A program made the translations under genes and the position numbers. Shown here piece after piece: positions 1 through 64,000 of a stretch of DNA of 64,000 nt. Positions within the stretch are counted from its first letter, which is position 1; each line of letters begins with the position of its first letter. Below the pieces are notes generated by a model. The model searched no databases. It was not told the origin of the DNA and worked only from the letters and a program-made list of their open reading frames with translations. The DNA lies in the NCBI GenBank assembly GCA_040882565.1, contig JBBEAZ010000024.1, positions 196,857-260,856 on the forward strand. Reading direction: 5' to 3'. Source of the DNA: Dehalococcoidia bacterium (GTDB taxonomy: Bacteria; Chloroflexota; Dehalococcoidia; SM23-28-2; RBG-16-64-32).

Positions 1-973
1 TCGCGATCATCATCGGCATCGTGACGAGGCCGGAGTTGGTCGCCGAGGAGCCGATCACTCCCTGCACGAACAGAGGGATATAGAAGAGGCTGCCCATCAT
101 CGCGAAGCCTGAGATGAGTGTCACCAGCGAGGCGACGAGAAAGACGCGGTTCTTGAACAGGTGCATCGGCAGCAGCGGCTCGTCCGTCCGCAGCTCGGCG
201 TAGGTGAAGAGGCCGAGGGCGACGACGGACCAGCCGAGGAAGCCGATGATCTGGGGCGAGACCCAGTCGTAGCGGTTGCCGGCCCATGAGAAGGCGAGGA
301 GCATCGGCACGGTCGTCGCGCAAAGGAGCATCAGGCCGCGGTAGTCGACTTTTGCCTGCGCCTCGGGCCGGATGCGCGGCATGCCGAACATCAGCACGGC
401 GAGGGCGATGCCGCCCATCGGCAGGTTGATGTAGAAGACCCAGCGCCAGTCGGCGTGGTCGGTGAGCGTGCCGCCGATGAGCGGGCCGATGACGCTGGCC
501 GCTGCGAACACGCCGGACATCAGCCCGGCCCAACGGCCTCGTTCAGAGGGCGGGAAGACGTCGCCGATGATGGCGAAGCCGAGCGACATGATCATGCCGG
601 CGCCGAAGCCCTGGACGATGCGGAAGGCGATCAGTTGCTCGATGTTTTGGGCCGAGCCGCAGAGGACGGAGCCTGCGAGAAGGAGGAAGATGCCCAGCAT
701 GTAGAACGGCTTGCGTCCGTACATGTCGGAGAGCTTGCCGACAATCGGCACGGTGGTGGTCGAGGCCAGCATGAAGCCGGTGCCGACCCAGGAGAAGAGG
801 CCGAAGCCGCCGAGGTCGGCGATGATGCTTGGCATCGAGGTGCTGACGACCGTCTGGTCCATGGCCGCCGTGAACATGCCAAGGAGCGTGCCGGTCATGA
901 CGAGCGCCTTGGTGCGGCCACCCATCTCGGCGATCGGTTGCATGCCGCCACCCATCTGTTCCGCCGCTGCCAC
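1..973 (-). CDS. MFS transporter, DHA2/EmrB-QacA-like drug:H+ antiporter (3' end beyond window)
   Basis: Not in the ORF track because it leaves the window. My minus-strand translation from 973 gives VAAAEQMGGGMQPIAEMGGRTKALVMTGTLLGMFTAAMDQTVVSTSMPSIIADLGGFGLFSWVGTGFMLASTTTVPIVGKLSDMYGRKPFYMLG...FRIVQGFGAGMIMSLGFAIIGDVFPPSERGRW...DWRWVFYINLPMGG. It is TM-rich, with an MFS motif-A-like GKLSDMYGRK and a DHA2-type WRWxFxINLP signature. GTG 973-971 overlaps the marR stop (TAGTG). Alternative ATGs at 955 and 943. Confidence 0.8.
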   Translation of the reverse strand, partial: MAAAEQMGGGMQPIAEMGGRTKALVMTGTLLGMFTAAMDQTVVSTSMPSIIADLGGFGLFSWVGTGFMLASTTTVPIVGKLSDMYGRKPFYMLGIFLLLAGSVLCGSAQNIEQLIAFRIVQGFGAGMIMSLGFAIIGDVFPPSERGRWAGLMSGVFAAASVIGPLIGGTLTDHADWRWVFYINLPMGGIALAVLMFGMPRIRPEAQAKVDYRGLMLLCATTVPMLLAFSWAGNRYDWVSPQIIGFLGWSVVALGLFTYAELRTDEPLLPMHLFKNRVFLVASLVTLISGFAMMGSLFYIPLFVQGVIGSSATNSGLVTMPMMIA

Positions 974-1431
974 TAGGGGTGCTCCTTCGATTCGACGGCG
1001 TCGAACGTCTCGGTGAGGTCCTTCAGCGCGGCGACGACGCGCTCGAGTTGCGCCTCGGTCAGACGATTGAAGAAGTCGTCGAAGCGCCGCCGGCCGGCGC
1101 TGCGCATCTGGTTGAGGGCATCGACGCCAGTGTCGGTGACGTAGTGGCGGACGAGGCGCCGGTCTTCTTCGTCGGCCTCGCGACGGACGAGTTGGTGGTG
1201 CACAAGGCGGTCGACGATGCGTGTCACGGTCGAAGGTTGCACGCCGAGGCGCTCGGCCAGGTCGCCGGCGGGGAGGCCCTGCTCCTCTTCGAGGATGGCG
1301 AGCACGCGGACCTGGCTCATCGTGAGGCCGAGGCGGGCCCAGTCGTCGAGGCGGCTGGGGTCGGACTGGGCGAAGAGGCGGCCGAAGAGCTTGAAGGCCT
1401 GGGTCTTGAGGTCGGTGTCGATTGTTTGCAT
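973..1431 (-). CDS. MarR family transcriptional regulator
   Basis: ORF 973..1605 trimmed to the ATG at 1431 (MQTIDTDLKTQAF...). Winged-helix MarR pattern LTMSQVRVLAILEEEQGLPAGDLAERLGVQPSTVTRIVDRLVHHQLVRREADEEDRRLV. It sits directly upstream of an MFS efflux gene with stop/start overlap. Confidence 0.85.
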   Translation of the reverse strand: MQTIDTDLKTQAFKLFGRLFAQSDPSRLDDWARLGLTMSQVRVLAILEEEQGLPAGDLAERLGVQPSTVTRIVDRLVHHQLVRREADEEDRRLVRHYVTDTGVDALNQMRSAGRRRFDDFFNRLTEAQLERVVAALKDLTETFDAVESKEHP

Positions 1432-1471
1432 GGGTGTTAATGTTTTACAGGGTGGCAATAGTTTAGCACAT

Positions 1472-1600
1472 GCGCCCCGCCCCCCCGGGGGAAATTGGAG
1501 AGTCGGGGGGGGGACGCCCCCCGCCCAGACGGGCCCGTAGGGAACCCCCCGGCAGCGGCTCCGCTGCACCTTAGCGTTCGGGAGTGTACGGGAGTGGTGG
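1472..1600. repeat. GC-rich palindromic intergenic repeat, copy A
   Basis: Shares a core with 22315-22422: ccccgccccc ... cgggggg(a)c(g/a)cccccg ... aacccccggcagcg..c.gctgcacct(t/c)agcgtt(c/g)gg ... cggg.gtgg. It contains self-complementary blocks (gcagcgg-ct-ccgctgc; gggggg-acg-cccccc) and long G/C runs. Confidence 0.6.
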
Positions 1601-1779
1601 TGCATAGTGCGATGCGATGGTCACGCGGCGAGACGCCTGGGGCGCAGCAACAAGAGCGAGTGCCGGGTGTGTGACCGAGGTTTTGCCGGGACCAGGGGGT
1701 AGGCAGTTGTCGTGAGGGGTTGTTGCTGCCGCCCCTACGCGGTGGGGTCGGCTGGACGCTGCGGTGATACGCTTATCTT

Positions 1780-2919
1780 GTGACTACGGAATTTGAGCCG
1801 GTGACTGAGAACGCGACGCTGAAGCGGCACATTGTGGGCGTGATCCGGGAAACGGGCGGCGGTATTCCTTTCCGGGAGTTTATGGAGCTGGCGCTATACC
1901 ATCCGACGCTTGGCTACTACAACGTGCCGCGCGAGAAGATTGGGCGGTCGGGGGACTACCTGACGTCTCCGGAGATGTCGCCACTTTTTGGGGCGATGGT
2001 TGGGCGTCAGTTGCGGGAGTTGTGGGAGCGGATGGGCGAGCCTGCACGGTTCGATGTGGTTGAGGCGGGGCCAGGGACCGGCGTTCTCGCACGCGACATT
2101 CTCGCCTGGGCCACTCGCACCGCGCCGGAGTTCGAGGCCGCTCTCAAGTACACGCTCGTTGAGACGAGCCCGGCGCTTGGTGAGCGCCAGTTGGCCACGC
2201 TCGTTGCGGAAGGCTTGAAGGCACAATTGCGAGACGAACTGCCCTCGAGAGTCACCGGGTGCATCTTGTCGAACGAACTTCTCGATGCGATGCCCGTTCA
2301 CCGTGTCGCCGTCGAAAACGGCGGCCTGCGCGAGGTCTATGTCTCGACTGACGGCGAACGGTTCAGCGAAGAACTCCGCGATCCACATCTTGATATCGTT
2401 GCGTACTTTGAAGCGCTGGGGTTGCTGCCCGGTGAAGGTTGTCGCGCTGAGGTCAACCTCGCGGCGCCGGAATGGATGACAGACGCGGCGCGGGCGCTTG
2501 AGCGTGGGTATGTGCTGACGTTCGACTACGGCTACGAAGCGTCCGAGCTGTACGCGCCGTGGCGGACCGCTGGTACCCTTCTCGGGTTCTACCGCCACAA
2601 CCCCTCGCACGATCCGTACGCACGGATCGGGCGGCAGGACATTACGGCGCATGTGGACTTCACCACGATCCGCCGGGCCGGCGAAGGGGCCGGCCTCACA
2701 ACGCTCCGCCTGACGACCCAGTCGGCATTCCTCGCCGCGCTCGGCCTGGGCGAAGCGCTGGCGGCTTCGACCGGCAGCCAACAGGATATGGAGGAGTACT
2801 TTGCGCGGCGCCGCGCTGTCACAGAGCTGCTCGATCCGGGTGGGCTCGGACGGATCAAGGTGCTCGTCCAGGCAAAGGGCGCGGGCGGGCCGCTGATGGG
2901 ACTGGCGGGAGACGAGTGA
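1780..2919 (+). CDS. MidA/NDUFAF7-like class I SAM-dependent methyltransferase (COG1565/DUF185 type)
   Basis: 379 aa, GTG start. N-terminal pattern IPFREFMELALYHPTLGYYN...GDYLTSPEMSPLFG...VVEAGPGTGVLARD...SNELLDAMPVHR...ITAHVDFT is characteristic of this family. Confidence 0.75.
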   Translation: MTTEFEPVTENATLKRHIVGVIRETGGGIPFREFMELALYHPTLGYYNVPREKIGRSGDYLTSPEMSPLFGAMVGRQLRELWERMGEPARFDVVEAGPGTGVLARDILAWATRTAPEFEAALKYTLVETSPALGERQLATLVAEGLKAQLRDELPSRVTGCILSNELLDAMPVHRVAVENGGLREVYVSTDGERFSEELRDPHLDIVAYFEALGLLPGEGCRAEVNLAAPEWMTDAARALERGYVLTFDYGYEASELYAPWRTAGTLLGFYRHNPSHDPYARIGRQDITAHVDFTTIRRAGEGAGLTTLRLTTQSAFLAALGLGEALAASTGSQQDMEEYFARRRAVTELLDPGGLGRIKVLVQAKGAGGPLMGLAGDE

Positions 2920-3377
2920 TCGTCCCGCAGCCGTGGGACCAAGCGCCCGATTTCACGCTGCCGACGACGGACGGGCCGGTTTCGCTCGGAGATCTGACGG
3001 CGCGAGGGAAGGTTGTGCTGGCGTTCTACGCGGAGGACGCGACGCCGCTTTGCTCGACGCAGGTGTTGATGCTGAAGACGGACTACCAGGTGCTGCGGGA
3101 GTTCGACGCCAACGTGCTGGCGATCAGCGCGGATGACGTCGGGACGCACCGCGCCTTCGCGGAGCGGCTCGGCGGCGTGCCGTTCCCGCTGGCCAGCGAT
3201 GAGTCGCTGGAGGTCGCGCGGCTCTACGGGGTCGCGGACGAGGAGGCCAAGCGCAGTCATCGGGCGGTGTTTGTGATCGACCAGACCGGCATGGTCGTTC
3301 ACGCCCAGCCCTGGTTCCAGCCCGGGAACACGGACCAGTTCGCCGCGATCTTCCGCGCCCTCGGGCTGGAACTCTGA
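2916..3377 (+). CDS. Peroxiredoxin (Bcp/AhpC-TSA family thiol peroxidase)
   Basis: In-frame part of ORF 2559..3377. GTG at 2916 overlaps the upstream stop (GTGA). APDFTLPTTDGPVSLGDLTARGKVVLAFYAEDATPLCSTQ carries the peroxidatic TPxC motif. Confidence 0.8.
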   Translation: MIVPQPWDQAPDFTLPTTDGPVSLGDLTARGKVVLAFYAEDATPLCSTQVLMLKTDYQVLREFDANVLAISADDVGTHRAFAERLGGVPFPLASDESLEVARLYGVADEEAKRSHRAVFVIDQTGMVVHAQPWFQPGNTDQFAAIFRALGLEL

Positions 3378-3454
3378 CCGCTCTGTGACCCACATCTCAC
3401 TCCGCGCCTCGCCAGCATGCGCTAGAATAGCCAACGCGAACGGAAGGAGCCGCT

Positions 3455-4339
3455 GTGCGGACATTCGAATACCACGCCCCGCAGACAATTGACGAAGCTG
3501 TGCGCCTCTTGCAGGCGGGAGGCGCGGCTGCGCGTCCGCTCGCGGGCGGCACGGATATCGTCGTGCAGATGAAGGAAAGCGCGACGAAGTTCCCCTACCC
3601 TGAGGCGATTGTCAGCCTCGACCGCGTGTCCGAACTGCGAGGAATCGACTTCTCCGAGTCGGAAGGTCTCCGGATCGGCGCGGGGACGACGATGGCGGAC
3701 GTCGCGGCCTCGCCGCTCGTGCGGGAGCGCTATCTGGCGCTGGCCGAGGGTGCGGGTGTTGTGGGTTCGCTGCAGACGATGAACATGGCGACGATCGGTG
3801 GCAACGTCTGCAATGCCGCGCCCTCCGCGGACACTGCGCCGCCGCTACTGGTGTACGAGGCGCAGGCCGTCGTCGTCGGCACGAATGGCCGGCGGACGCT
3901 GCCCCTCGGCGATTTCTTCCACGGCCCCGGACTCACGGCACTCGAACCGGGCGAGCTACTGGCCGAGCTGCGCATGCCGGTCCCGCCGGCGAACACGGGC
4001 GCGGTCTATCTCCGTAACACACCGCGCAAACAGATGGACATCGCCGTCGTCGGCGTTGCCGTCGCCCTAACGCTTTCGGGAGACACCATCGAGCGCGCCC
4101 GTGTGGCGCTCGGAGCCGTCGCCCCGACGCCGGTGCGAGCGATAGCCGCCGAAGCGGCGCTCGAAGGGCAACCGGCCAGCGACGAGACTTTCGCTCGCGC
4201 CGCTGAAGCCGCGGCTTCGCAGGACGCTAGGCCGATATCGGACATCCGGGCGTCCGTGGACTTCCGGCGCCATTTGGTCAAGGTGATGACGGCGCGCTTA
4301 CTGGTAGAAGCGGCGTCGCGCGCCAAGGGAAACTCATGA
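3455..4339 (+). CDS. Xanthine dehydrogenase family, FAD-binding medium subunit (CoxM/CutM-like)
   Basis: 294 aa. N-terminus FEYHAPQTIDEAVRLL...RPLAGGTDIVVQMKE plus IGGNVCNAAPSADTAP are typical of the FAD-binding molybdopterin dehydrogenase subunit. SD ggaaggag precedes the GTG. Confidence 0.85.
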   Translation: MRTFEYHAPQTIDEAVRLLQAGGAAARPLAGGTDIVVQMKESATKFPYPEAIVSLDRVSELRGIDFSESEGLRIGAGTTMADVAASPLVRERYLALAEGAGVVGSLQTMNMATIGGNVCNAAPSADTAPPLLVYEAQAVVVGTNGRRTLPLGDFFHGPGLTALEPGELLAELRMPVPPANTGAVYLRNTPRKQMDIAVVGVAVALTLSGDTIERARVALGAVAPTPVRAIAAEAALEGQPASDETFARAAEAAASQDARPISDIRASVDFRRHLVKVMTARLLVEAASRAKGNS

Positions 4340-4815
4340 TGCCGAAGCAACTGATCTCGCTCACGCTGAACGGCCTTCCCCGCGAACTTGCAGTCGAGCC
4401 GTCGTGGACGCTGCTGGAGACTGTGCGTGAGGCGCTCGACCTGACCGGGCCGAAGGAAGGGTGCGGGACAGGCGATTGTGGCGCTTGCTCGATGATCGTT
4501 GACGGGCGGCTCATCACGTCGTGCTTGATGCTGGCGCCGCAGGCCGCCGGGCGCGAAATCACGACGATCGAGGGGTTGCAAAAGAACGGTTCGCTGGATC
4601 CGGTGCAGCAGGCGTTTATTGACGCGGGTGGGCTTCAGTGCGGCTTCTGTATCCCGGGGATGGTGATGGCCGCGCGGCATTTGCTTGACCACAACCGCGA
4701 GCCGAGCCTGACGGAGATACGGGAGGCGCTCGCCGGGAACCTGTGCCGCTGCACAGGCTATACGAAGATATATGAAGCGGTGCAGCTGGCCACAGAGCGG
4801 ATGGCCGCGCGATGA
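4336..4815 (+). CDS. Xanthine dehydrogenase family, (2Fe-2S)-binding small subunit (CoxS-like)
   Basis: Two cluster motifs: GCGTGDCGACSMIVDG and CGFCIPGMVMAA...LCRCTGY. ATGA overlap with the upstream gene. Confidence 0.9.
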   Translation: MMPKQLISLTLNGLPRELAVEPSWTLLETVREALDLTGPKEGCGTGDCGACSMIVDGRLITSCLMLAPQAAGREITTIEGLQKNGSLDPVQQAFIDAGGLQCGFCIPGMVMAARHLLDHNREPSLTEIREALAGNLCRCTGYTKIYEAVQLATERMAAR

Positions 4816-4843
4816 CTACAGCGACAGCGAACGGAGTGAGTTG

Positions 4844-7156
4844 ATGGCGCAGGAAACGAAGGTCCGCGAAACGCAGCGAACGGACGCGAACGGCCACCAC
4901 GCGGTCGGTCAGCGCGTCAAGCGCCTCGAGGGCGCGGCGAAGGTCACCGGGAAGACCGTGTACGCCGACGACATCAAGTTCCCCGGGCTGCTGCACGCCA
5001 AAGCGCTGTACGCTCCGTACGCCCACGCGCTGATCAAGTCGATTGACACTACGAAGGCGAAGCAGTTGCCGGGTGTCCACTCCGTTTATACGGCGACGGA
5101 CCTGCCGCACTACAACCGCAACGACAGCAACCGCCGCAACCTCATCTTTCCGGACAAGGAAGTGCTCTTCTACGGCCAGCCGGTCGCGGCGGTGCTCGCG
5201 GAGGACCCGCACGTGGCGGAACAAGCGGCCGGGCTGATCGAGGTCCAGTGGGAGGTGCTACCCGCGGTCCTTGATCCGGTTGCGGCGATCGAGCCCGGCT
5301 CGCCGCTCGTGCGCGACCCGTTGAGCGACGTCGACCGCTCCGAGGAGCGAGGGCACGTTTCGGTTGATACGCAGGAGACAGAGCAGGAGGGCGCGCCCTC
5401 GAACATCGCTTCGCACGCGCCGTTCAAGCGCGGCGACGTTGCGGCGGGGTTTGCTGAGGCCGACGTAATCGTCGAGCGCAGCTGGAAGTCGGCGATGGTG
5501 CACCAGAGCTACATCGAGCCGCATTCGACTGTCGCTGACTATGACATCACGGGCGAGTTGAAGGTCTGGACGAGCACGCAGGCGCCGTTCTACATCCGCG
5601 ACGAACTGGCGCAGGCGTTCGACCTGCCTGAGAACCGCATCCGCATCATCGCCACCGAGGTCGGCGGCGGCTTCGGCGGCAAGATCTACCTCACCGAGCT
5701 GATGGTCGCCGCCCTGGCGATCGCCGTGAAACGGCCGGTCAAGTACATCATGAGCCGCAAGGACGACATGCTGGCCGCGACCCCGGCGCCGTTCGCCCAC
5801 ATTGACCTGAAGACCGGCATGACGAAAGACGGAACGCTGACGGCCCTCGAGGCTCGTCTGATCTACGACTCGGGCGCCTTCCCAGGCGCGCCGATGCTGG
5901 CAGGTTGCATGCTGATCGGCGGCTACTACCGCTGCGACAACATCGATATCCAGGGCTACGAAGTGCTGACCAACAAGGTGAGTGTCGGCGCCCTGCGAGC
6001 GCCCGGCGCGCACAACGCGACCTTTGCCATCGAGTCTCACATCGACATGATGGCCAAAGAACTCGGGCTCGACCCGCTCGAAGTGCGGATCAAGAACGCC
6101 GTCGAAGAGGGCGACCTGATGCCGAACGGCCAGGTGTACCCGCGCATTGGCCTGCGTGAGTGTCTTGAAGCGATTGCCGGCAGCGAGGTTTGGCGCAACC
6201 GTCGCGCCGTTGAAGCAACGCCGAACCGCGGCGTAGGACTTGCCATCGGCGGCTGGCTTGGTGGTCTGCAGCCGGCCAGCGCGATCTGTTGTCTGAACCC
6301 GGACGGTACCGTAAACGTGACGGTCGGGTCGGCGGACATCACCGGCACGAACACGAGCTTTCAGCAAATCGCGGCGGAGGTCCTCAAGCTGCCGCTCGAG
6401 ATGGTGAACGTGACGAGCGGCGACACGAAGACCGCGCCGTTCGCGGGCATGAGCGCCGGCAGCAAGACCACGTACACGGTCGGCCGCGCGGTCCTGCTGG
6501 CCGCAGAGGACATGAAGCAGCAGATGTTCGAGCTGGCGAAGCAGCGCCTCGAAGTCGAGCCGGAAGACATGGAAGTAGCTGAAGGCCGGGTGCAGGTCAA
6601 GGGTGCGCCCGACCGCGCGATGACCTTCCAGCGATTCGGCAAGCTGAGCACCAACTTCGGCGCTCCGTTCCCGGTACTTGTCGGCCGTGGCGCGATCACG
6701 GCGCGGAAGTCGGCGCCGGGCTTTACCGCGCAGGCCGCCGATGTTGAGGTGGACCCCGAGACCGGCGATATCACGCTCCACGCCTTCGCAATCGCCCAGG
6801 ACGCCGGCTTCGCGATCAACCCGCTCTCCGTCGAAGGCCAGATGCAGGGCGGCGCCAGTCAGGGCCTCGGTATCGCGCTCTGGGAGGAGATGCAGTACGA
6901 CGAGCACGGCCGGCTGCTCAACCCCAACCTCCTCGACTATCGCCTGCCGACTTCGCGGGACCTGCCGCCGATCGAGACGATCATCGTCGAAGTGCCGTCC
7001 GAGGAAGGCCCGTTCGGAGCGAGGATTGTCGGGGAGCCGTCGATCGTCGCCGGCGCTGCCGCGGTGGGCAACGCTGTCTTCAACGCCTGCGGCGCCCGCG
7101 TCGACGAAGTGCCGATCACGCCTGAACGCTTGCTGCGGGCGCTCGGCAAGCTATGA
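4844..7156 (+). CDS. Xanthine dehydrogenase family, molybdopterin-binding large subunit
   Basis: ORF 4772..7156 trimmed to the ATG at 4844 (SD ggagtgag). Contains GKTVYADDI, GGGFGGK and GEPSIV motifs of aldehyde oxidase/XDH large subunits. I did not see a CODH active-site loop (AYxCSFR / AYRGAGR), so the substrate is left open. Confidence 0.85.
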   Translation: MAQETKVRETQRTDANGHHAVGQRVKRLEGAAKVTGKTVYADDIKFPGLLHAKALYAPYAHALIKSIDTTKAKQLPGVHSVYTATDLPHYNRNDSNRRNLIFPDKEVLFYGQPVAAVLAEDPHVAEQAAGLIEVQWEVLPAVLDPVAAIEPGSPLVRDPLSDVDRSEERGHVSVDTQETEQEGAPSNIASHAPFKRGDVAAGFAEADVIVERSWKSAMVHQSYIEPHSTVADYDITGELKVWTSTQAPFYIRDELAQAFDLPENRIRIIATEVGGGFGGKIYLTELMVAALAIAVKRPVKYIMSRKDDMLAATPAPFAHIDLKTGMTKDGTLTALEARLIYDSGAFPGAPMLAGCMLIGGYYRCDNIDIQGYEVLTNKVSVGALRAPGAHNATFAIESHIDMMAKELGLDPLEVRIKNAVEEGDLMPNGQVYPRIGLRECLEAIAGSEVWRNRRAVEATPNRGVGLAIGGWLGGLQPASAICCLNPDGTVNVTVGSADITGTNTSFQQIAAEVLKLPLEMVNVTSGDTKTAPFAGMSAGSKTTYTVGRAVLLAAEDMKQQMFELAKQRLEVEPEDMEVAEGRVQVKGAPDRAMTFQRFGKLSTNFGAPFPVLVGRGAITARKSAPGFTAQAADVEVDPETGDITLHAFAIAQDAGFAINPLSVEGQMQGGASQGLGIALWEEMQYDEHGRLLNPNLLDYRLPTSRDLPPIETIIVEVPSEEGPFGARIVGEPSIVAGAAAVGNAVFNACGARVDEVPITPERLLRALGKL

Positions 7157-7210
7157 CGTTGGAACAAAGCCGCCCCAGCCGCTGTTAGAAATCATTGGAG
7201 GGTTCGCTAG

Positions 7211-8074
7211 ATGGGAATATTGATGACGCCGACGAAAGACCAGATCCGCGAATACTATCGCGGCGCTCTCGAGCGCTGCCTTGAGGCGTTCGCGAAGCTC
7301 GACGACAAGGAGTGGGGCAAGAAAGTCTCCGACGAATGGACCGCCAAGGAGCATCTCGCGCACCTCGTGGCCACGAAAGAGAAGGAGAGCCTGCCGCTGA
7401 TCCGCCAGGCGCTGGCCGGCGAGCCGCCGAACATTCCCGGCTTCGAGAAGCGCTCCGACATGCTCAAGTTCCGCGAGGACACGATGCGCGGCGCGATCTT
7501 TATGCCGACGGCTGAGTTGCTCACACGCCTGCGCACGCTGAACGAGGAAGAACTGGGGATTCTCGACTCGCTGAGCGAAGCCGATCTCGACAAGCCGGCG
7601 CGCAGTCCCGGCTGGGACCGCCCCGGCACGGTGCGCGACTTCTTCTTCGCCAGCTACCTCTTCCTGCCCGGCCAGTACCAGGAGATCCGCAAGGCGGCGA
7701 AGAAAAAGCTTCCGCACTGGATCGAAACTAGCACGCCCGACCAGGTGAACTACCAGATGGGCCGCATCTTCCACTACATGCCGCTGATCTTCCGCAGCGA
7801 TAAGGGCGCGGACGTCAACGCCACCTACCAGTTCACGATGGAAGGGGACGGCGGCGGCCAGTGGACACTCGCCATCGCCGCGGGCAAGGCCGACGCCGCC
7901 GACGGGGAAGCCCCGAGTCATGACGTCGAGATCAAGACGAAGCCCGAGCTGTGGATCGACCTGACCAACGGCGAGCTTAACCCGGCGCTGGCGATCATGA
8001 CCCGTAAGGTCAAGATCGGTGGCAACGCCGGCCTGGCGATGAAGCTCAGCGACTTCTTCTCCGCCGAGGGGTAG
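7211..8074 (+). CDS. DinB-like N-terminal domain + SCP2 sterol-binding-like C-terminal domain protein
   Basis: N-terminus WTAKEHLAHLVATKE is like a DinB/MDMPI four-helix-bundle His motif. C-terminus KPELWIDLTNGELNPALAIMTRKVKIGGNAGLAMKLSDFF is the typical SCP2 end. Confidence 0.6.
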   Translation: MGILMTPTKDQIREYYRGALERCLEAFAKLDDKEWGKKVSDEWTAKEHLAHLVATKEKESLPLIRQALAGEPPNIPGFEKRSDMLKFREDTMRGAIFMPTAELLTRLRTLNEEELGILDSLSEADLDKPARSPGWDRPGTVRDFFFASYLFLPGQYQEIRKAAKKKLPHWIETSTPDQVNYQMGRIFHYMPLIFRSDKGADVNATYQFTMEGDGGGQWTLAIAAGKADAADGEAPSHDVEIKTKPELWIDLTNGELNPALAIMTRKVKIGGNAGLAMKLSDFFSAEG

Positions 8075-8085
8075 CAGTCGCGCGA

Positions 8086-8676
8086 ATCACGGCCATCCTC
8101 CTCGCCGCCGGCGAGTCGGTCCGCATGGGCACGCCGAAGCCGCTCCTCCAGTGGCAGGGTACGACGCTGATCGAGTACCAGATTGCGCAACTGCGTGAGG
8201 CGGGCGTCGATGATGTCGTGGCCGTGCTCGGCCATCGCGCCGGCGACATCGCGTCCCTTGTCGACACCACCGGTGCCCGCGCGGTCATCAACGAACGCTA
8301 CGCAGAGGGTCGCGCGTCTTCACTCCGCGCCGGCGCAGGGGCGATTGGCGCTGACCGCGAGGTGATCGTCATCCTCAGCGTCGACCAGCCGCGTCCAGCG
8401 AGTGTTGTCCGCCGACTGCTCGCGGAGCACAGGTCCGGCATCACCATACCGACGCACGAAGGCCGTCGCGGGCACCCGGTGGTGCTCGATGCGTCGGTCC
8501 TGCCGGAACTCCTGAAGGTGACCGAAGAGACGCTAGGACTGCGCGGCGTCATCGCCCGTCATGAGGCGGAAGTTCACGAAGTGCCGTTCGATTCTGGGTT
8601 CGTTCTGCTTGACGTGAACACACCGGAGGAATACGAAGAAGCGAGGAAGAGCTACGCCAGCGAGGTGATCACATGA
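8086..8676 (+). CDS. MobA-like NTP transferase, probable molybdenum cofactor cytidylyltransferase (MocA-like); start uncertain
   Basis: The first ATG is at 8125, but the in-frame upstream sequence encodes ITAILLAAGESVRMGTPKPLL, the nucleotide-binding LAAGxSxRMG motif. No ATG/GTG/TTG lies between the in-frame stop at 8005 and 8125, so I used ATC 8086 as a provisional start. The gene is adjacent to a molybdoenzyme operon that would use an MCD cofactor. Confidence 0.7.
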   Translation: MTAILLAAGESVRMGTPKPLLQWQGTTLIEYQIAQLREAGVDDVVAVLGHRAGDIASLVDTTGARAVINERYAEGRASSLRAGAGAIGADREVIVILSVDQPRPASVVRRLLAEHRSGITIPTHEGRRGHPVVLDASVLPELLKVTEETLGLRGVIARHEAEVHEVPFDSGFVLLDVNTPEEYEEARKSYASEVIT

Positions 8677-8984
8677 AAGACATGGGCCACTACGAAATCC
8701 TCTCCCACGTCTCGATGCCGGAGTGCAGCATCCGCATCATCCGCATGCACCAGCAGGAGCACGTCTCGCCGCACTACCACCAGAACTGCGCCCAGGTGTA
8801 CACCGTCCTCGAAGGCCAGGTCGAAGCCCGCGTCACGGGCGTCGATATGCGCCTGCGGCCGTATGAGACGGTCCGCGTGGAGAAAAACGAGGTGCACAGC
8901 ATCCGCACGATCGAGGGCGAGGCGCTGGTGATGTCGCTGTCGATACCGCCGCTGGACCCGAGCGACCAGCACGTCGCGGAGTAG
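8673..8984 (+). CDS. Cupin domain protein
   Basis: 103 aa. HVSPHYHQNCAQVYTVLEG...VRVEKNEVHSIR matches the two-motif cupin pattern (G(X)5HxH...; ...H). ATGA overlap with the upstream gene. Confidence 0.7.
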   Translation: MKDMGHYEILSHVSMPECSIRIIRMHQQEHVSPHYHQNCAQVYTVLEGQVEARVTGVDMRLRPYETVRVEKNEVHSIRTIEGEALVMSLSIPPLDPSDQHVAE

Positions 8985-9019
8985 CAAGGGTCACGAGACA
9001 TGTTGGCAACTCCTCACAA

Positions 9020-9367
9020 TTGCGCACAGCAGCGGTTCACTTCCCTATAATCTGTACGGTGGCGCAGTCGAAACTCTTCCGACAATCGGTGGCTGCGATA
9101 GACCTATCGATTCAGAGAGCCACACCGGATGTGCCAGATGACGGTTGGTTTTATGTGGTGTTTCAGGGTCTAATCAAAGGCAGATTTCGTCAAAAGAAGC
9201 AGGCAGAGATTTTGTACAAAGGCATCCTCAACGAGACTGGGTACAAGCCAGACCCGCCAGCGCCCTCCTCTCGAAACGAGGCCGTTGAGGGCTATCTCGA
9301 CGAGGTAGAAAATTATTGGCTGGACAGCCACAAGCACACACGACGCGGCGGCAAGGGGCGGTATTAA
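9020..9367 (+). CDS. Hypothetical protein, first gene of the low-GC R-M island
   Basis: ORF with visibly lower GC. Its stop lies 1 nt before the methyltransferase ATG. Alternative leaderless GTG start at 9059, 7 nt after a TATAAT box (9046-9051). No recognisable domain. Confidence 0.4.
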   Translation: MRTAAVHFPIICTVAQSKLFRQSVAAIDLSIQRATPDVPDDGWFYVVFQGLIKGRFRQKKQAEILYKGILNETGYKPDPPAPSSRNEAVEGYLDEVENYWLDSHKHTRRGGKGRY

Positions 9368-9368
9368 A

Positions 9369-10766
9369 ATGCCGACTCGCGAACAGCTAGCCCTGGAGAT
9401 GGCCTACACCAGCCCAGCAGACGGCGGCCTGCGCGACGCCGCTGCGTCCGAGAATAAGACACTCCCGATACACAGGTGGGTGCCCTGGATCGCAGGGTTT
9501 TCTTCGCAGTTCGTTCAGGATGTGATCTCGGCGTACCTTCCAACCAGCACCCGCAAAAGACACCTCATACTCGATCCATTTGCGGGCGTTGGTACAACAC
9601 TCGTCGAAGCCATCAAGGCCGGCCATGACAGCCTCGGATATGAGATCAACCCATTTGCGGCCCTTGCGGCGCGGGCGAAGATCGACTGTATCGAGGTTCA
9701 TCCTGGCGACCTAAGGGCAGAAGTAGATGCTTTCCGATACTCGATGCAGCGGTTCGAATCCGAAATCGACCACCAGTGGTCAGATGATCCCAAGGGCGAC
9801 ATACTGACCTCGTATCCGGAGCTGAGTGAACTTCGTCCTGGCTCGTTTCGCAGCCGGATACCGTTCTTTAGCGCCCCTGTGGAGGCGAAGTTTCTGTACG
9901 CGCTGGCTCGGACAAGAGCGCTGCTGGAACCAGATAAGGCTCTATTCCGGTCGGCACTCGGTGCGACCATGGTGTCATTCTCCAATTACAGCTACGAACC
10001 CAGCCTGGCATCGCGCCCAGGGTCCGGAAAGAGCCTGATAGATAACGCCTCCGTGGCCTCAGCCGTTTGCCGAAAACTCGAGGAGATGATCACTGATATC
10101 GAGTGGGCGAGGCAGACGTACGGCTACACATGGTTGTCAACTCAGCGACGCATGATCCATGGCTCATACTTCGATTCGGAATTGCCAGCAGCATCGGTGT
10201 CCCTCGTAGTGACCTCCCCTCCGTATATGAATAACTACCACTACGTGCGAAACACACGTCCGCAACTGTATTGGCTCGGATTCATCTCCAACGGCGGGAG
10301 CCGGCACCTTGAGGAAGAGAGTTTCGGGAAGTTCTGGCAAACCGTGAGACAGGGTCCCGACCTACGCCGTGAATTCGACCTACCAGAACTTGGACCCGTG
10401 TTGGACAGATTGAGTGAACGACACCCGGAGAAGGGTGCCTATGGTGGCCAAGGGTGGGTGAACTACATTGTGACGTACTTGAATGACGCTAACCGCCTGG
10501 TGGTGAACCTCAAGAAGCAGTTGCGGCGTGGGGGAGTTGCGGTAGTGGTCGTGGGGAACTCAATTATTCAGGGCACGGAGTTCAAGGTGGACCAATTGCT
10601 TGCTCAGCTTGCGCAGGGGCGAGGACTGAAAGCAGAAGCAATCCACATCGTTCGTACAAAGCGCACGGGTAACAGCATCATCGATTCGTCGGTCCGAAAC
10701 GGGGACAGCAACGGACACCGCGACAAGACCCAGTTGTACGACGCCGCGGTGATCCTTCGGCGATGA
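9369..10766 (+). CDS. Site-specific DNA methyltransferase (N4-cytosine or N6-adenine amino-MTase)
   Basis: AdoMet motif I LILDPFAGVGTTLVEA (about aa 66-80) followed by GYEINPFAALAARAK. Catalytic motif IV VVTSPPYMNNYHY lies about 210 aa further on. Confidence 0.8.
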   Translation: MPTREQLALEMAYTSPADGGLRDAAASENKTLPIHRWVPWIAGFSSQFVQDVISAYLPTSTRKRHLILDPFAGVGTTLVEAIKAGHDSLGYEINPFAALAARAKIDCIEVHPGDLRAEVDAFRYSMQRFESEIDHQWSDDPKGDILTSYPELSELRPGSFRSRIPFFSAPVEAKFLYALARTRALLEPDKALFRSALGATMVSFSNYSYEPSLASRPGSGKSLIDNASVASAVCRKLEEMITDIEWARQTYGYTWLSTQRRMIHGSYFDSELPAASVSLVVTSPPYMNNYHYVRNTRPQLYWLGFISNGGSRHLEEESFGKFWQTVRQGPDLRREFDLPELGPVLDRLSERHPEKGAYGGQGWVNYIVTYLNDANRLVVNLKKQLRRGGVAVVVVGNSIIQGTEFKVDQLLAQLAQGRGLKAEAIHIVRTKRTGNSIIDSSVRNGDSNGHRDKTQLYDAAVILRR

Positions 10767-10768
10767 CC

Positions 10769-11248
10769 TCATTTCGGAGGAAACTCGACGTCCCACCTGC
10801 TTGTCTTGACGCCCGGCCGGCCAATGCCCGGAATGTGGCTACCGAACCCACTGTTCTGCCAGGCAGGGCGATAAGTTTGGATTAGCGCATCCTCTGCAGC
10901 TCGAACGAACCAGTCTCCCTCAATAACCAGGAATCGGCACGTCACATCAGCCACGTCGATGTTGCTGCGCGCGACTATTTTCCGGTAGTGTTCGCCTAAC
11001 CTCCGACCCAATCGCGTGTGCAGCGCCTTGCCCGCATAAATCAGGTCGCCACGCCAGTAGAGCGCGTACACGCCCTTGCGTAGTGGAGCGACATCCTCTG
11101 TCATGGGATGAGCAGGGCTGGCTTCGAACTTTTCGATCAATTGGTGGTTGTACGCCTTGTCGAACTCGAAAACGAAGCCATGTAGATCACACATTTCGCC
11201 GCGGTATGTTATCCGGACGCGAAGCGATCCGCCACTGGGCGATGGCAA
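10769..11248 (-). CDS. GIY-YIG family type II restriction endonuclease (Eco29kI-like)
   Basis: 159 aa. KGVYALYWRGDLIYAGKA (GIY...YIG), RLGRRLGEHYRKI (Arg/His), CRFLVIE, AEDALIQTYRPAWQNSGFGSHIPGIGR...SRWDV. This layout matches my recollection of the Eco29kI/Cfr42I nuclease family. It is convergent with and 2 nt from the MTase gene. Confidence 0.6.
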   Translation of the reverse strand: MPSPSGGSLRVRITYRGEMCDLHGFVFEFDKAYNHQLIEKFEASPAHPMTEDVAPLRKGVYALYWRGDLIYAGKALHTRLGRRLGEHYRKIVARSNIDVADVTCRFLVIEGDWFVRAAEDALIQTYRPAWQNSGFGSHIPGIGRPGVKTSRWDVEFPPK

Positions 11249-11309
11249 AGCTTGACGCGCACGTTAGGGTCTGCCAACATACAGCACGCATCAAAGGAGG
11301 AAACCGCCC

Positions 11310-11747
11310 TTGGCTCAAGAAACCGCGACCGAGAAGAAAACCAACCCAATCCTTCCGTTCATCAAGATCCCTGATAAGTACCCTTCCGAAGACGCTTACC
11401 TCTGGGGGATGAAGTGCACAGCCTGCGGCGCCAAGTTCCTGGGCGCCCGGATCGCCTGCGGGAAGTGCGGCGAGACCGAGAAGCTGGAAGAAGTGAAGTA
11501 CGGCACCGAGGGCGAACTGTACGTCTTCGCGGTTGTCCACCAGTCTGCGCCCGGAGTCGAAACGCCCTTCATCGCGGGGATCGTCGATCTCGATGACGGG
11601 GTCTCCGTCCGCGCGAACATCTACGGGCTCGACCCAGAGAAGCCGGACCACTCGTGGTTCGGCAAGCGCGTGAAGATGTACAGCGAAGTCACCGGACAAG
11701 ACAAAGAAGGCAACGACGTCGTCGCGGCCAAGTTCAAGGTCGTTTAG
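11310..11747 (+). CDS. Zn-ribbon + OB-fold protein (DUF35 family, thiolase partner)
   Basis: CTACGAKFLGARIACGKCG zinc ribbon followed by an OB-fold segment (GELYVFAVVH...IAGIVDLDDGVSVRANI). It is directly upstream of a thiolase gene, the usual pairing. Confidence 0.8.
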   Translation: MAQETATEKKTNPILPFIKIPDKYPSEDAYLWGMKCTACGAKFLGARIACGKCGETEKLEEVKYGTEGELYVFAVVHQSAPGVETPFIAGIVDLDDGVSVRANIYGLDPEKPDHSWFGKRVKMYSEVTGQDKEGNDVVAAKFKVV

Positions 11748-11775
11748 GCCACCCAAGGAAGAGAAGGAGAATCAC

Positions 11776-12921
11776 ATGCGAGACGTAGCAGTTGTCGGCG
11801 CTAACATGCTCAAGTTCGGCCGCTACCCCGAGAAGGACGTCGTCCAGCTGGCGTCGGAGGCGACGATCGGCGCGCTCAAGGACGCCGGCATCGGCATCAA
11901 GGACGTCGAGATCCTCGTCAGCGGCAACCTGTACCAGTCGAACGCGATGGTGGGCCAGCGCGTGATGAAGGAAATCGGCGCCACGGGCATTCCCGTGATC
12001 AACGTGGCCAACGCCTGCGCAACCGGCTCGACCGCCTTCCGCGAGGCTTATTACGCCGTCGCTTCCGGCGCGTACGACATCGCGGTCGCCGTCGGCAGCG
12101 AGCAGATGGGCAAGATGGGCCTCCTTGGCGGCGGCGGCGGTGGTGACCGTGCCTACAGCACCGAGGGCGTAATGGGCACCGGCGGCATGCCGGGCGTCTT
12201 CGGCCAGGCGGGCGCGGAGCACATGCGCAAGTACGGCACGACGCAGGCGCAGATCGCCAAGATCGCGGTCAAGAACCACGAGCACGGCATGCTCAACCCG
12301 TACGCCCAGTACCAGAAGGAGACGCCGCTGGAGGACGTGCTCAACGCGCGCGTTGTCTCCTGGCCGAACACGCTGTTCATGTGCTGCCCCACCGGCGACG
12401 GCGCGGCGGCGGCAGTGCTGATGTCGGCCGAGAAGGCGAAGAAGTACACGACGAAGCCCGTCTGGGTGGCCGCGTCGGCGCTGAGCTCGGATCCTTACAG
12501 CGAGCGCAACCCGACGATGTTCGACATCAACACGGTGACCCGCATAGCCGCCAAGGAAGCGTACGCGACGGCGGGGATCGGGCCTGAGGACCTCGACATG
12601 GTCGAGCTGCACGACTGTTTCGCGACGGCGGAGCTGGTCCATTACGAGAACCTCGGGCTGTGCGCGGACGGCGAAGCGGGCAAGCTGATCGACGACAAGG
12701 AGACGTACAACGGCGGCAAGATCCCGGTGAACGTCAGCGGCGGGCTGCTGTCCAAGGGACACCCGCTGGGCGCGACCGGCGTGGCCAACATCGTCGAGGT
12801 CGTCTGGCACCTCCGCGAAGACGAAAGGGCCAAGAAGCGGCAGGTCAAGGGCGCAAAGACCGGCCTCGCGCACGTGATCGGGTTGGGCTCTGCCTGCACG
12901 ATCCACGTGCTCAAGCGCTAG
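11776..12921 (+). CDS. Thiolase-like protein (SCP-x/acetyl-CoA acetyltransferase type)
   Basis: 381 aa. MRDVAVVGANMLKFGRY..., active-site region VINVANACATGSTAFREA, C-terminal GGLLSKGHPLGATGV. Confidence 0.85.
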   Translation: MRDVAVVGANMLKFGRYPEKDVVQLASEATIGALKDAGIGIKDVEILVSGNLYQSNAMVGQRVMKEIGATGIPVINVANACATGSTAFREAYYAVASGAYDIAVAVGSEQMGKMGLLGGGGGGDRAYSTEGVMGTGGMPGVFGQAGAEHMRKYGTTQAQIAKIAVKNHEHGMLNPYAQYQKETPLEDVLNARVVSWPNTLFMCCPTGDGAAAAVLMSAEKAKKYTTKPVWVAASALSSDPYSERNPTMFDINTVTRIAAKEAYATAGIGPEDLDMVELHDCFATAELVHYENLGLCADGEAGKLIDDKETYNGGKIPVNVSGGLLSKGHPLGATGVANIVEVVWHLREDERAKKRQVKGAKTGLAHVIGLGSACTIHVLKR

Positions 12922-12965
12922 GGGCTTAGCCAAGCAGGCAAGCAAGCAAACAGGCAAACAGTGTG

Positions 12966-12997
12966 AGGGCCGGCGCTTTTGCCGGCCCTTCTGTTCG
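12966..12997 (+). terminator. Hairpin terminator candidate after the thiolase gene
   Basis: agggccggc-gctttt-gccggccct, a perfect 9-bp GC-rich stem (12966-12989), followed by a T-containing tail tctgttcg. Confidence 0.5.
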
Positions 12998-13049
12998 TGT
13001 GCCTCGTACCATATAATCCCTGCACTGATATGTGGGTACGGAGGGGGAT

Positions 13050-15059
13050 GTGCGCGCAAGAATAGCTGTCATTTCCCGCCTCGGCATCTTCGCGTTCGCC
13101 GCTGCCCTCTCTGTACTCGCTGGATCGGACTCTTTCGAACCGGGAACCGCTCATGGAGCGGCGTATACCGTGGTCAACATAGGCGGCGATAGCGACGACG
13201 GAGCCTGTCAGCCCCTGAACTTCATGAGCGGCACCGACTGCACGTTGCGTGAGGCCATCAATGCGGCAAATGCCGACGCCGTTGCCGACACTATTACCTT
13301 CACCAGCTTCGCCGCGGCGGCGGGAAGCGTCTCGCCAACTTCGGCTCTGCCCACGATCACCCAACCGCTCACCATCAACGGGGCCATTCCAGTCAGCCCG
13401 GTTACCGGGAGCGATAAGTTCAGGATCGATGGCGCCAGCGGCGGCTCCACCACGGATGGCCTCCATCCCACCGCCTCGCTCACCGTGCAGAACCTGATAA
13501 TCACGCGCTTCGGCGGCGAGGGCATCGAGTTCAACGCCGGCGGCAGCGTTTCCGGGAGTTTCATCGGGACCGACGCGAGCGGCACGCCCGGCCTCGGCAA
13601 CGATCGCGGCATCTGGAACAGGCTCAGCGGCGCCGTGACGCTCACCAACAGCACCATCAGCGGCAACGCCACCGGCGGCCTCGGCGGCGGCATCCAGAAC
13701 ACCAGCGGCACCGTGACGCTCACCAACAGCACGATCAGCGGCAACACGGCCCTCTCGGGCGGCGGCATCTACAACAGCGGCGGTCTCGGTACCGTGACTC
13801 TGACCGACAGTACAGTAAGCGGCAACACGGCTAACATCGGCGGCGGCATATATAGCGGCATCGCCGGCAGCAACTCCGTGACGCTGACCAACAGCACGGT
13901 TAGCGGCAACACGGCGACCGTGGGCGCCGGCGGCGGCGGCATCTACATCGCCGCCGGCACCATGACTCTCACCAACAGCACCGTCAGCGGCAACACGGCC
14001 AATGGCCCCGGGGGCGGCGGCATCTACGCCAATGGCACCTCCGCGACTCTGACCAACAGCACCATCAGCGACAACACGGCCAACGGCAGCGCCGGCGGCG
14101 GCGGCATCGCGACTTCCAGTACGCTGACGCTCACGAACAGCACCGTCAGCGGCAATATGGCGCGCCAGAGCGGCGGCGGCATCGCCAACTTCAACACCAT
14201 GACAGTCTCCAACAGCACCATCACCAACAACACGGCCGACAGCGATGCGGACGGAACCGGCGGCGGTGGCGGCATCGCCAACATCGGCGGCGGCACCGTG
14301 AACTTGAAGAACAACATCCTCGCCGGCAACTCCGACCCTACCAGCGACCCCGACTGCCTCGGCGAGCTGACCTCGCAGGGTTACAACCTAATCCAGACCG
14401 TATCGGCCGGGTGCAGCGTCACCGGCGACAGCACCGGCAACGTCACCGGCCAGGGTGCGGACCTCGGGCCCCTCGCCCTCAACGCCCCGGGCACGACCCA
14501 GACGCACTCGCTGATGGCCGGCAGCCCCGCCATCAACGCCGGCAGTCTGGACTGCCCGCCACCCGCGACCGACCAGCGGGGGGTGGCCCGTCCCCAGGTT
14601 GGCCGTTGTGATATAGGCTCCTACGAGTCGTCCTTCGCATCGCCCACGCCATCACCCAGTCCCACGCCATCGCCATCGCCCACGCCCACGCCGACGCTAA
14701 CCGCCACGCCAACGGTAACCCCAACCCCCACGGCCACACCCTCCGGCCAGACGCCGACTGTCACCCCCACCGCCACCCCGACAGCTACGCCCTTCGGCCA
14801 AACAGCGACCCCTACTCCGACTCCCGCACCACCAAAGCAGGGCGACACTAACTGCAACGGCCTGATCGAAGCCGGCGACGGAGTCGAGATCCTGCGCGAG
14901 AAGGGCGGCCTGGAGGCCGCGGCCTGCGTCGATCAGGGCGATGTCAATTGCGACCTGCAACGAGACGCCTGGGACACGCTGGACATCATCCGGTTTCTTG
15001 TGGGGCTCGGGCAGCCGGATACCCTCGTTCCCTGCACAGCCATCGGCGAGCCGCTCTAG
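13050..15059 (+). CDS. Secreted beta-helix repeat protein (CSLREA-type N-terminus, TLTNSTVSGNTA repeats) with variant Cys-dockerin-like C-terminal module
   Basis: GTG 13050 after SD ggaggggg (the ORF opens at 13032). Signal peptide VRARIAVISRLGIFAFAAALSVLAGS. CTLREAINAAN. More than 12 repeats of VTLTNSTVSGNTA..GGGI. Then LAGN...DCLGELTSQGYNLI...GPLALNAPGTTQTHSL..GSPAINAG...DQRGVARP..GRCDIGSYE. PT linker. C-terminus GDTNCNGLIEAGDGVEILREKGGL...ACVDQGDVNCDLQRDAWDTLDIIRFLVGL...PCTAIGEPL (14841-15056). Confidence 0.75.
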   Translation: MRARIAVISRLGIFAFAAALSVLAGSDSFEPGTAHGAAYTVVNIGGDSDDGACQPLNFMSGTDCTLREAINAANADAVADTITFTSFAAAAGSVSPTSALPTITQPLTINGAIPVSPVTGSDKFRIDGASGGSTTDGLHPTASLTVQNLIITRFGGEGIEFNAGGSVSGSFIGTDASGTPGLGNDRGIWNRLSGAVTLTNSTISGNATGGLGGGIQNTSGTVTLTNSTISGNTALSGGGIYNSGGLGTVTLTDSTVSGNTANIGGGIYSGIAGSNSVTLTNSTVSGNTATVGAGGGGIYIAAGTMTLTNSTVSGNTANGPGGGGIYANGTSATLTNSTISDNTANGSAGGGGIATSSTLTLTNSTVSGNMARQSGGGIANFNTMTVSNSTITNNTADSDADGTGGGGGIANIGGGTVNLKNNILAGNSDPTSDPDCLGELTSQGYNLIQTVSAGCSVTGDSTGNVTGQGADLGPLALNAPGTTQTHSLMAGSPAINAGSLDCPPPATDQRGVARPQVGRCDIGSYESSFASPTPSPSPTPSPSPTPTPTLTATPTVTPTPTATPSGQTPTVTPTATPTATPFGQTATPTPTPAPPKQGDTNCNGLIEAGDGVEILREKGGLEAAACVDQGDVNCDLQRDAWDTLDIIRFLVGLGQPDTLVPCTAIGEPL

Positions 15060-15098
15060 CTCGCATACCGAACCGGGTGTGATGTTTGTCATACCGCT

Positions 15099-15126
15099 TT
15101 GCGCGGGGGCCGTGCTGCAATAGAAT
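15099..15126 (+). promoter_or_regulatory. Sigma70-type promoter candidate
   Basis: TTGCGC (15099-15104), 16-nt spacer, TAGAAT (15121-15126). It is followed by SD aaggag and a 27-codon ORF that overlaps the MBL gene start. Confidence 0.5.
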
Positions 15127-15218
15127 GACCAACCAAGGAGACGAATGACGGAAACCGATACGACCGTGCGCCGCGATGGTGGCGCACAACTTGAATCCGG
15201 ATATTGCGGCGAGGCTCG

Positions 15219-15947
15219 ATGGAGCTAACGTTCCTGGGATCCGCCAACGCCTTCGCCTCCGAGGGCAAGTACTGGAGTTCTTTCATCGTCGACGGCAAGT
15301 ACCAGTTCGACTGCCCGCCGACGCTGCTGCCGCAGCTCAAGAAGCTCGGGGTCGTCCTCGAGGACATCGAGGTCATCTTCATCACCCACCATCACGGCGA
15401 CCATTTCGTCGGGCTGCCGTTCTTGATGCTCGAATACCTGTACATGACGAAGCGCACGAACGACCTCTATATCGTCGGGCCGCCGCACTGCGAGGAGTGG
15501 CTCGAGGACTTTGCCGAGCGCGTCTACCCGCACATCCTGCGTGAGTCGGGCTACCGGCGGATCTATGTCGAGGCTGACCCGTCACGGGACCAGCAGGCCG
15601 GCAGCCTGACGTTCCGCGCGTTCCAGATGAACCACGTGCCGAAGGACCACAAGGGCGCCTACGGGTACCGGGTGCAGATCGGGGACCAGATCGTGTCTTA
15701 CACGGGCGACACGATGTTCTGCGAGGAGGCCGTAGCGCTCGGCGACGGCAGCGATGTCTACGTGGTCGACTGCACTTACGCGGACGGCTGCGGGCCGGAG
15801 CACATGGGCCTCGAAGATGTCACGGTGATCCGCGAGCGGATCTCGCCGAAGACGACGATGATCCTGACGCACCTGAGCGAGCGGCCGAACATCAACGGGC
15901 TCAAGAATACGCTGATCGCCGAAGACCTGAAGACGTTCACGTTCTGA
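15219..15947 (+). CDS. MBL-fold metallo-hydrolase
   Basis: MELTFLGSANAF... and the ITHHHGDHFVGLPFL (HxHxDH) motif. ORF 15204..15947 trimmed to ATG 15219. Confidence 0.75.
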   Translation: MELTFLGSANAFASEGKYWSSFIVDGKYQFDCPPTLLPQLKKLGVVLEDIEVIFITHHHGDHFVGLPFLMLEYLYMTKRTNDLYIVGPPHCEEWLEDFAERVYPHILRESGYRRIYVEADPSRDQQAGSLTFRAFQMNHVPKDHKGAYGYRVQIGDQIVSYTGDTMFCEEAVALGDGSDVYVVDCTYADGCGPEHMGLEDVTVIRERISPKTTMILTHLSERPNINGLKNTLIAEDLKTFTF

Positions 15948-16000
15948 CGCCCGGGGTGGTTCAGTCGTGTATCTTTGAATGCTGGAAGGAGGGTCCGCCG

Positions 16001-16159
16001 ATGGTAACAAATGCCAAGAAGTCTAGACCGAGCGTCTCTAAGAAGAGCGTTAGCAGCAGCAGTAACAACAGCGGCCGCTCCCGCGACAAGGTCGCGAAAG
16101 TGACGCGAGTCGCTATAAAGACCTATGAGAAGGCCATGAAGGAGCTCGCAAAGCACTAA
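16001..16159 (+). CDS. Small basic protein, putative antitoxin of the Doc toxin
   Basis: ATG 16001 follows SD ggaaggaggg. 52 aa: MVTNAKKSRPSVSKKSVSSSSNNSGRSRDKVAKVTRVAIKTYEKAMKELAKH. Its stop overlaps the doc start (TAATG). The call rests on position and size only. Confidence 0.5.
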   Translation: MVTNAKKSRPSVSKKSVSSSSNNSGRSRDKVAKVTRVAIKTYEKAMKELAKH

Positions 16160-16683
16160 TGTCGATCTGGTACCCAGATCGGACAGACGTTGAAATCGTA
16201 GCGAAAGAGCTGGCTGCAATTTGGTTTCCCAAAAGGGAATCTGAGCAGCCAGCTCTTTTCGGTCTACTCAAGGGACCGGATGGTGCAGCCGCCCTGGAAT
16301 CTGCTCTGGGTATTGTCCAGCAGCCCTATTACAGGCAGCATCACCACAAGGCCGGCGCTCTTCTCCGGTCTCTTATCAAGAATCATCCGTTCGTAGACGG
16401 TAACAAGCGCATCGGTGTCATCACGACCATCGACTTCCTGGTAATGAACGGCCACATCTTGTACGCCACTGATGAGGAACTGGTCACTATTGCGCTCGAG
16501 ATTGCTAGGAGCGAGCCGGATATTCCCTGGCGAGACGTGGCCAAGTGGATTGGAGAGCGGTGTTTCTGTATGCGCAGTCGCTCTAAGCGCGTGAGCGAGC
16601 GGAGACTTGAGCGTCCCCAAGAGGTTCAAGGCAGGTTGCAGCAAATGCAACGCGCCTTCAGGGAAATCATGCCTGGAGCCTGA
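16159..16683 (+). CDS. doc: Doc (death-on-curing)/Fic family toxin
   Basis: Fic-fold motif in its Doc form, HPFVDGNKRIG (HxFxDGNKR). 174 aa. Lower-GC stretch. Confidence 0.8.
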   Translation: MSIWYPDRTDVEIVAKELAAIWFPKRESEQPALFGLLKGPDGAAALESALGIVQQPYYRQHHHKAGALLRSLIKNHPFVDGNKRIGVITTIDFLVMNGHILYATDEELVTIALEIARSEPDIPWRDVAKWIGERCFCMRSRSKRVSERRLERPQEVQGRLQQMQRAFREIMPGA

Positions 16684-16743
16684 GCCAATACCAATACCCG
16701 CGGCGGGCTGTCACGTGAAACGCGGAGCCTGTACTCTCTCAGC

Positions 16744-17733
16744 ATGAGTAAAACCGTAGCGATACTCGGCGCGGGGAACATGGGGACCGCGATCGCGCAG
16801 GTGGTGGCGTCGAACGGGCACCGGGTGCGGCTGTGGTCGATCGAGCATGACGTGCTGGAGGAGGTGCGGGACAAGCACCTGAACACTCGCTACCTGGACG
16901 ACGTGCGTTTGCACGACAACGTCGAGGCCGTGTGGGAGCTGGAGGCGGCGGTGAAGGGCGCGTTCCTCGTCGTGGTCAGCGTGCCTTCGCAGGTGGTGCG
17001 GGCGGTGGCCAAGGACCTGGCCGGGGTCGTGGAGCCGGGGCAGCTGGTGCTGAACGTGGCGAAGGGGCTGGAGGCGGGGAGCCACCGGCGAATGAGCGAG
17101 GTGGTCGGCGCGGAGCTGGGGCCGGAGTGCGCGCGGTACGTCGGCAGCATGGGCGGGCCGGCGGTGGCGATCGAGATGGCGCGGGGGCAGCCGGTGGCAG
17201 TTATCATCGGGTTCCCGGGGCAGGACGAGGCGATTGCCTGCCAGGCGATCCTGCAGAACAAGCACCTGAAGGTGCAGGCGACGCAGGACCTGACCGGGCT
17301 CGAACTGTGCTCGATGCTGAAGAACGTGTACGCGATCGCGCTGGGGATCGCCGACGGGCTGCACCTGGGGACCAACGGCAAGGCGTTCCTGACGACGATC
17401 GCGCTGGACGAGATGGCGACAATCGCGATGGGCATGGGGAGCGAGCGGGAGACGATCTACGGGCTGGCCGGGCTGGGCGACCTGATCACAACGGGCTTCA
17501 GCGCCCACAGCCGCAACCGCACGCTCGGCGACAGGCTGGGCTCGGAGGGCGACTGGCAACAGTTCCTGCGCACAAACACGGTCGAAGGCGTGACTGCAGT
17601 GCGCTCGATGACGGAGCTGACGATCGGGCGGGGCGAGTTCCCGCTGCTGGCGATGCTGCACCGAGTGCTGTTCGAGGAGGAGCCGGCGCCGGCGGCGATG
17701 CGGGGGTTTCTGGAGGGGTTCAGCTACGCTTGA
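16744..17733 (+). CDS. gpsA: NAD(P)H-dependent glycerol-3-phosphate dehydrogenase
   Basis: MSKTVAILGAGNMGTAIAQVVASNGHRVRLW...HLNTRYL..., NVAKGLE, LKNVYAIALGI, full-length GpsA pattern. Confidence 0.9.
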   Translation: MSKTVAILGAGNMGTAIAQVVASNGHRVRLWSIEHDVLEEVRDKHLNTRYLDDVRLHDNVEAVWELEAAVKGAFLVVVSVPSQVVRAVAKDLAGVVEPGQLVLNVAKGLEAGSHRRMSEVVGAELGPECARYVGSMGGPAVAIEMARGQPVAVIIGFPGQDEAIACQAILQNKHLKVQATQDLTGLELCSMLKNVYAIALGIADGLHLGTNGKAFLTTIALDEMATIAMGMGSERETIYGLAGLGDLITTGFSAHSRNRTLGDRLGSEGDWQQFLRTNTVEGVTAVRSMTELTIGRGEFPLLAMLHRVLFEEEPAPAAMRGFLEGFSYA

Positions 17734-17791
17734 GGCGGCGGTGTAGCGAATGGGCGCGGCACGCGTCTTGTTTAGGGGCAACTACAGGACA

Positions 17792-18292
17792 ATGAACAAC
17801 CAAACGTCGGTGGCGCAATTCAGAATGGTGGGAAACACCGTCTCCATCCCGGTCCTGCTTGCCTTAATTGCGTTGAGTCTGCCTCTGCTTGCCGTAGCGT
17901 TCCTCAACACAGGGACAATCGTCGGAGGCGTCCTGGGTGGGATTGGCGGGACATTCGTGGTCTTGGCGGTAGTGCTTTGGTGCATGCGGTCCAACAGCAG
18001 AGGTAATGTCTTGATCGCAGAAGAAGGACTCACGGTCGGCAGTTTGGGGCGACGAGACATGTATCCGTGGGATCATATTTCGGCGATTGAGCCGGTTGAG
18101 CGCTCGGTCATGTTCGGTTCGAACGACAAGCTGATAGCCAAGATCCCGCTCCTACGAATAAGGCTACGCGGCCCATTCGGCGTTTCACCACTTGCAAGGA
18201 CGGTTCTCATACGCGTGGAGGATCCAGAGGCGTTTCTTTCGGCGGCACATCGCTTCATGGGCGCTCGCCTCTCGAGTCGTAGCCGTCATTGA
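17792..18292 (+). CDS. Hypothetical membrane protein (two TM helices + PH-like soluble part)
   Basis: ORF 17750..18292 trimmed to ATG 17792. Hydrophobic segments VSIPVLLALIALSLPLLAVAFL and GGVLGGIGGTFVVLAVVLW. No family assignment. Confidence 0.45.
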   Translation: MNNQTSVAQFRMVGNTVSIPVLLALIALSLPLLAVAFLNTGTIVGGVLGGIGGTFVVLAVVLWCMRSNSRGNVLIAEEGLTVGSLGRRDMYPWDHISAIEPVERSVMFGSNDKLIAKIPLLRIRLRGPFGVSPLARTVLIRVEDPEAFLSAAHRFMGARLSSRSRH

Positions 18293-18323
18293 GCTACGGC
18301 CGCCGCCCTCGCGAGTAGCCGGC

Positions 18324-18407
18324 GGGCCAGCGTGGCGCGCACGAGACGCGAGTTTGCGGGGCGTGGCAGACTACGGATGGCACGCTCGTCATCGATCAAG
18401 GCGGTGG
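18324..18407. repeat. 84-bp structured direct repeat, copy 1
   Basis: gggccagcgtggcgcgcacgagacgcgagtttgcggggcgtggcagactacggatggcacgctcgtcatcgatcaaggcggtgg. Aligns base for base, with about 8 differences, to 18957-19040. Internal hairpin GCGTGGCA-gactacgga-TGGCACGC. Confidence 0.75.
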
Positions 18408-18447
18408 CGGGTTTGTCGTGGATGGGGGTGGGGATAGAGGTGCGAGA

Positions 18448-18917
18448 ATGGCCGACATGAACCCAGCCACATGCGTTCGACTCGACTTCGAAGTCGATCC
18501 CGAGATGCTGGAAGAGAGCAGGGGGCTCCACCCGGCCGCGCGCGACTACGGAGACCTAATGCAAATCCTGTTCGCAATGCCGATCACCCTACAAGTGGAT
18601 GGCGTTGTGCTGCTAGAGCGTCTCCACCGGCCGATCGCGTACGTCGCGGCTGAAGGGGTTGAACAGCTGAAAGACTTCCGAGCTCCAAGCGCGTGTACAT
18701 GTTATTCCCACTTGGCCGGGGCTTGTCATTCGAACTTCGCCGGGACGACACTGTGAGCGTCAAAGCAATGTTTGACGGAGCGCAGGCACTGGCCAACGAT
18801 GGCGAATTGCTAGCGGCCTGGCTCGCCTTCGAACGAAAGGTTAAGGACTTCCTGCTGTCGGAAGTACCAGACTATCGTACGCATCCCAAGGTTGGCCCCT
18901 GGATCAATTCGCGGTGA
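18448..18917 (+). pseudogene. Hypothetical gene split by a frameshift
   Basis: Two overlapping ORFs (18418..18756 and 18693..18917) read as one protein if one frame change near 18680-18700 is allowed: ...AAEGVEQLKDFRAPS / RVYMLFPLGRGLSFELRRDDTVSVKAMFDG.... Lower-GC cassette between the two 84-bp repeats. Confidence 0.35.
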
Positions 18918-18956
18918 GATGCGCCGCCGCGGTCCGCGCCTCGGCAGGAGTGTGCC

Positions 18957-19040
18957 GGGCCAGCGTGGCGCGAGCGAGACGCAAGTTTGCGGGACGTGGC
19001 AGACTACGGATGGCACGTGCGTCATCGAGCAAGGCGGTGG
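18957..19040. repeat. 84-bp structured direct repeat, copy 2
   Basis: gggccagcgtggcgcgagcgagacgcaagtttgcgggacgtggcagactacggatggcacgtgcgtcatcgagcaaggcggtgg. The hairpin here is ACGTGGCA-gactacgga-TGGCACGT, so the outer G-C pair of copy 1 is an A-T pair. Confidence 0.75.
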
Positions 19041-19308
19041 GGAACGGCGAGCGTTGCGCTACGGCGGGGGCGGCATGATTTGAGGCAGGGCTGAAGCCGC
19101 TGCGGCTACGACGGGAGGGTGTTGAGGCGGGGCGCCGGGCGAGAGGCGTTTGTGGGTCGGCGGGCGCTGCACCGCGCCGGGCGTAGCACTCGCCCAATCG
19201 GGATTGTGGGGGGAGGCGGCACGTGCTGCGCCCCTACGACGACCGCGCCGCGATTGTAAACGCCCGTCCTCTAGACGCGCGCGGCGGCGCTCGGCCATAA
19301 TCGCGGCG

Positions 19309-20436
19309 ATGAACCGCATTGTGCGACGGGTGCGCGGCCGCGCTGAGCTGGCGCGCTGGCTGGCCGCGGGGCGGCTTGCCGGGACGCTCGTGCGCGGCAA
19401 GAAGCAGGGCGTGAACCGCGCGATCGTCGCGGAGACGTGGAAGGCGGTGGCGGACGGGGCGCACAATTCGAACACGGACCTGACGTTCTGGAACGGCAAG
19501 TTCTACCTCTGCCACCAGACATCGCCGTACCACCTCGGATCGCACCGCAGCCGGATGCTGTTGTGGCGCTCGGACGATGCGCACACATGGGAGAAGGTGA
19601 GGGAGTTCCGGCACCCGGACATCGAGTACCGGGACCCGACGTTCGGGCAGATCGGCGAGCGGCTGTTCCTGTACTTCCTGCCGAACCGCGGCCGCAACCC
19701 CGAGCCGTACTCGACCGACCTGACGTGGAGCACGGACGGCACGACGTGGGAGGAGCCGCGCGAAGTCAACACGCCGGGCTGGCTGTACTGGCGGCCGAAG
19801 ACGCTCGACAACAAGACGTGGTACGTGACCGCCTACTGGCACGAGCACGGGCGCTCGCAGCTGCTGAAGTCGGAGGACGGGATCACGTGGAAGCACGTGT
19901 CGTACATCTGGGAGGGCGAGCGCAACGACGAGACGGACTTCGAGTTCATGGCCGACGAGCGGATCATCTCGACCGCGCGGCTCGAAGCCGGAGGCACCTG
20001 GCGCGGGGACAAGGAAGCGTCGACGCTGATCTCGGTCGCCGAGCCGCCGTACACGACGTGGACGCACGCCAAGAGCACGGTGACGCGCTTCGACGGGCCG
20101 TGCCTGTTCGCGTACAACGGCCGCGTGTACGGCGTGGGGCGCTACCAGGCGAGTTTCGCTCCACGGTACGCCGAGCAGGGCGGGCTGTTCGCGAAGAAGC
20201 GGACCTCGATCTTCCTGGTCGAGCCGGAGCGGCTAGTGCACCTGACGGACCTGCCGAGCGCCGGCGATACTTCGTACGCCGGGGTCGTAATCCGTGGTGA
20301 CGACCTGTACGTCTCGTACTACTCGAGCAACGTGAAGCGCGACCCGGTGTGGGTCAACGGGATATTCCAGCGATCCGACATCCTGATGGCGCGGGTGACG
20401 CTGCCGGCGCTCGAGAACCTCGCGAAGTCGGTATGA
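19309..20436 (+). CDS. BNR/Asp-box repeat protein (sialidase-like beta-propeller)
   Basis: ORF 19150..20436 trimmed to ATG 19309 (MNRIVRR...). Three clear Asp-boxes (SxDxxxTW): RSDDAHTWE, STDGTTWEE, SEDGITWKH. Confidence 0.6.
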   Translation: MNRIVRRVRGRAELARWLAAGRLAGTLVRGKKQGVNRAIVAETWKAVADGAHNSNTDLTFWNGKFYLCHQTSPYHLGSHRSRMLLWRSDDAHTWEKVREFRHPDIEYRDPTFGQIGERLFLYFLPNRGRNPEPYSTDLTWSTDGTTWEEPREVNTPGWLYWRPKTLDNKTWYVTAYWHEHGRSQLLKSEDGITWKHVSYIWEGERNDETDFEFMADERIISTARLEAGGTWRGDKEASTLISVAEPPYTTWTHAKSTVTRFDGPCLFAYNGRVYGVGRYQASFAPRYAEQGGLFAKKRTSIFLVEPERLVHLTDLPSAGDTSYAGVVIRGDDLYVSYYSSNVKRDPVWVNGIFQRSDILMARVTLPALENLAKSV

Positions 20437-21174
20437 GCGAGCCGCTCAATGCGGAGGAAATCGCCGCTTTGCGGGCCTTCAGCACGCCGACCGTGTGCAA
20501 CGCGGTCGAGACGTTCAACGTGCGTCCATGGAGCGAGGGCTTCATGGACGGCACGATCGGCTGCCGCTTCCCGGAGCTGGGGCCGATGGTTGGCTACGCG
20601 GTGACGGCGAAGATGCGCGCGGCGAGCAAGCCGCAGACGCAGGTGCCGTTCGGGGAGGTCTGGGACGAGTTCGAGAAGACGCAGCGGCCGTGGGTGGTGG
20701 TGGTCGAGGACCTGGACCGGCCAAAGCCGGTGGGGTCGTTCTGGGGCGAGGTCAACGCGAGCGTTTACAAGCGGCTCGGGGCGGTTGGTTGCGTGACGAA
20801 CGGGGGCGTGCGCGACCTCGGCGACGTGCGCCCGCACGGGTTCCACTTCTTCTCGTCGTGCCTGCTGGTCTCGCACGCGTACCTGCACGTTGTCGAGGCG
20901 GGGACGCCGGTCAGCGTCGGCGGGCTAACGGTGCGGCCCGGCGACCTGCTGCACGGCGACGAAGCACGGCGTGACGTCCGTGCCGCACGAGATCGCGCGC
21001 GACTTGCCCGCGGCGTGCGGCAAGACCGAGGCGGCGGAGCGTGTGCTGATCGACTATGCGGAGTCAGCGGAGTCGACGGTGGAGGGGCTGCGGGGATGTA
21101 TGGGAGGGTGGACTAGGGGGGACAAATGGCGATCGGCCGGTTTGCGTTTGTGGCGCCCGATCGGAGCGTCCTAG
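20433..21174 (+). pseudogene. RraA family protein (RNase E regulator/aldolase-like), frameshifted
   Basis: MSEPLNAEEIAALRAFSTPTVCNAVE...GSFWGEVNASVYKRLGAVGCVTNGGVRDL...VRPGDLLHGD, then the family sequence continues in the +1 frame (ORF 20971..21174: VTSVPHEIARDLPAACGKTEAAE...). A one-base excess near 20955-20960 (gacGaagcacggc). Confidence 0.6.
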
Positions 21175-21246
21175 TTGTTCAGATCATCGCCAGCGTAGCG
21201 AGCGACCGACGGTCCGTCTCCGTTTCAGGTAGGATCGTGACTACGC

Positions 21247-21444
21247 ATGAACTTCGTTGAGTCTCTGGGATTCGCACGCTTCGTTCTCCTCACGATGCTG
21301 GCGATGGTGTTCTTTGTGACCGTTGGGGCGTTGATCGACGGTACGGACCTAAGGACGTCGCTAACTTGGGGGATCCCCGGGGGGATCCTTTCTGGATTTG
21401 CAGCGGCAGCTTATGGCTGGAGCACGCGGCCTCGTCAGAAATGA
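21247..21444 (+). CDS. Small hypothetical membrane protein
   Basis: 65 aa with two hydrophobic helices (FARFVLLTMLAMVFFVTVGALI; GIPGGILSGFAAAAYGW). No homolog recognised. Confidence 0.3.
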   Translation: MNFVESLGFARFVLLTMLAMVFFVTVGALIDGTDLRTSLTWGIPGGILSGFAAAAYGWSTRPRQK

Positions 21445-21796
21445 GGCTGGTGCCGCTGCTTGGTCACGTCCCAATAACCGGCCAGGTCAGTCATCGACGG
21501 TAGACGCGGTTCCCTTTCGGCGGATCTCCGCCAGGTGCTTCTGAAAGGCGATTACGTCTTTGCGACACGATCAAGGCCGTGGCCGAGGTGAAGAGTGTTG
21601 ACGAGGAGATGCGCGACGTGAACGCAGCGTCGGCCAGACGGCTGTCGCGAGTGCTACATAGTCCGCTGGTTCGTCAGGGATGCCCTGTTCGCGGGCAAAG
21701 TCTTCAACTGACTTGTGCTTCGTCCCACCTGCGGCGAGCTCTCGGGTCCCTCGGCGATCTTGCCGTCGTACCATGATTCGTCCAGTTTACCGGATT

Positions 21797-22255
21797 CTAC
21801 GTGGCCGCTTCCGTCAGCGCCTCGGCGAGGGTATGCCACGCCAGCGTCGCGCACTTGATGCGGACGGGGAACTTGCGGACGCCGGACATCGCTTCGAGGT
21901 CGCCGAGGGACTCGGGGTCGATGTCCTCTTCGCCACGCATGAGCCCGGTGAAGTCGGCGATGAGCTTGCGGGCGTCATCGACGCGCTTGCCGGCGACGGC
22001 GTCGGTCATCATCGAGGCGGACGACTGGCTGATCGAGCAGCCGGAGCCGGTGTACGTGATGTCGGCGAGGGCGCCGTCCTTGACGAGGACGTCGATGGTG
22101 ACCTCGTCGCCGCAGAGGGGGTTCAGGCCCTCGTGGCTCGCCGAGGGCGAGGGGAGGCGGCCCTTGTGGCGGGGGTGGCGGTAGTGGTCGATGATGATCT
22201 CGCGATAGAGGTCATCGAGTTCGGCTTCCTGGCGGCGGAATTCTTCCTGCGTCAT
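21797..22255 (-). CDS. sufU: SUF system Fe-S scaffold/sulfur acceptor SufU (IscU/NifU-like)
   Basis: ORF trimmed to ATG 22255 (MTQEEFRRQEAELDDLYREIIIDHYRHPRHKG). NPLCGDEV, GSGCSISQSSASMM and VRIKCATLAW are the three conserved Cys motifs. Confidence 0.85.
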   Translation of the reverse strand: MTQEEFRRQEAELDDLYREIIIDHYRHPRHKGRLPSPSASHEGLNPLCGDEVTIDVLVKDGALADITYTGSGCSISQSSASMMTDAVAGKRVDDARKLIADFTGLMRGEEDIDPESLGDLEAMSGVRKFPVRIKCATLAWHTLAEALTEAAT

Positions 22256-22314
22256 TGCATATCTATTGTCGCACGGCGGGCGGCGTCGTGGCCCCGCGTC
22301 CCGCTGGCGCGGGA

Positions 22315-22422
22315 CTCCCCGCCCCGCCCCCGAAGAAGTAAAGGGGTTTTCGGGGGACACCCCCGAACCCCCGGCAGCGTCCGTCGCTGCACCTCAGCGT
22401 TGGGCCTCTGCGGGTGTGGGAG
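22315..22422. repeat. GC-rich palindromic intergenic repeat, copy B (between sufS and sufU)
   Basis: Same core as 1472-1600. Hairpin-forming blocks ggggttttcggggg-aca-cccccgaacccc and gcagcg-tccgt-cgctgc. Confidence 0.6.
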
Positions 22423-22435
22423 TAACCCCGGGCTG

Positions 22436-23662
22436 CTATTTGAAGAAGTCGCGGGCGGCTTTGAGGGCTTCGACGAGGACTTCGACTTCTTCGGGGGTGT
22501 TGTAGATGTAGAAGCTGGCACGGGCGGTGCCGCTGATGCCAAGGCAGCGCATGAGGGGCTGGGTGCAGTGGTGGCCCGCGCGGATGGCGACGCCGTGGCG
22601 GTCGAGGATAGTGCCGACGTCGTGGGGGTGGAGGTCGCCGAAGTTGAAGGAGACGACGCCGCCGCGCTGCTCGGGATCGGGCGGGCCGTAGAGGGTGATG
22701 TCGTCGAACGTGCGGAGGCGGTCGAGGGCGTGGGCGGTGATCTCGATCTCGTGGCGACGGACGTTGTCCATGCCGAGGGCTTCGAGGTAGTCGATGGCGA
22801 CGCCGAAGGCGATGGCGTCGGCAATGTTGGGCGTGCCGGCCTCGAACTTCCAGGGCAGGTCGTTCCAGGTCGCCTCTTCAAAGGTCACCTTGCGGATCAT
22901 CTCGCCGCCGCCCATGAACGGCTGCATCTCCTCGAGCAGCTCGTGTCTCCCGTAGAGCACACCGATGCCGGTCGGGCCGAGCATCTTGTGAGAGGAGAAG
23001 GCGTAGAAGTCGGCGTCGAGGGCTTGCACGTCGACGGGCAGGTGCGGGGTCGCCTGCGCGCCGTCGACGAGGGTCGTGACGCCGCGCTTGCGCGCCTCGG
23101 CGACGATCTCGCCCGCGGGGTTGATGGTGCCGAGCGAGTTCGAGACGTGGGGCATCGCCAGCAGCTTCGTGCGCGGGGTGAACAGCGAGGAGAGCGGCCC
23201 GAGTTCGAGGGTGCCTTCGGGCGTGATCTCGATGTAGCGGATGCTGGCGCCCTTCTCCTTGGCGAGCTGGAGCCAGGGCACGAGGTTGGAGTGGTGCTCC
23301 ATCTGGGTGAGGATGATCTCGTCGCCCTCGTCGATGTTGGCGCGGCCCCAGGCGTAGGCGACGAGGTTGATGGCTTCGGTCGTGTTGCGCGTGAAGATGA
23401 TGCTCTCGGCGGTCGGGGCGTTGATGAAACGGCACACCTTCTCGCGCGCCTCTTCGTAGGCGGCGGTCGCCTCTTCGCCGAGGGCGTGGACGGCGCGGTG
23501 GATGTTGGAGTTGTAGCGCTCGTAGTAGTCGACCAGAGCCTCGATCACCTGCCGCGGCTTCTGCGAAGTCGCCGCGTTGTCGAGGTAGACGAGCGGCTTG
23601 CCGTAGACCTTGCGCTCGAGGATGGGGAAGTCCTTGCGGATGCGTGCGACGTCAAGGGTCAT
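22436..23662 (-). CDS. sufS: Cysteine desulfurase SufS (class V aminotransferase, group II)
   Basis: MTLDVARIRKDFPILERKVYGKPLVYLDNAATSQKP, SSHKMLGPTGIG (PLP lysine), RAGHHCTQP (active Cys). Confidence 0.9.
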   Translation of the reverse strand: MTLDVARIRKDFPILERKVYGKPLVYLDNAATSQKPRQVIEALVDYYERYNSNIHRAVHALGEEATAAYEEAREKVCRFINAPTAESIIFTRNTTEAINLVAYAWGRANIDEGDEIILTQMEHHSNLVPWLQLAKEKGASIRYIEITPEGTLELGPLSSLFTPRTKLLAMPHVSNSLGTINPAGEIVAEARKRGVTTLVDGAQATPHLPVDVQALDADFYAFSSHKMLGPTGIGVLYGRHELLEEMQPFMGGGEMIRKVTFEEATWNDLPWKFEAGTPNIADAIAFGVAIDYLEALGMDNVRRHEIEITAHALDRLRTFDDITLYGPPDPEQRGGVVSFNFGDLHPHDVGTILDRHGVAIRAGHHCTQPLMRCLGISGTARASFYIYNTPEEVEVLVEALKAARDFFK

Positions 23663-24165
23663 CGCGCCAGGCTCGTTCTCGCGAGCGCGGGTCGCAGGTG
23701 CTCAAGGTGCTCTTCGTCGTGGTGGTACCCAGAAAGAAACACTCCGAGACCCATCGCATCAGGCATGGTGCGGCTGGTTATCACCGGCGTGTTCTCGTCC
23801 GACTCGCCGACACGGGAAAGTAGCTCCAGAGTCTCCTCGCCTTCGCGTAGGACTTTGGCGATGAGTTCCTCGGTCGTTAACGCAGCCCCTCGCGCAAGGC
23901 TTGTGGCGATCCTCTCCTCACGCTTGGCGCTCTGGGGCCGCAGATCGTGGTCAGAATCATCCAGCACCGCGCGGACCACCATGTCACAGAACAAGTACCC
24001 TACCGCCAAGTGCGCCAGCACGTCCCGAAACGTCCAGCCCGCCACGGGGCTCGCCAGCTGCCAGGCGTCATCGGGTACTTCGCGCGCCACCTGGACGATC
24101 TCTTGCCGCGTTGATTGAAATCGCCTGGCAGCGGGCGCGACCCAGCTTGCGAACTCGGTGCTCAT
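23659..24165 (-). CDS. DinB family protein embedded in the suf operon
   Basis: ORF trimmed to ATG 24165 (MSTEFASWVAPAARRF...). WTFRDVLAHLAVGY and GYHHDEEHLEHL are DinB-type His motifs. ATGA overlaps with sufD upstream and sufS downstream. Confidence 0.65.
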   Translation of the reverse strand: MSTEFASWVAPAARRFQSTRQEIVQVAREVPDDAWQLASPVAGWTFRDVLAHLAVGYLFCDMVVRAVLDDSDHDLRPQSAKREERIATSLARGAALTTEELIAKVLREGEETLELLSRVGESDENTPVITSRTMPDAMGLGVFLSGYHHDEEHLEHLRPALARTSLAR

Positions 24166-25490
24166 CCGGCCCTCTCCCCGAAGCGCGGCAGGGCCAGCGT
24201 GGTGCGCTCGTCGAGCCACGTGCGAAGGGCCGCGAGCTTGACGCCGTCGAGGATCTCGCTGGCGAAGCCGCGGACGAGGAAGAGCATGGCCTGCTCGGGG
24301 TCGATGCCGCGGCTCTGCATGTAGAAGAGCGCGTCCTCGGCGATGGCGCCCGCGGTTGCGCCGTGGCCGCACTTGACGTCGTCGGCGTAGATCTCGAGGG
24401 CGGGCTTGCTGTCTACCTCGGCCTCGCGGGAGAGGAGGAGGTTCTTGTCCTCCTGGTAGGCGTCGGTCTTGTCGGCGCCGGGGCGGACGAAGACGGTGCC
24501 GCCGAAGACGGCCTTCGAGCTGCCGTCAAGGATGCCCTTGTAGTAGAGGCGGGACGTGTTGTGCGGCTTCGCGTGGTCGATCGTCACGAGGTTGTCGATG
24601 TGCTGATCGCCGGAGGTGACGTAGAGGCCGCGCAGCGCCGCGGACGAGCCGGTGTCGTCGAAAAGCACATCGGTATCCACGCGCACGAGGCCGCCGCCGG
24701 TCTCGTACGACAAGTTGGCGTAGTTGGTGTCGCGGCCCTGGTTCACGCGGACGTGGCCGACGTGGAAGGCGTTCGGGTTCTCGAGGAGCAGCCGGTAGTG
24801 GTCAACGGTCGCGCCGTCTTCCAGAGTGATCTCGGTGACGGCGTCCGTGAAGTGGTTCTGGTCACCGAGACTGATGTAGCTCTCTACGAGCGTCAGCTCA
24901 TTGAGCGCGGAGGCGACGACGAGCGCGCGCGGGAACGTTACCGGGTTACCGCGGTCCGACGTCAGGTAGACGACGTGCACCGGCGTCTTGACCGCCTGCG
25001 CAGCGTGGATGAACGCGCCGTCGCTGTGCATCGCGGTGTTCACACCGACGAAAGAGTCGTGGTTCACCTGGGCGTACTTGCCGAGGTGCGCTTCCACCAA
25101 CTGCGGCTGTGAACGCACTGCCTCAGAGAGGGGCGCGACGACGATGCCGGGCGCGTCCAGGCCAGTCGACAGTTCGGGCGCGAAGTGGCCGTCAACGAGC
25201 GCGATGCGGATGAAGCCGCTGTCGAACGGCAGCCGGGCCGCCAGTGCCGAGGCGGACACTTCCGCGCGATCGAAGGGATAGTCGAAGGAACCGCGGGCAA
25301 TCGGGCGGACGTCGGTGTACTTCCAGCCCTCGTTTCCCTTGCGCTCGACGGGGAAGCGGAACTGGAGGAAGCGCTCGAATCCCGAGTCGCGGAGGTCGGT
25401 CAACCATTGGGGTTCCTTGCCGGCGCGCTGTTCTTGGAGCTTACGGAAGTCAGTCTCGTACTGCTCGTACGTTTCGACGGCCTGGGCCAT
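24162..25490 (-). CDS. sufD: Fe-S cluster assembly protein SufD
   Basis: 442 aa between sufC and sufS. C-terminal SufB/D pattern ...LLLSREAEVDSKPALEIYADDVKCGHGATAG.IAEDALFYMQSRGI. Confidence 0.85.
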   Translation of the reverse strand: MAQAVETYEQYETDFRKLQEQRAGKEPQWLTDLRDSGFERFLQFRFPVERKGNEGWKYTDVRPIARGSFDYPFDRAEVSASALAARLPFDSGFIRIALVDGHFAPELSTGLDAPGIVVAPLSEAVRSQPQLVEAHLGKYAQVNHDSFVGVNTAMHSDGAFIHAAQAVKTPVHVVYLTSDRGNPVTFPRALVVASALNELTLVESYISLGDQNHFTDAVTEITLEDGATVDHYRLLLENPNAFHVGHVRVNQGRDTNYANLSYETGGGLVRVDTDVLFDDTGSSAALRGLYVTSGDQHIDNLVTIDHAKPHNTSRLYYKGILDGSSKAVFGGTVFVRPGADKTDAYQEDKNLLLSREAEVDSKPALEIYADDVKCGHGATAGAIAEDALFYMQSRGIDPEQAMLFLVRGFASEILDGVKLAALRTWLDERTTLALPRFGERAG

Positions 25491-25492
25491 GG

Positions 25493-27756
<2,264 letters not shown>

Positions 27757-27833
27757 CTGTTCTCCGTTGGGTGGGTGGCAATTGTGTGCGTATGTGGGGA
27801 TTAAGGAATATTAGACTGTTTTTATCTACTCAC

Positions 27834-27862
27834 ATTCTAGCATGGGGGGTGCACGCGTTCAA
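27834..27862 (-). promoter_or_regulatory. Sigma70-type promoter candidate for the suf operon
   Basis: On the minus strand: TTGAAC, 17 nt (gcgtgcaccccccatgc), TAGAAT. About 75-nt AT-richer leader before the sufB ATG. Confidence 0.55.
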
Positions 27863-27957
27863 CATAGGTGACCTATGACGGGCGTTTGACGCGCGTTAAA
27901 CGGCGCTGCTAAGTTGCGGACGGCGCCCGGGCCCTGTATCCGTGATTGGAGTTCTGC

Positions 27958-29904
27958 ATGATCCGACTCATTATGGTTTCCGCCCTGGCTCTCGGTGTAT
28001 TCGGCGTCGCACTGATGTCATTCTCCGGCCGGTCGTCCGCGGGCGCGCCTTTCGTGGTCGATAGCACGGCTGACGCCGGCGCCGGTTCGCTGCGCCAGGC
28101 GATACTCGATGCGAACGCTGATCCGGGCTTCGACACGATTGCCTTCGATGCTTCCGTCTTTCCGCCGGCGCTACCGGCCGTCATTCTGCTGGCGAGCGAG
28201 CTGCCGGCGATGACGGACCCGGATGGCACGAGCGTGGATGGCACTGGCGCAGGGGTGATCATCGACGGAGTTGCTCTGGGAGCGGGGGATGCTGGGCTGC
28301 GCTTTCACTCGGGGGCGGGAAACCCTCTAAACAGCGCGATGGCCAAGAACCTAACGGTGAGGAACTTCCCGGGCCGGGGAATTTACATGTGCGGTGGAGA
28401 TGGCATCCTGGCCTGTATCAATCACGACAACTTCAACTCGCTGATTGACGGAGTCACACTCATCTCCAATGGGCACACTGGGGGATACATTACAGGCCGG
28501 ACGGTGACCAATGCAGTCATTACTAACACGGTCGCGACTAACAACGCTTTTCACGGCGTTGAGATCAACTCCTGCACCGGCGACATGATCGAGCCCATCG
28601 TGACAGACAACACCGCGATGGCTAACGAGCGCCACGGGATACAGGTGAATTCCTGCGACGTCCTAGTCGATGCCACTGTCACGGGCAACATCTCCCTTGA
28701 CAACGAGGACTTTGGGATCGAGGTGAACTCCGCGGATCAAATTATGAACCCAACTGTGTCAGACAACGTGGTGAGTGGTAATGACCAAGTGGGGATATAC
28801 GTTAACGCGAGTGACGACATCATTGGAGCGGACATCGCCCGCAACAAGGTCGAGTTGAACGGTGAAGAGGGTGTCTATCTCAATGCCGGCGGCGTTCTGG
28901 ACGACGCAGACGTCCACGCCAACCTGGTCCGCAACAACACAGGCGACGGTATCTACATCGATGGCGGCGCCCTATCACTTGCGCACGAACGAAGCATCAC
29001 AGGAAACATCATCTGTAAGAACGTGGCCAGCGGGCTGAATGTGGCCAACGCGATCCCGCAGAACGCGGAAGGCAACTGGTGGGGCCAGCCCAGCGGCCCG
29101 GCGCCGGGGGGGACGGGCGACGCTATCATCGGAGCGGGTGCGGGGGTTGCGGATGCTGTTCCATGGATCGACACGATGACGGCCAGCGCCGATCCTGCGA
29201 CCACAGGCATCTCCAGCGCGGTCCGCTTCCAGTTTTCGGACGCTGCCGCCACGGTCTTTCTAGGGCAAGGGCTTAGCATCGGTTATCCATTCGTGATCTC
29301 GACGGATATCGGCACGATCACTTCGTCGAGGGCGACCGGACCTATGGCGCCGGAAGCGATCAATGCCCCGGACGGGACGGTCGAAGTTCTGCTGACGCCA
29401 GATAGCGCCGGGCAAGCGACCGTGGAGATCGACGCGCCTTGCGGGCTAGCGCTACTACCGGGCAACCCGCTGGAGGTGGAAGTCGTGGATGCGACGCCAA
29501 CGCCTTCGCCGACGCCGACCCCTTTGCCGACCGCTAGCTCCTCACCTACATCCACACCTACTTCGACGGTTAGCCCCAATCCTTCGCCTTCAGCGACTGC
29601 GACGCCGGGCGGCGAGCAAGTCGTCTGGGGCGACAACAACTGCTCGGGCCCGCCACCGGATCCGGTCGACTCGCTGCTGACGCTGCGCTTCGACGCTGGG
29701 CTCAGCACGAACACCGGGGACTGCCCGGAGATGGGCGAGGTGGTGGAGGTGGCGAACGCCTCGCCGCACCCATGGGGCGATGTCGATTGTTCGGGCGAGG
29801 TGAACCCGGTGGATTCGCTGAAGCTGCTGCGGTTTGATGCGGGGTTGCCGGTGGGCCAGCCGGACGGGTGTCCGGACCCGGGCGAGATGGTGACGGTCAG
29901 CTAG
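27958..29904 (+). CDS. Secreted parallel beta-helix (NosD/PbH1-like) protein with PT linker and Cys-dockerin-like C-terminal module
   Basis: ATG 27958 after tggag. Signal peptide MIRLIMVSALALGVFGVALMSFSGRSSAG. GSLRQAILDAN. Stacked ~22-aa repeats (VTDNTAMANERHGIQVNS / VTGNISLDNEDFGIEVNS / VSDNVVSGNDQVGIYVNA / VRNNTGDGIYIDG). AEGNWWG. Linker [24 protein letters not shown]. Module 29626-29901: WGDNNCSGPPPDPVDSLLTLRFDAGLSTNTGDCPEMGEVVEVANASPHPWGDVDCSGEVNPVDSLKLLRFDAGLPVGQPDGCPDPGEMVTVS. Confidence 0.8.
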   Translation: MIRLIMVSALALGVFGVALMSFSGRSSAGAPFVVDSTADAGAGSLRQAILDANADPGFDTIAFDASVFPPALPAVILLASELPAMTDPDGTSVDGTGAGVIIDGVALGAGDAGLRFHSGAGNPLNSAMAKNLTVRNFPGRGIYMCGGDGILACINHDNFNSLIDGVTLISNGHTGGYITGRTVTNAVITNTVATNNAFHGVEINSCTGDMIEPIVTDNTAMANERHGIQVNSCDVLVDATVTGNISLDNEDFGIEVNSADQIMNPTVSDNVVSGNDQVGIYVNASDDIIGADIARNKVELNGEEGVYLNAGGVLDDADVHANLVRNNTGDGIYIDGGALSLAHERSITGNIICKNVASGLNVANAIPQNAEGNWWGQPSGPAPGGTGDAIIGAGAGVADAVPWIDTMTASADPATTGISSAVRFQFSDAAATVFLGQGLSIGYPFVISTDIGTITSSRATGPMAPEAINAPDGTVEVLLTPDSAGQATVEIDAPCGLALLPGNPLEVEVVDATPTPSPTPTPLPTASSSPTSTPTSTVSPNPSPSATATPGGEQVVWGDNNCSGPPPDPVDSLLTLRFDAGLSTNTGDCPEMGEVVEVANASPHPWGDVDCSGEVNPVDSLKLLRFDAGLPVGQPDGCPDPGEMVTVS

Positions 29905-29985
29905 CTGGGTCGGTGAGCGCCCGTCTGGACTGTTTAACCCGCCGTTGTTAAGCTTGCGTCACTCTAGCATCAACGGGGGTGTGTG

Positions 29986-31416
29986 ATGGTCCGAAAAATC
30001 CTTGTCCCTTCAATACTAGTCGGAGTACTAGCGATCCTTCTTGGTCTGGGAATGACCGGCCCGTCGGACGGTGGAGCGGCCTTCCCGGGTACGAATGGGA
30101 GGATCGCTTTTCGAGATACTGTATCCGGCGAAACAGACATCTATACTATGAACCCCGATGGTTCCGATGTTGATCAGCTGACGGACGCCGCAGGCCAAGA
30201 CTCGACCCCAGGCTGGTCGGCGGATGGGACCAAGATACTATTCTCCAGCCAACGTGATCCCGAGAGCCGGGAGATCTACGTCATGAATGCGGACGGCTCT
30301 AATCAGACGCGCATTACCACCAACAACGTCGACGACGCGAGACCTACTTTCTCGCCGGACGGAACAAAGATCGCGTTCGACACGGGTCGGCACGCCGTAG
30401 GGATGGATAACAATTACGAGATCTACGTGATGGATCTGGACGGCTCGAACGAGGAACGCTTGACCACCAACACCGTCCATGACCGTGACGCAGACTGGTC
30501 GCCGGATGGGACAAAGATCACCTGGGGGAGCGGTTCTGACGTCTGGGTTATGGACGCCGACGGAAGCAACCAGACGAACCTGACTCCGAGCGCCTTCGAA
30601 GGTGGGGATCCTGGTTGGTCGCCCGATGGCACGAAGATAGTTTTCACTGGTTTCGTACCCGACGAGCAAAACACAGATGTCTACGTGATGGACGCAAACG
30701 GCGCGAATATCACGAACCTGACTCAGACAGACAACACCGGCGAGAGAGACCCGAGGTTTTCGCCGGATGGAACGAAGATCGTGTTCCACCAGAACGGCAC
30801 CGGCGTCGTGGTGATGGATGCGAACGGCAGCAACCCTGTCACGATCAACACGAGCACGAACGCCATAATGCTCGATTGGGGGCCGGCGCCGAGTCCCACA
30901 CCCTCGCCAACGCCGACCCTGTCGCCGACGCCAGTCGGCCAGACGCCCAGCCCCAGCCCAACGCCGTCCCCGACGCCTTCGCCGACGCCGGTGGGGCAGA
31001 CGCCCTCGCCCTCACCTACGCCCTCTCCCACGCCCTCGCCCACGCCGGAGGGCCAGACTCCTGCACCCACGCCCACGCCCACGCCTTCGCCGACGCCGGA
31101 GCCCACGGACACGCCAGGCCCCGGCGAGCAACTCATCTGGGGCGACAACAACTGCTCTGGCCCGCCGCCAGACCCGGTCGACGCGCTGCTGGCGTTGCGC
31201 TTTGACGCGGGCCTGAGCACCAACACCGGCGACTGCCCGCCGATGGGCGAGGTGGTGGAGGTGACGAACGCGTCGCCGCATCCGTGGGGGGACGTCGACT
31301 GCTCGGGCGAGGTGAACCCGGTTGACTCGCTGAAGCTGCTGCGGTTCGACGCGGGGTTGAGCGTCTCACAGGGGGCGGGGTGTCCGGAGATCGGTGAGAC
31401 GGTGGTTATCGATTAA
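29986..31416 (+). CDS. Secreted PD40/TolB-type beta-propeller protein with PT linker and Cys-dockerin-like module
   Basis: Signal peptide MVRKILVPSILVGVLAILLGLG. Repeats such as WSADGTKILFSSQRD..EIYVMNADGSNQTRIT, FSPDGTKIAFDT, WSPDGTKITWGS, WSPDGTKIVFTG, FSPDGTKIVFHQ. Linker with a 17-aa repeat ([19 protein letters not shown]). Module 31138-31413. Confidence 0.8.
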   Translation: MVRKILVPSILVGVLAILLGLGMTGPSDGGAAFPGTNGRIAFRDTVSGETDIYTMNPDGSDVDQLTDAAGQDSTPGWSADGTKILFSSQRDPESREIYVMNADGSNQTRITTNNVDDARPTFSPDGTKIAFDTGRHAVGMDNNYEIYVMDLDGSNEERLTTNTVHDRDADWSPDGTKITWGSGSDVWVMDADGSNQTNLTPSAFEGGDPGWSPDGTKIVFTGFVPDEQNTDVYVMDANGANITNLTQTDNTGERDPRFSPDGTKIVFHQNGTGVVVMDANGSNPVTINTSTNAIMLDWGPAPSPTPSPTPTLSPTPVGQTPSPSPTPSPTPSPTPVGQTPSPSPTPSPTPSPTPEGQTPAPTPTPTPSPTPEPTDTPGPGEQLIWGDNNCSGPPPDPVDALLALRFDAGLSTNTGDCPPMGEVVEVTNASPHPWGDVDCSGEVNPVDSLKLLRFDAGLSVSQGAGCPEIGETVVID

Positions 31417-31506
31417 GCGCACGTCGTCGCAGACCACGGCTGCTGATGGCGTGGACGGCGGCGGCGGTCGCTGGTATGCTTGCGCCAGTCAACTCTGGGG
31501 GGAGCG

Positions 31507-32910
31507 ATGTCAGTCCTGATGAATGTGGTCCGCGCATGGCTGCTCGGCGTCGTCATCGTTGTTCTTCTACTCGCAGTCGCTGGATCCTCCACCGGCAGCG
31601 CAGCTTTTCCAGGATTCAACGGTCAACTGGCATGGCATTCGTATGGCTCGGGCGAGTCTTCCGATATCCACACCATGGACCCGGACGGCGGGAACCGCAC
31701 CAACCTTACGAATACCCCGAACGTTAGCGAAGATGATCCCGCTTGGTCGCCGGACGGGACGCAGATTGCGTACACGAGGGACGGTGACATCTGGATAATG
31801 GATGCGGATGGTGATAACGAGGCAAACCTGACGAATACGAGCACCATCATGGAATATGTGCCGGCGTGGTCTCCAGATGGCACGAAGATGCTCTTCGTCC
31901 ATCTCCCGGCAATGGGCGGCGGCAACTCAGAGATCTACGTTATGGACAGCGATGGGTCTGATCTAGTGAACCTGACCAACGCTTCCGACAGTAGCGAAGG
32001 GTACCCGGATTGGTCGCCCGATGGCACGAAGATCGCCTTCCAGAGCAACCGCGACGGCAGCGGTACCAATATCGAGATCTACGTAATGAACGCCAACGGC
32101 TCGAACCAGACCAACCTCAGCAACAACAGTGCCTGGGACCAGGTGCCTACGTGGTCACCCGACGGTTCGCACGTCGCCTTTTGGAGCGACCGGGACGGCG
32201 ACCTGGACATCTACATGATGGACGCCAACGGCATGAACCAGGTCAACCTCACGAACACCGCAGCGGACGACTACGACCCCGTATGGTCTCCGGACGGCAC
32301 AAAGATCGCCTACACCAAGTACGATGAGGCTAACGACGTCGAAGACATCTACGTAATGAACGCCAACGGATCCAGTCAGCCCAATATGACCAATGACGGT
32401 ATGGGCGGAAGGAACTTCGGCGTGGACTGGCAGCGGCTGTTGACCGCGCCCACTCCCACACCTTCGCCAACGCCAAGCCCAACGGCCACATCCGCGTCCA
32501 CGCCAACACCGACGCCAACGGCTACGCCCACGCCGACGGCGACGGATGAGCCAACCGACACGGCGACGCCGACGGCCACGCCAACACCAACACCGACTGA
32601 AACGCCGACGGGCCAGGAGGTGGCGTGGGGCGACAACAATTGCTCCGGCCCGCCTCCCGACCCGGTGGACTCGCTGCTGACGCTGCGCTTTGACGCGGGG
32701 CTTGGCACGAACACCGGCGACTGCCCGGAGATGGGCGAGGTCGTGGAGGTCGCGGCCGCGTCGCCGCACCCATGGGGCGACGTCGACTGCTCGGGCGAGG
32801 TGAACCCGGTGGACTCGCTGAAGCTGCTGCGTTTCGACGCGGGGCTGGATGTCGCGCAGGCGGACGGTTGTCCGGCGCTCGGTGACGCTGTCCTCGTCAA
32901 CGAGAGCTGA
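31507..32910 (+). CDS. Secreted PD40/TolB-type beta-propeller protein with PT linker and Cys-dockerin-like module
   Basis: ATG 31507 after ggggggag. Signal peptide MSVLMNVVRAWLLGVVIVVLLLAVAGSSTGSAA. Repeats WSPDGTQIAYTRDGDIWIMDADGDNEANLTN, WSPDGTKMLF, WSPDGTKIAFQSNRDG, WSPDGSHVAFWSDRDGDLDIYMMDANG, WSPDGTKIAYT. Module 32626-32907. Confidence 0.8.
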   Translation: MSVLMNVVRAWLLGVVIVVLLLAVAGSSTGSAAFPGFNGQLAWHSYGSGESSDIHTMDPDGGNRTNLTNTPNVSEDDPAWSPDGTQIAYTRDGDIWIMDADGDNEANLTNTSTIMEYVPAWSPDGTKMLFVHLPAMGGGNSEIYVMDSDGSDLVNLTNASDSSEGYPDWSPDGTKIAFQSNRDGSGTNIEIYVMNANGSNQTNLSNNSAWDQVPTWSPDGSHVAFWSDRDGDLDIYMMDANGMNQVNLTNTAADDYDPVWSPDGTKIAYTKYDEANDVEDIYVMNANGSSQPNMTNDGMGGRNFGVDWQRLLTAPTPTPSPTPSPTATSASTPTPTPTATPTPTATDEPTDTATPTATPTPTPTETPTGQEVAWGDNNCSGPPPDPVDSLLTLRFDAGLGTNTGDCPEMGEVVEVAAASPHPWGDVDCSGEVNPVDSLKLLRFDAGLDVAQADGCPALGDAVLVNES

Positions 32911-33057
32911 TGCTCACGCGCATCCAGCACGCAGGTATGCGCGCTTCTGTCTCAACGGCCTCAGATTTGGGACGCCAGTTCTCCGCTGCAGGGATGACAA
33001 GTTAGACACGCGTACAGGCCGCTGATATGCTTGCCGAAATCCTTTGGGAGGTGCTTG

Positions 33058-34446
33058 ATGTCGCACAGACTCGTCTTAGTTCTCGGCTCACTCGTTGCCC
33101 TGATCGTGCTCACACTGCTCTTGCTGAGCGCCGATAGCGGGCAGGCCGTCACCCCGGGTTTCAACGGTAGCATCGCGTTCGACTCGGACCGCGATGGCGG
33201 GGGCCACTTTGACATCTTCGTGATGAATCCGGACGGGAGCGACAAGACGAACGTCACGAACACGTCCAACGACGATGAGTACGGCCCCCGTTTTTCGCCG
33301 GATGGCACGCGCATCGTGTTCTATGGCAACCAGCACGTCTTTACGATCGACGCGGACGGCGCCAATCGCTCGGCGGCGCTGACCTCCGAGGGACAAAACC
33401 TGTTTCCGGGCTGGTCTCCGGACGGCACACAGATCGTGTACGCCAGCAGCGCCACCGGCGACCTAAACGTGTACGTGATGGACGCGAACGGTGCGAACAA
33501 GACCCCCCTCACAGCGGGTGACACCGACAGCGCTCCCGATTGGTCGCCGGACGGCAGCAAGATCGCCTTCACCAGCTCCCGCGACGGCAACAGGGAGATT
33601 TACGTGATGAACTCGGACGGCTCCAACGAGACGCGCATCACGAATGACACGGCGAAGGACAATGCGCCCAAGTGGTCACCAGACGGTTCCAAGATAGCGT
33701 TCTCCACGGACCGCGATAGCAATCCGGAGATATACCTCATGGACGCGGACGGCTCTAATCCAGTGAACCTGACGAACACAGCGACGTCGGAAGACCGGCC
33801 CACCTGGTCTCCGGACGCGACAAAGATCGCGTTCCAGCAGGCAGACGGAGACGACCAGAATGTTTTCGTAATGAATAGCGACGGCACCAACCCGGTCAGC
33901 CTGACGGAGCAGCCCGGCACGACCAACGAGAAGCCCGACTGGCAGCGGGTGGACAGCACACCCACACCCTCTCCCAGCCCAACCGGCTCGCCGACGCCGT
34001 CACCGACCGCCAGCGCAACCGAGACCGCGTCTGCCTCCGCCTCGGCCACCGCCACGCCCACGGATAGCGGAGAACAGACCGCGACGGCGACACCGACGGG
34101 GACAGCGATGCCAACGATTGGCCCCACCGCGCCGCCGACGAGCCCCGGTGGCGGCGACGAGCGCACCTGGGGCGACGACAACTGCTCCGGCGAGGCAGAC
34201 CCCGTTGACTCGCTGCTGACGCTGCGCTTCGACGCCGGCCTGGACGCCAACACCGGCGACTGCCCGCCGCTGGGGACGGAGGTGGATGTGCTCAACGCCT
34301 CGCTGCACCTCTGGGGCGACGTCGACTGCTCGAGCGAGGTGAACCCGGTGGATTCGTTGAAGCTGCTGCGGTTCGACGCGGGGTTGCCAGTGGATCAGCC
34401 AGATGGCTGCCCAGAGCTGGGCGCGACCGTCGCGGTCGTCAGTTAG
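33058..34446 (+). CDS. Secreted PD40/TolB-type beta-propeller protein with PT linker and Cys-dockerin-like module
   Basis: ATG 33058 after gggagg. Signal peptide MSHRLVLVLGSLVALIVLTLLLLSADSGQA. Repeats FSPDGTRIVF, WSPDGTQIVYAS, WSPDGSKIAFTSSRDGNREIYVMNSDGSNETRIT, WSPDGSKIAFSTDRDSNPEIYLMDADGSN, WSPDATKIAF. Module 34168-34443 (GEADPVDS variant of loop 1). Confidence 0.8.
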   Translation: MSHRLVLVLGSLVALIVLTLLLLSADSGQAVTPGFNGSIAFDSDRDGGGHFDIFVMNPDGSDKTNVTNTSNDDEYGPRFSPDGTRIVFYGNQHVFTIDADGANRSAALTSEGQNLFPGWSPDGTQIVYASSATGDLNVYVMDANGANKTPLTAGDTDSAPDWSPDGSKIAFTSSRDGNREIYVMNSDGSNETRITNDTAKDNAPKWSPDGSKIAFSTDRDSNPEIYLMDADGSNPVNLTNTATSEDRPTWSPDATKIAFQQADGDDQNVFVMNSDGTNPVSLTEQPGTTNEKPDWQRVDSTPTPSPSPTGSPTPSPTASATETASASASATATPTDSGEQTATATPTGTAMPTIGPTAPPTSPGGGDERTWGDDNCSGEADPVDSLLTLRFDAGLDANTGDCPPLGTEVDVLNASLHLWGDVDCSSEVNPVDSLKLLRFDAGLPVDQPDGCPELGATVAVVS

Positions 34447-34526
34447 CCGCGGCGGTGGACCTCTGCTGGACGATAGGTTCCGGCCGTTGGTATGCTCTAG
34501 GCCGATTGATCCCGGGGAGGCCGATC

Positions 34527-36383
34527 ATGCTGATTAAACGTATGCGTCTTGCACCTCTGTACTTCGCGGCGCTTGTCGCGCTGGCGGCGCTGCTCTGGCA
34601 GGTTAGCAATGGTGGCGCCGCGGCCGGCGACACGGAGCGGGTCAGTGTAGACAGCTTCGAGAACGAGGTGACCGGCGGCGACAACGAAGACGCGGCCATC
34701 AGCGCGGATGGGCGCTACGTGGCGTTTATGTCAGGCGCAGTTGACCTCGTACCGGATGACAACAACGGCATGCAGGATGCGTTTGTCCGGGACCGCCAGG
34801 CCGGAACCACGGAGCGGGTGAGCGTGGACAGTTCGGGTGTCGAAGGCGACCAGCACAGCGGCGCGGTGGGAATCAGCGGTGACGGCCGCTACGTGGTCTT
34901 CCAATCCAACGCCAACAACTTCGTGCCCGGCGATAACGACAACGACAGCGACATCTTCGTCCACGACCGGCAGACAGGTGACACGGAGATTGTGAGCGTA
35001 GACAGTTCCGGGAACCACGGCGACGCTTCCAGCTTTGGCCCAGCAGCGATCAGCGCGGACGGCCGCTACGTCGCCTTTTACTCCGGTGCCACCAATCTCG
35101 TGACCGGTGATATGAACGACGTGTATGACACGTTTGTCCACGACCGCCAGACCGGCGACACCGAGCGCGTGAGCGTCGACGGCTCCGGCGACGAGGGCGA
35201 TTTCAACACCTTCGGACCCACCATCAGCTCGGACGGCCGTTACGTCGGCTTCGATACGCGCTCCGTCCTGGTGCCGGACGACCTGAACGGAGAAGTAGAC
35301 GTGTACGTTCACGACCGCCAGACCGGCGACACCGAGCGGGTCAGCGTGGACAGCGCCGGCGAGGAAGGGAGCGACGCTAGTTTCTACGGTCATATCAGCG
35401 GCGACGGTCGCTACGTCGCGTTCGAGTCGCGGGCGATCGATCTGGTGCTGGGTGACACGAACGGGGACGTGGCTGACATCTACATTCACGACCGCCAGAC
35501 AGGTGAGACGGAGCGGGTGAGCGTGGACAGCGACGGGAACCAGGGAAGCGGCCAGAGCCTGAGAAGCGGCATTAGCGGGGACGGCAGGTATGTCACGTTC
35601 GGTAGCCACTCCGCTCTTGTGCCAGAGGATGGGAACGGTTTCTCCGACGTCTACATCCACGACCGCCAAACGGGCGTCACGGATTGGGTCAGTGACGATA
35701 TCTCAGGGAACCAGGGGGACGGCAACAGCTGGGGCAGCGAGAGTGACGCGACCATCAGCGAAGACGGCCGGTTCGTTGCGTTCACCTCAGACGCCACTGA
35801 CCTCGTTGCGCTGGATGACAACGAGATTCGCGACGCCTTCGTCCATGACCTCGGTCCGCCGGCAACGCCGACGCCGAGTCCATCGCCCTCGCCAACTTCG
35901 TCGCCGACCGCTACAGCGACACCCACGCCGACGCCAACGCTAACCTCGACGCCAACTCTTCCATGTCCCGGGGCGACGGCTCCTCCGGGCGGCACCTGCC
36001 CCCCTTGCCCAGGGTTCGAGCCTCAGGGCGAGGGCGTTCATGTCGAGTCGACCTGCCCGCCCACGCCTTCACCGTCACCGTCCGGGGCGCAGATCCCCTG
36101 GGGCGACAACAATTGTTCTGGCCCGCCGCCTGACCCGGTTGACTCGCTGCTCACGCTGCGCTTCGACGCCGGGCTCGGCACGAATACCGGCGACTGCCCG
36201 CCGCTGGGCGAGGTGGTCGAGGTGGCGAACGCGTCGCCGCACCCGTGGGGAGACGTCGACTGCTCGGGTGAGGTCAACCCGGTGGATTCGCTGAAGCTGC
36301 TGCGGTTCGATGCGGGGCTGCCGGTAGACCAGCCCCAGGGCTGCCCGCAGTTGGGTGCGACAGTACTGGTCGCTGAGGGCTGA
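34527..36383 (+). CDS. Secreted repeat (propeller-like) protein with PT linker and Cys-dockerin-like module
   Basis: ATG 34527 after ggggagg. Signal peptide MLIKRMRLAPLYFAALVALAALLWQVSNGGAAAG. About nine ~48-aa repeats TERVSVDSxGxEGxxxSxxxxISxDGRYVAFxSxAxNLVxxDxNxxxDxFVHDRQTG. Module 36099-36380. Confidence 0.75.
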   Translation: MLIKRMRLAPLYFAALVALAALLWQVSNGGAAAGDTERVSVDSFENEVTGGDNEDAAISADGRYVAFMSGAVDLVPDDNNGMQDAFVRDRQAGTTERVSVDSSGVEGDQHSGAVGISGDGRYVVFQSNANNFVPGDNDNDSDIFVHDRQTGDTEIVSVDSSGNHGDASSFGPAAISADGRYVAFYSGATNLVTGDMNDVYDTFVHDRQTGDTERVSVDGSGDEGDFNTFGPTISSDGRYVGFDTRSVLVPDDLNGEVDVYVHDRQTGDTERVSVDSAGEEGSDASFYGHISGDGRYVAFESRAIDLVLGDTNGDVADIYIHDRQTGETERVSVDSDGNQGSGQSLRSGISGDGRYVTFGSHSALVPEDGNGFSDVYIHDRQTGVTDWVSDDISGNQGDGNSWGSESDATISEDGRFVAFTSDATDLVALDDNEIRDAFVHDLGPPATPTPSPSPSPTSSPTATATPTPTPTLTSTPTLPCPGATAPPGGTCPPCPGFEPQGEGVHVESTCPPTPSPSPSGAQIPWGDNNCSGPPPDPVDSLLTLRFDAGLGTNTGDCPPLGEVVEVANASPHPWGDVDCSGEVNPVDSLKLLRFDAGLPVDQPQGCPQLGATVLVAEG

Positions 36384-36451
36384 CGCCAAGCGAACGTCAG
36401 CGTCTATACTCTGTCGCAACTACCGAGCGTCGCCTACTTCTGGAGAAGACC

Positions 36452-38462
36452 ATGTTTCGTACGATCGCATCCATCGCAGTCGCGCTAATTGCCTTACCGT
36501 TGGCCTGGCAGGCCTCCGCCCCCCCCGGACGCTGTGGGTGGCCCGGTGATCCTCGTGGACACGACGGACGAAGCGGCGGTGAGCGACGGCAACTGCTCGA
36601 TCAGCGAAGCGATCTCGGCTGCCAACCTTGGGGCGATGGTTGACAACTGCGACGGCACGGCATCGGACGCGATCGCATTCGATCTGGGCACGGGCACCCC
36701 GATGATCACGGTCGCCGGCGAGCTGCCGGAGATCACGGCACCGGTGACGATACTGGGCAACACCGGCGGCGCGACGCGTGTCGAGCTGCGCGGGCCGGGC
36801 GGTATGGGCCCTGAAACCGGTCTATTTGTCGCCGCGACGGCACCGGGGACGGTCATTCGCAAAATGGTGATCAACAGTTTTCCGAACGCAGGCATATCAA
36901 TCGAGGCCGCCGACGTAACGGTAACGGGGAGCTTCATCGGCACCAACGCGGACGGCACGATTGCGATGTACAACTTCTACGGAATCACAGCGGACGCCAC
37001 GTCTGGATTGCACATTGGTGGAACGAGCGGTGTCACACCGGGGGGTCCCTGCACAGGGGATTGCAACCTGATTTCCGGCAACGAGGAAGGTGTCTTCCTT
37101 GGCACGGATGCTGTGCTGGAAGGGAACTTCATCGGCACAAATGCCGCGGGCACGAGCGCCCTCCCCAACGTTGCCGGCGTTAAGCTGAACCCGAACCAGA
37201 CACACGCGCTGGTAGGGGGGACCGCACCGGGCGCGGGCAACCTGATCTCCGGCAACTCAGAGTTCGGCATATATTCGGAGCAGGCGCTCACGATCCAGGG
37301 AAACCGTATCGGCACCAACGCGGCTGGTACGGGCGCGGTGCCCAACGGGCCTCAAGCTGCCACTACGGCGGAGTCATTCTCAACGGCAGCAGCAACGGCT
37401 TTGCGTCTGATCCCACGCTCATCGGCGGGACGACGGCCGCCGCGCGGAACGTGATTTCGGGAAATAACGGCTCCGGCATCGTGATCAGTGACGGCGCAAC
37501 AGGCGTGCAGATTCAGGGTAACCGGATCGGGACGACGGCAAACGGACAGTCGGCGCTGGGCAACCTCGCCACGGGAGTGTACATTTTTGCTGCTTCAGGC
37601 AATTCCGTCGGCGGCAGCGACACCGGCGAGGGCAACACCATCGCCTTTAACAACCGCGGGGTGCGCGTTGACGGCGGCGGCGGCGCGACCATCTCGAACG
37701 CGATCCAGGGCAATTCCATCCACAGCAACACCAATGAGGGGATCGACAATATCGACGGCGGAAACGACGAGGTCGGTCCTCCCGTGATAAGCGGTACAGG
37801 CTCGGCATTCGGCACCGCCTGCGCTGACTGCGAGATTGACGTCTTTTCAGACAGCGAAAACGAGGGGCGGATCTACGAAGGCAAGGTCGGCGCGGACGGC
37901 AACGGCGACTGGACCTTCGATGGCCCGCTGACCGGCCCTTTCATCACCGCCACCGCCACCGATCCCATCAACAACACTTCCGAGTTCTCTGAGCCGTTCT
38001 TGCTGCCGGCCACGCCAACACCGTCGCCAAGCCCGACGCCTTCGCCGACACCTACGCCGACCGCCACGCCAACATCGACCGCGACCGGCAGTCAGACCGC
38101 CACCGCCACGCCGACATCAACAGCGACAGCGGTAACGACGCCCACGCCGTCCAGCACCGGTGAAGAGTTAGAAGTGCCGTGGGGCGGGCGACGCCAACTG
38201 CTCCGGGCCGCCGCCAGACCCGGTCGACTCGCTGCTCACGCTGCGCTTCGACGCTGGGCTCGGCACGAATACGGGCGACTGCCCGCCGATGGGCGACGTG
38301 GTCGAAGTGGGCGAAGCGTCGCCTCACCCGTGGGGTGATGTCGATTGCTCGGGAGAGGTTAACCCGGTGGACTCGCTGAAGATCCTCCGCGCCGACGCTG
38401 GTCTAAGCGTCGCGAAACCGGAGGGTTGCCCGGCCATCGGGGATGAGGTGACCATCGCCTAA
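36452..38462 (+). pseudogene. Beta-helix family member with three reading-frame disruptions (signal peptide, helix body and dockerin-like module all recognisable)
   Basis: Signal peptide MFRTIASIAVALIALPLAWQASA is in frame 2 (36452). After a C8 run (36519-36526) the homologous sequence DAVGGPVILVDTTDEAAVSDGNCSISEAISAAN continues in frame 0. Near 37345-37360 it returns to frame 2 (GGVILNGSSNGFASDPTLIGGTTAAARNVISGNNGSGIVI...). At 38182-38189 a 4-bp tandem duplication (gggcgggc) inside the WGD codons puts the C-terminal module (DANCSGPPPDPVDSLLTLRFDAGLGTNTGDCPPMGDVVEV...GCPAIGDEVTIA, stop 38460-38462) out of frame. Confidence 0.7.
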
Positions 38463-38482
38463 GGTCGTCCCGGCGCACCGTC

Positions 38483-40147
38483 GTGGGGGGTGTCGAGCTG
38501 AGGAGCGCAAACCCTGGTTTTGGTACCGGGCTCGTGCTGCAAAATGCCGATGGATCTACGATTCAGAACCTGGCAGTCAACCGATACTCGATGGGCATGC
38601 AGATTACCTCCGACGACGTTAGACTGCGCGGCAACTTCATCGGCACGGACGCGTCAGGGACCATCGGTATAGGCAACGACACGGGCATCCAAGTCGAAGG
38701 CGCTCGGACAATCATCGGTGGGACGGACGGCTGGACTCCGGGCGGAGTCTGCACCGGGGACTGCAATCTCATCTCCGGCCATTCGGACCACAACAATGAT
38801 TTCAGCATATTTGTCATCCCTGGCTCAGCAGACACAGTCATCCAGGGGAATATGTTTGGGGTTAATGCGGAAGGTACCTCGGCGTTACCGAATGGAACGA
38901 GTGTCATCGTTTCCGGGAGCAACGCGGTCATCGGTGGGGCCAGTCCAGTCGAAGGGAACCTCATCGCTGGCACAGTGCAGCGAGGAGTCAGGTTGGCCAG
39001 CGGAACGGCGACAATCCAGGGGAACCTGATCGGTACGAACAGTACTGGTACTGCCACGTTGACTGCGCCGAACCCACCGTTTCCACCGTTTGGAATAACC
39101 GTAGATAACGCTCAGAATGTGGTGATCGGTGGCGGAAGCCCCGGGGCCCGAAACGTTATCGCGGACATAAGGCCGGTTCGGGTTTACCAATCGTCGAACA
39201 CCCAGATTCGTGGGAATTTCATAGGGATCGCAACGGACGGTGTGACGCAACTAGGGTTACCGGCACCCGGTGATGCTGGGGTCTGGATTGAGGGCACGAT
39301 CGGCACTTTGGTCGGCGGAATCGAGCCGGGGCAGGGCAACACAATCGCCTATCGTGAAACTGGGGTAATGGTGTCCGGCAATAATGGAGTAACCCAGGGC
39401 AACCAGATCCGGGGAAACTCGATCCACTCGAATGTCGGTCCTGGCATCGACACCGCTGACGGGGGCAATGGTGAACCGCAGCCGCCGGTCGTCACCACCG
39501 CCAATCAGTCAGGGGCAAGCGGAACAGCCTCTGCCCTCTACTGCGCCAACTCAATGTGCGCCGTCGATATCTACTCGGACAACGAAGATGAGGGCCGCAG
39601 TTACGAAGGGTCTACGCAGACGGATCTCGCGGGGAACTGGACGTTCAGCGGATCGCTGAGCGGACCGAACGTGACGGCGACTATCACTAACGACGGCGGC
39701 AACACGTCAGAGTTCTCAGCGCCGTTCACCATCGATACCTCAACGCCTACGCCCAACCCGTCACCGACGCCGACGCCGACACCAACCTCGACCGCGACCG
39801 GCACTGCGAGCGCCACGGCCAGCCCAACGCCAACGCCGACCGGCGGTCCCCTGGACGATGAAGTGCCCTGGGGCGACGCCAACTGCTCCGGGGAGAGCGA
39901 CCCGGTCGACTCGCTGCTGACGCTGCGCTTCGACGCCGGCCTCAGCACAAACACGGGTGACTGCCCGCCGATGGGCGAGGTGGTCGAGGTCGCGAACGCG
40001 TCGCCGCACCCGTGGGGTGACGTCGACTGCTCGGGCGAGGTGAACCCGGTGGACTCGCTGAAGCTGCTGCGGTTTGATGCGGGGTTGCCGGTCGCACAGG
40101 AGCCGGATTGCCCACCGATCGGGGACACGGTTTCGGTCCTGTTCTAG
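38483..40147 (+). CDS. Beta-helix family member lacking signal peptide and N-terminal ~95 aa (5'-truncated paralog), with Cys-dockerin-like module
   Basis: It opens at GTG 38483 with GGVELRSANPGFGTGLVLQNADGSTIQNLAVNRY, which aligns to an internal position (GGATRVELRGPGGMGPETGLFVAA) of the upstream paralog. No hydrophobic N-terminus. Repeats GNFIGTDASGT / GNMFGVNAEGTSALPNG / GNLIGTNSTGT / GNQIRGNSIHSN. Module 39869-40144. Confidence 0.65.
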   Translation: MGGVELRSANPGFGTGLVLQNADGSTIQNLAVNRYSMGMQITSDDVRLRGNFIGTDASGTIGIGNDTGIQVEGARTIIGGTDGWTPGGVCTGDCNLISGHSDHNNDFSIFVIPGSADTVIQGNMFGVNAEGTSALPNGTSVIVSGSNAVIGGASPVEGNLIAGTVQRGVRLASGTATIQGNLIGTNSTGTATLTAPNPPFPPFGITVDNAQNVVIGGGSPGARNVIADIRPVRVYQSSNTQIRGNFIGIATDGVTQLGLPAPGDAGVWIEGTIGTLVGGIEPGQGNTIAYRETGVMVSGNNGVTQGNQIRGNSIHSNVGPGIDTADGGNGEPQPPVVTTANQSGASGTASALYCANSMCAVDIYSDNEDEGRSYEGSTQTDLAGNWTFSGSLSGPNVTATITNDGGNTSEFSAPFTIDTSTPTPNPSPTPTPTPTSTATGTASATASPTPTPTGGPLDDEVPWGDANCSGESDPVDSLLTLRFDAGLSTNTGDCPPMGEVVEVANASPHPWGDVDCSGEVNPVDSLKLLRFDAGLPVAQEPDCPPIGDTVSVLF

Positions 40148-40156
40148 AATAGCTTC

Positions 40157-41251
40157 GTGATCACGAGACGCACCGCGGTCTTGTTCCCGACACTGGTCGT
40201 CGTCGCCGTTCTCGGCGTTCTCATCTTCACAGCCACGCGCGCACCGGGCCCGCAGCGGGCCGAAGCCGACCATCACCTGTTGCGTGTCGACCGGGTGATG
40301 GCGGACGGCGATATCCAGTACGTACAGTTGCGCATGACGACCGGCGGGCAGGGAGTCGTGGACGGCAAGCAGATCTGTTTCTACGACGCCACCGGCACCC
40401 CCGCCGGCAGCTTCACCTTCCCCGAAGACCTCGATGTAGCCACGGACGAAGCGACTGTGCTCATCGGCACAGCGGAGTTCGACGCCGCCTGGACTGGGGG
40501 AGATTCAGATTACCAGCTCACCGGACACCCTGTGCCGCACCCCGCCGGCAAGGTGACGTTCGGCGCAACTTGCGCGGCCGCGCCGGTCGACTCTGTGGCC
40601 TACGGCGCCGGCTACAGCGGTCCGGTCGAGAACCCCGCCAAGTTCCCGCAAGACCTTCCCGTTGACGGCCAGGCGTTGCGGCTTGATGCAGACGCGCCGA
40701 ACGCGCCGCGCGTCAATGCCGACGACTACGCTATCGGGGCCGCCGACTTCAAGAAGAACAACGGCACAACCGGATCGCTGAACGAGACAAGCACCCCGAC
40801 CGCCTCACCGAGCCCTACGGCGACGCCGACTGCCACGCCAACGCTGACGCCGTGTCCGACTGTCAGCCCCACAAACTGCGACATAGTCACGAACCCCCCG
40901 AGCCCAACGCCGACGCCGACAGCGACGCCAACGTTCACCGGCACTCTGCCGCCCGGCGACGAGCGCACGTGGGGTGACAACAACTGCTCCGGCCCACCGC
41001 CCGACCCGGTCGACTCCCTCCTCACCCTCCGCTTCGACGCTGGCCTCCCCACCAACACGGGCGATTGCCCGCCGGTGGGCGAAGTCGTCGAGGTCGCGAA
41101 CGCGTCCCCGCACCCGTGGGGCGATGTCGACTGTTCGGGCGAGGTCAATCCGGTCGACTCGCTTAAGTTGCTGCGCTCCGACGCCGGCCTCCCGGTCAAC
41201 CAGCCTCAGGACTGCCCGGAACTCGGCGGCGCTGTTATCGTCACGGCCTAG
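40157..41251 (+). CDS. Membrane-anchored (or signal-peptide) lamin-tail-domain-like protein with PT linker and Cys-dockerin-like module
   Basis: N-terminus MITRRTAVLFPTLVVVAVLGVLIFTATRAPGPQRAEA. Then HHLLRVDRVMADGDIQYVQLRMTTGG..VDGKQICFYDATGTPAGSFTFPEDLDVATDEATVLIGTAEF, which resembles the LTD pattern (I.EV...eyVEL.N...l.G..l.d..g...f.fp....l..g..vli). Module 40970-41248. TAGAAT box 6 nt upstream of the GTG and no SD. Confidence 0.65.
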   Translation: MITRRTAVLFPTLVVVAVLGVLIFTATRAPGPQRAEADHHLLRVDRVMADGDIQYVQLRMTTGGQGVVDGKQICFYDATGTPAGSFTFPEDLDVATDEATVLIGTAEFDAAWTGGDSDYQLTGHPVPHPAGKVTFGATCAAAPVDSVAYGAGYSGPVENPAKFPQDLPVDGQALRLDADAPNAPRVNADDYAIGAADFKKNNGTTGSLNETSTPTASPSPTATPTATPTLTPCPTVSPTNCDIVTNPPSPTPTPTATPTFTGTLPPGDERTWGDNNCSGPPPDPVDSLLTLRFDAGLPTNTGDCPPVGEVVEVANASPHPWGDVDCSGEVNPVDSLKLLRSDAGLPVNQPQDCPELGGAVIVTA

Positions 41252-41316
41252 ATTGGTGCGAAATGCTGTAACGCCAGGCTAAATCTGGCCATCTTACATA
41301 TCTGGGAATATCAGAA

Positions 41317-42525
41317 ATGCCCAGATTCTCGCTTGTCCTTACCGTTGCTATAGCGGCTACACTCGGCGCTCTCCTCTTCGCTGGTGCGCGCTCGCCCGGC
41401 CCGCAGCCGGCTGAGGCAAACCACCACTACATGCGCATAGACCGCGTCATGTCCAACGGCAACGTTCAGTACGTCATGTTGCGCATGCGGCAAGTCGGTA
41501 TGAACCTCGTGGACGGCAGTGTCCTCTGCTTCTACAACGCTGCGGGCCAGGCAGCCGGCAGCTTCACCTTCCCCGCCGACGTCGCCAACAACGCCACCCA
41601 GGCCACGATCCTCATCGGAACCGCGGCGTTCGACGCAGCGTGGACGGGCGGCGCGCCGGACTTCACGTTCAGCGGCAACCCGGTTCCGACCAGCGGCAAA
41701 ATCACGTACCGCGATGCTTGTGATTTCGGTCCAATCTGGGACCAGGTGGCTTACGGTTCCACGTACACCGGCTCAAACGGGTACGGCGAACCGTTCCCAC
41801 AGAACCTGCCGCAGGACTACCAGGCGCTGCGACTGGTCGTGGGCCTGAACAACCCTGTGGACGAACGCAACAACGAGACCGACTATGCCCTCGGCACCGC
41901 CGACTTCAAGAAGAACAACGGCACGACCGGCTCCCTGCCCAGCACCGCCACCCCTTCTCCCACTCCAGTCCCCACGCCCACGCCGACAGCAACACCCATA
42001 CCGACAGCAACATCAATCCCGACCAACACGCCGGTCGCGACTACGGCCGGCCCGACCGCCTCGGGCTCGACCCAGACGGCGGCTCCGACACCCACCGCCA
42101 CCCCGACCGCTACGGCGAGCGCCACGCCCCCGCCAACACAACCGGGCCATACCCCGACGCCAACGGCGGCTCCGACGGCCGCCGCTACGCCCACCGCCAC
42201 TGCCACGGCGCCACCCACCAGTTCGGGGGACGAGCATACCTGGGGCGACGGCAACTGCTCCGGCCCACCGCCCGACCCTGTCGACTCGCTGATCACCCTC
42301 CGCCATGATGCCGGCCTCAGCACCAGCACGGGCGACTGCCCACCGATCGGTGGCACGATTGAATTGCAGGGCGGCTCGCCTCACCCCTGGGGCGACATCG
42401 ACTGCTCCGGTGGGGTGGACCCCGTCGACTCGCTCAAGCTCCTCCGCTTCGACGCCGGTTTGACCGTCGCATACGGACCGAACTGCCCTGGGCTGGGCGA
42501 CGCTGTCGTCGTCTCTATGCCCTGA
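41317..42525 (+). CDS. Paralog of the preceding LTD-like anchored protein, longer linker, diverged Cys-dockerin-like module
   Basis: MPRFSLVLTVAIAATLGALLFAGARSPGPQPAEANHHYMRIDRVMSNGNVQYVMLRM...LCFYNAAGQAAGSFTFPADVANNATQATILIGTAAF...DYALGTADFKKNNGTTGSL is collinear with gene 40157-41251. About 95-aa PT/A linker. Module 42241-42522 (WGDGNCSGPPPDPVDSLITLRHDAGLSTSTGDCPPIGGTIELQGGSPHPWGDIDCSGGVDPVDSLKLLRFDAGLTVAYGPNCPGLGDAVVV). Confidence 0.7.
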   Translation: MPRFSLVLTVAIAATLGALLFAGARSPGPQPAEANHHYMRIDRVMSNGNVQYVMLRMRQVGMNLVDGSVLCFYNAAGQAAGSFTFPADVANNATQATILIGTAAFDAAWTGGAPDFTFSGNPVPTSGKITYRDACDFGPIWDQVAYGSTYTGSNGYGEPFPQNLPQDYQALRLVVGLNNPVDERNNETDYALGTADFKKNNGTTGSLPSTATPSPTPVPTPTPTATPIPTATSIPTNTPVATTAGPTASGSTQTAAPTPTATPTATASATPPPTQPGHTPTPTAAPTAAATPTATATAPPTSSGDEHTWGDGNCSGPPPDPVDSLITLRHDAGLSTSTGDCPPIGGTIELQGGSPHPWGDIDCSGGVDPVDSLKLLRFDAGLTVAYGPNCPGLGDAVVVSMP

Positions 42526-42589
42526 CACACCGCTTCGGCCCCACTCTCAATTGACCCCTGACGCACGCCCGTGCGATCTTGATGCCGCC

Positions 42590-43738
42590 ATGCAACCCGA
42601 GCGCGACCCCTCGGAAAAGCTCCTCTTCACGCCGGGGCCGCTGACCACCAGCGCCACCGTCAAGCAAGCGATGATGCGGGATGCCGGGTCATGGCACTGG
42701 GAGTTCAACGAGATGGTCGCGCGCGTGCGCCAGAAGCTCCTCGCCGTCGCTGGCGTGAGCCGCGACGACGGTTACGAATGCATCCTCCTGCAGGGCAGCG
42801 GCACGTACGGACTCGAGGCGGTCGTTGGCTCGGGCGTCCCGCGGGGCGCCAAGTTCCTTGTCGCGATCAACGGCGCGTACGGCGAGCGCATCGCACGTAT
42901 CGCTGAAGTCCTCGGCGTCGAGACCGTCGCCCTCCGCTATCGCGAGCATGAGTTGCCCAGCGCGGGCGAAGTCCGCTCGGCGCTTGCCGATGACCCGGCG
43001 ATCGCGATGGTCTGCGCCGTCCACTGCGAGACCACGACCGGCATCCTCAACCCCATCGCCGAGATCGGCCGCGCCGTCAAGGAGGCGGGGCGCCTCTACT
43101 TCGTCGACGCGATGAGCAGCTTCGGCGCGATCGACATCGACGTCCGCGGCATCGGCATCGACTACCTGGTGTCCTCCGCCAACAAGTGCATCGAAGGCGT
43201 GCCCGGTTTCTCCTTCGTCATCGCCCGGCGCCAGGCCCTGATCGACGCCGAGACCGGCGCCCGCAGCCTGAGCCTCGATCTACTCGCCCAGCTCCGCGGC
43301 TTTGAGAAGGGCGGCCAGTTCCGCTTCACGCCGCCGACTCACACGATCCTGGCCTTCGACCAGGCTCTGCGCGAACTCGAAGACGAAGGCGGCGTCGCTG
43401 GACGCGGCGACCGCTACCGCGCCAACCACGAAACGCTAATCGCCGGTATGCGCGACCTCGGCTTCCGCCAGCACCTCGCGCCCGACAGGCAGAGCTTCAT
43501 CATCACGTCCTTCCACTACCCCGCGCACCCAGCCTTCGACTTCGACACTTTCTATCGCGCGCTCGCGGAGCGCGGCTTCATCATCTACCCCGGCAAGCTC
43601 AGCGCGATCGACTGCTTCCGCATCGGCAGCATCGGCCGCCTCTTCCCCGAGGACTTCCGGAACCTCCTCGCCGCCATCGCCGCGACTCTTAAAGAGGTGG
43701 GCGTGCCGGTGCCTGTGCCCGAGGCCGCCTCGCCGTGA
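42590..43738 (+). CDS. phnW: 2-aminoethylphosphonate--pyruvate transaminase
   Basis: ATG 42590. LLFTPGPLTTSATVKQAMMRDAGSWHWEFNEMV...ILLQGSGTYGLEAV...SSANKCIEGVPGFSFVIARR is the PhnW pattern. Followed by phnX with a GTGA overlap. Confidence 0.85.
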   Translation: MQPERDPSEKLLFTPGPLTTSATVKQAMMRDAGSWHWEFNEMVARVRQKLLAVAGVSRDDGYECILLQGSGTYGLEAVVGSGVPRGAKFLVAINGAYGERIARIAEVLGVETVALRYREHELPSAGEVRSALADDPAIAMVCAVHCETTTGILNPIAEIGRAVKEAGRLYFVDAMSSFGAIDIDVRGIGIDYLVSSANKCIEGVPGFSFVIARRQALIDAETGARSLSLDLLAQLRGFEKGGQFRFTPPTHTILAFDQALRELEDEGGVAGRGDRYRANHETLIAGMRDLGFRQHLAPDRQSFIITSFHYPAHPAFDFDTFYRALAERGFIIYPGKLSAIDCFRIGSIGRLFPEDFRNLLAAIAATLKEVGVPVPVPEAASP

Positions 43739-44562
43739 CTTACCGCGGCCCTCTCCGTGCCGTGATCCTCGACTGGGCCGGCACGATTGTCGACTTCGGC
43801 TCGTGTGCGCCCGTCCAGGCCTTCGTCGAAACGTTCCGCCGCGCCGGTGTGAAGATCAGCACCGCCGAAGCCCGCGGGCCGATGGGCAGCGCTAAGCGCG
43901 ATCACATCGCCGCGCTGCTTGCGATGCCCGAGGTCGCGGCGCGCTGGCAGTCCGCCAACGGCGCCGCGCCCGGCGATGCCGAGGTCGACCGCCTGTACGC
44001 AGACTTCATCCCGATCCAGCTCGAAGTCCTGACCCGTTCTGTCGACATCATCCCCGGCGCCCCGGAAGCGATCTCAGCGCTCCGCGAGCGCGGTCTGAAG
44101 ATCGGCAGCACCACCGGCTACAACCGCGTGATGATGGACGCCGTCGTCCCAGCCGCGACGAAGCAAGGCCTCGTCGTGGATCACGTCGCCACCGCTGACA
44201 CGCTCCCCTCCGGCCGGCCCGCGCCCTGGATGTGCTTCGAGAACATGGCTGCCCTCGGCGTCTACCCGCCGGCCGCCTGCGTGAAGATCGGCGACACCGT
44301 CCCGGATATAGATGAGGGCCTCAATGCCGGAATGTGGACCATCGCCGTCGCCGCCACCGGCAACGAATTCGGCCTCTCGGAAGCGGAGGCCGCGGCGCTG
44401 CCGGAAGCGGAGCGCCGCGCACGGATCGCCACGGCGACGGAGCGACTGCAGGCAGCCGGTGCGCACTATGTGGTAGATGGCATCCGTGACGCGCCCGCGG
44501 TGCTCGACCAGATCGCGCTGCGCCTTGCCAACGACGATCACCGCTCGTCACGTCGCGCATAG
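43735..44562 (+). CDS. phnX: Phosphonoacetaldehyde hydrolase (phosphonatase)
   Basis: HAD motif I in the PhnX form, AVILDWAGTIVDFGSCAPV, plus ARGPMGSAKRDHI and GDTVPDIDEGLNAGMW. Confidence 0.85.
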   Translation: MTYRGPLRAVILDWAGTIVDFGSCAPVQAFVETFRRAGVKISTAEARGPMGSAKRDHIAALLAMPEVAARWQSANGAAPGDAEVDRLYADFIPIQLEVLTRSVDIIPGAPEAISALRERGLKIGSTTGYNRVMMDAVVPAATKQGLVVDHVATADTLPSGRPAPWMCFENMAALGVYPPAACVKIGDTVPDIDEGLNAGMWTIAVAATGNEFGLSEAEAAALPEAERRARIATATERLQAAGAHYVVDGIRDAPAVLDQIALRLANDDHRSSRRA

Positions 44563-44646
44563 CTCCAAAACCTCAAAGACGCGGAAATTACCTCAGTGGA
44601 TTGAAACTGCTCCGCACGAGTTCTCGCAGGGCGTACACTGACAGCC

Positions 44647-45531
44647 ATGCGAGTTGTGTTTGCCATGTTCGCGCTGATCACCGGTGTTGTGGCTGCCGTC
44701 ACCGCTGCTCCAGATGGTGCAACTTCGAGCGTGGCTACCGATACCCCGATCGTGTTATCGCTAGGGCTGTATGGACCTTCCGTTGTGGAGCAAGGAGAAA
44801 CCGTCGTAATAATTCTGCGCGCTGATATCCAGGAACCCGGAATTGGGGACGTCGCACTGAACGTCACCTACACTGAGGGGGCCGGTGCGAATTACTGCAC
44901 GGGACCGTGGGGAATGTGCGAAATAGATATCGTGGAGAGAACGGTCCACTTCACTGGTTCGAGCCACGCGGGAATCGTCGGTGTGGGTGTGATGCTGGGG
45001 ACCTTAGGACTTGATGCTGGTCAACAACCTGGCGCAATTCAGATCGCCATTGATCCTCTGTCGATTGAGCTAGAGGACACGCAGGGGGCTCTCGTTCAGC
45101 CGGAGCTGGTGGTTTCGCCCCTTTCGATCACAATCGTGAGTCCAACTCCAACTCCTTCGCCCACTCCTACACCCGTGCCGGCGACTCCGGGCCCAACGGG
45201 ACCGACGCCCACCCCCGGCCCCGGAACACTGGTGTTATGGGGAGACAACAACTGTTCTAGTTCCGTGGACCCGGTGGACTCGCTGCTGACGTTGCGAGCT
45301 GACGCGGGCATGGCGGGAGATACAGGGAACTGTCCGGATGTGGGCAAGTTCGTCCTCGTTGGTAGTCATGGCCCAGACGGTCCCTGGGGTGACGTTGACT
45401 GCTCCGGGAATGTTGACCCCGTTGATTCACTCAGGACGTTGCGCTATGACGTGGGCCTCGGATTGGAAACGCCTGCGTTTTGCCCGGCGATCGGCCAGCA
45501 AGTCAGATTCATCGTTCCGAACTTCAAGTAA
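44647..45531 (+). CDS. Secreted cohesin-like domain + PT linker + Cys-dockerin-like module protein (candidate scaffold/adaptor)
   Basis: Signal peptide MRVVFAMFALITGVVAAVTAAP. About 130-aa beta-rich domain IVLSLGLYGPSVVEQGETVVIILRADIQEPGIGDVALNVTYTEGAG...VHFTGSSHAGIVGVGVMLGTLGLDAGQQPGAIQIAIDPLSIELEDTQGALVQPELVVSPLSITIV, which follows the cohesin pattern (v.v...v..G.tv.v.v.l....i.....l.y......i.f.g....G..g.g.l..l......g...i.i....l.d..g......g.i.i). Diverged module 45238-45528. Lower GC than its neighbours. Confidence 0.5.
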   Translation: MRVVFAMFALITGVVAAVTAAPDGATSSVATDTPIVLSLGLYGPSVVEQGETVVIILRADIQEPGIGDVALNVTYTEGAGANYCTGPWGMCEIDIVERTVHFTGSSHAGIVGVGVMLGTLGLDAGQQPGAIQIAIDPLSIELEDTQGALVQPELVVSPLSITIVSPTPTPSPTPTPVPATPGPTGPTPTPGPGTLVLWGDNNCSSSVDPVDSLLTLRADAGMAGDTGNCPDVGKFVLVGSHGPDGPWGDVDCSGNVDPVDSLRTLRYDVGLGLETPAFCPAIGQQVRFIVPNFK

Positions 45532-45567
45532 CACATCCCCGAAGGGTGCCCGCGTTACAATCGTTGC

Positions 45568-46773
45568 GTGACTAACACACGTAGCGACCGCGTCTACCTC
45601 GACCACGCCGCGACCACGCCGCTCGATCCGCGCGTGCTCGAGGCGATGACGCCGTATCTGACGAGCGCGTGGGGCAACCCCTCATCGCTTTACGCTGAGG
45701 CACAGGACGCCCGGCGCGGGCTCGACGCCGCCCGCAACACGATCGCCGGGATCCTCGGCTGCCGGGCGAACGATCTGATCATCACGTCGGGAGGCTCGGA
45801 GTCGGACAACCTGGCGCTGCGCGGAGCGGCGTGGGCGGCGCGGCGCGCCGGTCGCGGGGAGCACATCATCACGACGGCGATCGAGCACCACGCGGTGCTC
45901 CACGCGGCCGAGCGCCTCGAGCAAGAGGGCTTTCGTGTCACGTACCTCGGCGTCGACGGCGAAGGGTTCATCGATCTCGCCGAACTCGAGGCGTCCGTTA
46001 GCGACGACACCGCCCTGGTCAGCGTCATGCACGTCAATAACGAAGTCGGCACGATCGAGCCGATCGCGGAGGCGGTCCGCGTCGTCAAGGCGAAGGACCC
46101 GCGCATCGTTTTCCACACGGACGCGGTGCAGGCCGCCGGTCTCCTCGACTTGAACGTCGATGCGCTGGGCATTGACCTGCTGTCGATCGCCGCGCACAAG
46201 TTCTACGGCCCGAAGGGTGTCGGCGCGCTCTACGTGCGGCCGCGCACGCCGTTGCTGCCTCAGCAGGTCGGCGGCTCGCAGGAAAAGAACCGCCGCGCCG
46301 GCACCGAGAACGTCGCGGGCGTCGTTGGGATGGCGAAGGCGCTGCAACTCGCCTACGACGAGTTCGACTCGCGCAACGCCCACTACCGCGCGCTCCGCGA
46401 TCGCCTCCTCTTCGGCGTCCCGGAACGCGTTCCGCACGTTCGCGTTACCGGCGCGCAGGACACGGCGAGTCGTGCCACGAACAGCGCGTCGTTCTGCTTC
46501 GAGTACATCGAAGGCGAAGCGATCCTGATGGCGCTCGACCTCGCGGGCGTGGCAGCCTCAAGTGGCAGCGCGTGCACCTCGGGGTCGCTCGAGCCCTCTC
46601 ACGTGCTGACCGCGATGGGGATTCCCGAAGACCTCGCGCGTGGTAGCATGCGCCTGACGGTGGGCACCGACAACACGCTCGAGCAAATGGACTACGTTCT
46701 CGACACTTTGCCCGGCCTCGTCTCGCGCCTGCGCTCCCTTTCGCCCACCTGGCCTGAGAGGTCGAAAGCATGA
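45568..46773 (+). CDS. Cysteine desulfurase, NifS/IscS family
   Basis: VYLDHAATTPLDPRVLEAM.PYL....GNPSSLY, SIAAHKFYGPKGVGALY (PLP Lys), SSGSACTSGS (active Cys). GTG start 6 nt after a TACAAT box. Confidence 0.85.
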   Translation: MTNTRSDRVYLDHAATTPLDPRVLEAMTPYLTSAWGNPSSLYAEAQDARRGLDAARNTIAGILGCRANDLIITSGGSESDNLALRGAAWAARRAGRGEHIITTAIEHHAVLHAAERLEQEGFRVTYLGVDGEGFIDLAELEASVSDDTALVSVMHVNNEVGTIEPIAEAVRVVKAKDPRIVFHTDAVQAAGLLDLNVDALGIDLLSIAAHKFYGPKGVGALYVRPRTPLLPQQVGGSQEKNRRAGTENVAGVVGMAKALQLAYDEFDSRNAHYRALRDRLLFGVPERVPHVRVTGAQDTASRATNSASFCFEYIEGEAILMALDLAGVAASSGSACTSGSLEPSHVLTAMGIPEDLARGSMRLTVGTDNTLEQMDYVLDTLPGLVSRLRSLSPTWPERSKA

Positions 46774-47078
46774 CTGACGACAAGCCCGCAGGCAAGCCAA
46801 CAGGCAAGCGCGAAGACCACATCGGCGACGCGCTGGCGCACGCGATGGTGCCGCCGGGCGCTGCCGAGCCGGCCGGGCCTCTCACCACCGAAGGCTCGCC
46901 GCTTGCGCAGTCCGAGGTCGTCGAGGATTACGTCGCCGCAGAGCTGAGCGATCCGCGCGCTGTGTATGACGGCGAGGTGATCGGCCGGCTCGAGGACATC
47001 TTCCCGCTGGCCTGGCTGGCGATGCTCACTGTGGTCTGCGTCATCGGCATCTATAACGCCGTCCGCCTCTTGCCCTGA
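46770..47078 (+). CDS. Hypothetical protein with C-terminal TM helix
   Basis: 102 aa. ATGA overlap upstream and TGATG overlap downstream. C-terminus FPLAWLAMLTVVCVIGIYNAV. Confidence 0.4.
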   Translation: MTDDKPAGKPTGKREDHIGDALAHAMVPPGAAEPAGPLTTEGSPLAQSEVVEDYVAAELSDPRAVYDGEVIGRLEDIFPLAWLAMLTVVCVIGIYNAVRLLP

Positions 47079-47569
47079 TGCCCGACGAGCCGCGGCCGCC
47101 CTCGTGGACCGACGAAGGCCGCGCCGCGGGCTTCGATGACGCCTGGCACGAGGAGTGGTGGCGGCGCATGGAGGAGTCCGGCGGCAATGTCATCGCCTCG
47201 TACCGCATGCGCATGGTCGAAGTCTCCGACGACCACGTGGTCATGTCGGTTCCTTATCAGCCGGCCGCACGGCAGGGCACCGGCGTCTTCGCGGCGGGTG
47301 TCCTGATTCAGGTCGCGGATGTCGCCGCCACCAGCGCTTGCTTCGAGTGGATGCGGCGCAAGGAGCCGGACTTGGCCGAACTCCCGTTCCCGCTCTCGGT
47401 GCAGATCAGCGTCAGCCTGCTGCGCAACACGGACCACGGCAGCGTCATCACTGAGACCCGGCTGATCCACGGCGGCAGGCGGCTGATGGTCGCCGAGTCG
47501 CTGATCAAGGATGAGGATGGGCGGTTGCTGGCTACGATGACAAGCACGCACTTGGTGGCGCGCCAGTAG
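47078..47569 (+). CDS. PaaI family (hotdog-fold) thioesterase
   Basis: MRMVEVSDDHVVMSVPYQPAARQGTGVFAAGVLIQVADVAATSA...ITETRLIHGGRRLMVAESLIKDEDGRLLATMTSTHLV is the typical PaaI/YbdB pattern. Confidence 0.7.
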   Translation: MPDEPRPPSWTDEGRAAGFDDAWHEEWWRRMEESGGNVIASYRMRMVEVSDDHVVMSVPYQPAARQGTGVFAAGVLIQVADVAATSACFEWMRRKEPDLAELPFPLSVQISVSLLRNTDHGSVITETRLIHGGRRLMVAESLIKDEDGRLLATMTSTHLVARQ

Positions 47570-47627
47570 TCGCCAGATGAGGCGGCGGCAGGCGGCGTTC
47601 GTGATATAATTCGCAATCGGAAAAGCC

Positions 47628-48242
47628 ATGGCAGACCCCCTCATCACCGTCCACGACACCGCTAGCTCCTCCGTCGAAGAGTCGATCCGGCAGAACGTGC
47701 TGCTGGGCAGCGTCGAGAGCGTGGTCAACTGGGCGCGCAAGTCATCTCTTTGGCCGGCGGCCTTCGGACTCGCCTGCTGCGCGATCGAGATGATCGCGAC
47801 CGCCATGCCCCGCTACGACATCGCCCGCTTCGGCGCTGAGGTATTCCGCCCTTCGCCGCGGCAGGCCGACCTGATGATCGTCGCCGGCACCGTCACCTGG
47901 AAGATGTCGCCGCCTGTCCGCCGCATCTACCTGCAGATGGCCGAGCCCCGCTACGTTATCTCTATGGGCAGTTGCGCCACTATCGGCGGGCCATTCGCCT
48001 ACGGCTACAGCACCCTGCCAGGCGTGAACCTGATCATCCCCGTCGACGTGTACGTCCCCGGTTGCCCGCCGCGCCCCGAGTCGCTGCTCCAGGGGCTGAT
48101 GCTGCTGCAGGACAAGATCTCCGGCGAGCGCGCCATCGGCCGCCGCCAGGTCACAGAGCCGGTCGGGGACTTCTCGCGCTACCTCCCGGACAGTGACCCG
48201 GTGCGACTCGAACTCGAGTCGCTCTTTCCCCCGAACATCTAG
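47628..48242 (+). CDS. nuoB: NADH-quinone oxidoreductase subunit B (NuoB/20-kDa), isolated copy
   Basis: [37 protein letters not shown] and VPGCPPRPE are the N2 cluster Cys motifs. No other nuo genes adjacent. Confidence 0.85.
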
Positions 48243-48293
48243 GGGCGCGTCGGCGTTCGTGTCGAGGGGATGCACCTCGGTTAACCTATCGGC

Positions 48294-48620
48294 ATGACCT
48301 TCGAGTCCCGCCTGGCGTTCATCGTCTTCTTCTTCCTGTGCTGGACTGTGATCGCACTGTTCCCGTGGGCAGTCAGCGCCGTCGTGGTGCGCGGCCGTGG
48401 AGCGATTCTGGCGCTACCGCTGGCGATCGTCGCGGCGTGGGCGGCCGGTGTCCTTGTGCCGGTGCTCGGCATGCGCGACGCCGCCGGGTTCTTCCTCAGC
48501 CTCGGAACCGCCTTGGTTGCGGCCATCGCCGGCTCGGTAGCGGGCCTCGTCTTCGCGAGACGCATGGGAGTGGACGGCCCTCGACCCGGCCCGCCGACCC
48601 GCGCTAGACTCGACTCGTGA
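48294..48620 (+). CDS. Hypothetical membrane protein (3 TM)
   Basis: 108 aa, hydrophobic throughout (LAFIVFFFLCWTVIALFPWAV; ILALPLAIVAAWAAGVLVPVLG; FFLSLGTALVAAIAGSVAGLVF). Confidence 0.4.
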   Translation: MTFESRLAFIVFFFLCWTVIALFPWAVSAVVVRGRGAILALPLAIVAAWAAGVLVPVLGMRDAAGFFLSLGTALVAAIAGSVAGLVFARRMGVDGPRPGPPTRARLDS

Positions 48621-49576
48621 CCGAACCGACAGCGCCCATATGCTCGCTCTCGACTATGTGGTCGCAGAGCCGCTTTCGCGCCGAGGGCGACGACCACGAC
48701 GACATGGCCTCGTTCGCCGAGAAGACGGCGAGTCTCGGCTTCAGCCACATCGAGATCAACTACGTGATCCCGCAGTCCGGAGTGGACGCGCTGATCGGCA
48801 ACGACCACGTCGCCGTCTCCTCGGTGCACTCGCCGTGTCCGAGGGTGAAGGCGCCCGACGGCCGTAACTCCGAGAACCTGAACCTTGCCGATATCGACGA
48901 GGACGCCCGGAGGCTCGCGGTGCAGTACGCACGGGACAGCGTCGACACAGCTGTGCGCGCCGGGTGCTCGCTGCTGGTCGTCCACCTGGGTGGCGTCGAG
49001 AACGCGATGTTCGAGGAGGAGCGCCGGCTCCGCAAGCTCTACGACACGCCCGGCGGCCGGGACGGCGAAGAGGTCGAGGCGCTCCGCCGCGCCGCGATCG
49101 AGCGCCGCCGCGCGGGCGCGCCGGCCTACTTCGCGCAGGCCAAGCGGTCGCTCGCCGAAATCGCCGAGCACGCCGCCGCGAATGGCGTGGCGATCGGCCT
49201 TGAGAACCGCTACCACTTCAGCGAATTCCCCGACCCCGACGAGACCGCCGAACTGATCGCCGACTACCCGCCGCACGTCGTCGGTTTCTGGCTCGACGTC
49301 GGCCACGCCGAGGTGCTCGAACGCCTCGGCTTCATCGATCACACTCGCTGGCTAGACGAGCTCGGCGATCGCTGCATTGGCACGCACGTGCACGACACGG
49401 ACGGCCTCGCCGACCACCGCGCGCCCGGCCACGGCACCACCGACTGGCCGCACTATGCGGCGAAGCTACCGCCGCACATCCCGCGCATCTTCGAGATCAA
49501 CCAGCACATCCCCGAGGACCACGTCGCGGCGTCGATCCCGTTCCTGCGCACGGTCGGCGTCCTGCCCGCGAGCTGA
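48617..49576 (+). CDS. Sugar phosphate isomerase/epimerase (xylose isomerase-like TIM barrel)
   Basis: FSHIEINY, LLVVHLG, GLENRYH, WLDVGHAEV and HVHDTDG..DHRAPGHGTTDW follow the metal-ligand spacing of the AP_endonuc_2/TIM family. Confidence 0.7.
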   Translation: MTEPTAPICSLSTMWSQSRFRAEGDDHDDMASFAEKTASLGFSHIEINYVIPQSGVDALIGNDHVAVSSVHSPCPRVKAPDGRNSENLNLADIDEDARRLAVQYARDSVDTAVRAGCSLLVVHLGGVENAMFEEERRLRKLYDTPGGRDGEEVEALRRAAIERRRAGAPAYFAQAKRSLAEIAEHAAANGVAIGLENRYHFSEFPDPDETAELIADYPPHVVGFWLDVGHAEVLERLGFIDHTRWLDELGDRCIGTHVHDTDGLADHRAPGHGTTDWPHYAAKLPPHIPRIFEINQHIPEDHVAASIPFLRTVGVLPAS

Positions 49577-49611
49577 GCGGCATACGAAAAATCGGACGAC
49601 ACCAAAAAACG

Positions 49612-49640
49612 TTGACATCCCAACGCGCCCCTGCTACCAT
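49612..49640 (+). promoter_or_regulatory. Sigma70-type promoter candidate
   Basis: Consensus TTGACA (49612-49617), 17-nt spacer, TACCAT (49635-49640), in a lower-GC intergenic region. Confidence 0.55.
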
Positions 49641-49646
49641 CCGGAA

Positions 49647-49818
49647 ACCATGAATATCCGGTACGTATCCGCGGACACGCAGCACGGCGCCGCCTTTGGC
49701 GTAGCCTGTATGCTCACTATTCGCGAACGGGCCGAGGTATTCCAGACTTAGCACTACCGCCACCGGAACACCAAAAGCCCGTCGCAGAAGCGGCGGGCTT
49801 CTCGTTTTGGTGGCGTAG
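49647..49818 (+). ncRNA. Candidate ~170-nt small RNA or terminator-controlled 5' leader of the GNAT gene (class unknown)
   Basis: Bounded by the promoter above and a strong intrinsic terminator (49787-49818). No convincing ORF, only a 33-codon ORF without SD. Internal palindromes tccgcgga and ttcgcgaa, and hairpin ggcgccgcc-ttt-ggcg. Confidence 0.4.
49787..49818 (+). terminator. Rho-independent terminator
   Basis: gcccgtcgc-agaa-gcggcgggc (9-bp stem with one G-U pair) followed by ttctcgtttt. An A-tract (aaaa) precedes it, so it could act bidirectionally. Confidence 0.7.
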
Positions 49819-49845
49819 CCGGCAAGGGCAAGGAGGGACGACAAG

Positions 49846-50412
49846 ATGATAGAAGGAAAGCTGGTTCGCTTAAGAGCGCTGGAGCTCGCTGATGCGGAGC
49901 GCGCCTACCGCTGGATCAACGACCGCGAAGTCACACGCTACCTCATGGCGCGCTACCCGCTGTCGATGGAGAACGAGAAGGAGTGGGCGGAGGCCGCCTC
50001 CAAGCGGACCGGGTTCTCCGACCTGGGCCTGGCCATTGAGACGAAGGACGGCGTGCACATCGGCACCTGCGGTTTGCACCGCGGCCGGAACGAGGACCGC
50101 CACGCCGAGCTGGGCATCATGATCGGCGAGAAGGAGTACTGGAACCGCGGATTCGGCACTGACGCCATTCTGACGCTCGTGCGCTTTGCCTTCGAGCAGA
50201 TGAACCTGAACAAAGTGACGCTTGGCGTGATGGGGTTCAACGACCGCGCGCAGGCTGTCTACGCCAGGGTCGGTTTCATCGAGGAAGGCCGCTCCCGCGA
50301 GGACTACTACCAGGACGGCCGCTACTGGGACGTCATCCGCATGTCGATCCTCCGCCGCGAATTCGAGGCGCTGCACGGCGTCACCGCCGCGGCCGAGACC
50401 TCGGCCACCTGA
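49846..50412 (+). CDS. GNAT family N-acetyltransferase (RimJ/RimL-like)
   Basis: LRALELADAERAYRWINDREVTRYL...YWNRGFGTDAILTLVRFAFEQMNLNKVTLGVMGFNDRAQAVYARVGF. SD aaggaggg. Confidence 0.8.
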   Translation: MIEGKLVRLRALELADAERAYRWINDREVTRYLMARYPLSMENEKEWAEAASKRTGFSDLGLAIETKDGVHIGTCGLHRGRNEDRHAELGIMIGEKEYWNRGFGTDAILTLVRFAFEQMNLNKVTLGVMGFNDRAQAVYARVGFIEEGRSREDYYQDGRYWDVIRMSILRREFEALHGVTAAAETSAT

Positions 50413-50416
50413 TCCG

Positions 50417-51103
50417 TCATCTCCCGGCGGGCGGGCGCTCCCCCTCCCTGCGCCCGCCCGCCATTAACTTTCTGCGCACCAGCATCACACCGTCGCGCAC
50501 CGTCAGCATCACGTGCACGACGCGTTCGTCACGCGTCACGTGCTCGTTGAACGCGACGATCGCGCGCGAGTCTTCGTCCTTCGGGTCGAGTACGTTGCCG
50601 CTCCAGAGGACGTTGTCGATAGCGATCACACCGCGTTCGGAGAGCATGGGCAGCGCCGCCTCGTAGTAGTCGATGTAGCCGGTCTTGTTGGCGTCGATGA
50701 ACACCAGGTCGAACGGGCCCGCCAGCGTCCGCAACGAATCCAACGCCGGTCCCTCAATCAGCCGCACCTTGTGCCCGTGCTCCGAGCGCTCGAAGAAGCT
50801 GCGCGCGAACGCCGCGTGGTCCGGGTCCAGCTCCAGCGTCACGACCTCGCCGTCGTCCGGCAGGCCCGCCGCCATCATCAGTGCGCTGAAGCCGGTGAAC
50901 GTCCCGACCTCCAGCGCGCGCTTTGCTCCCATCGACGCGGCGACCGTCTGCAACAACAACCCCTCGGTCTGCCCCGACAGCATCCTCGCTCGCTCGCCGA
51001 ACCGCTCCTGCGTCGCCCGTGCCAGCTCTGCCATGAGCGGCGCCATCGGCGTCGAGTGCGCCTGCGCGTACTCCTCGATCTGCTCGGGAACCAATGTCAG
51101 CAT
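50417..51103 (-). CDS. Class I SAM-dependent O-methyltransferase (caffeoyl-CoA OMT/YrrM-like)
   Basis: RALEVGTFTGFSALMMA (motif I), VVTLELDPD, FDLVFIDANKTGYIDYYE, GVIAIDNVLWSG. Confidence 0.8.
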   Translation of the reverse strand: MLTLVPEQIEEYAQAHSTPMAPLMAELARATQERFGERARMLSGQTEGLLLQTVAASMGAKRALEVGTFTGFSALMMAAGLPDDGEVVTLELDPDHAAFARSFFERSEHGHKVRLIEGPALDSLRTLAGPFDLVFIDANKTGYIDYYEAALPMLSERGVIAIDNVLWSGNVLDPKDEDSRAIVAFNEHVTRDERVVHVMLTVRDGVMLVRRKLMAGGRREGERPPAGR

Positions 51104-51115
51104 TGTGCGCTCCTT

Positions 51116-52789
51116 CTAGCCCGCCAGTTCCTGCTCCAACTGCGCCAGGCCCATTGGGCCGATGCTCAAGGCCTTCGTGTGGAAGGCCTTCAGGTCGAAG
51201 GCTGCTCCCGCCGCCTTGCGAGCGCCCTCGCGGGCGTTGAGCCAGTAACGCTCGCCGACTTTGTACGAGATTGCCTGGCCGGGCCAGCCGAGGTACCGGA
51301 CGATCTCGCTCGCCATGAAGGAACGCGGACGCAGGGCGCGCTCGACCGCGAAGTCGAGCGCCAGGTCGTGGTTCCAGGTCTCGCCGGGGTGAAAGCTCTC
51401 GCCCCGCGGGATCTTCAGCTCGAGGTGCATGCCGATGTCGATGATCACCCGCACGGAGCGCAGCGCCTGCGCGCTCAGCAGCCCCAGGTAGCTGTCCGGG
51501 TTCTCCATGTAGCCCAGCTCCGACATCAACCGCTCCGCGTAGAGCGCCCAGCCTTCGCCGTGGCCGCTGATGAACGTCAGCACCCGCTGGTACCGCGATA
51601 GCGTCTCCGGGTAGAGGCGCACCGTCGCCACCTGCAGGTGGTGTCCCGGCACGCCTTCGTGGTAGACCGTCGAGACGTCCGCCCACTTCGCGAAGCGCGT
51701 GTTGTCGCCCGTCGGCCACCACGTCCGGCCTGGTCGCCTGAAGTCCTCCGACGGTCCGGTGTAGTACGCCGCCAGCGCGCCGCCGGGCGGCGGGATCATC
51801 ACCTCGATCACGCGGATCGCATCGGGGATCTCGAAGTGCTTGCCGTGCAGTTCGGCCAGCGCCTCGTCGTGCAACTCCTGGAGCCAGCTCTTGTAGTTGT
51901 CGACGCCTTCAACCGCACGCGCCGGGTCCGTCTCCAGTGTCTCCACCGCCTCGGTGATCGACGCGCCCGGCGCGATCCGCTCAGCCGTCTTGCGCATCTC
52001 CTCTTCGATGCGATGTAGTTCGTCCCAGCCCCACTGGTACGTCTCCTCGGGATCGATCACGGCTCCGAGGAAGTTCCGCGACATCAGCTGATAGCGTTCG
52101 CGCCCCGCCGCCTCTCGTTCGCTCGTCCTGGGCACGTAATCATCGACCAGGTAGCGGTGCATCTCGGCGTAGCCCTCGCGTGCGGCCTTGACGCCGGTGT
52201 CGATGTCCGCGGCCAGACCGTTCGCAGCCACGCCGGACTTCGTGAAGCGCTCCTGGAGCTGGTCGAAGAACGAAGGCTTGTCACTCAGGCCCGCCCAGAC
52301 GCGGGCCTGCTCCGCACCCTCGGTTGCCTGCCGCTTCGAGGCGTGCAGGCCGCGCTCGAGCCCTTCGGAGAGCGATTGCCGGTAACCGGCCAGCGTGTCC
52401 GGCACGAGCTTCAGCCGCGAGGCGATGTTCGACCAGTGCTCCGCCGTTTCCTGCGGCATGTAGTCGAAGACCTGGCGCACGTTTTGCAGCGGGCTCGCGA
52501 TGTTCCGCAGCGCCCGCATGTATTCGCCGGCCGAGAAGATATCCAGCGACACACCGATGCGCTCCTCCATCACCGCCCGCGCGATGCGGTCGGCATCGCC
52601 CTCCACCGGCGCGGCTGTCAGCGCCTGCAGCGTCGTGCGGTTCAGGTCCGCCACCTTCGCCGGCCCTTCCAGCGAAAGGTCGGGCATCTCGTGATCGTGG
52701 CCGGGGATCCCCAGCGCCGTCGCCAGCGATGGCTCCAGGGCGGCGATGTCGTCTACGTATTTGTCGGCAATTTCGAACACACGGGACAT
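51116..52789 (-). CDS. DUF885 family protein
   Basis: 557 aa. The signature YHEGVPGHHLQ and the overall pattern (LEPSLATALGIPGHD..., WALYAERLM.ELGY) are as in DUF885 proteins. Confidence 0.75.
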   Translation of the reverse strand: MSRVFEIADKYVDDIAALEPSLATALGIPGHDHEMPDLSLEGPAKVADLNRTTLQALTAAPVEGDADRIARAVMEERIGVSLDIFSAGEYMRALRNIASPLQNVRQVFDYMPQETAEHWSNIASRLKLVPDTLAGYRQSLSEGLERGLHASKRQATEGAEQARVWAGLSDKPSFFDQLQERFTKSGVAANGLAADIDTGVKAAREGYAEMHRYLVDDYVPRTSEREAAGRERYQLMSRNFLGAVIDPEETYQWGWDELHRIEEEMRKTAERIAPGASITEAVETLETDPARAVEGVDNYKSWLQELHDEALAELHGKHFEIPDAIRVIEVMIPPPGGALAAYYTGPSEDFRRPGRTWWPTGDNTRFAKWADVSTVYHEGVPGHHLQVATVRLYPETLSRYQRVLTFISGHGEGWALYAERLMSELGYMENPDSYLGLLSAQALRSVRVIIDIGMHLELKIPRGESFHPGETWNHDLALDFAVERALRPRSFMASEIVRYLGWPGQAISYKVGERYWLNAREGARKAAGAAFDLKAFHTKALSIGPMGLAQLEQELAG

Positions 52790-52977
52790 GCGGGCTCCTT
52801 CCCCTCGAGGACTCGCCCATCAGGATGCCGCACCGGAGGGCTCCACGACAACCGCCCAGAGAACGAACCTCGCATGTGAGGGGTCATCAAGCGCCAACCA
52901 GTAGCGCGGCCATCGCTCACCAAATCATCACCCAACTTGACCCTCGGCCTCGCACGGGTCGCGTCTAATCTAGTGAG

Positions 52978-54357
52978 ATGCCCCGCCTTCAACCCATCGC
53001 CTCGAGTTTCGCCGCCTTCGCCCTGCTCGCCGCCGCGTTCTTCGCGATCGGTGGCTCCCAGGACGCGAGCGCGTCCGGCATCTGGGGCGACGCCACCGGC
53101 GATGACCAGGTCACGACTATCGACGCCGTCAATGTGCTGTACCTGGCCAGCGGCGCCGATCTGCCCGGCATCGGCCCGTATCCGGACGCGGATTGCTCGG
53201 GTGAGCCGGGCGCAGGCGACGTCATCCTCATCCTCAACTTCGTGGCTGGTCTCCCATTTGAGCCGATCCCCGGCTGCGCGCCGGTCGGCTCGTGGGTCGA
53301 GGTCACGCCGACGCCCTCCGGCGCCTCGCCGCCACCGGCGCCCACCTCCACCGGCACGCAGGCCTCGACCCCCACGCCGACGCCGTCATCGGGCACCGGC
53401 CCGACGCCGACGCCCACCGCTACTCCCAGCCCGAACACCGCGACGCCGACGCCTGCGCCGAACCAGACGCCCGTGACCTCCGGCGAGCCGGACTGCGCCA
53501 TCTTCCCCGAAGACAACTGGTGGAACACCGACATCTCGCAGTCCCCCGTTCACGCGAACTCGGCGGCGTTCATCACATCAATCGGCGCGAATACTGACCT
53601 TCATCCCGATTTCGGCACCGTTTGGGAGGGCAAGCCGATCGGGATCCCCTACGTCATCGTTGGCGCGGGTCAGCCCAAGGTACCGGTGACGTTCTACTAC
53701 GACGATTCCGACCCCGGACCCTATCCGATCCCGCCGAACGCGCCTGTCGAAGGTCAGCCCGTCGGCCAGTCGAACAGCGCCAACTTCGGCGGCGACCGTC
53801 ACGTCATCGTCGTCGACGAGTCCGACTGCACCCTGTACGAGACGTTCGACTCGCACCCGGTCAATGGCGGCCAGTCCTGGGACACAGGCTCCGCCGCGAT
53901 CTTCGACCTCAGTTCAAACGCGCTGCGGCCCGACACCTGGACCTCAGCCGACGCCGCCGGGCTGCCGATCTTCGCCGGGCTGGTCCGCTACTCGGAGGTC
54001 GTCGAGGAAGGCGTGATCAACCACGCCCTGCGCTTCACCGTCAGCGACACACGCCAGGCCTTCATCCACCCTGCTACGCACTACGCCTCCGAACTGACCA
54101 GCCCCAACCTACCGGCCATGGGCCAGCGCTTCCGCATGAAGGCGAACTACGACTGTTCGTGGGCATCGAGCGAAGTGCAGGCGATCTGCACGGCCCTCAA
54201 GAAATACGGGATGTTCGTGGCCGACAACGGCTCCGACTGGTACATCAGCGGCGCGCCCGACCCGCGCTGGGACGACGATCGCATCGGCGACCTGAAGGAC
54301 ATTCCGGGTTCAGCCTTCGAAGCTGTCGAGACCGGCGAACCCGTCATCACCGGCTAG
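52978..54357 (+). CDS. Secreted protein with N-terminal dockerin-like module, PT linker and a conserved C-terminal domain of unknown function
   Basis: Signal peptide MPRLQPIASSFAAFALLAAAFFAIGGSQDASA. Module 53083-53304: WGDATGDDQVTTIDAVNVLYLASG...DADCSGEPGAGDVILILNFVAGLPFEPIPGCAPVGSWVEV. Linker. Then CAIFPEDNWWNTDIS...HPDFG...GDRHVIVVDESDCTLYE...TSADAAGLPIFAGLVRY.EV..G.INHALRFT...YGMFVADNGSDWYISG. Confidence 0.7.
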   Translation: MPRLQPIASSFAAFALLAAAFFAIGGSQDASASGIWGDATGDDQVTTIDAVNVLYLASGADLPGIGPYPDADCSGEPGAGDVILILNFVAGLPFEPIPGCAPVGSWVEVTPTPSGASPPPAPTSTGTQASTPTPTPSSGTGPTPTPTATPSPNTATPTPAPNQTPVTSGEPDCAIFPEDNWWNTDISQSPVHANSAAFITSIGANTDLHPDFGTVWEGKPIGIPYVIVGAGQPKVPVTFYYDDSDPGPYPIPPNAPVEGQPVGQSNSANFGGDRHVIVVDESDCTLYETFDSHPVNGGQSWDTGSAAIFDLSSNALRPDTWTSADAAGLPIFAGLVRYSEVVEEGVINHALRFTVSDTRQAFIHPATHYASELTSPNLPAMGQRFRMKANYDCSWASSEVQAICTALKKYGMFVADNGSDWYISGAPDPRWDDDRIGDLKDIPGSAFEAVETGEPVITG

Positions 54358-54378
54358 CCGCCACGTCCCGGTCTCCCG

Positions 54379-55422
54379 TTACAAGATCAGGTGCACATCC
54401 CCGAACTCGTGCCAAAAGTAACCTTCGTGCAGCGCCGCTTCGTACGCCATCCGCAGGTGCTCCCTGCCGACGATAGCTTCCAGCATCCAGAGGTGGCTCG
54501 CGCGCGGCTCGTGGAAGCCGGTGAGCAGGCCGTCGATAGCGCGCACACCGCGCTCCGGCGTCACGATCAGGTTCGCCCAGCCGCTCCCGGGGATGACCCC
54601 GCCCTGGCTCGTCGCCACGGACTCCAGCGCCCGCACAACCGTCGTCCCCACGGCGATCACGCGCCCGCCGGCGACACGCGTCGCGTTCACAGCCTGTGCT
54701 GTTTCCACAGACACGTCGAACCACTCCTCGTACGGAGCCTCGTGGGTCTCGAGGCTTGCGACGCCGCAGTGTAGTGTCAGCGTCGCCCAGCCCACGCCGT
54801 TCGCGCGAAGCGAATCGATCACCCGCTCGCTGAACGGGCGCCCGGCGGACGGCATCTCCGCCGACCCGGGGTGGCGCGCGTACACCGTCTGGTAGGCATC
54901 GAGTCGCCACTCACGCGCGGCATACGGGTACTGAATCGGCTTCCCGTGCGCCGCCAGGTACTCGAGCACCGGGACCGGCGTCTGCATTGTCGCCAGCCAC
55001 AAACGCTGCGAGTCTCGGTACCGTTCGATCAAGCGCGCTCTCGCGCCTGCCGGCAGCACCAAGCGCTCGCCGGATCGGGCTTGCGTCTTGCGCGGCTCGA
55101 CAATCCACGTGTTATGGCTGAGCCGCGTGGACAGGTGCAGGTCGATCACGGATCCGTCGTCTCGCTCCGCCCTGAGCGCTGCCGGGATTGTGGCCGAATC
55201 GTTGGCCACGACCAGGTCGCCGGGGCGCAGGAAGCTCGCGAGGTCCCGGAAGCCCGCGTGCGTCACGCTGTCGTCCGCGCGGTGGCTGACCAGGAGCCGC
55301 ACCTCATCGCGGGCCAGGCCGCGGCTCTCGGGCGGCCCGCTCGCTTCGAGTTCCTTCGGCAGATCGAACGCCGGCACCGCCGCCGGACGCACGTCGCTCT
55401 CCGCACCCGCAACGGCGATCAT
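54379..55422 (-). CDS. queA: S-adenosylmethionine:tRNA ribosyltransferase-isomerase
   Basis: ORF trimmed to ATG 55422 (overlaps the SDR stop). LVANDSATIPAAL, GSAEMPSAGRPFS, TLHCGVASLE, VIAVGTTVVRALES and GFHEPRASHLWMLEA are QueA motifs. Confidence 0.8.
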   Translation of the reverse strand: MIAVAGAESDVRPAAVPAFDLPKELEASGPPESRGLARDEVRLLVSHRADDSVTHAGFRDLASFLRPGDLVVANDSATIPAALRAERDDGSVIDLHLSTRLSHNTWIVEPRKTQARSGERLVLPAGARARLIERYRDSQRLWLATMQTPVPVLEYLAAHGKPIQYPYAAREWRLDAYQTVYARHPGSAEMPSAGRPFSERVIDSLRANGVGWATLTLHCGVASLETHEAPYEEWFDVSVETAQAVNATRVAGGRVIAVGTTVVRALESVATSQGGVIPGSGWANLIVTPERGVRAIDGLLTGFHEPRASHLWMLEAIVGREHLRMAYEAALHEGYFWHEFGDVHLIL

Positions 55423-56141
55423 CAGCCGATCGCTCCGGCGGCGACTTCCTGCGCCTTGACGCGGCTGAACGCCGCCGTCTCGTTCTCGACCAGTTGCACG
55501 AAAGCAGGCGCTGCAGCCTGTGGACCCGGCAGGCCCGACAGGTCCACGCCCGGCTCCGCCAGTTCGTGCATCACGGTGTTCATGTCGCCCGGGTCGACGA
55601 CGTGTACGCGCACCCCGCTTCCTTCGAGTTCGGCGGCCAGCGTCCGTGAGAGGTGCTCGAGTGCTGCCTTGCTCGCGCCGTAGCCGCCCCATCCCCGATA
55701 TGCCTCGACGCCCGCGTCCGATGTGACGTTGATGATCACGCCGCTGCCGCGCGCCTTCATCCCCGGTAGCACGAGTTGCACGAGGTGCAGAGGCGCCAGC
55801 AAGTTCACCCGCAGCACCTGTTCCAGGTCCTGCCAGCGGTAGTCCTTCAGCGCCGGCATCGGGCTGGGCCCGAGCTCCGAGGCGTTGTTAACCAGCACGT
55901 CGATCCGCCCGAACCGCGCGAGGCCCGCGTCCACTAGACGCTCTGCGTCCTGGGCCACGTCCACCGCCAGCGCCAACACTTCCGTCTGCGCGGCCAGCTC
56001 CCGCGCCGCCGTGTTCAGCGCCTCTGCGCCCCGCGCCGCGATCACCAGCCGCGCGCCACGCGCCGCGTATTCGCGCGCCACGGCCAACCCCAGACCCCGG
56101 GATGCGCCGGTGACTAGCGCCACGCTCTCGTTCAGTTTCAT
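55422..56141 (-). CDS. SDR family oxidoreductase
   Basis: VALVTGASRGLGLAVA (TGxxxGxG), NNAS, YGASKAAL (YxxxK). Confidence 0.85.
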   Translation of the reverse strand: MKLNESVALVTGASRGLGLAVAREYAARGARLVIAARGAEALNTAARELAAQTEVLALAVDVAQDAERLVDAGLARFGRIDVLVNNASELGPSPMPALKDYRWQDLEQVLRVNLLAPLHLVQLVLPGMKARGSGVIINVTSDAGVEAYRGWGGYGASKAALEHLSRTLAAELEGSGVRVHVVDPGDMNTVMHELAEPGVDLSGLPGPQAAAPAFVQLVENETAAFSRVKAQEVAAGAIG

Positions 56142-56284
56142 CGGTCTCTCCTTTCGAGCCTTCGCCCGCTCGTTTCTACCTCCAAGCTACGAGCGGATGC
56201 GGCCCCCTGCCACGAGTCCACGGGCCTAGCTAACGTCGGGAATGAGTCCTAAGACTGGACGTGCAAGAGGCGCCCCGCGGGGCG

Positions 56285-56935
56285 CTAGTCCGTCTCGAAG
56301 AGACGCTGGCGTACGGCGTAGAGGGCGGCCTGCGTACGGTCCGCAAGGTGCAGCTTCTGGAGGATGTTGCTGACGTGCGTCTTCACGGTCTTCTCCGCCA
56401 CGCCCAACTCCAGCGCGATCTCGCGGTTCGATTGGCCACGCGCGATCAGCTCCAGCACTCCCATCTCGCGCTCTGTTAGAGCGTCCGGTTGCGCCGGTTC
56501 GCGCTTGCCCGTGGCGAACTCTTGCATCAGCTTGGCCGCGACGGCCGGGTGCAACAGCGCGTCGCCCCGGTAGACCGTGCGGATCGCGTCGCCCAATTCC
56601 GACGGCTGCACGTCCTTGAGGAGGTATCCCGCCGCACCGGCCTTCACCGCCGCGAAGACCTTATCTTCCTCCATGAAGCTCGTCACCACCAGAACCCGAG
56701 TCGACGGGCTTACCGCCCTGATCTCGCGCGTCGCCTCGATCCCGTCCTTGCCCGGCATCACGAGGTCCATCACGACGACGTCCGGCACCAGCTCCGCGGC
56801 CAGCCGCACCGCCTCAGCGCCGTCCGCGGCCTCGCCGACGACCTCGATGTCGTCTTGCAACTGAAGGAACGTCCGCAGTCCCTGGCGCACGACTGCGTGG
56901 TCGTCAGCGATCAGCACTCGGATCTCATCGGGCAA
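56285..56935 (-). CDS. NarL/LuxR family response regulator
   Basis: Receiver IRVLIADDHAVVRQGL...DVVVMDLVMPGKDG. LuxR HTH LTEREMGVLELIARGQSNREIALELGVAEKTVKTHVSNILQKL. I prefer TTG 56935 (SD ggaggtg 5 nt upstream) over ATG 56968. Confidence 0.85.
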   Translation of the reverse strand: MPDEIRVLIADDHAVVRQGLRTFLQLQDDIEVVGEAADGAEAVRLAAELVPDVVVMDLVMPGKDGIEATREIRAVSPSTRVLVVTSFMEEDKVFAAVKAGAAGYLLKDVQPSELGDAIRTVYRGDALLHPAVAAKLMQEFATGKREPAQPDALTEREMGVLELIARGQSNREIALELGVAEKTVKTHVSNILQKLHLADRTQAALYAVRQRLFETD

Positions 56936-58061
56936 GCGGCACCTCCAGCTCGACGCGCGTCCCGTCATCGCTCGACTCCACCCACAGCTCGCCGCCCAGC
57001 TCCTCCGCGCGCTCCTCCATCGAGGTCAGCCCGAGGCGCCGCGACCGTATCCCCGCGTCCTGCGGATCGAACCCACGGCCGTCGTCCTCGACGCGCAACC
57101 GCACGCGACCATCGCTGACGCCGATGTCCATCGTGATCTGCGCAGCCTCGGAGTGCTTGACCGCGTTGTTCAGCGCCTCCTGCGCGATCCTCAACAGCTG
57201 CCGCTCGACGTCGACCGGCTGCACGACGTAGCCGTCGCTCCGTAACTCGATCTGCTTGTGCGAGACGCGCCGCACGACGTCGACGTGCTTGCGTAGTGTC
57301 GCCAGCAGGCCTTCCGACTCCAGTTCCGCCGGCCGCAGCTCGAAGACCAGCGAGCGCATCTCCTCGCCCGCCTGCCGCGCGAGGTCCCGTAGGATCTCCG
57401 CCTGCGCGCGGGCGCTCGCCGGCTCCTGCTCGACAAGTTGCGCCGTCGCTTCTGCCGTCAGCGCAATGCTGAACAGCGTCTGCGTGACGCTATCGTGCAG
57501 CTCGCGCGCCAGCCGCGTCCGCTCTTCGACTGCGCTCAGCTCGCGGCTCCGCTCGTGCAGCCGCGCGTTCTCGATCGCCACTGCCGCGTGCGCTGCCAGC
57601 ATCTCGATCGTCTCCTGGTCGTCCGCCGTGAACTCGCGCTCGCCCAGCTTGTCGGTGAGGTAAAACGCCGCGATCACCTTGCCCTTGGACACGATCGGCA
57701 CGCCGAGGAACGACGACATGCGCGGGTGCGCTTCCGGCCACCACTCGAAGCGGGGGTCCTTGCGGATGTCCTGCGTGCGGTAGGGCGCCGTCTCCTGCAG
57801 CATCGCGGCCAGCAGCCCGTGGCGTCGCGGAAGCGGACCGATTTTCGCGACGAGCTCGTCGCTCATGCCTGTGTAGATGAACTCGCGGAAGCCCTCGCCG
57901 TCCTCGTCCGGCACCCCGAGCGCCGCGTAACGAGCGTCGACCAGCGAACGGGCGCTCTCAACCAGCATCCGCAGACTGCGTTCCGGCCGCGGCTCCGCCA
58001 GGATTGCGAGGACCGCCTCGCTTATCGCCCGCAGCAGCTCCCGGTCACTCGCACGCGCCAT
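56925..58061 (-). CDS. GAF domain sensor histidine kinase (HisKA_3 type)
   Basis: N-terminal GAF (ARYAALGVPDEDGEGFREFIYTGM...). H-box ARELHDSVTQTLFSI. ATPase N/G boxes (EALNNAVKHS; DDGRGF; GLTSMEERA). Confidence 0.85.
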   Translation of the reverse strand: MARASDRELLRAISEAVLAILAEPRPERSLRMLVESARSLVDARYAALGVPDEDGEGFREFIYTGMSDELVAKIGPLPRRHGLLAAMLQETAPYRTQDIRKDPRFEWWPEAHPRMSSFLGVPIVSKGKVIAAFYLTDKLGEREFTADDQETIEMLAAHAAVAIENARLHERSRELSAVEERTRLARELHDSVTQTLFSIALTAEATAQLVEQEPASARAQAEILRDLARQAGEEMRSLVFELRPAELESEGLLATLRKHVDVVRRVSHKQIELRSDGYVVQPVDVERQLLRIAQEALNNAVKHSEAAQITMDIGVSDGRVRLRVEDDGRGFDPQDAGIRSRRLGLTSMEERAEELGGELWVESSDDGTRVELEVPLAR

Positions 58062-58112
58062 CCTGCCGTCATTCTACGGCGCGGCCCTCAGCGCGGGCAT
58101 CGGCCCGCAGAC

Positions 58113-58532
58113 CTACGCCCCTGCTGCCGCCACCGCCGTCGTGCAGAATGCGCAGCGACTCGCTTCGATCGGGATCTCGCTCAGGCACTCCGGGCACTTG
58201 CGTGTCGTCGGGTCCGGCGGCTCCTCCTTCCGGAGTCGCCGCACCAGCGCGTTGTACGGCACGATTACGAAGAAGAACACCGCCGCGGCGATCGTCGCAA
58301 ACGAGAACACCGCATTGATGAACGACCCGTAGCGGAACACGCTGTCGTTGATCGTGAACGTCAGCCCGCTGAAATCCGGCTCGCCCACAATCGCCGCGAT
58401 CACCGGCGTGATCAAGTCCTCAACCAGCGACGTGACCAGCGCCCCGAACGCCACACCGATCACCACCGCCACCGCCAGGTCGACCACGTTCCCGCGCGTC
58501 AGGAACGCCTTGAACTCGTTCAGGAAACCCAT
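58113..58532 (-). CDS. mscL: Large-conductance mechanosensitive channel with C-terminal CxxC...CxxC tail
   Basis: MGFLNEFKAFLTRGNVVDLAVAVVIGVAFGALVTSLVEDLITP is canonical MscL TM1. The C-terminus KCPECLSEIPIEASRCAFCT is zinc-ribbon-like. Confidence 0.85.
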   Translation of the reverse strand: MGFLNEFKAFLTRGNVVDLAVAVVIGVAFGALVTSLVEDLITPVIAAIVGEPDFSGLTFTINDSVFRYGSFINAVFSFATIAAAVFFFVIVPYNALVRRLRKEEPPDPTTRKCPECLSEIPIEASRCAFCTTAVAAAGA

Positions 58533-58611
58533 GCCGGCACCTCCAAACGCTAGACCGTTTGGCGCACAGGATACTCCTCGCGGTCACGGCTGTGTACACT
58601 AACGGCAACTC

Positions 58612-59187
58612 ATGTCCGCGCAGCCCGAGCCCCGCACATACGGCGCGCTGCCGATGCCGCTCCAGGACGGCGAGATCATCTACGAGTTCCGCCGCCGCCA
58701 CTGGTGGTTCCTCTGGCCCCAGACCATCCTCTATGTGCTGGTGGCCATCGTCCCCGTCGCCCTCGCCTACGTCGTGCTGGACGCGATCGGCATCCAGGAC
58801 GACATCGACATCTTCTTTTGGCTCATCGCCCTCGTCTGGGTCGGCTGGTGGGCGATTCGGGCGCTCTTAAACTGGTACCGCTACTCCCACGACGTTTGGA
58901 TCGTCACCAACCAGCGCCTGATCGACAGCTTCAAGGCCCACCCCTTCAGCCACCGGCTCTCCACCGCCGACCTGATCAACGTCCAGGACATCGCCGTCAG
59001 CAAAGTCGGCCTGCTGGCCACGATGCTCAACTTCGGCGACGTCATCTGCGAGACCGCCGGCAGCAACCAGCAGTTCCGGATCATCGGCATCCCCCGCCCC
59101 GAAGCGATACAGCTGATGATCGACAAGGAACGCGACCGCGAGCGCAACCGGCTCGCGGGGCCGGGCACGGCGACCAACGCGGTCTAA
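58612..59187 (+). CDS. PH-domain (bPH_2/YdbT-like) membrane protein
   Basis: Two TM helices (WWFLWPQTILYVLVAIVPVALAYVVL; IFFWLIALVWVGWWAI). Then YSHDVWIVTNQRLIDSF......FGDVICETAG is the bPH_2 pattern. Confidence 0.65.
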   Translation: MSAQPEPRTYGALPMPLQDGEIIYEFRRRHWWFLWPQTILYVLVAIVPVALAYVVLDAIGIQDDIDIFFWLIALVWVGWWAIRALLNWYRYSHDVWIVTNQRLIDSFKAHPFSHRLSTADLINVQDIAVSKVGLLATMLNFGDVICETAGSNQQFRIIGIPRPEAIQLMIDKERDRERNRLAGPGTATNAV

Positions 59188-59319
59188 TCGCTCGTCGTCT
59201 GATCCTGTTCAGATAGATCCCGTACACCTGCGTTATAGCAGGCATGAGATTGACCCCCGGCACGAGCGCCCCGTAGACTCCTTCCACATGAACGTCGATT
59301 CACCACACAGTTGTCCTTA

Positions 59320-61293
59320 ATGTCGCACCGCCTGGTTGTTGCCTTTTCGTCACTGGCCTTCCTCGCGGCCCTGATCGGCGCCTTCCTGGCCCTCCGGGCG
59401 CCCGCTGACGCGGCCCCCATCGCCGTAGATGTCTTTACCGACGAGCTCAACACTGACGGCGATTGCTCGTTGCGCGAGGCGATTACGGCGGCCAATCAAG
59501 ACGTCGTGGTTGACGACTGCGCCGCCGACAGTGGCGCCGACACGATTACCCTGCCGGCCGGCACTTACACCCTTACGATCACCGGTCCCGATGAGGAGGC
59601 CGCCGTCACCGGCGACCTCGACGTCACGGACGACTTAACAATCAACGGCGCTGGGGCGGGCAGCACGATAATCGAGGCCTGCGCCGGCGTCCCGTGTGCG
59701 GGAGTCGACAGGGTGTTCGATGTACTGACAGGGACGGTCAGCATATCCGGCGTGACGATCCGGAACGGGGCTGCCGCCCATGGCAGCCCATTCCTCGGTA
59801 ACGGCGGCGGCATCCAGAACGCCAGTGGCAGCACGCTGACCCTCACCAGTAGCACCGTCAGCGGCAACTCGGCCACGGGCGGCGGAGGCGGTATCCGCAA
59901 CAGTGGCACCATGACGCTCACCAACAGCACCGTTAGCGGCAACACGGCGGGTGCCGGGTCTATAGCCGGCGGCATACGCAACGACGGCACTCTGACTCTG
60001 ACCAACAGCACCGTCTCCGGCAACATGGCCTCTACCGTGGGTGGGGTCGCCAACAACAATACTCTGACGCTCACCAATAGCACCGTCAGCGGCAACACGG
60101 CCACCAACTTCGACGGCGCCGGCATCTTCAACAACTCCGCCGGCACCGCGACAATCACCAACAGCACCGTCAGCGGCAACACCGCCGCAGGTCACGGCGG
60201 CGGCGTCCGCAACGACGGCGCGCTGACGCTCGCCAACAGCACCGTCAGCGGCAACACGAGTGGCATCAACGGCGGCGGCATCTTCAACTTCGGCACGACG
60301 GCCGCCACGACGATCACCAATAGCACCATTAGCAACAACACCGCCGACAATGACGCAAGCGACTCCGGCGACGGCGGCGGCATCTTCTGGTTTTCCGGTA
60401 CCGTGAACCTGAAAAACACCATCCTTGCCGGCAACCACGACCTCAGCGCTGTGCTCGTTGAGCCGGACTGCTTCGGCGAACTCACCTCCCAGGGGTACAA
60501 CCTGATTCAGACCATATCTGTCGGGTGCTTGGTCAATGGTGACACCGTCACAAACGTCACAGGGCAGAGCGCGAACCTCGCCCCACTCGCCCTCAACGCA
60601 CCGGGCACGACCGAAACACACGCAATCCAGGCAGGGAGCCCGGCGATCGACTTCGCCAGCGCAGACTGTCCCCCGCCGGCCACGGACCAGCGCGGGGTCG
60701 CCCGGCCCGACGGCAACCGGTGCGACATCGGCTCCTACGAATCGTCTTTCAGCGGCCCAACCCCGGTACCCACGCCCGTGCCCTCGCCGACACCGACGCC
60801 CTCGCCCTCACCCACCTCGACCCCCACCCCAACCGCGACCGCCACCGGCGCCGCAACCCCGACGCCAACCGCCACTGCCACCGGTGAGACCCCCACCCCC
60901 AGCGGCTCCCCCGGCAGCGTCACCCCGACCGGCTCCGTCACCGCCACACCGAGCGACACTGGGCCGACCGATACGCCCACCTCCAGCCCGGACGGCGGCC
61001 TCACCGTCACCTGGGGCGACGACAACTGCTCCGGCGAAGCCGATCCCGTCGACTCCCTCCTCACCCTCCGCCACGACGCCGGCCTCGGCGCCAACACCGG
61101 CGACTGCCCCGACTTCGGCGACTCCGTCGCGCTCCTAGTCGCCACCGCCCTCACCTGGGGCGACGTCGACTGCTCGACCAGCATCGACCCCGTAGACTCG
61201 CTCAAACTCCTCCGCTACGACGCCGGCCTGTCGGTATCGCAAGAGGCAGGCTGCCCGGAGCTCGGCGAGCAGGTCACCATCAGCACAGGCTGA
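59320..61293 (+). CDS. Secreted CSLREA/TLTNSTVSGNTA beta-helix repeat protein with PT linker and Cys-dockerin-like module
   Basis: ATG 59320 (MSHRLVVAFSSLAFLAALIGAFLALRAPADA). CSLREAITAAN. More than 10 repeats LTLTNSTVSGNTA. LAGNHD...DCFGELTSQGYNLI...APLALNAPGTTETHAI.AGSPAID...DQRGVARPDGNRCDIGSYE. Module 61012-61290 (WGDDNCSGEADPVDSLLTLRHDAGLGANTGDCPDFGDSVALLVATALTWGDVDCSTSIDPVDSLKLLRYDAGLSVSQEAGCPELGEQVTIS). Confidence 0.8.
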   Translation: MSHRLVVAFSSLAFLAALIGAFLALRAPADAAPIAVDVFTDELNTDGDCSLREAITAANQDVVVDDCAADSGADTITLPAGTYTLTITGPDEEAAVTGDLDVTDDLTINGAGAGSTIIEACAGVPCAGVDRVFDVLTGTVSISGVTIRNGAAAHGSPFLGNGGGIQNASGSTLTLTSSTVSGNSATGGGGGIRNSGTMTLTNSTVSGNTAGAGSIAGGIRNDGTLTLTNSTVSGNMASTVGGVANNNTLTLTNSTVSGNTATNFDGAGIFNNSAGTATITNSTVSGNTAAGHGGGVRNDGALTLANSTVSGNTSGINGGGIFNFGTTAATTITNSTISNNTADNDASDSGDGGGIFWFSGTVNLKNTILAGNHDLSAVLVEPDCFGELTSQGYNLIQTISVGCLVNGDTVTNVTGQSANLAPLALNAPGTTETHAIQAGSPAIDFASADCPPPATDQRGVARPDGNRCDIGSYESSFSGPTPVPTPVPSPTPTPSPSPTSTPTPTATATGAATPTPTATATGETPTPSGSPGSVTPTGSVTATPSDTGPTDTPTSSPDGGLTVTWGDDNCSGEADPVDSLLTLRHDAGLGANTGDCPDFGDSVALLVATALTWGDVDCSTSIDPVDSLKLLRYDAGLSVSQEAGCPELGEQVTISTG

Positions 61294-61338
61294 TCTGACC
61301 CTGTAACCTCCAACCCGAAAACCTGTACCCTATCCTTG

Positions 61339-63105
61339 ATGCGACTCTCCCACATGTTCGGCAAGACGCTGCGCCAGGTGCCCGCCGACGCCGAGACCGA
61401 GAGCCACAAGCTCCTCCTCCGCACGGGGATGGTCACGCCCATCTCGGCGGGCGTCTACGCCTACCTGCCGCTTGGCCTGCGCGTGCTCAAGCGCATCGAG
61501 GCGATCATCCGCGAGGAGATGGATCGCGAGGGCCCCGGCGGCCGCGCCGGCCAGGAACTGCTGATGTCGTCGCTCGTGCCGATCGAGTTCTACGAGCAGT
61601 CCGGCCGCGACAAGTCGATGGCCGAAATCCTCTTCCGCCTCACCGACCATCACGACCGCCAGTTCGCGCTAGGCCCGACGCATGAAGAGGTCTTCGTCGA
61701 CGTCTTCAAGCGCAACGTGCAGTCCTACCGCGACCTGCCGCTGATGCTCTACCAGATCGCCACCAAGTTCCGCGACGAGCCCCGGCCGCGCGGCGGGCTG
61801 ATCCGCCTGCGCCAGTTCGTGATGAAGGACCTCTACAGCTTCGACACCGACTGGGAGGGCCTCGACGTCTCCTACCAGATGATGTTCGACGCATACTTGC
61901 GGGTCTTCAGCCGCTGCAGTGTGCCCGTGATCCCGGTCCTCGCCGATTCCGGCGCGATGGGCGGCCGCGACACCCACGAGTTCCTCTACCTGACCGACAT
62001 CGGCGAGGACCACTGCCTCCTCTGCCCGAAGTGCGGCTACGCCGCCAACGCCGAGGTCGCGACCTTCGTCAAGGAGCCCGCCCACGCCGCCGAAGAGCCC
62101 GCGGCGATGGAGGAGATCGACACACCAGGCCTCACGACGATCGAGCAGCTTGCCAACCACCTCGGCGTCCCGAAGTCGAAGACCTGCAAGGCCGTGTTCT
62201 ACGAGGCCGTCTTCGCCGCCGAACAGGCGAGCGGACAAACAGGCAAACAGGGAGGAACGACCACGATCCCGGTGTTCGTGGCCATCCGCGGCGACATGGA
62301 CGTCAACGAGGCGAAGCTGCGCAACGCCCTCGGCGCGATCGAGGTCCGTTATATGGACGAGGACGCCGTCAAGAAGGCGGGCTTCGTCGCCGGCTCGGCT
62401 TCAGCGGTCGGCTTGAAGGGAATCAAGGTCGTCGCCGATGACCTCGTGACCCTGGAGCGGAACCTCGTAGCCGGCGCCAATAAGCCGGACAAGCACTTCC
62501 TCAACACGAACCACGGCCGCGACTGGCAGGCCGACATCGTCGACGACATCGCGCTGGCGGCGGGCGACATGCTCTGCGCCAACTGCCGCACGCCGATGGA
62601 CGAGCGCCGCGGGATCGAGATGGGCCAGGTCTTCAAGCTCGGCCTCAAGTACTCGGAGGCGTTCGGGGCGTACTTCCTCGACGCCGAGGGCAAGCAGCAA
62701 CCGGCGGTGATGGGCTCGTACGGCATCGGCATCGAGCGCCTCGTCGCCGCGATCATCGAGGAGAACCACGACGAGAGCGGCATCATCTGGCCGCCCGAAC
62801 TGGCGCCGTACGACGTCCACGTCGTCGCGCTCAAGACAGACGAAGCGGCGGTTCGTGAAGCAGCGGAAACGCTCGTGCGCGACCTCGAAGCGGCGGGGTT
62901 GCAAGTCCTCTACGACGACCGCGACGAGTCACCCGGCGTTAAGTTCAACGACGCCGACCTGCTGGGGATGCCCGTCCGCGCCACCGTCAGCCCGCGCAAC
63001 CTTGAGAAGGGCTCGGTTGAGCTACGCCGCCGCGCGGGCGGCGAGAACGAGCTGGTCGCGCTTGATACGGCGGTGGATGAAATCCGCGCGCGGCTCTCGC
63101 GCTAG
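61339..63105 (+). CDS. proS: Proline--tRNA ligase
   Basis: [31 protein letters not shown], class II motifs ([16 protein letters not shown]; [10 protein letters not shown]), editing insertion, C-terminal anticodon-binding domain. Confidence 0.9.
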
Positions 63106-64000
63106 ACGGTAGAAGCGCCGACGGGCGTGCACGTCGAGTTCGACGGCGGAACCTGCGCGACATGGCGGAGGATGATCAACGCGTCGAAGCCATTGACATC
63201 GCTGTCGCAGTTGACGTCGCCGTGGCTCGTGCAGGCCGGAGCGCTGGCAGCCTCTCCGGTCATCAGCAGGACGGCGAGAACGTCGTTCAGGTTCACGATG
63301 TGATTGCAGTCGACATCGCCCTGTAGGTCGGGCTGCGCAGTCGGCGACGGCGTGTCTGAACCGGTCGGTTCAACGGTCGGCGTCGGTGTGTTGGTTGGCG
63401 CAGGCGGCGGCGACTGTGAGGGCGCCTGCGTCGGGCTCGGCGAAGGCGTCGGAGTCGGCGACGGCGTGGGCGTTGGCGTTGGGGTCGGCGAAGGCGTGGG
63501 CGTTGGCGTTGGGGTCGGCGAAGGCGTGGGCGTTGGCGATGGCGTCGGCGTGGGGGACGGCGTCAGCGTGGGGGACGGCGTCGGGCTGGGCGTCGCCGTC
63601 TGGCCCGGGGCGAGAACCGTGGCGTCGGCGGTCGCGGAGTAAGCGGAGTTGCCGCTCTTGTTGAACGAGCGCACCTTGTAGCAGTAGTCGCCGACCGCGA
63701 GCCCCGAGGTGTAGTTCGTGTCGGTGTAGGTGAGCGTGCCGTCCTGCACCGTATCAATCAGCGAGAAGTCGCCCGCAAGGGCGGTGGCGCAGGCCTCGTT
63801 GGCGCGCCAGGTCTCGTAGCCCCACTCGCTGGCCACGTCACCCCACGTCAGCAGCACCGATGTCGTGCCGACAGCGAGCAGGAAGCCCGGCGCGGCGGGC
63901 GGCGAGCCGCCGGCCAGCGGGTACACCGACTCCGCACCCGCCTCGTCGTCCGCGCACGGCGTGTGCTGGACGCCTCCGTACGTGGCGTCCATGACAGGGC
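63102..64000 (-). CDS. FN3-domain protein with long PT linker and variant Cys-dockerin-like C-terminal module (5' end probably beyond window)
   Basis: The frame is open to the window edge. FN3-like [31 protein letters not shown]...[32 protein letters not shown]. About 85-aa (TPSP)n linker. C-terminus [22 protein letters not shown]...[28 protein letters not shown]...[10 protein letters not shown]. Its stop overlaps the proS stop (CTAG). Confidence 0.7.

Follow-up and report, generated by a model that had tools for sequence, protein, structure and literature searches.

A tandem array of genes ending in a Cys-bearing dockerin-type module: probable cargo of a non-cellulolytic cohesin–dockerin display system in Dehalococcoidia

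The locus was examined within a 64-kb stretch of DNA from an uncultured Dehalococcoidia-class Chloroflexota, referred to here in its full length as the window. Ten consecutive plus-strand genes (27946–45531) lie head to tail, interrupted only by phnW and phnX, and each encoded protein ends in a common double-repeat module of ~95 amino acids. The order of parts proposed in an earlier sequence-only reading of this DNA is present in the array: a hydrophobic N terminus is followed by a variable domain, a Pro/Thr/Ser linker and the module.

Gene 1 (27946..29904) encodes a signal peptide, a NosD-type beta-helix (PF05048, 36.2 bits), a PT linker and the module (29620–29901, domain E 8.3e-54). Genes 2 (29983..31416), 3 (31480..32910) and 4 (33031..34446) each encode a signal peptide, a PD40 propeller (PD40/TolB-type in gene 2; E 7e-31, 1.5e-39 and 2e-36, respectively), a linker (a PT linker in gene 2) and the module, located at 31132–31410 (E 6.1e-54), 32620–32904 (E 3e-54) and 34162–34440 (E 1.4e-49). 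Gene 5 (34455..36383) has a signal peptide, a repetitive propeller-like domain with a weak PD40 match (E 4e-11), a linker and the module (36093–36374, E 1.6e-54), so that PD40 matches were obtained in all four genes previously described as propellers. The beta-helix gene 6 (36452..38459) carries at least three frameshifts, at a C8 run around 36519, near 37350 and at a 4-nt GGGC duplication within the WGD motif. Its signal peptide starts at 36452 in a frame that differs from that of the body (36489–37454 and 37451–38338), and its module (38181–38456, E 5.8e-53) is in the third frame; gene 6 is probably a pseudogene, or the frameshifts reflect sequence errors. Gene 7 (38483..40147) is a beta-helix paralogue of gene 6 with a linker and the module (39863–40138, E 3.7e-52); it lacks a signal peptide and appears to be truncated at its 5' end. 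Genes 6 and 7 may thus no longer function, and the earlier description of ten secreted proteins does not fit them. Of three genes said to encode NosD-like beta-helices, genes 1 and 6 have support as NosD/beta-helix (gene 6 at 20.8 bits, under the cut-off), and the gene 7 cargo domain matched no Pfam family. Gene 8 (40157..41251) encodes an N-terminal anchor or signal peptide, a domain of ~175 amino acids, a linker and the module (40964–41245), and its paralogue, gene 9 (41317..42525), has a long PT linker before the module (42235–42519). The assignment of both as lamin-tail-like (PF00932) is unsupported: their domains matched no Pfam family at E ≤ 10 and a profile search of the PDB returned chance matches only.

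The two interrupting plus-strand genes (42551..44562) were identified by NCBIfam equivalog models, both above cut-off, as the 2-aminoethylphosphonate catabolism genes phnW (42551–43738; TIGR02326, 479.9 bits) and phnX (43735–44562; TIGR01422, 349.1 bits). They are not members of the display system considered below: phnX had no match in the compared loci, and phnW-like matches were weak (~30% identity) and absent from L004, the locus syntenic with the array. Downstream of phnX, gene 10 (44647..45531) closes the array and encodes a signal peptide, a cohesin (44725–45141), a PT linker and the module (45232–45513, E 2.4e-44), here in its most divergent form.

With an HMM built from the copies, strong matches (domain E 1.6e-54 to 2.4e-44) were obtained for 11 modules of the window, the eleventh being at 61006–61287 (E 2.9e-47) in a plus-strand gene outside the array (59311..61293) that encodes a beta-helix protein (Beta_helix, PF13229). 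The same HMM gave weak matches to three compact relatives. One is the Cys-containing dockerin-like C terminus (~14823–15050) of a beta-helix/PMP-repeat protein (13032..15059, plus strand). Another is an N-terminal dockerin-like module (~53071–53307) that precedes a PT linker and a 318-aa domain without a Pfam family (52978..54357, plus strand). The third is a Cys-dockerin (~63117–63368) in the C-terminal part of a zinc metalloprotease (63102..63992, minus strand) whose ORF extends beyond the window edge. Together these account for the 14 module-bearing genes counted previously. None of the 14 proteins contains a glycoside hydrolase domain, and a census of 102 family proteins gave Beta_helix in 18, NosD in 12, PD40 in 8, Cohesin in 2 and GH5 in 1, in agreement with the proposal that the system is not cellulolytic.

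Sequence features of the module were as first described: an internal duplication of the motif WGDxxC...PVDSL...LRxDAGL...CP, terminal hydrophobic strands, and a length ~25 amino acids in excess of classical dockerins. Across 724 repeats, the two conserved Cys positions were occupied in 680/683 and 719/721 cases, making the four Cys per module near-invariant, and the surface of the helices was almost invariant. The anticipated dockerin ligand pattern at loop positions 1, 3, 5, 9 and 12 was likewise found (D, D/N, S/G/D, D/N/T and D). A 13-residue first loop with a PPP run, previously taken as general, is present in 7 of the 11 copies; the other four have a canonical 12-residue loop, as in gene 4 (GDDNCSGEADPVD). 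This extra residue, and the predominance of Ser or Gly at position 5, make it uncertain whether site 1 binds calcium.

For classification of the module, profile searches were combined with structure prediction. The module and the ten array proteins gave no match to PF00404 (Dockerin_1) at E ≤ 1, nor did any NCBIfam model match the module even at E ≤ 1. An AF2 model (pLDDT 96.4, pTM 0.86) comprised two helices (18–28 and 66–76), directly behind the loops, and four short strands. When this model was compared with the PDB using Foldseek, the top 32 of 35 matches were all dockerin chains of cohesin–dockerin complexes, the best being 4uyq_B (probability 0.99, rmsd 1.9 Å over 75 columns, TM 0.72 normalized to the target); TM values to PDB dockerins were 0.64–0.80 on the same normalization, with rmsd of ~2–3 Å. 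The six best PDB profile matches were also all dockerins. Individual E-values were non-significant (0.14 and above for Foldseek and 0.048 for the PDB sequence search), as the domain is short. Alignment against classical dockerins by hhalign paired loop plus helix with 88.3% probability (E 2.9e-6), in keeping with the tandem loop–helix repeat originally proposed. Intermediate sequences were also found: P0102, a homologue of the module (E 1.8e-20), scored 30.0 bits against PF00404, above the Pfam gathering threshold of 22.9 bits; the compact copy at 63102 (minus strand) reached 21.8 bits; and in P0261 a classical dockerin replaces the module on a cohesin-type protein of the same kind. As judged from the predicted fold, the module is a dockerin, belonging to a separate Cys-bearing subfamily outside current Pfam and NCBIfam models.

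The N-terminal domain of gene 10 was analyzed in the same way. Residues 27–165 had no match to PF00963 at E ≤ 10 (threshold 24.1 bits), and the AF2 model (pLDDT 86.4) was all beta, in line with the elongated jelly-roll sandwich of solved cohesins. Of the 25 structures that Foldseek ranked highest, 24 were cohesins (E 1e-7 to 1e-5, TM 0.6–0.76), among them 2zf9 and the non-cellulosomal 2xdh and 2jh2 (E ~1e-6); TM lay at 0.70–0.76 for cohesins that include the latter two. A profile of the domain aligned end to end with the cohesin 6kgc_A (E 0.006). A sequence chain could also be followed from gene 10 through L002 (E 8e-13) and L047 (E 3e-12) to PF00963, which the L047 ORF matches with 35.7 bits; P0265, P0268 and P0269 carry precomputed PF00963 matches. 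The domain, described earlier as cohesin-like, is a cohesin on this modelled fold and on these sequence links, and gene 10, which joins it to a dockerin module, is a candidate adaptor.

Loci of relatives were then compared with the window. Same-strand arrays of three to six module genes are typical, and the array is syntenic with L004, from another species, where orthologues of genes 1, 3 and 9 (73, 96 and 61% identity, respectively) likewise adjoin sufBC. L004 also holds a full-length orthologue of 63102..63992 (minus strand) with the motif HENGHFLGLGH, and L030 an orthologue of 59311..61293 (72% identity). A conserved cassette, seen in relatives only, is shared by three MAGs plus at least six independent contigs from metagenomes, in the order large module protein, cohesin with VPxTGG motif, TM helix and ARAGREN tail, cohesin with module, and cohesin with TM helix and RRRG; at least 10 loci retain the motif together with its TM helix and ARAGREN tail. 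TIGR01167 scored 13.7 bits on P0265 (LPDTGG), against a cut-off of 15.9, and did not match the VPxTGG and PPATGG proteins. The loci examined yielded no sortase motif, and neither an anchored cohesin nor a sortase was found in the window. By coupling the Cys-dockerin type to putatively anchored cohesins, the cassette adds support for a display system.

The module resembles type I cellulosomal dockerins (PF00404; Clostridium thermocellum Xyn10B and Cel48S; Ruminococcus flavefaciens group 1, 5m2s_B and 4uyq_B) in its duplicated F-hand, with a 12-residue calcium loop plus helix and two-fold internal symmetry, in its fold and in its C-terminal site behind a PT linker. R. flavefaciens dockerins also begin with W-G-D (WGDANCDG, WGDVNCDG), and the module Trp at −1 resembles the clasp residue of ScaADoc (PMC3821032). 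In contrast to type I dockerins, which are ~60–70 amino acids long, the module spans ~95 amino acids, is missed by PF00404 and is joined to cargo other than glycoside hydrolases. It adds to each repeat an xCP...G..V.V segment, which brings in a beta-strand along with another invariant Cys, and has an invariant LRxDAGL behind the helix and often a 13-residue first loop. Ser/Gly occupies loop position 5, and in place of the variable Ser/Thr recognition pair of type I dockerins, positions 10–11 hold an invariant Pro-Val. Cohesins and dockerins outside cellulose degradation provide a second comparison, including the Ruminococcus bromii amylosome (PMC4611034) and the pairs of Archaeoglobus fulgidus (2xdh) and Clostridium perfringens (2jh2/2vo8/2w1n); a survey of non-cellulosomal pairs by Peer et al. 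(2009) is cited in PMC2930009. Such pairs similarly include single-cohesin proteins and proteins with both cohesin and dockerin, but here the dockerins form a separate Cys-bearing subfamily, are expanded (14 genes in 64 kb, tens per 2.5-Mb genome), carry mostly beta-helix and propeller cargo and occur in Dehalococcoidia, for which a literature search on dockerins found nothing. The cassette of the relatives is in turn reminiscent of R. flavefaciens, in which ScaE is a sortase-anchored single cohesin (2zf9) and adaptor scaffoldins combine cohesin and dockerin; the relatives likewise have a single cohesin followed by an LPXTG-like motif, TM helix and basic tail, as well as an adaptor that joins cohesin and dockerin. 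Unlike ScaE anchoring, their motif is mostly VPxTGG, under the TIGR01167 cut-off, no sortase was seen, and a second, TM-anchored cohesin is present. Also unlike R. flavefaciens, the window and 60 loci yielded neither a scaffoldin with several cohesins nor a CBM, each cohesin protein found there having one cohesin; together with the near-absence of glycoside hydrolases noted above, this speaks against a cellulosome in the strict sense.

With a dockerin-ended array and a cohesin on its last gene, the locus points to cellulosome-like protein display that is not geared to cellulose digestion, and the array is probably cargo for such a surface system, in support of the assembly interpretation first put forward. 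Each protein would be exported through its N-terminal Sec-type signal, as the hydrophobic N termini suggest, and the flexible linker would part the functional domain on offer (beta-helix, PD40 propeller, 175-aa domain or cohesin) from the C-terminal dockerin. In this dockerin subfamily, two F-hand repeats would each consist of WGD, a calcium loop (positions 1, 3, 5, 9 and 12) and the helix PVDSLxxLRxDAGL, lengthened by ~12 residues that supply a short beta-strand and the other Cys (xCP). One disulfide per repeat may join this Cys to that at loop position 4, ~27 residues upstream, and the strands may form a small sheet clasping the N terminus, middle and C terminus. The two helices, near-identical between repeats, are the putative cohesin-binding surface. 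Gene 10 could serve as adaptor through its cohesin and its divergent dockerin. In relatives, the complex would be held at the cell by single-cohesin proteins, anchored through either an [LV]PxTGG, TM helix and basic tail signal or a C-terminal TM helix. Calcium binding, cohesin–dockerin interaction and its specificity are predictions from sequence, and surface anchoring in the window's own genome is presumed by analogy with the relatives.

The same dockerin fold could act without cohesins, as a domain stabilized by calcium and disulfides that fixes exported proteins to some other part of the envelope, such as S-layer, glycan or lipid, or through self-association, with the few cohesin genes serving a small subset of module proteins. 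We consider this rather unlikely, but the numbers lend it some weight: the module family comprises 3,604 clusters against 13 cohesins, at least 40 module ORFs occur in the examined loci of one 2.5-Mb genome, and the window has a single cohesin. The near-invariant helix surface would suit one non-protein ligand as well as a conserved cohesin. Many dockerin-like domains beyond cellulosomes have no known partner. High dockerin:cohesin ratios are, however, normal in cellulosome producers, and the 13 cohesins are an undercount because the cohesin search relied on a word index. Moreover, the cassette sets this dockerin type beside three cohesin genes, one of them module-bearing, and the last gene of the array combines both domains.

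A C-terminal sorting or secretion tag of the T9SS CTD or PEP-CTERM type, recognized and removed by the export machinery, would fit a module that mostly lies C-terminally, behind a low-complexity linker, on many unrelated proteins with secretion features. This is very improbable and already contradicted by the predicted dockerin fold, in which two F-hand helices take the place of a beta-sandwich CTD; N-terminal or internal placements (52978 in the window; L012, L017, L008, P0172 and P0197) and versions with a single repeat or four repeats also speak against it, cognate machinery was not seen in any locus, and TIGR04183 gave only a chance match inside a propeller. The frameshifts of gene 6, the truncation of gene 7 and the probable origin of the DNA from a metagenome-assembled genome could instead suggest an assembly artefact, or recent paralogues decaying without current function. 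An assembly or conversion artefact is argued against by the nucleotide identity between copies of only 52–83%, the longest exact common run of 53 nt, and substitutions mostly at third codon positions (identity 0.62, versus 0.87 at positions 1 and 2). Since orthologues also occupy the same position by sufBC in another species, and the family counts thousands of members, we regard this explanation as extremely improbable.

Cohesin–dockerin display of the array cargo is thus the reading we favor. It is conceivable, albeit doubtful, that this uncultured lineage uses a hierarchical cohesin–dockerin network as its main way of furnishing the cell surface, whereby single cohesins, with a sortase-like signal or TM helix as anchor, would hold cohesin-plus-dockerin adaptors, and these in turn the cargo proteins, of which there would be tens in each 2.5-Mb genome. 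Its dockerin class, previously unclassified, would have a fold that two disulfides and a clasp of beta-sheet keep locked, and this lock could lower the calcium dependence of the interaction or make it sensitive to redox state. If so, the lineage would apply the cellulosome principle to a non-degradative purpose and on a large scale, comparable to that of cellulosomes and amylosomes.

Ten consecutive plus-strand ORFs, each ending in a ~95-aa, double-repeat, cysteine-bearing module, occupy positions 27946–45531 of the window. As the sequence-only reading had described, the array is interrupted only by a pair of genes at 42551–44562, whose assignment as phnW and phnX (2-aminoethylphosphonate breakdown) is borne out by above-cut-off matches to NCBIfam equivalog models. 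A motif scan together with an HMM built from the window copies located 11 strong modules, ten in the array and one at 59311–61293 (domain E-values from 1.6e-54 to 2.4e-44), as well as three weak, compact relatives at 13032–15059, 52978–54357 (N-terminal) and 63102–63992 on the minus strand, in agreement with the 14 module-bearing genes originally counted. A common architecture of export signal or anchor, variable domain, linker and module had been proposed for all ten array genes, from which genes 6 and 7 depart. Gene 6 (36452–38459) is split over three frames, the signal peptide, from 36452, being encoded in a frame other than that of the body; the breaks fall at a C8 homopolymer just past the signal peptide, near 37350, and at a 4-nt GGGC duplication in the WGD motif of the dockerin, and the gene is either a real pseudogene or affected by a local sequence error. 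Gene 7 (38483–40147) has no hydrophobic N-terminus or signal peptide, and its alignment to its paralogue, gene 6, begins only at about residue 95; possibly it is a truncated copy that is not exported. The surroundings are those of an ordinary chromosome, with cox/xdh-like genes, a suf operon, nuoB, queA, a two-component system and proS. At ~8000–12000 and 16000–18800 GC falls to 0.58–0.62, and several ORFs, one with a DNA methylase domain (9369–10766), have third-position GC of 0.59–0.66; these stretches are possibly horizontally acquired.

Scans of the module with Pfam and NCBIfam models, the check first suggested, gave no match at E ≤ 1, nor did the dockerin models match any of the array proteins; source-named homologues, from Dehalococcoidia/Chloroflexi MAGs, are annotated as "hypothetical protein". 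The module is placed in the dockerin family by four independent lines of evidence: fold, PDB profile search, profile–profile comparison and transitive links. An AlphaFold2 model (25-sequence alignment; pLDDT 96.4, pTM 0.86) contained the anticipated two loops and helices, the latter at residues 18–28 and 66–76, each straight after a loop, along with short strands at residues 2–5, 44–47, 53–54 and 93–96. The best 32 Foldseek matches in the PDB were all dockerin chains from cohesin–dockerin complexes, the top one being 4uyq_B (probability 0.99, rmsd 1.9 Å, 75 columns). TM-scores were 0.64–0.80 by the ~60–73-residue targets and ~0.5 by the 97-residue query, which points to a dockerin core plus ~25 extra residues, the same excess over classical dockerins as had been estimated by eye. 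A PDB search with the single module sequence gave a weak dockerin match (E 0.28), and with a profile the six best matches were all dockerins (top E 0.048). Comparison by hhalign with four classical dockerins gave 88.3% probability (E 2.9e-6) spanning the calcium loop and helix. Finally, P0102, a protein homologous to the module (E 1.8e-20, 52% identity), matched Pfam Dockerin_1 (PF00404) at 30.0 bits. Among close relatives of the cohesin-plus-module adaptor, P0261 (255 aa) has a classical Asp-rich dockerin with two flanking Cys at the place of the module, and P0262–P0264 have a single aberrant repeat there; dockerin types are swapped on one cohesin-protein chassis.

Over 724 repeat instances, the consensus was PWGDVDCSGEVDPVDSLKTLRFDAGLSVNQGxGCPDMGAEVTV, with D, D/N, S/G/D, D/N/T and D at loop positions 1, 3, 5, 9 and 12. 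Cys was present at loop position 4 in 680 of 683 non-gap residues and at the second site in 719 of 721, so that the invariant pair per repeat (four Cys per module) read from the window holds almost throughout. Single-repeat units retain exactly these two Cys, which suggests one disulfide within each repeat. The W-G-D start is common to R. flavefaciens dockerins. Its Trp corresponds to Trp(−1) of ScaADoc, which forms a stabilizing clasp with the C-terminus (PMC3821032); in the module this role may fall to the strands predicted at its two ends and in its middle. Besides its extra residues and four invariant Cys, the module differs from classical dockerins in an invariant Pro-Val at positions 10–11, an LRxDAGL motif and, often, a 13-residue first loop. 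In some members (P0137, P0212) four matched stretches lie within ~220–250 aa; these tandem double modules recall the C. thermocellum protein Clo1313_0689 (8x39), whose double-dockerin was also among the structural matches.

The module copies of the window share 52–83% DNA identity, with a longest exact common run of 53 nt. For genes 1–8, codon positions 1 and 2 were 87% identical compared with 62% at position 3, and mean amino-acid identity was 81%. Given this DNA divergence and codon-position pattern, neither a collapsed assembly nor recent gene conversion was accepted as the origin of the repeats; the copies are old and under purifying selection. A locus of a relative, L030, presents a different picture: at 2643–5690, two adjacent genes with unrelated cargo carry near-identical modules and linker ends (…EGQQVAWGDNNCSGAADPVDALLTLRNDAGL…). 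Whereas the window copies have diverged, here the module seems to have been duplicated recently or subjected to local gene conversion. Synteny with the window was found in L004, from a soil Dehalococcoidia MAG, where sufC and sufB (91% identical) are followed by orthologues of gene 1 (27946–29904; 73%), gene 3 (96%) and gene 9 (61%) in an array of only five genes. At the gene-10 position, upstream of nifS, L004 has a module protein with unrelated cargo instead. No phnW or phnX match was found in this syntenic array, and the pair looks like an insertion in the window, or a loss in the relative.

For the N-terminal domain (44725–45141) of gene 10 (44647–45531), neither a Pfam match nor, by single-sequence word-index search, any homologue was obtained. 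Relatives were recovered by jackhmmer on the fetched loci followed by a profile search, giving a chain from the window domain to an ORF of locus L002 (E 8e-13), from there to an ORF of locus L047 (E 3e-12), and on to Pfam Cohesin (PF00963), whose full length was matched at 35.7 bits. The family profile, which retrieved at least 13 proteins (three have PF00963), matched cohesins in the PDB, 6kgc_A end to end (E 0.006). An all-beta AlphaFold model of the domain (pLDDT 86.4) matched cohesins at E 1e-7 and TM 0.70–0.76, among them non-cellulosomal ones from A. fulgidus and C. perfringens. Fold and sequence chain therefore both uphold the original description of this domain as cohesin-like. The two window domains belong to the dockerin and cohesin superfamilies by fold and transitive homology; neither passes Pfam thresholds. 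The gene-10 dockerin (45232–45513) is the most divergent copy in the window, sharing 52–62% DNA identity with the rest, which would fit a role in binding a different cohesin.

The cargo assignments fared unevenly. NosD/beta-helix domains were found in gene 1 and, weakly, in gene 6, and PD40 propellers in genes 2–5; the lamin-tail call for genes 8 and 9 found no support, as Pfam gave no family at E ≤ 10 and a PDB profile search gave chance matches only. Among 102 family members, cargo comprised Beta_helix (18), NosD (12), PD40 (8) and DPPIV_N (5), with rarer subtilases (2), reprolysin-like proteases (2), cohesins (2) and a single GH5, consistent with the non-cellulolytic cargo first proposed. 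In the protein at 52978–54357 the dockerin-like module directly follows the signal peptide; after it come a PT linker and a domain of 318 aa that matches no Pfam family. The ORF at 63102–63992(−), cut off by the window boundary, encodes the C-terminal part of a zinc metalloprotease (L004 orthologue at ~14900–16957(−), with HENGHFLGLGH). Its compact, ~70-aa, Cys-containing dockerin (PF00404 21.8 bits, cut-off 22.9) adds a second dockerin subtype to this genome, hinting at more than one cohesin specificity.

Of 185,579 species-representative genomes, only six contained the module pattern, and all six are MAGs of Chloroflexota/Dehalococcoidia. Their 48 loci hold 104 ORF pieces with the module, many of them grouped in same-strand arrays of 3–6 genes. 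An exhaustive profile search returned 3,604 clusters at a threshold of E ≤ 1e-3, the count falling to 1,389 for E ≤ 1e-10 and to 179 for E ≤ 1e-30. A conserved four-gene cassette (L053 3171–9440; L060 3650–10540; L002 1303–7220; L042 4067–11210) is shared by three MAGs and by independent metagenome contigs. Its first gene encodes a 1,086–1,587-aa protein, without Pfam families, that ends in the two-repeat module. The other three encode single-cohesin proteins with different C-termini: [LV]PxTGG, a hydrophobic helix and ARAGREN (a sortase-like signal) in the second; the module in the third; and a PT linker, TM helix and RRRG in the fourth. P0265, one of the proteins with PF00963, has a canonical LPDTGG, yet scores only 13.7 bits with the LPXTG model TIGR01167 (cut-off 15.9). 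A TLxTC search of the fetched loci gave no credible sortase candidate.

These observations are, in our judgement, probably best explained by a non-cellulolytic cohesin–dockerin display system. Sec-exported cargo would plug into cohesins via the Cys-bearing dockerin, gene 10 would serve as an adaptor with its own dockerin aimed at a different cohesin, and anchored single cohesins would tether the assembly to the cell. The working principle would be that of type I cohesin–dockerin pairs, with a logic like that of ScaE and adaptors in R. flavefaciens; a dual binding mode is possible, given that the two helices within the module are nearly identical. It is rather unlikely that the module, while having a dockerin fold, binds a ligand other than cohesin. 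That it is a sorting tag is very improbable, being at odds with both the dockerin fold and the N-terminal module copies, and we give slightly less credence still to an artefact or decaying paralogues, with which the divergence pattern and synteny disagree. With no GH cargo in the window, and no multi-cohesin scaffoldin or CBM in the window and the 60 loci analysed, the system is not a cellulosome.

Plant-fibre digestion is the best-known setting of cohesin–dockerin pairs, which are also much used as molecular glue in synthetic biology. That cohesin–dockerin modules can occur outside cellulosomes is established in principle (Peer et al. 2009, as cited in PMC2930009). Our literature searches yielded no account of this dockerin subfamily, or of a Dehalococcoidia system of this kind, and nothing relevant on "GC-type dockerin" or on sponge symbionts. 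A subfamily with 3,604 public clusters that is invisible to current Pfam/NCBIfam models means that such systems are under-counted outside Firmicutes, and a dedicated profile model would improve the annotation of thousands of proteins. If two disulfides and a strand clasp stabilize the fold, the module could provide a sturdier or redox-switchable docking part for protein engineering. For the Chloroflexota, whose envelope biology is largely uncharted, the system offers a testable hypothesis of how beta-helix, propeller and protease modules are attached to the cell surface.

Follow-up and report, generated by a model that had tools for sequence, protein, structure and literature searches.

Cohesin-dockerin pairs are known above all for holding cellulosomes together, and, to our knowledge, the function of their scattered non-cellulosomal occurrences is still unexplained. 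A gene for a protein with a candidate cohesin and a candidate dockerin lies in a 64 kb stretch of DNA from an uncultured Chloroflexota bacterium (the whole of this stretch is referred to here as the window), together with a large set of genes whose products carry the same dockerin-type module. This raises the question of what a protein that combines both modules does in such a setting.

Organization of the focal gene and its surroundings

The focal ORF (Table 1) has the layout given in a preliminary description of this DNA, in which a signal peptide is followed by an all-beta domain, a PT linker and the module. NCBI assembly GCA_040876785.1 contains a gene call with the identical product, yet an exact-sequence look-up of the protein returned no record. 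The first 21 residues comprise one basic residue and then 19 hydrophobic ones (mean Kyte-Doolittle value 2.4), the residues V-T-A precede the site at which the signal would probably be cleaved, and the protein is predicted to be secreted. The focal gene has a GC content of 0.586 (the window, 0.650) and a GC3 of 0.607, compared with 0.72-0.83 in its intact paralogs, as expected from the earlier remark that its GC lies below that of the neighboring paralogs; within the module, GC3 is 0.66 versus 0.82-0.90 in the other modules.

The gene had been described as the last of the array. It is, however, neither contiguous with the array nor the last to bear a module: phnW and phnX intervene, and one gene with a full module and two with diverged modules follow. 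On the side opposite phnWX lies a cysteine desulfurase gene. No cohesin or anchor gene adjoins the focal gene, and a search with the N-domain as query found no close ortholog in 185,579 representative genomes; we count both results against the connector role proposed below. Scanning the flanks of the gene for promoters and terminators yielded nothing informative.

Table 1. Positions of the focal gene, its modules and other features of the window (residue numbers refer to the focal protein)
Feature	Residues	Position	Strand	Basis or remark
Focal ORF	294 aa	44647..45531	+	start ATG
Predicted Sec signal peptide (or N-terminal signal anchor)	1-21	44647..44709	+	MRVVFAMFALITGVVAAVTAA; composition
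Divergent cohesin module	22-165, structured ~36-164	44710..45141	+	phmmer relatives, family profile, AF2/Foldseek
Pro/Thr-rich linker	166-194	45142..45228	+	sequence; pLDDT ~52 in full-length model
Dockerin-type module	195-294 (~197-285), stop codon included	45229..45531	+	paralog alignment, helices, profile
Dockerin repeat 1	198-222	45238..45312	+	WGDNNCSSSVDPVDSLLTLRADAGM; EF-hand-like 12-residue loop D-x-N-x-S-x-x-V-D-x-x-D, then helix
Dockerin repeat 2	247-271	45385..45459	+	WGDVDCSGNVDPVDSLRTLRYDVGL; loop then helix
Beta-helix protein with diverged C-terminal dockerin-like module		13032..15059	+	module HMM
Nine-gene array, products ending in the same dockerin-type module		27946..42525	+	module HMM E 1e-50 to 1e-55
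Array genes 1-5		27946-29904, 29983-31416, 31480-32910, 33031-34446, 34455-36383	+	
Array genes 6-9		36489-38480 (frameshifted), 38483-40147, 40157-41251, 41317-42525	+	
phnW		42551-43738		between array and focal gene
phnX		43735-44562		between array and focal gene
Protein with diverged dockerin-like module, N-terminal, right after the signal peptide		52978..54357	+	module HMM iE 9e-4
Beta-helix protein with full C-terminal module		59311..61293	+	module HMM
Protein with more classical C-terminal dockerin		63102..63992	-	PF00404 21.8 bits, just below gathering score

The N-domain as a divergent cohesin

Direct searches for a cohesin were negative. PF00963 (Cohesin; gathering score 24.1 bits) matched neither the whole focal protein nor residues 22-165, even at E<=10, so that the search of residues ~30-165 that had been proposed as a check came out negative; an NCBIfam scan of the protein and phmmer searches of PDB sequences with the protein and the N-domain also returned no match. 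BLASTP gave no match between the N-domain and P0024, which is cohesin-like and carries the same module, and a homolog search with the full-length protein recovered only the C-terminal module. Exhaustive HMMER/phmmer searches of 1.8 billion proteins with the N-domain, however, retrieved 16 weak relatives (E 8e-8 to 9e-4) that align across the full domain at 25-34% identity. PF00963 matched nine of the ten relatives scanned, and two of them, P0055 (37.9 bits) and P0061 (27.6 bits), exceed its gathering score; the homologs were annotated or scored as cohesins and as no other fold. When a family profile including the focal domain was compared with the PDB, the top six matches were all cohesins (6kgc_A, E 9.7e-8; 1g1k_A, E 6e-3; 2vn5_A, E 8e-3), and hhalign related the focal cohesin family to other cohesins of the same genome with a probability of 95.6% (E 1e-8).

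The AF2 model of the N-domain (pLDDT 89.3, pTM 0.81) is all-beta with no helix, and Foldseek against the PDB placed cohesins at the top (TM 0.66-0.75, E 2e-8 to 1e-5), so the structural check suggested beforehand yielded the cohesin-type beta-sandwich that had been anticipated. Among the best of these matches is the non-cellulosomal cohesin 2xdh of Archaeoglobus fulgidus (TM 0.71). Foldseek with the full-length model again returned cohesins, the module not being isolated. The best structural matches mix type I cohesins (6kgf, 4ums) with a type III cohesin of R. flavefaciens (5n5p); of the initial label "type I cohesin", "cohesin" is upheld by the profiles and the models, and "type I" describes a topological resemblance only, because the alpha-helix insert which, like the beta-flaps, characterizes types II and III is missing from the model. 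The domain also contains a conserved Cys84...Cys91 pair. Since direct matches to PF00963, PF00404, NCBIfam and PDB sequences are absent, the assignments of both modules of the focal protein are transitive, and for the N-domain the transitive and profile evidence, together with the predicted structure, supports a cohesin.

The C-terminal module as a dockerin

PF00404 (dockerin; gathering score 22.9 bits) did not directly match the focal module or the six intact array proteins that were scanned. P0041, itself a match to the focal protein (E 1.4e-7), reaches 31.4 bits with this Pfam profile. A profile built from the array modules alone produced one sub-significant PDB match (E 0.37), a dockerin, and a broader bridging profile (A6) was therefore needed; all 29 of its 29 PDB matches are dockerins, and the best (5m2s_B, E 4.4e-6) covers both repeats. 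The alignment of the focal module with nine window paralogs contains 41 invariant columns, both repeats have a loop with D1, N/D3, S5, V8, D9 and D12, and a helix is predicted right after each of the two loops in the full-length AF2 model. Twin calcium loops each followed by a helix, relatives that match PF00404 and a profile that finds only dockerins support the description of the module as dockerin-like. The focal dockerin is presumably Ca2+-dependent, and its four conserved Cys residues (203, 229, 252 and 279) may form disulfides between conserved pairs; the predicted bonds are Cys203-229 and Cys252-279 here and Cys84-91 in the cohesin. Both modules are in this way identified computationally, and we regard it as very likely that the focal protein is a cohesin joined to a dockerin.

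Earlier singled out as the most diverged copy, the focal module indeed shares only 51-57% identity with nine other full copies; these nine reach 58-86% with one another. Its loop-helix segments are 76-77% identical to those of the paralogs and its connecting and tail segments 27-37%, and helix 2 has substitutions peculiar to the focal copy (K->R, L->T and A->V). Because the divergence lies mostly outside the loop-helix segments, the sequence does not clearly point to a dockerin specificity of its own, a point that we count against a connector.

Module-bearing proteins and cohesins in the window

The total of 14 modules given previously for the window resolves into three diverged dockerin-like modules and 11 full copies, of which one belongs to a frameshifted gene. 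NosD-like beta-helices and PD40 beta-propellers make up the N-terminal parts of the array proteins, which are putative partners or cargo of the focal protein, and the dockerin-bearing proteins of the window as a group consist of PD40 beta-propellers, NosD-like or other beta-helices and domains of unknown function. Neither a GH nor a CBM was found in the 10 of 13 dockerin-bearing proteins that were scanned or in the focal protein; the hallmarks of a cellulosome, cell-wall-degrading enzymes and a CBM scaffoldin, are absent from the dockerin proteins scanned. Since the dockerin carriers are beta-propeller and beta-helix proteins and not glycoside hydrolases, they point to a non-cellulosomal system.

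A six-frame search of the window with a profile of the focal cohesin subfamily found the focal ORF only (E 1e-42; next best E 1.7), and one with a profile of other cohesin types gave no match. Two independent cohesin profiles thus bear out that this is the sole cohesin-like sequence in the window.

Anchored cohesins elsewhere in the genome and in relatives

Contig JBBDPA010000013.1 (L039), which belongs to the same genome (GCA_040876785.1), encodes four single-cohesin proteins with C-terminal TM anchors, whose PF00963 scores are 32.5, 25.1, 21.4 and 14.8 bits (two above the cutoff), and the same cluster holds a second cohesin-module fusion (P0018). Looking through the rest of the genome, as had been recommended, hence revealed both further cohesins and envelope anchors. 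A cluster of the same kind lies on a related metagenome contig (L036). It begins with a giant protein that bears the module; next come a cohesin of the focal subfamily anchored by a sorting signal, a fusion of a cohesin to the module and, last, a cohesin with a TM anchor.

The cohesins of the focal subfamily are for the most part anchored to the envelope, relatives carry xPxTGG sorting signals, and P0059, P0057, P0058 and P0053 are fused to dockerins. Single proteins with both a cohesin and a dockerin recur in the lineage (P0018, P0024, P0059 and L036 6564-7406). Several Dehalococcoidia/Chloroflexota MAGs each contain many copies of the module itself, arranged in arrays; the focal-subfamily profile found no cohesin near the module genes of other MAGs in ~550 kb of flanks, and the cohesin genes of those MAGs lie mostly elsewhere.

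A proposed connector role

As the best explanation of the whole, a secreted cohesin-dockerin connector in a non-cellulosomal system is one that we favor at slightly better than even confidence. An adaptor or connector role is plausible from architecture and context: cohesin and dockerin occupy one polypeptide with a predicted signal, which is the architecture of adaptor scaffoldins, and cohesin-bearing anchor proteins are present in the same organism (four, in GCA_040876785.1). To the narrower proposal that the focal protein connects an anchored cohesin with another dockerin protein, we give an even chance. The protein itself comprises a divergent single cohesin, a flexible Pro/Thr linker and a Cys-containing dockerin of a kind that this Dehalococcoidia lineage has in abundance. 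The dockerin is borne by many beta-propeller and beta-helix proteins that are predicted to be secreted, and single-cohesin proteins would be fixed to the envelope by a C-terminal TM helix (in this genome) or by xPxTGG (in relatives). The focal dockerin, presumably with Ca2+, would plug into an anchored cohesin, and the focal cohesin would then offer an extra docking site for another dockerin-bearing protein, so that a binding site would be added or the set of displayed proteins changed. We infer every binding relation in this scheme, including which cohesin pairs with which dockerin. Only one of five full-length AF2 models reached pLDDT 80, and the cohesin-dockerin contact was unreadable, which we also count against a connector.

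In a broader and more doubtful version, which we consider possible but would not bet on, some Dehalococcoidia would possess a large non-cellulosomal display system, in which dozens of propeller and helix proteins would sit, through disulfide-stapled dockerins, on single cohesins anchored to membrane or wall. Exchangeable connectors would rewire the set of proteins on display, and the focal one, because of its low GC3, would have been laterally acquired.

Alternatively, the focal protein could be a self-assembling subunit whose cohesin recognizes its own type of dockerin, giving head-to-tail chains or capping or branching complexes, as described for R. bromii Amy4, and not a bridge between two different specificities. 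Because its loop-helix segments are 76-77% identical to those of the array dockerins, one cohesin might accept both the focal and the array dockerins; a cohesin that binds its own dockerin has a precedent in Amy4 (PMC4611034), and the recurrence in the lineage of proteins with both modules is consistent with such an arrangement. The substitutions specific to the focal helix 2, however, could shift specificity, and the anchored cohesins of the genome provide alternative partners. We consider self-assembly unlikely.

The cohesin-fold domain could also be cargo itself, with a target other than a dockerin (a glycan, another protein or the surface of a host or partner cell), and the dockerin would then only tether it to the cell, as it would the neighboring propeller and helix proteins. 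Adhesins do include cohesin-like folds (TM 0.65 to the CLIPPER domain 9ifr), the focal gene is isolated from the cohesin clusters, and all other module-bearing proteins of the window are cargo-like. Against this, cohesins that bind dockerins give the best matches in both sequence and structure, and subfamily members typically have an envelope anchor and no further domain, the architecture of a receptor. This explanation seems to us quite unlikely.

That the twin-repeat module is not a dockerin, and serves instead as a lineage-specific tag for sorting, secretion or Ca-binding stability, would fit its C-terminal position in most proteins, the absence of direct PF00404 matches to the focal module and the six intact array proteins scanned, and the presence of two features missing from classical dockerins, namely four conserved Cys and short beta-strands. 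The bridging profile matches dockerins exclusively, however, the Ca-loop residues are kept at positions 1, 3, 5, 9 and 12, and the module co-occurs and repeatedly fuses with cohesins. In some proteins the module is N-terminal or internal; we therefore reject the reading as a C-terminal sorting tag and consider a tag of any of these kinds very improbable. The N-domain is scarcely conceivable as a generic Ig-like beta-sandwich spacer with a fortuitous likeness to cohesins, a reading that would suit the lack of direct Pfam, NCBIfam and PDB sequence matches and that we reject on the full-length alignments to a family scoring as cohesin and on the gap in Foldseek TM scores between cohesins (0.66-0.75) and non-cohesin folds (integrin domains ~0.5, CARDB 0.47).

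Comparison with known systems

A classical adaptor needs a dockerin specificity distinct from that bound by its own cohesin, and we take R. flavefaciens ScaC to be the type of the monovalent adaptor scaffoldin. The monovalent adaptor scaffoldins of ruminococcal cellulosomes consist of one cohesin and one dockerin (PMC4959524). Like them, the focal protein is small, predicted to be secreted and composed of one cohesin with one dockerin C-terminal to it, and its genome encodes many dockerin proteins and envelope-anchored cohesins. Unlike them, it comes from a Dehalococcoidia (Chloroflexota) MAG and not a Firmicute, its gene lies outside any scaffoldin cluster, GH and CBM modules are absent from the dockerin proteins seen here, its cohesin is too divergent for PF00963 and its dockerin has four conserved Cys.

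[quoted passage not shown] The focal protein shares the two modules of Amy4 and lacks a catalytic module such as Amy4 has. Sca2 is sortase-anchored, whereas the cohesins of this genome use C-terminal TM helices and relatives in the focal subfamily xPxTGG.

Non-cellulosomal cohesins and dockerins of A. fulgidus are attributed to Bayer et al. 1999 and Voronov-Goldman et al. 2011 in the citations of PMC4611034. As there, cohesin and dockerin modules occur here in an organism without a cellulosome, and 2xdh resembles the focal domain (TM 0.71); the identity to 2xdh is 14%, however, A. fulgidus belongs to another domain of life, and the repertoire of the present lineage is much larger (at least 14 dockerin-like modules in 64 kb). 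The best profile matches are themselves cellulosomal components, unlike the focal system: R. flavefaciens group 1 dockerins (5m2s_B, 5m2o_B; E 4e-6) for the module and the Clostridium acetobutylicum cohesin CaCohA2 (6kgc-6kgf; E 1e-7) for the cohesin family. The group 1 dockerins have in common with the focal module the WGDxNC start of the first repeat, and they lack its second Cys per repeat and its conserved CP-x-x-G segment. Identity is low, at 12-16% by structure for the cohesins.

Implications

Both modules of the focal protein escape standard annotation (Pfam, NCBIfam). These modules could supply new orthogonal, possibly disulfide-stabilized cohesin-dockerin pairs for the engineering of protein assemblies. 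With a connector of 294 amino acids, about 12 dockerin-tagged proteins in 64 kb and a cluster of anchored cohesins, this locus is a compact and tractable case in an uncultured Chloroflexota bacterium, and one that bears on whether such systems serve general cell-surface display. The focal protein may well link dockerin-tagged surface proteins to membrane-anchored cohesins, modules whose use here would not be cellulose degradation.

A divergent cohesin joined to a dockerin-type module

The product of the focal ORF consists of a hydrophobic N-terminal segment, a predicted all-beta domain, a linker and a twin-repeat module (table). An identical product is annotated in NCBI assembly GCA_040876785.1 (JBBDPA010000003.1), and in Logan assemblies SRR27977661 and SRR27977662 the protein is called with a start six residues further in; its relatives and another protein of GCA_040876785.1 bear the label Dehalococcoidia bacterium.

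Features of the focal protein, its window and related loci
Feature	Location	Strand	Remarks
Focal gene, full module copy	44647-45531	+	294-aa product
Hydrophobic N-terminal segment	focal residues 1-21		mean KD 2.4, ends V-T-A
All-beta domain (predicted)	focal residues ~22-165		
Pro/Thr linker	focal residues 166-194		
Twin-repeat module	focal residues 195-294		
Nine consecutive array genes, full module copies	between 27946 and 42525	+	one frameshifted
phnW (2-aminoethylphosphonate-pyruvate transaminase) and phnX (phosphonoacetaldehyde hydrolase)	within 42551-44562		500 and 349 bits; both exceed NCBIfam equivalog cutoffs
Further full module copy	59311-61293		
Diverged dockerin-like copy	13032-15059		
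Diverged dockerin-like copy	52978-54357		
Diverged dockerin-like copy	63102-63992	-	
Cohesin cluster	L039 (GCA_040876785.1, JBBDPA010000013.1) 229-7515		four single-cohesin TM proteins, P0018, TSP3 protein, FPQTGG protein end
Scaffoldin-like cluster, related organism	L036 (JGI 3300037483 Ga0395805_0011528, metagenome contig) 1377-8308		L037 in same order

The preliminary description had tentatively called the N-terminal domain a cohesin. No Pfam model, PF00963 (cohesin) included, matched the whole protein or the isolated domain at E<=10, and the protein had no match in NCBIfam or in a phmmer search of PDB sequences. The assignment is supported indirectly, and consistently, by the relatives of the domain, its family profile and its predicted fold. 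An exhaustive phmmer search with residues 22-165, covering 1.84 billion representatives, returned 16 relatives (E 8e-8 to 9e-4), most of which align across nearly the entire domain; nine of the ten scanned match PF00963 over almost the full model, and the database proteins P0055 (37.9 bits) and P0061 (27.6 bits) exceed its gathering score of 24.1. An alignment of 13 sequences, 25-34% identical to the focal domain, conserves Y-D, TVRFxG and LGTITF motifs and a Cys-x6-Cys pair (Cys84/Cys91 in the focal protein). The best six PDB matches of the family profile are all cohesins, with 6kgc_A and 6kg8_A (C. acetobutylicum) at about E 1e-7, and the C. cellulolyticum CipC entries 1g1k_A and 2vn5_A match at E 6e-3 and 8e-3. 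A second, profile-based database search yielded more members, several of which already carry PF00963 or are named 'cohesin domain-containing protein'. Given the family alignment, AlphaFold2 produced an all-beta model of high confidence (pLDDT 89.3, pTM 0.81), for which cohesins rank first in a Foldseek search of the PDB (6kgf_C, E 2e-8, TM 0.75), with R. flavefaciens ScaB, C. perfringens and non-cellulosomal A. fulgidus (2xdh, TM 0.71) cohesins also matching and unrelated beta-sandwiches clearly poorer (TM <=0.54). Because the model has no helix insert, the predicted domain resembles type I cohesins, in topology only.

In each repeat of the module a 12-residue loop precedes a predicted helix, and the loop carries D at position 1, N/D at 3, S at 5, V at 8 and D at both 9 and 12; this arrangement is that of the dockerin F-hand. 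The focal protein has no PF00404 match, and P0041, a database protein that matches it at E 1.4e-7, scores 31.4 bits against this model, as compared with 21.8 bits for the diverged minus-strand copy (gathering score 22.9). A profile of the array modules alone has a sole PDB match, a dockerin at E 0.37. A bridging profile that combined the focal module with array modules, the diverged copies of the window and the modules attached to related cohesins matches 29 PDB sequences, every one a dockerin or a protein that bears one, including 5m2s_B (E 4.4e-6, spanning both repeats), 2ccl_B and 1ohz_B (C. thermocellum Xyn10B) and 8ajy_B (ScaH). Three features set the module apart from classical dockerins: its four invariant Cys (one per loop and one per CPxxG segment), the Trp that precedes each GD, and the short strands lying between its repeats. 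The first loop is one residue longer (CSGPPPDPVD) in six array modules (29626-42525), and the focal copy and three others retain the canonical 12-residue spacing in repeat 1 (CSSSVDPVD or CSGEADPVD). Since some proteins carry the module N-terminally or internally, a C-terminal sorting tag is disfavoured.

Genomic setting

A motif scan and a module HMM identified 11 full module copies, which with the three diverged ones agree with the 14 previously counted in the window. The focal module is, as had been described, the outlier (51-57% identity to the others, versus 58-86% among them), and the focal gene has the lowest composition of all genes compared (GC 0.586, GC3 0.607), its GC3 of 0.61 standing against 0.72-0.88 in neighbours and intact paralogs. 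The preliminary description made it the last array gene, but it is not contiguous with the array: phnW and phnX, which form a phosphonate catabolism unit with no relation to the array, separate the two, and a NifS/IscS-like cysteine desulfurase gene comes after it. With its low GC3 and its location between metabolic genes, the focal gene may have been acquired laterally.

Within the array, the beta-helix gene at 36489-38480 is broken up over three reading-frame segments (36489-37454, 37451-38338 and, in frame +2 and containing the module, 38172-38459), which points either to errors in the assembly or to a pseudogene carrying two frameshifts. Neither Pfam nor NCBIfam has a match to the N-terminal ~200-aa domain (…HHLLRVDRVM…DYAIGAADFKKNNGTTGSL) shared by the paralogous module-bearing proteins at 40157-41251 and 41317-42525. 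In the protein at 52978-54357 the diverged module is N-terminal, immediately past the signal peptide, and after it come a PT linker and a domain of ~300 aa that has no Pfam match.

Anchored cohesins and module-bearing proteins

Two different cohesin profiles found no other cohesin in the window, as the preliminary description had noted; beyond the window, cohesins with membrane anchors are encoded on JBBDPA010000013.1 (L039), in the assembly that contains the identical focal product. Four proteins there consist of a signal peptide, a cohesin (PF00963 scores of 32.5, 25.1, 21.4 and 14.8 bits), a low-complexity linker and a C-terminal TM helix; the cluster also encodes P0018, in which a cohesin-like domain is joined to a module of consensus type; a TM-anchored TSP3-repeat protein; and the final part of a large protein bearing an FPQTGG sorting signal. 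GCA_040903865.1 (L038) has a near-identical counterpart. On L036, four adjacent genes encode, in order, a 1425-aa protein with the module at its end, a focal-subfamily cohesin that carries a VPQTGG sorting signal, a fusion of cohesin and module, and a cohesin with a TM anchor. The majority of the focal subfamily is envelope-anchored (xPxTGG, TM and basic tail), and several members are fused to dockerins, P0059 having exactly the focal architecture. Focal-subfamily cohesins mostly terminate in an xPxTGG motif, a hydrophobic helix and a basic tail (P0051, P0054, P0061, P0065-P0068, P0070, P0073 and P0074); the Pfam Gram_pos_anchor model picks up this sortase-type sorting signal only weakly.

Arrays of the module, with many copies in each genome, recur in a few Dehalococcoidia/Chloroflexota MAGs, among them the 2.5-Mb chromosome OY762959.1 and the MAGs OFTM284 and SMAG_U14484, the latter with P0055, a focal-subfamily cohesin, and at least 11 module loci. 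The ten of 13 window dockerin-bearing proteins that were scanned comprise PD40 beta-propellers, NosD-like or other beta-helix proteins and unknown domains, with no glycoside hydrolase among them.

A putative monovalent connector

The reading best supported by these data is a display system of non-cellulosomal cohesin-dockerin type, where the focal protein would act as a monovalent connector, its dockerin binding an anchored cohesin and its cohesin binding another dockerin-bearing protein. Monovalent adaptor scaffoldins of cellulosomes operate in this fashion (PMC4959524), and the mode proposed for the focal protein is the same. Sequence does not settle binding specificity: the loop-helix segments of the focal module are 76-77% identical to those of the paralogs, with divergence mostly in connecting and tail segments, but a few focal-specific changes do lie on helix 2 (K->R, L->T, A->V). 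One main rival is self-assembly, as in R. bromii Amy4, whose own dockerin is bound by its own cohesin (PMC4611034); the other is that the cohesin-fold domain is itself displayed, ligand-binding cargo.

Neither the two module families nor the cohesin-plus-dockerin architecture is new, and some relatives are already named cohesin proteins by NCBI; this makes the focal protein a highly divergent addition to the known cohesin-dockerin proteins. Since a literature search on dockerin and Dehalococcoidia turned up work on Anaerolineae only, the putative display system as a whole appears, within the literature searched, to be previously undescribed for the Dehalococcoidia lineage.
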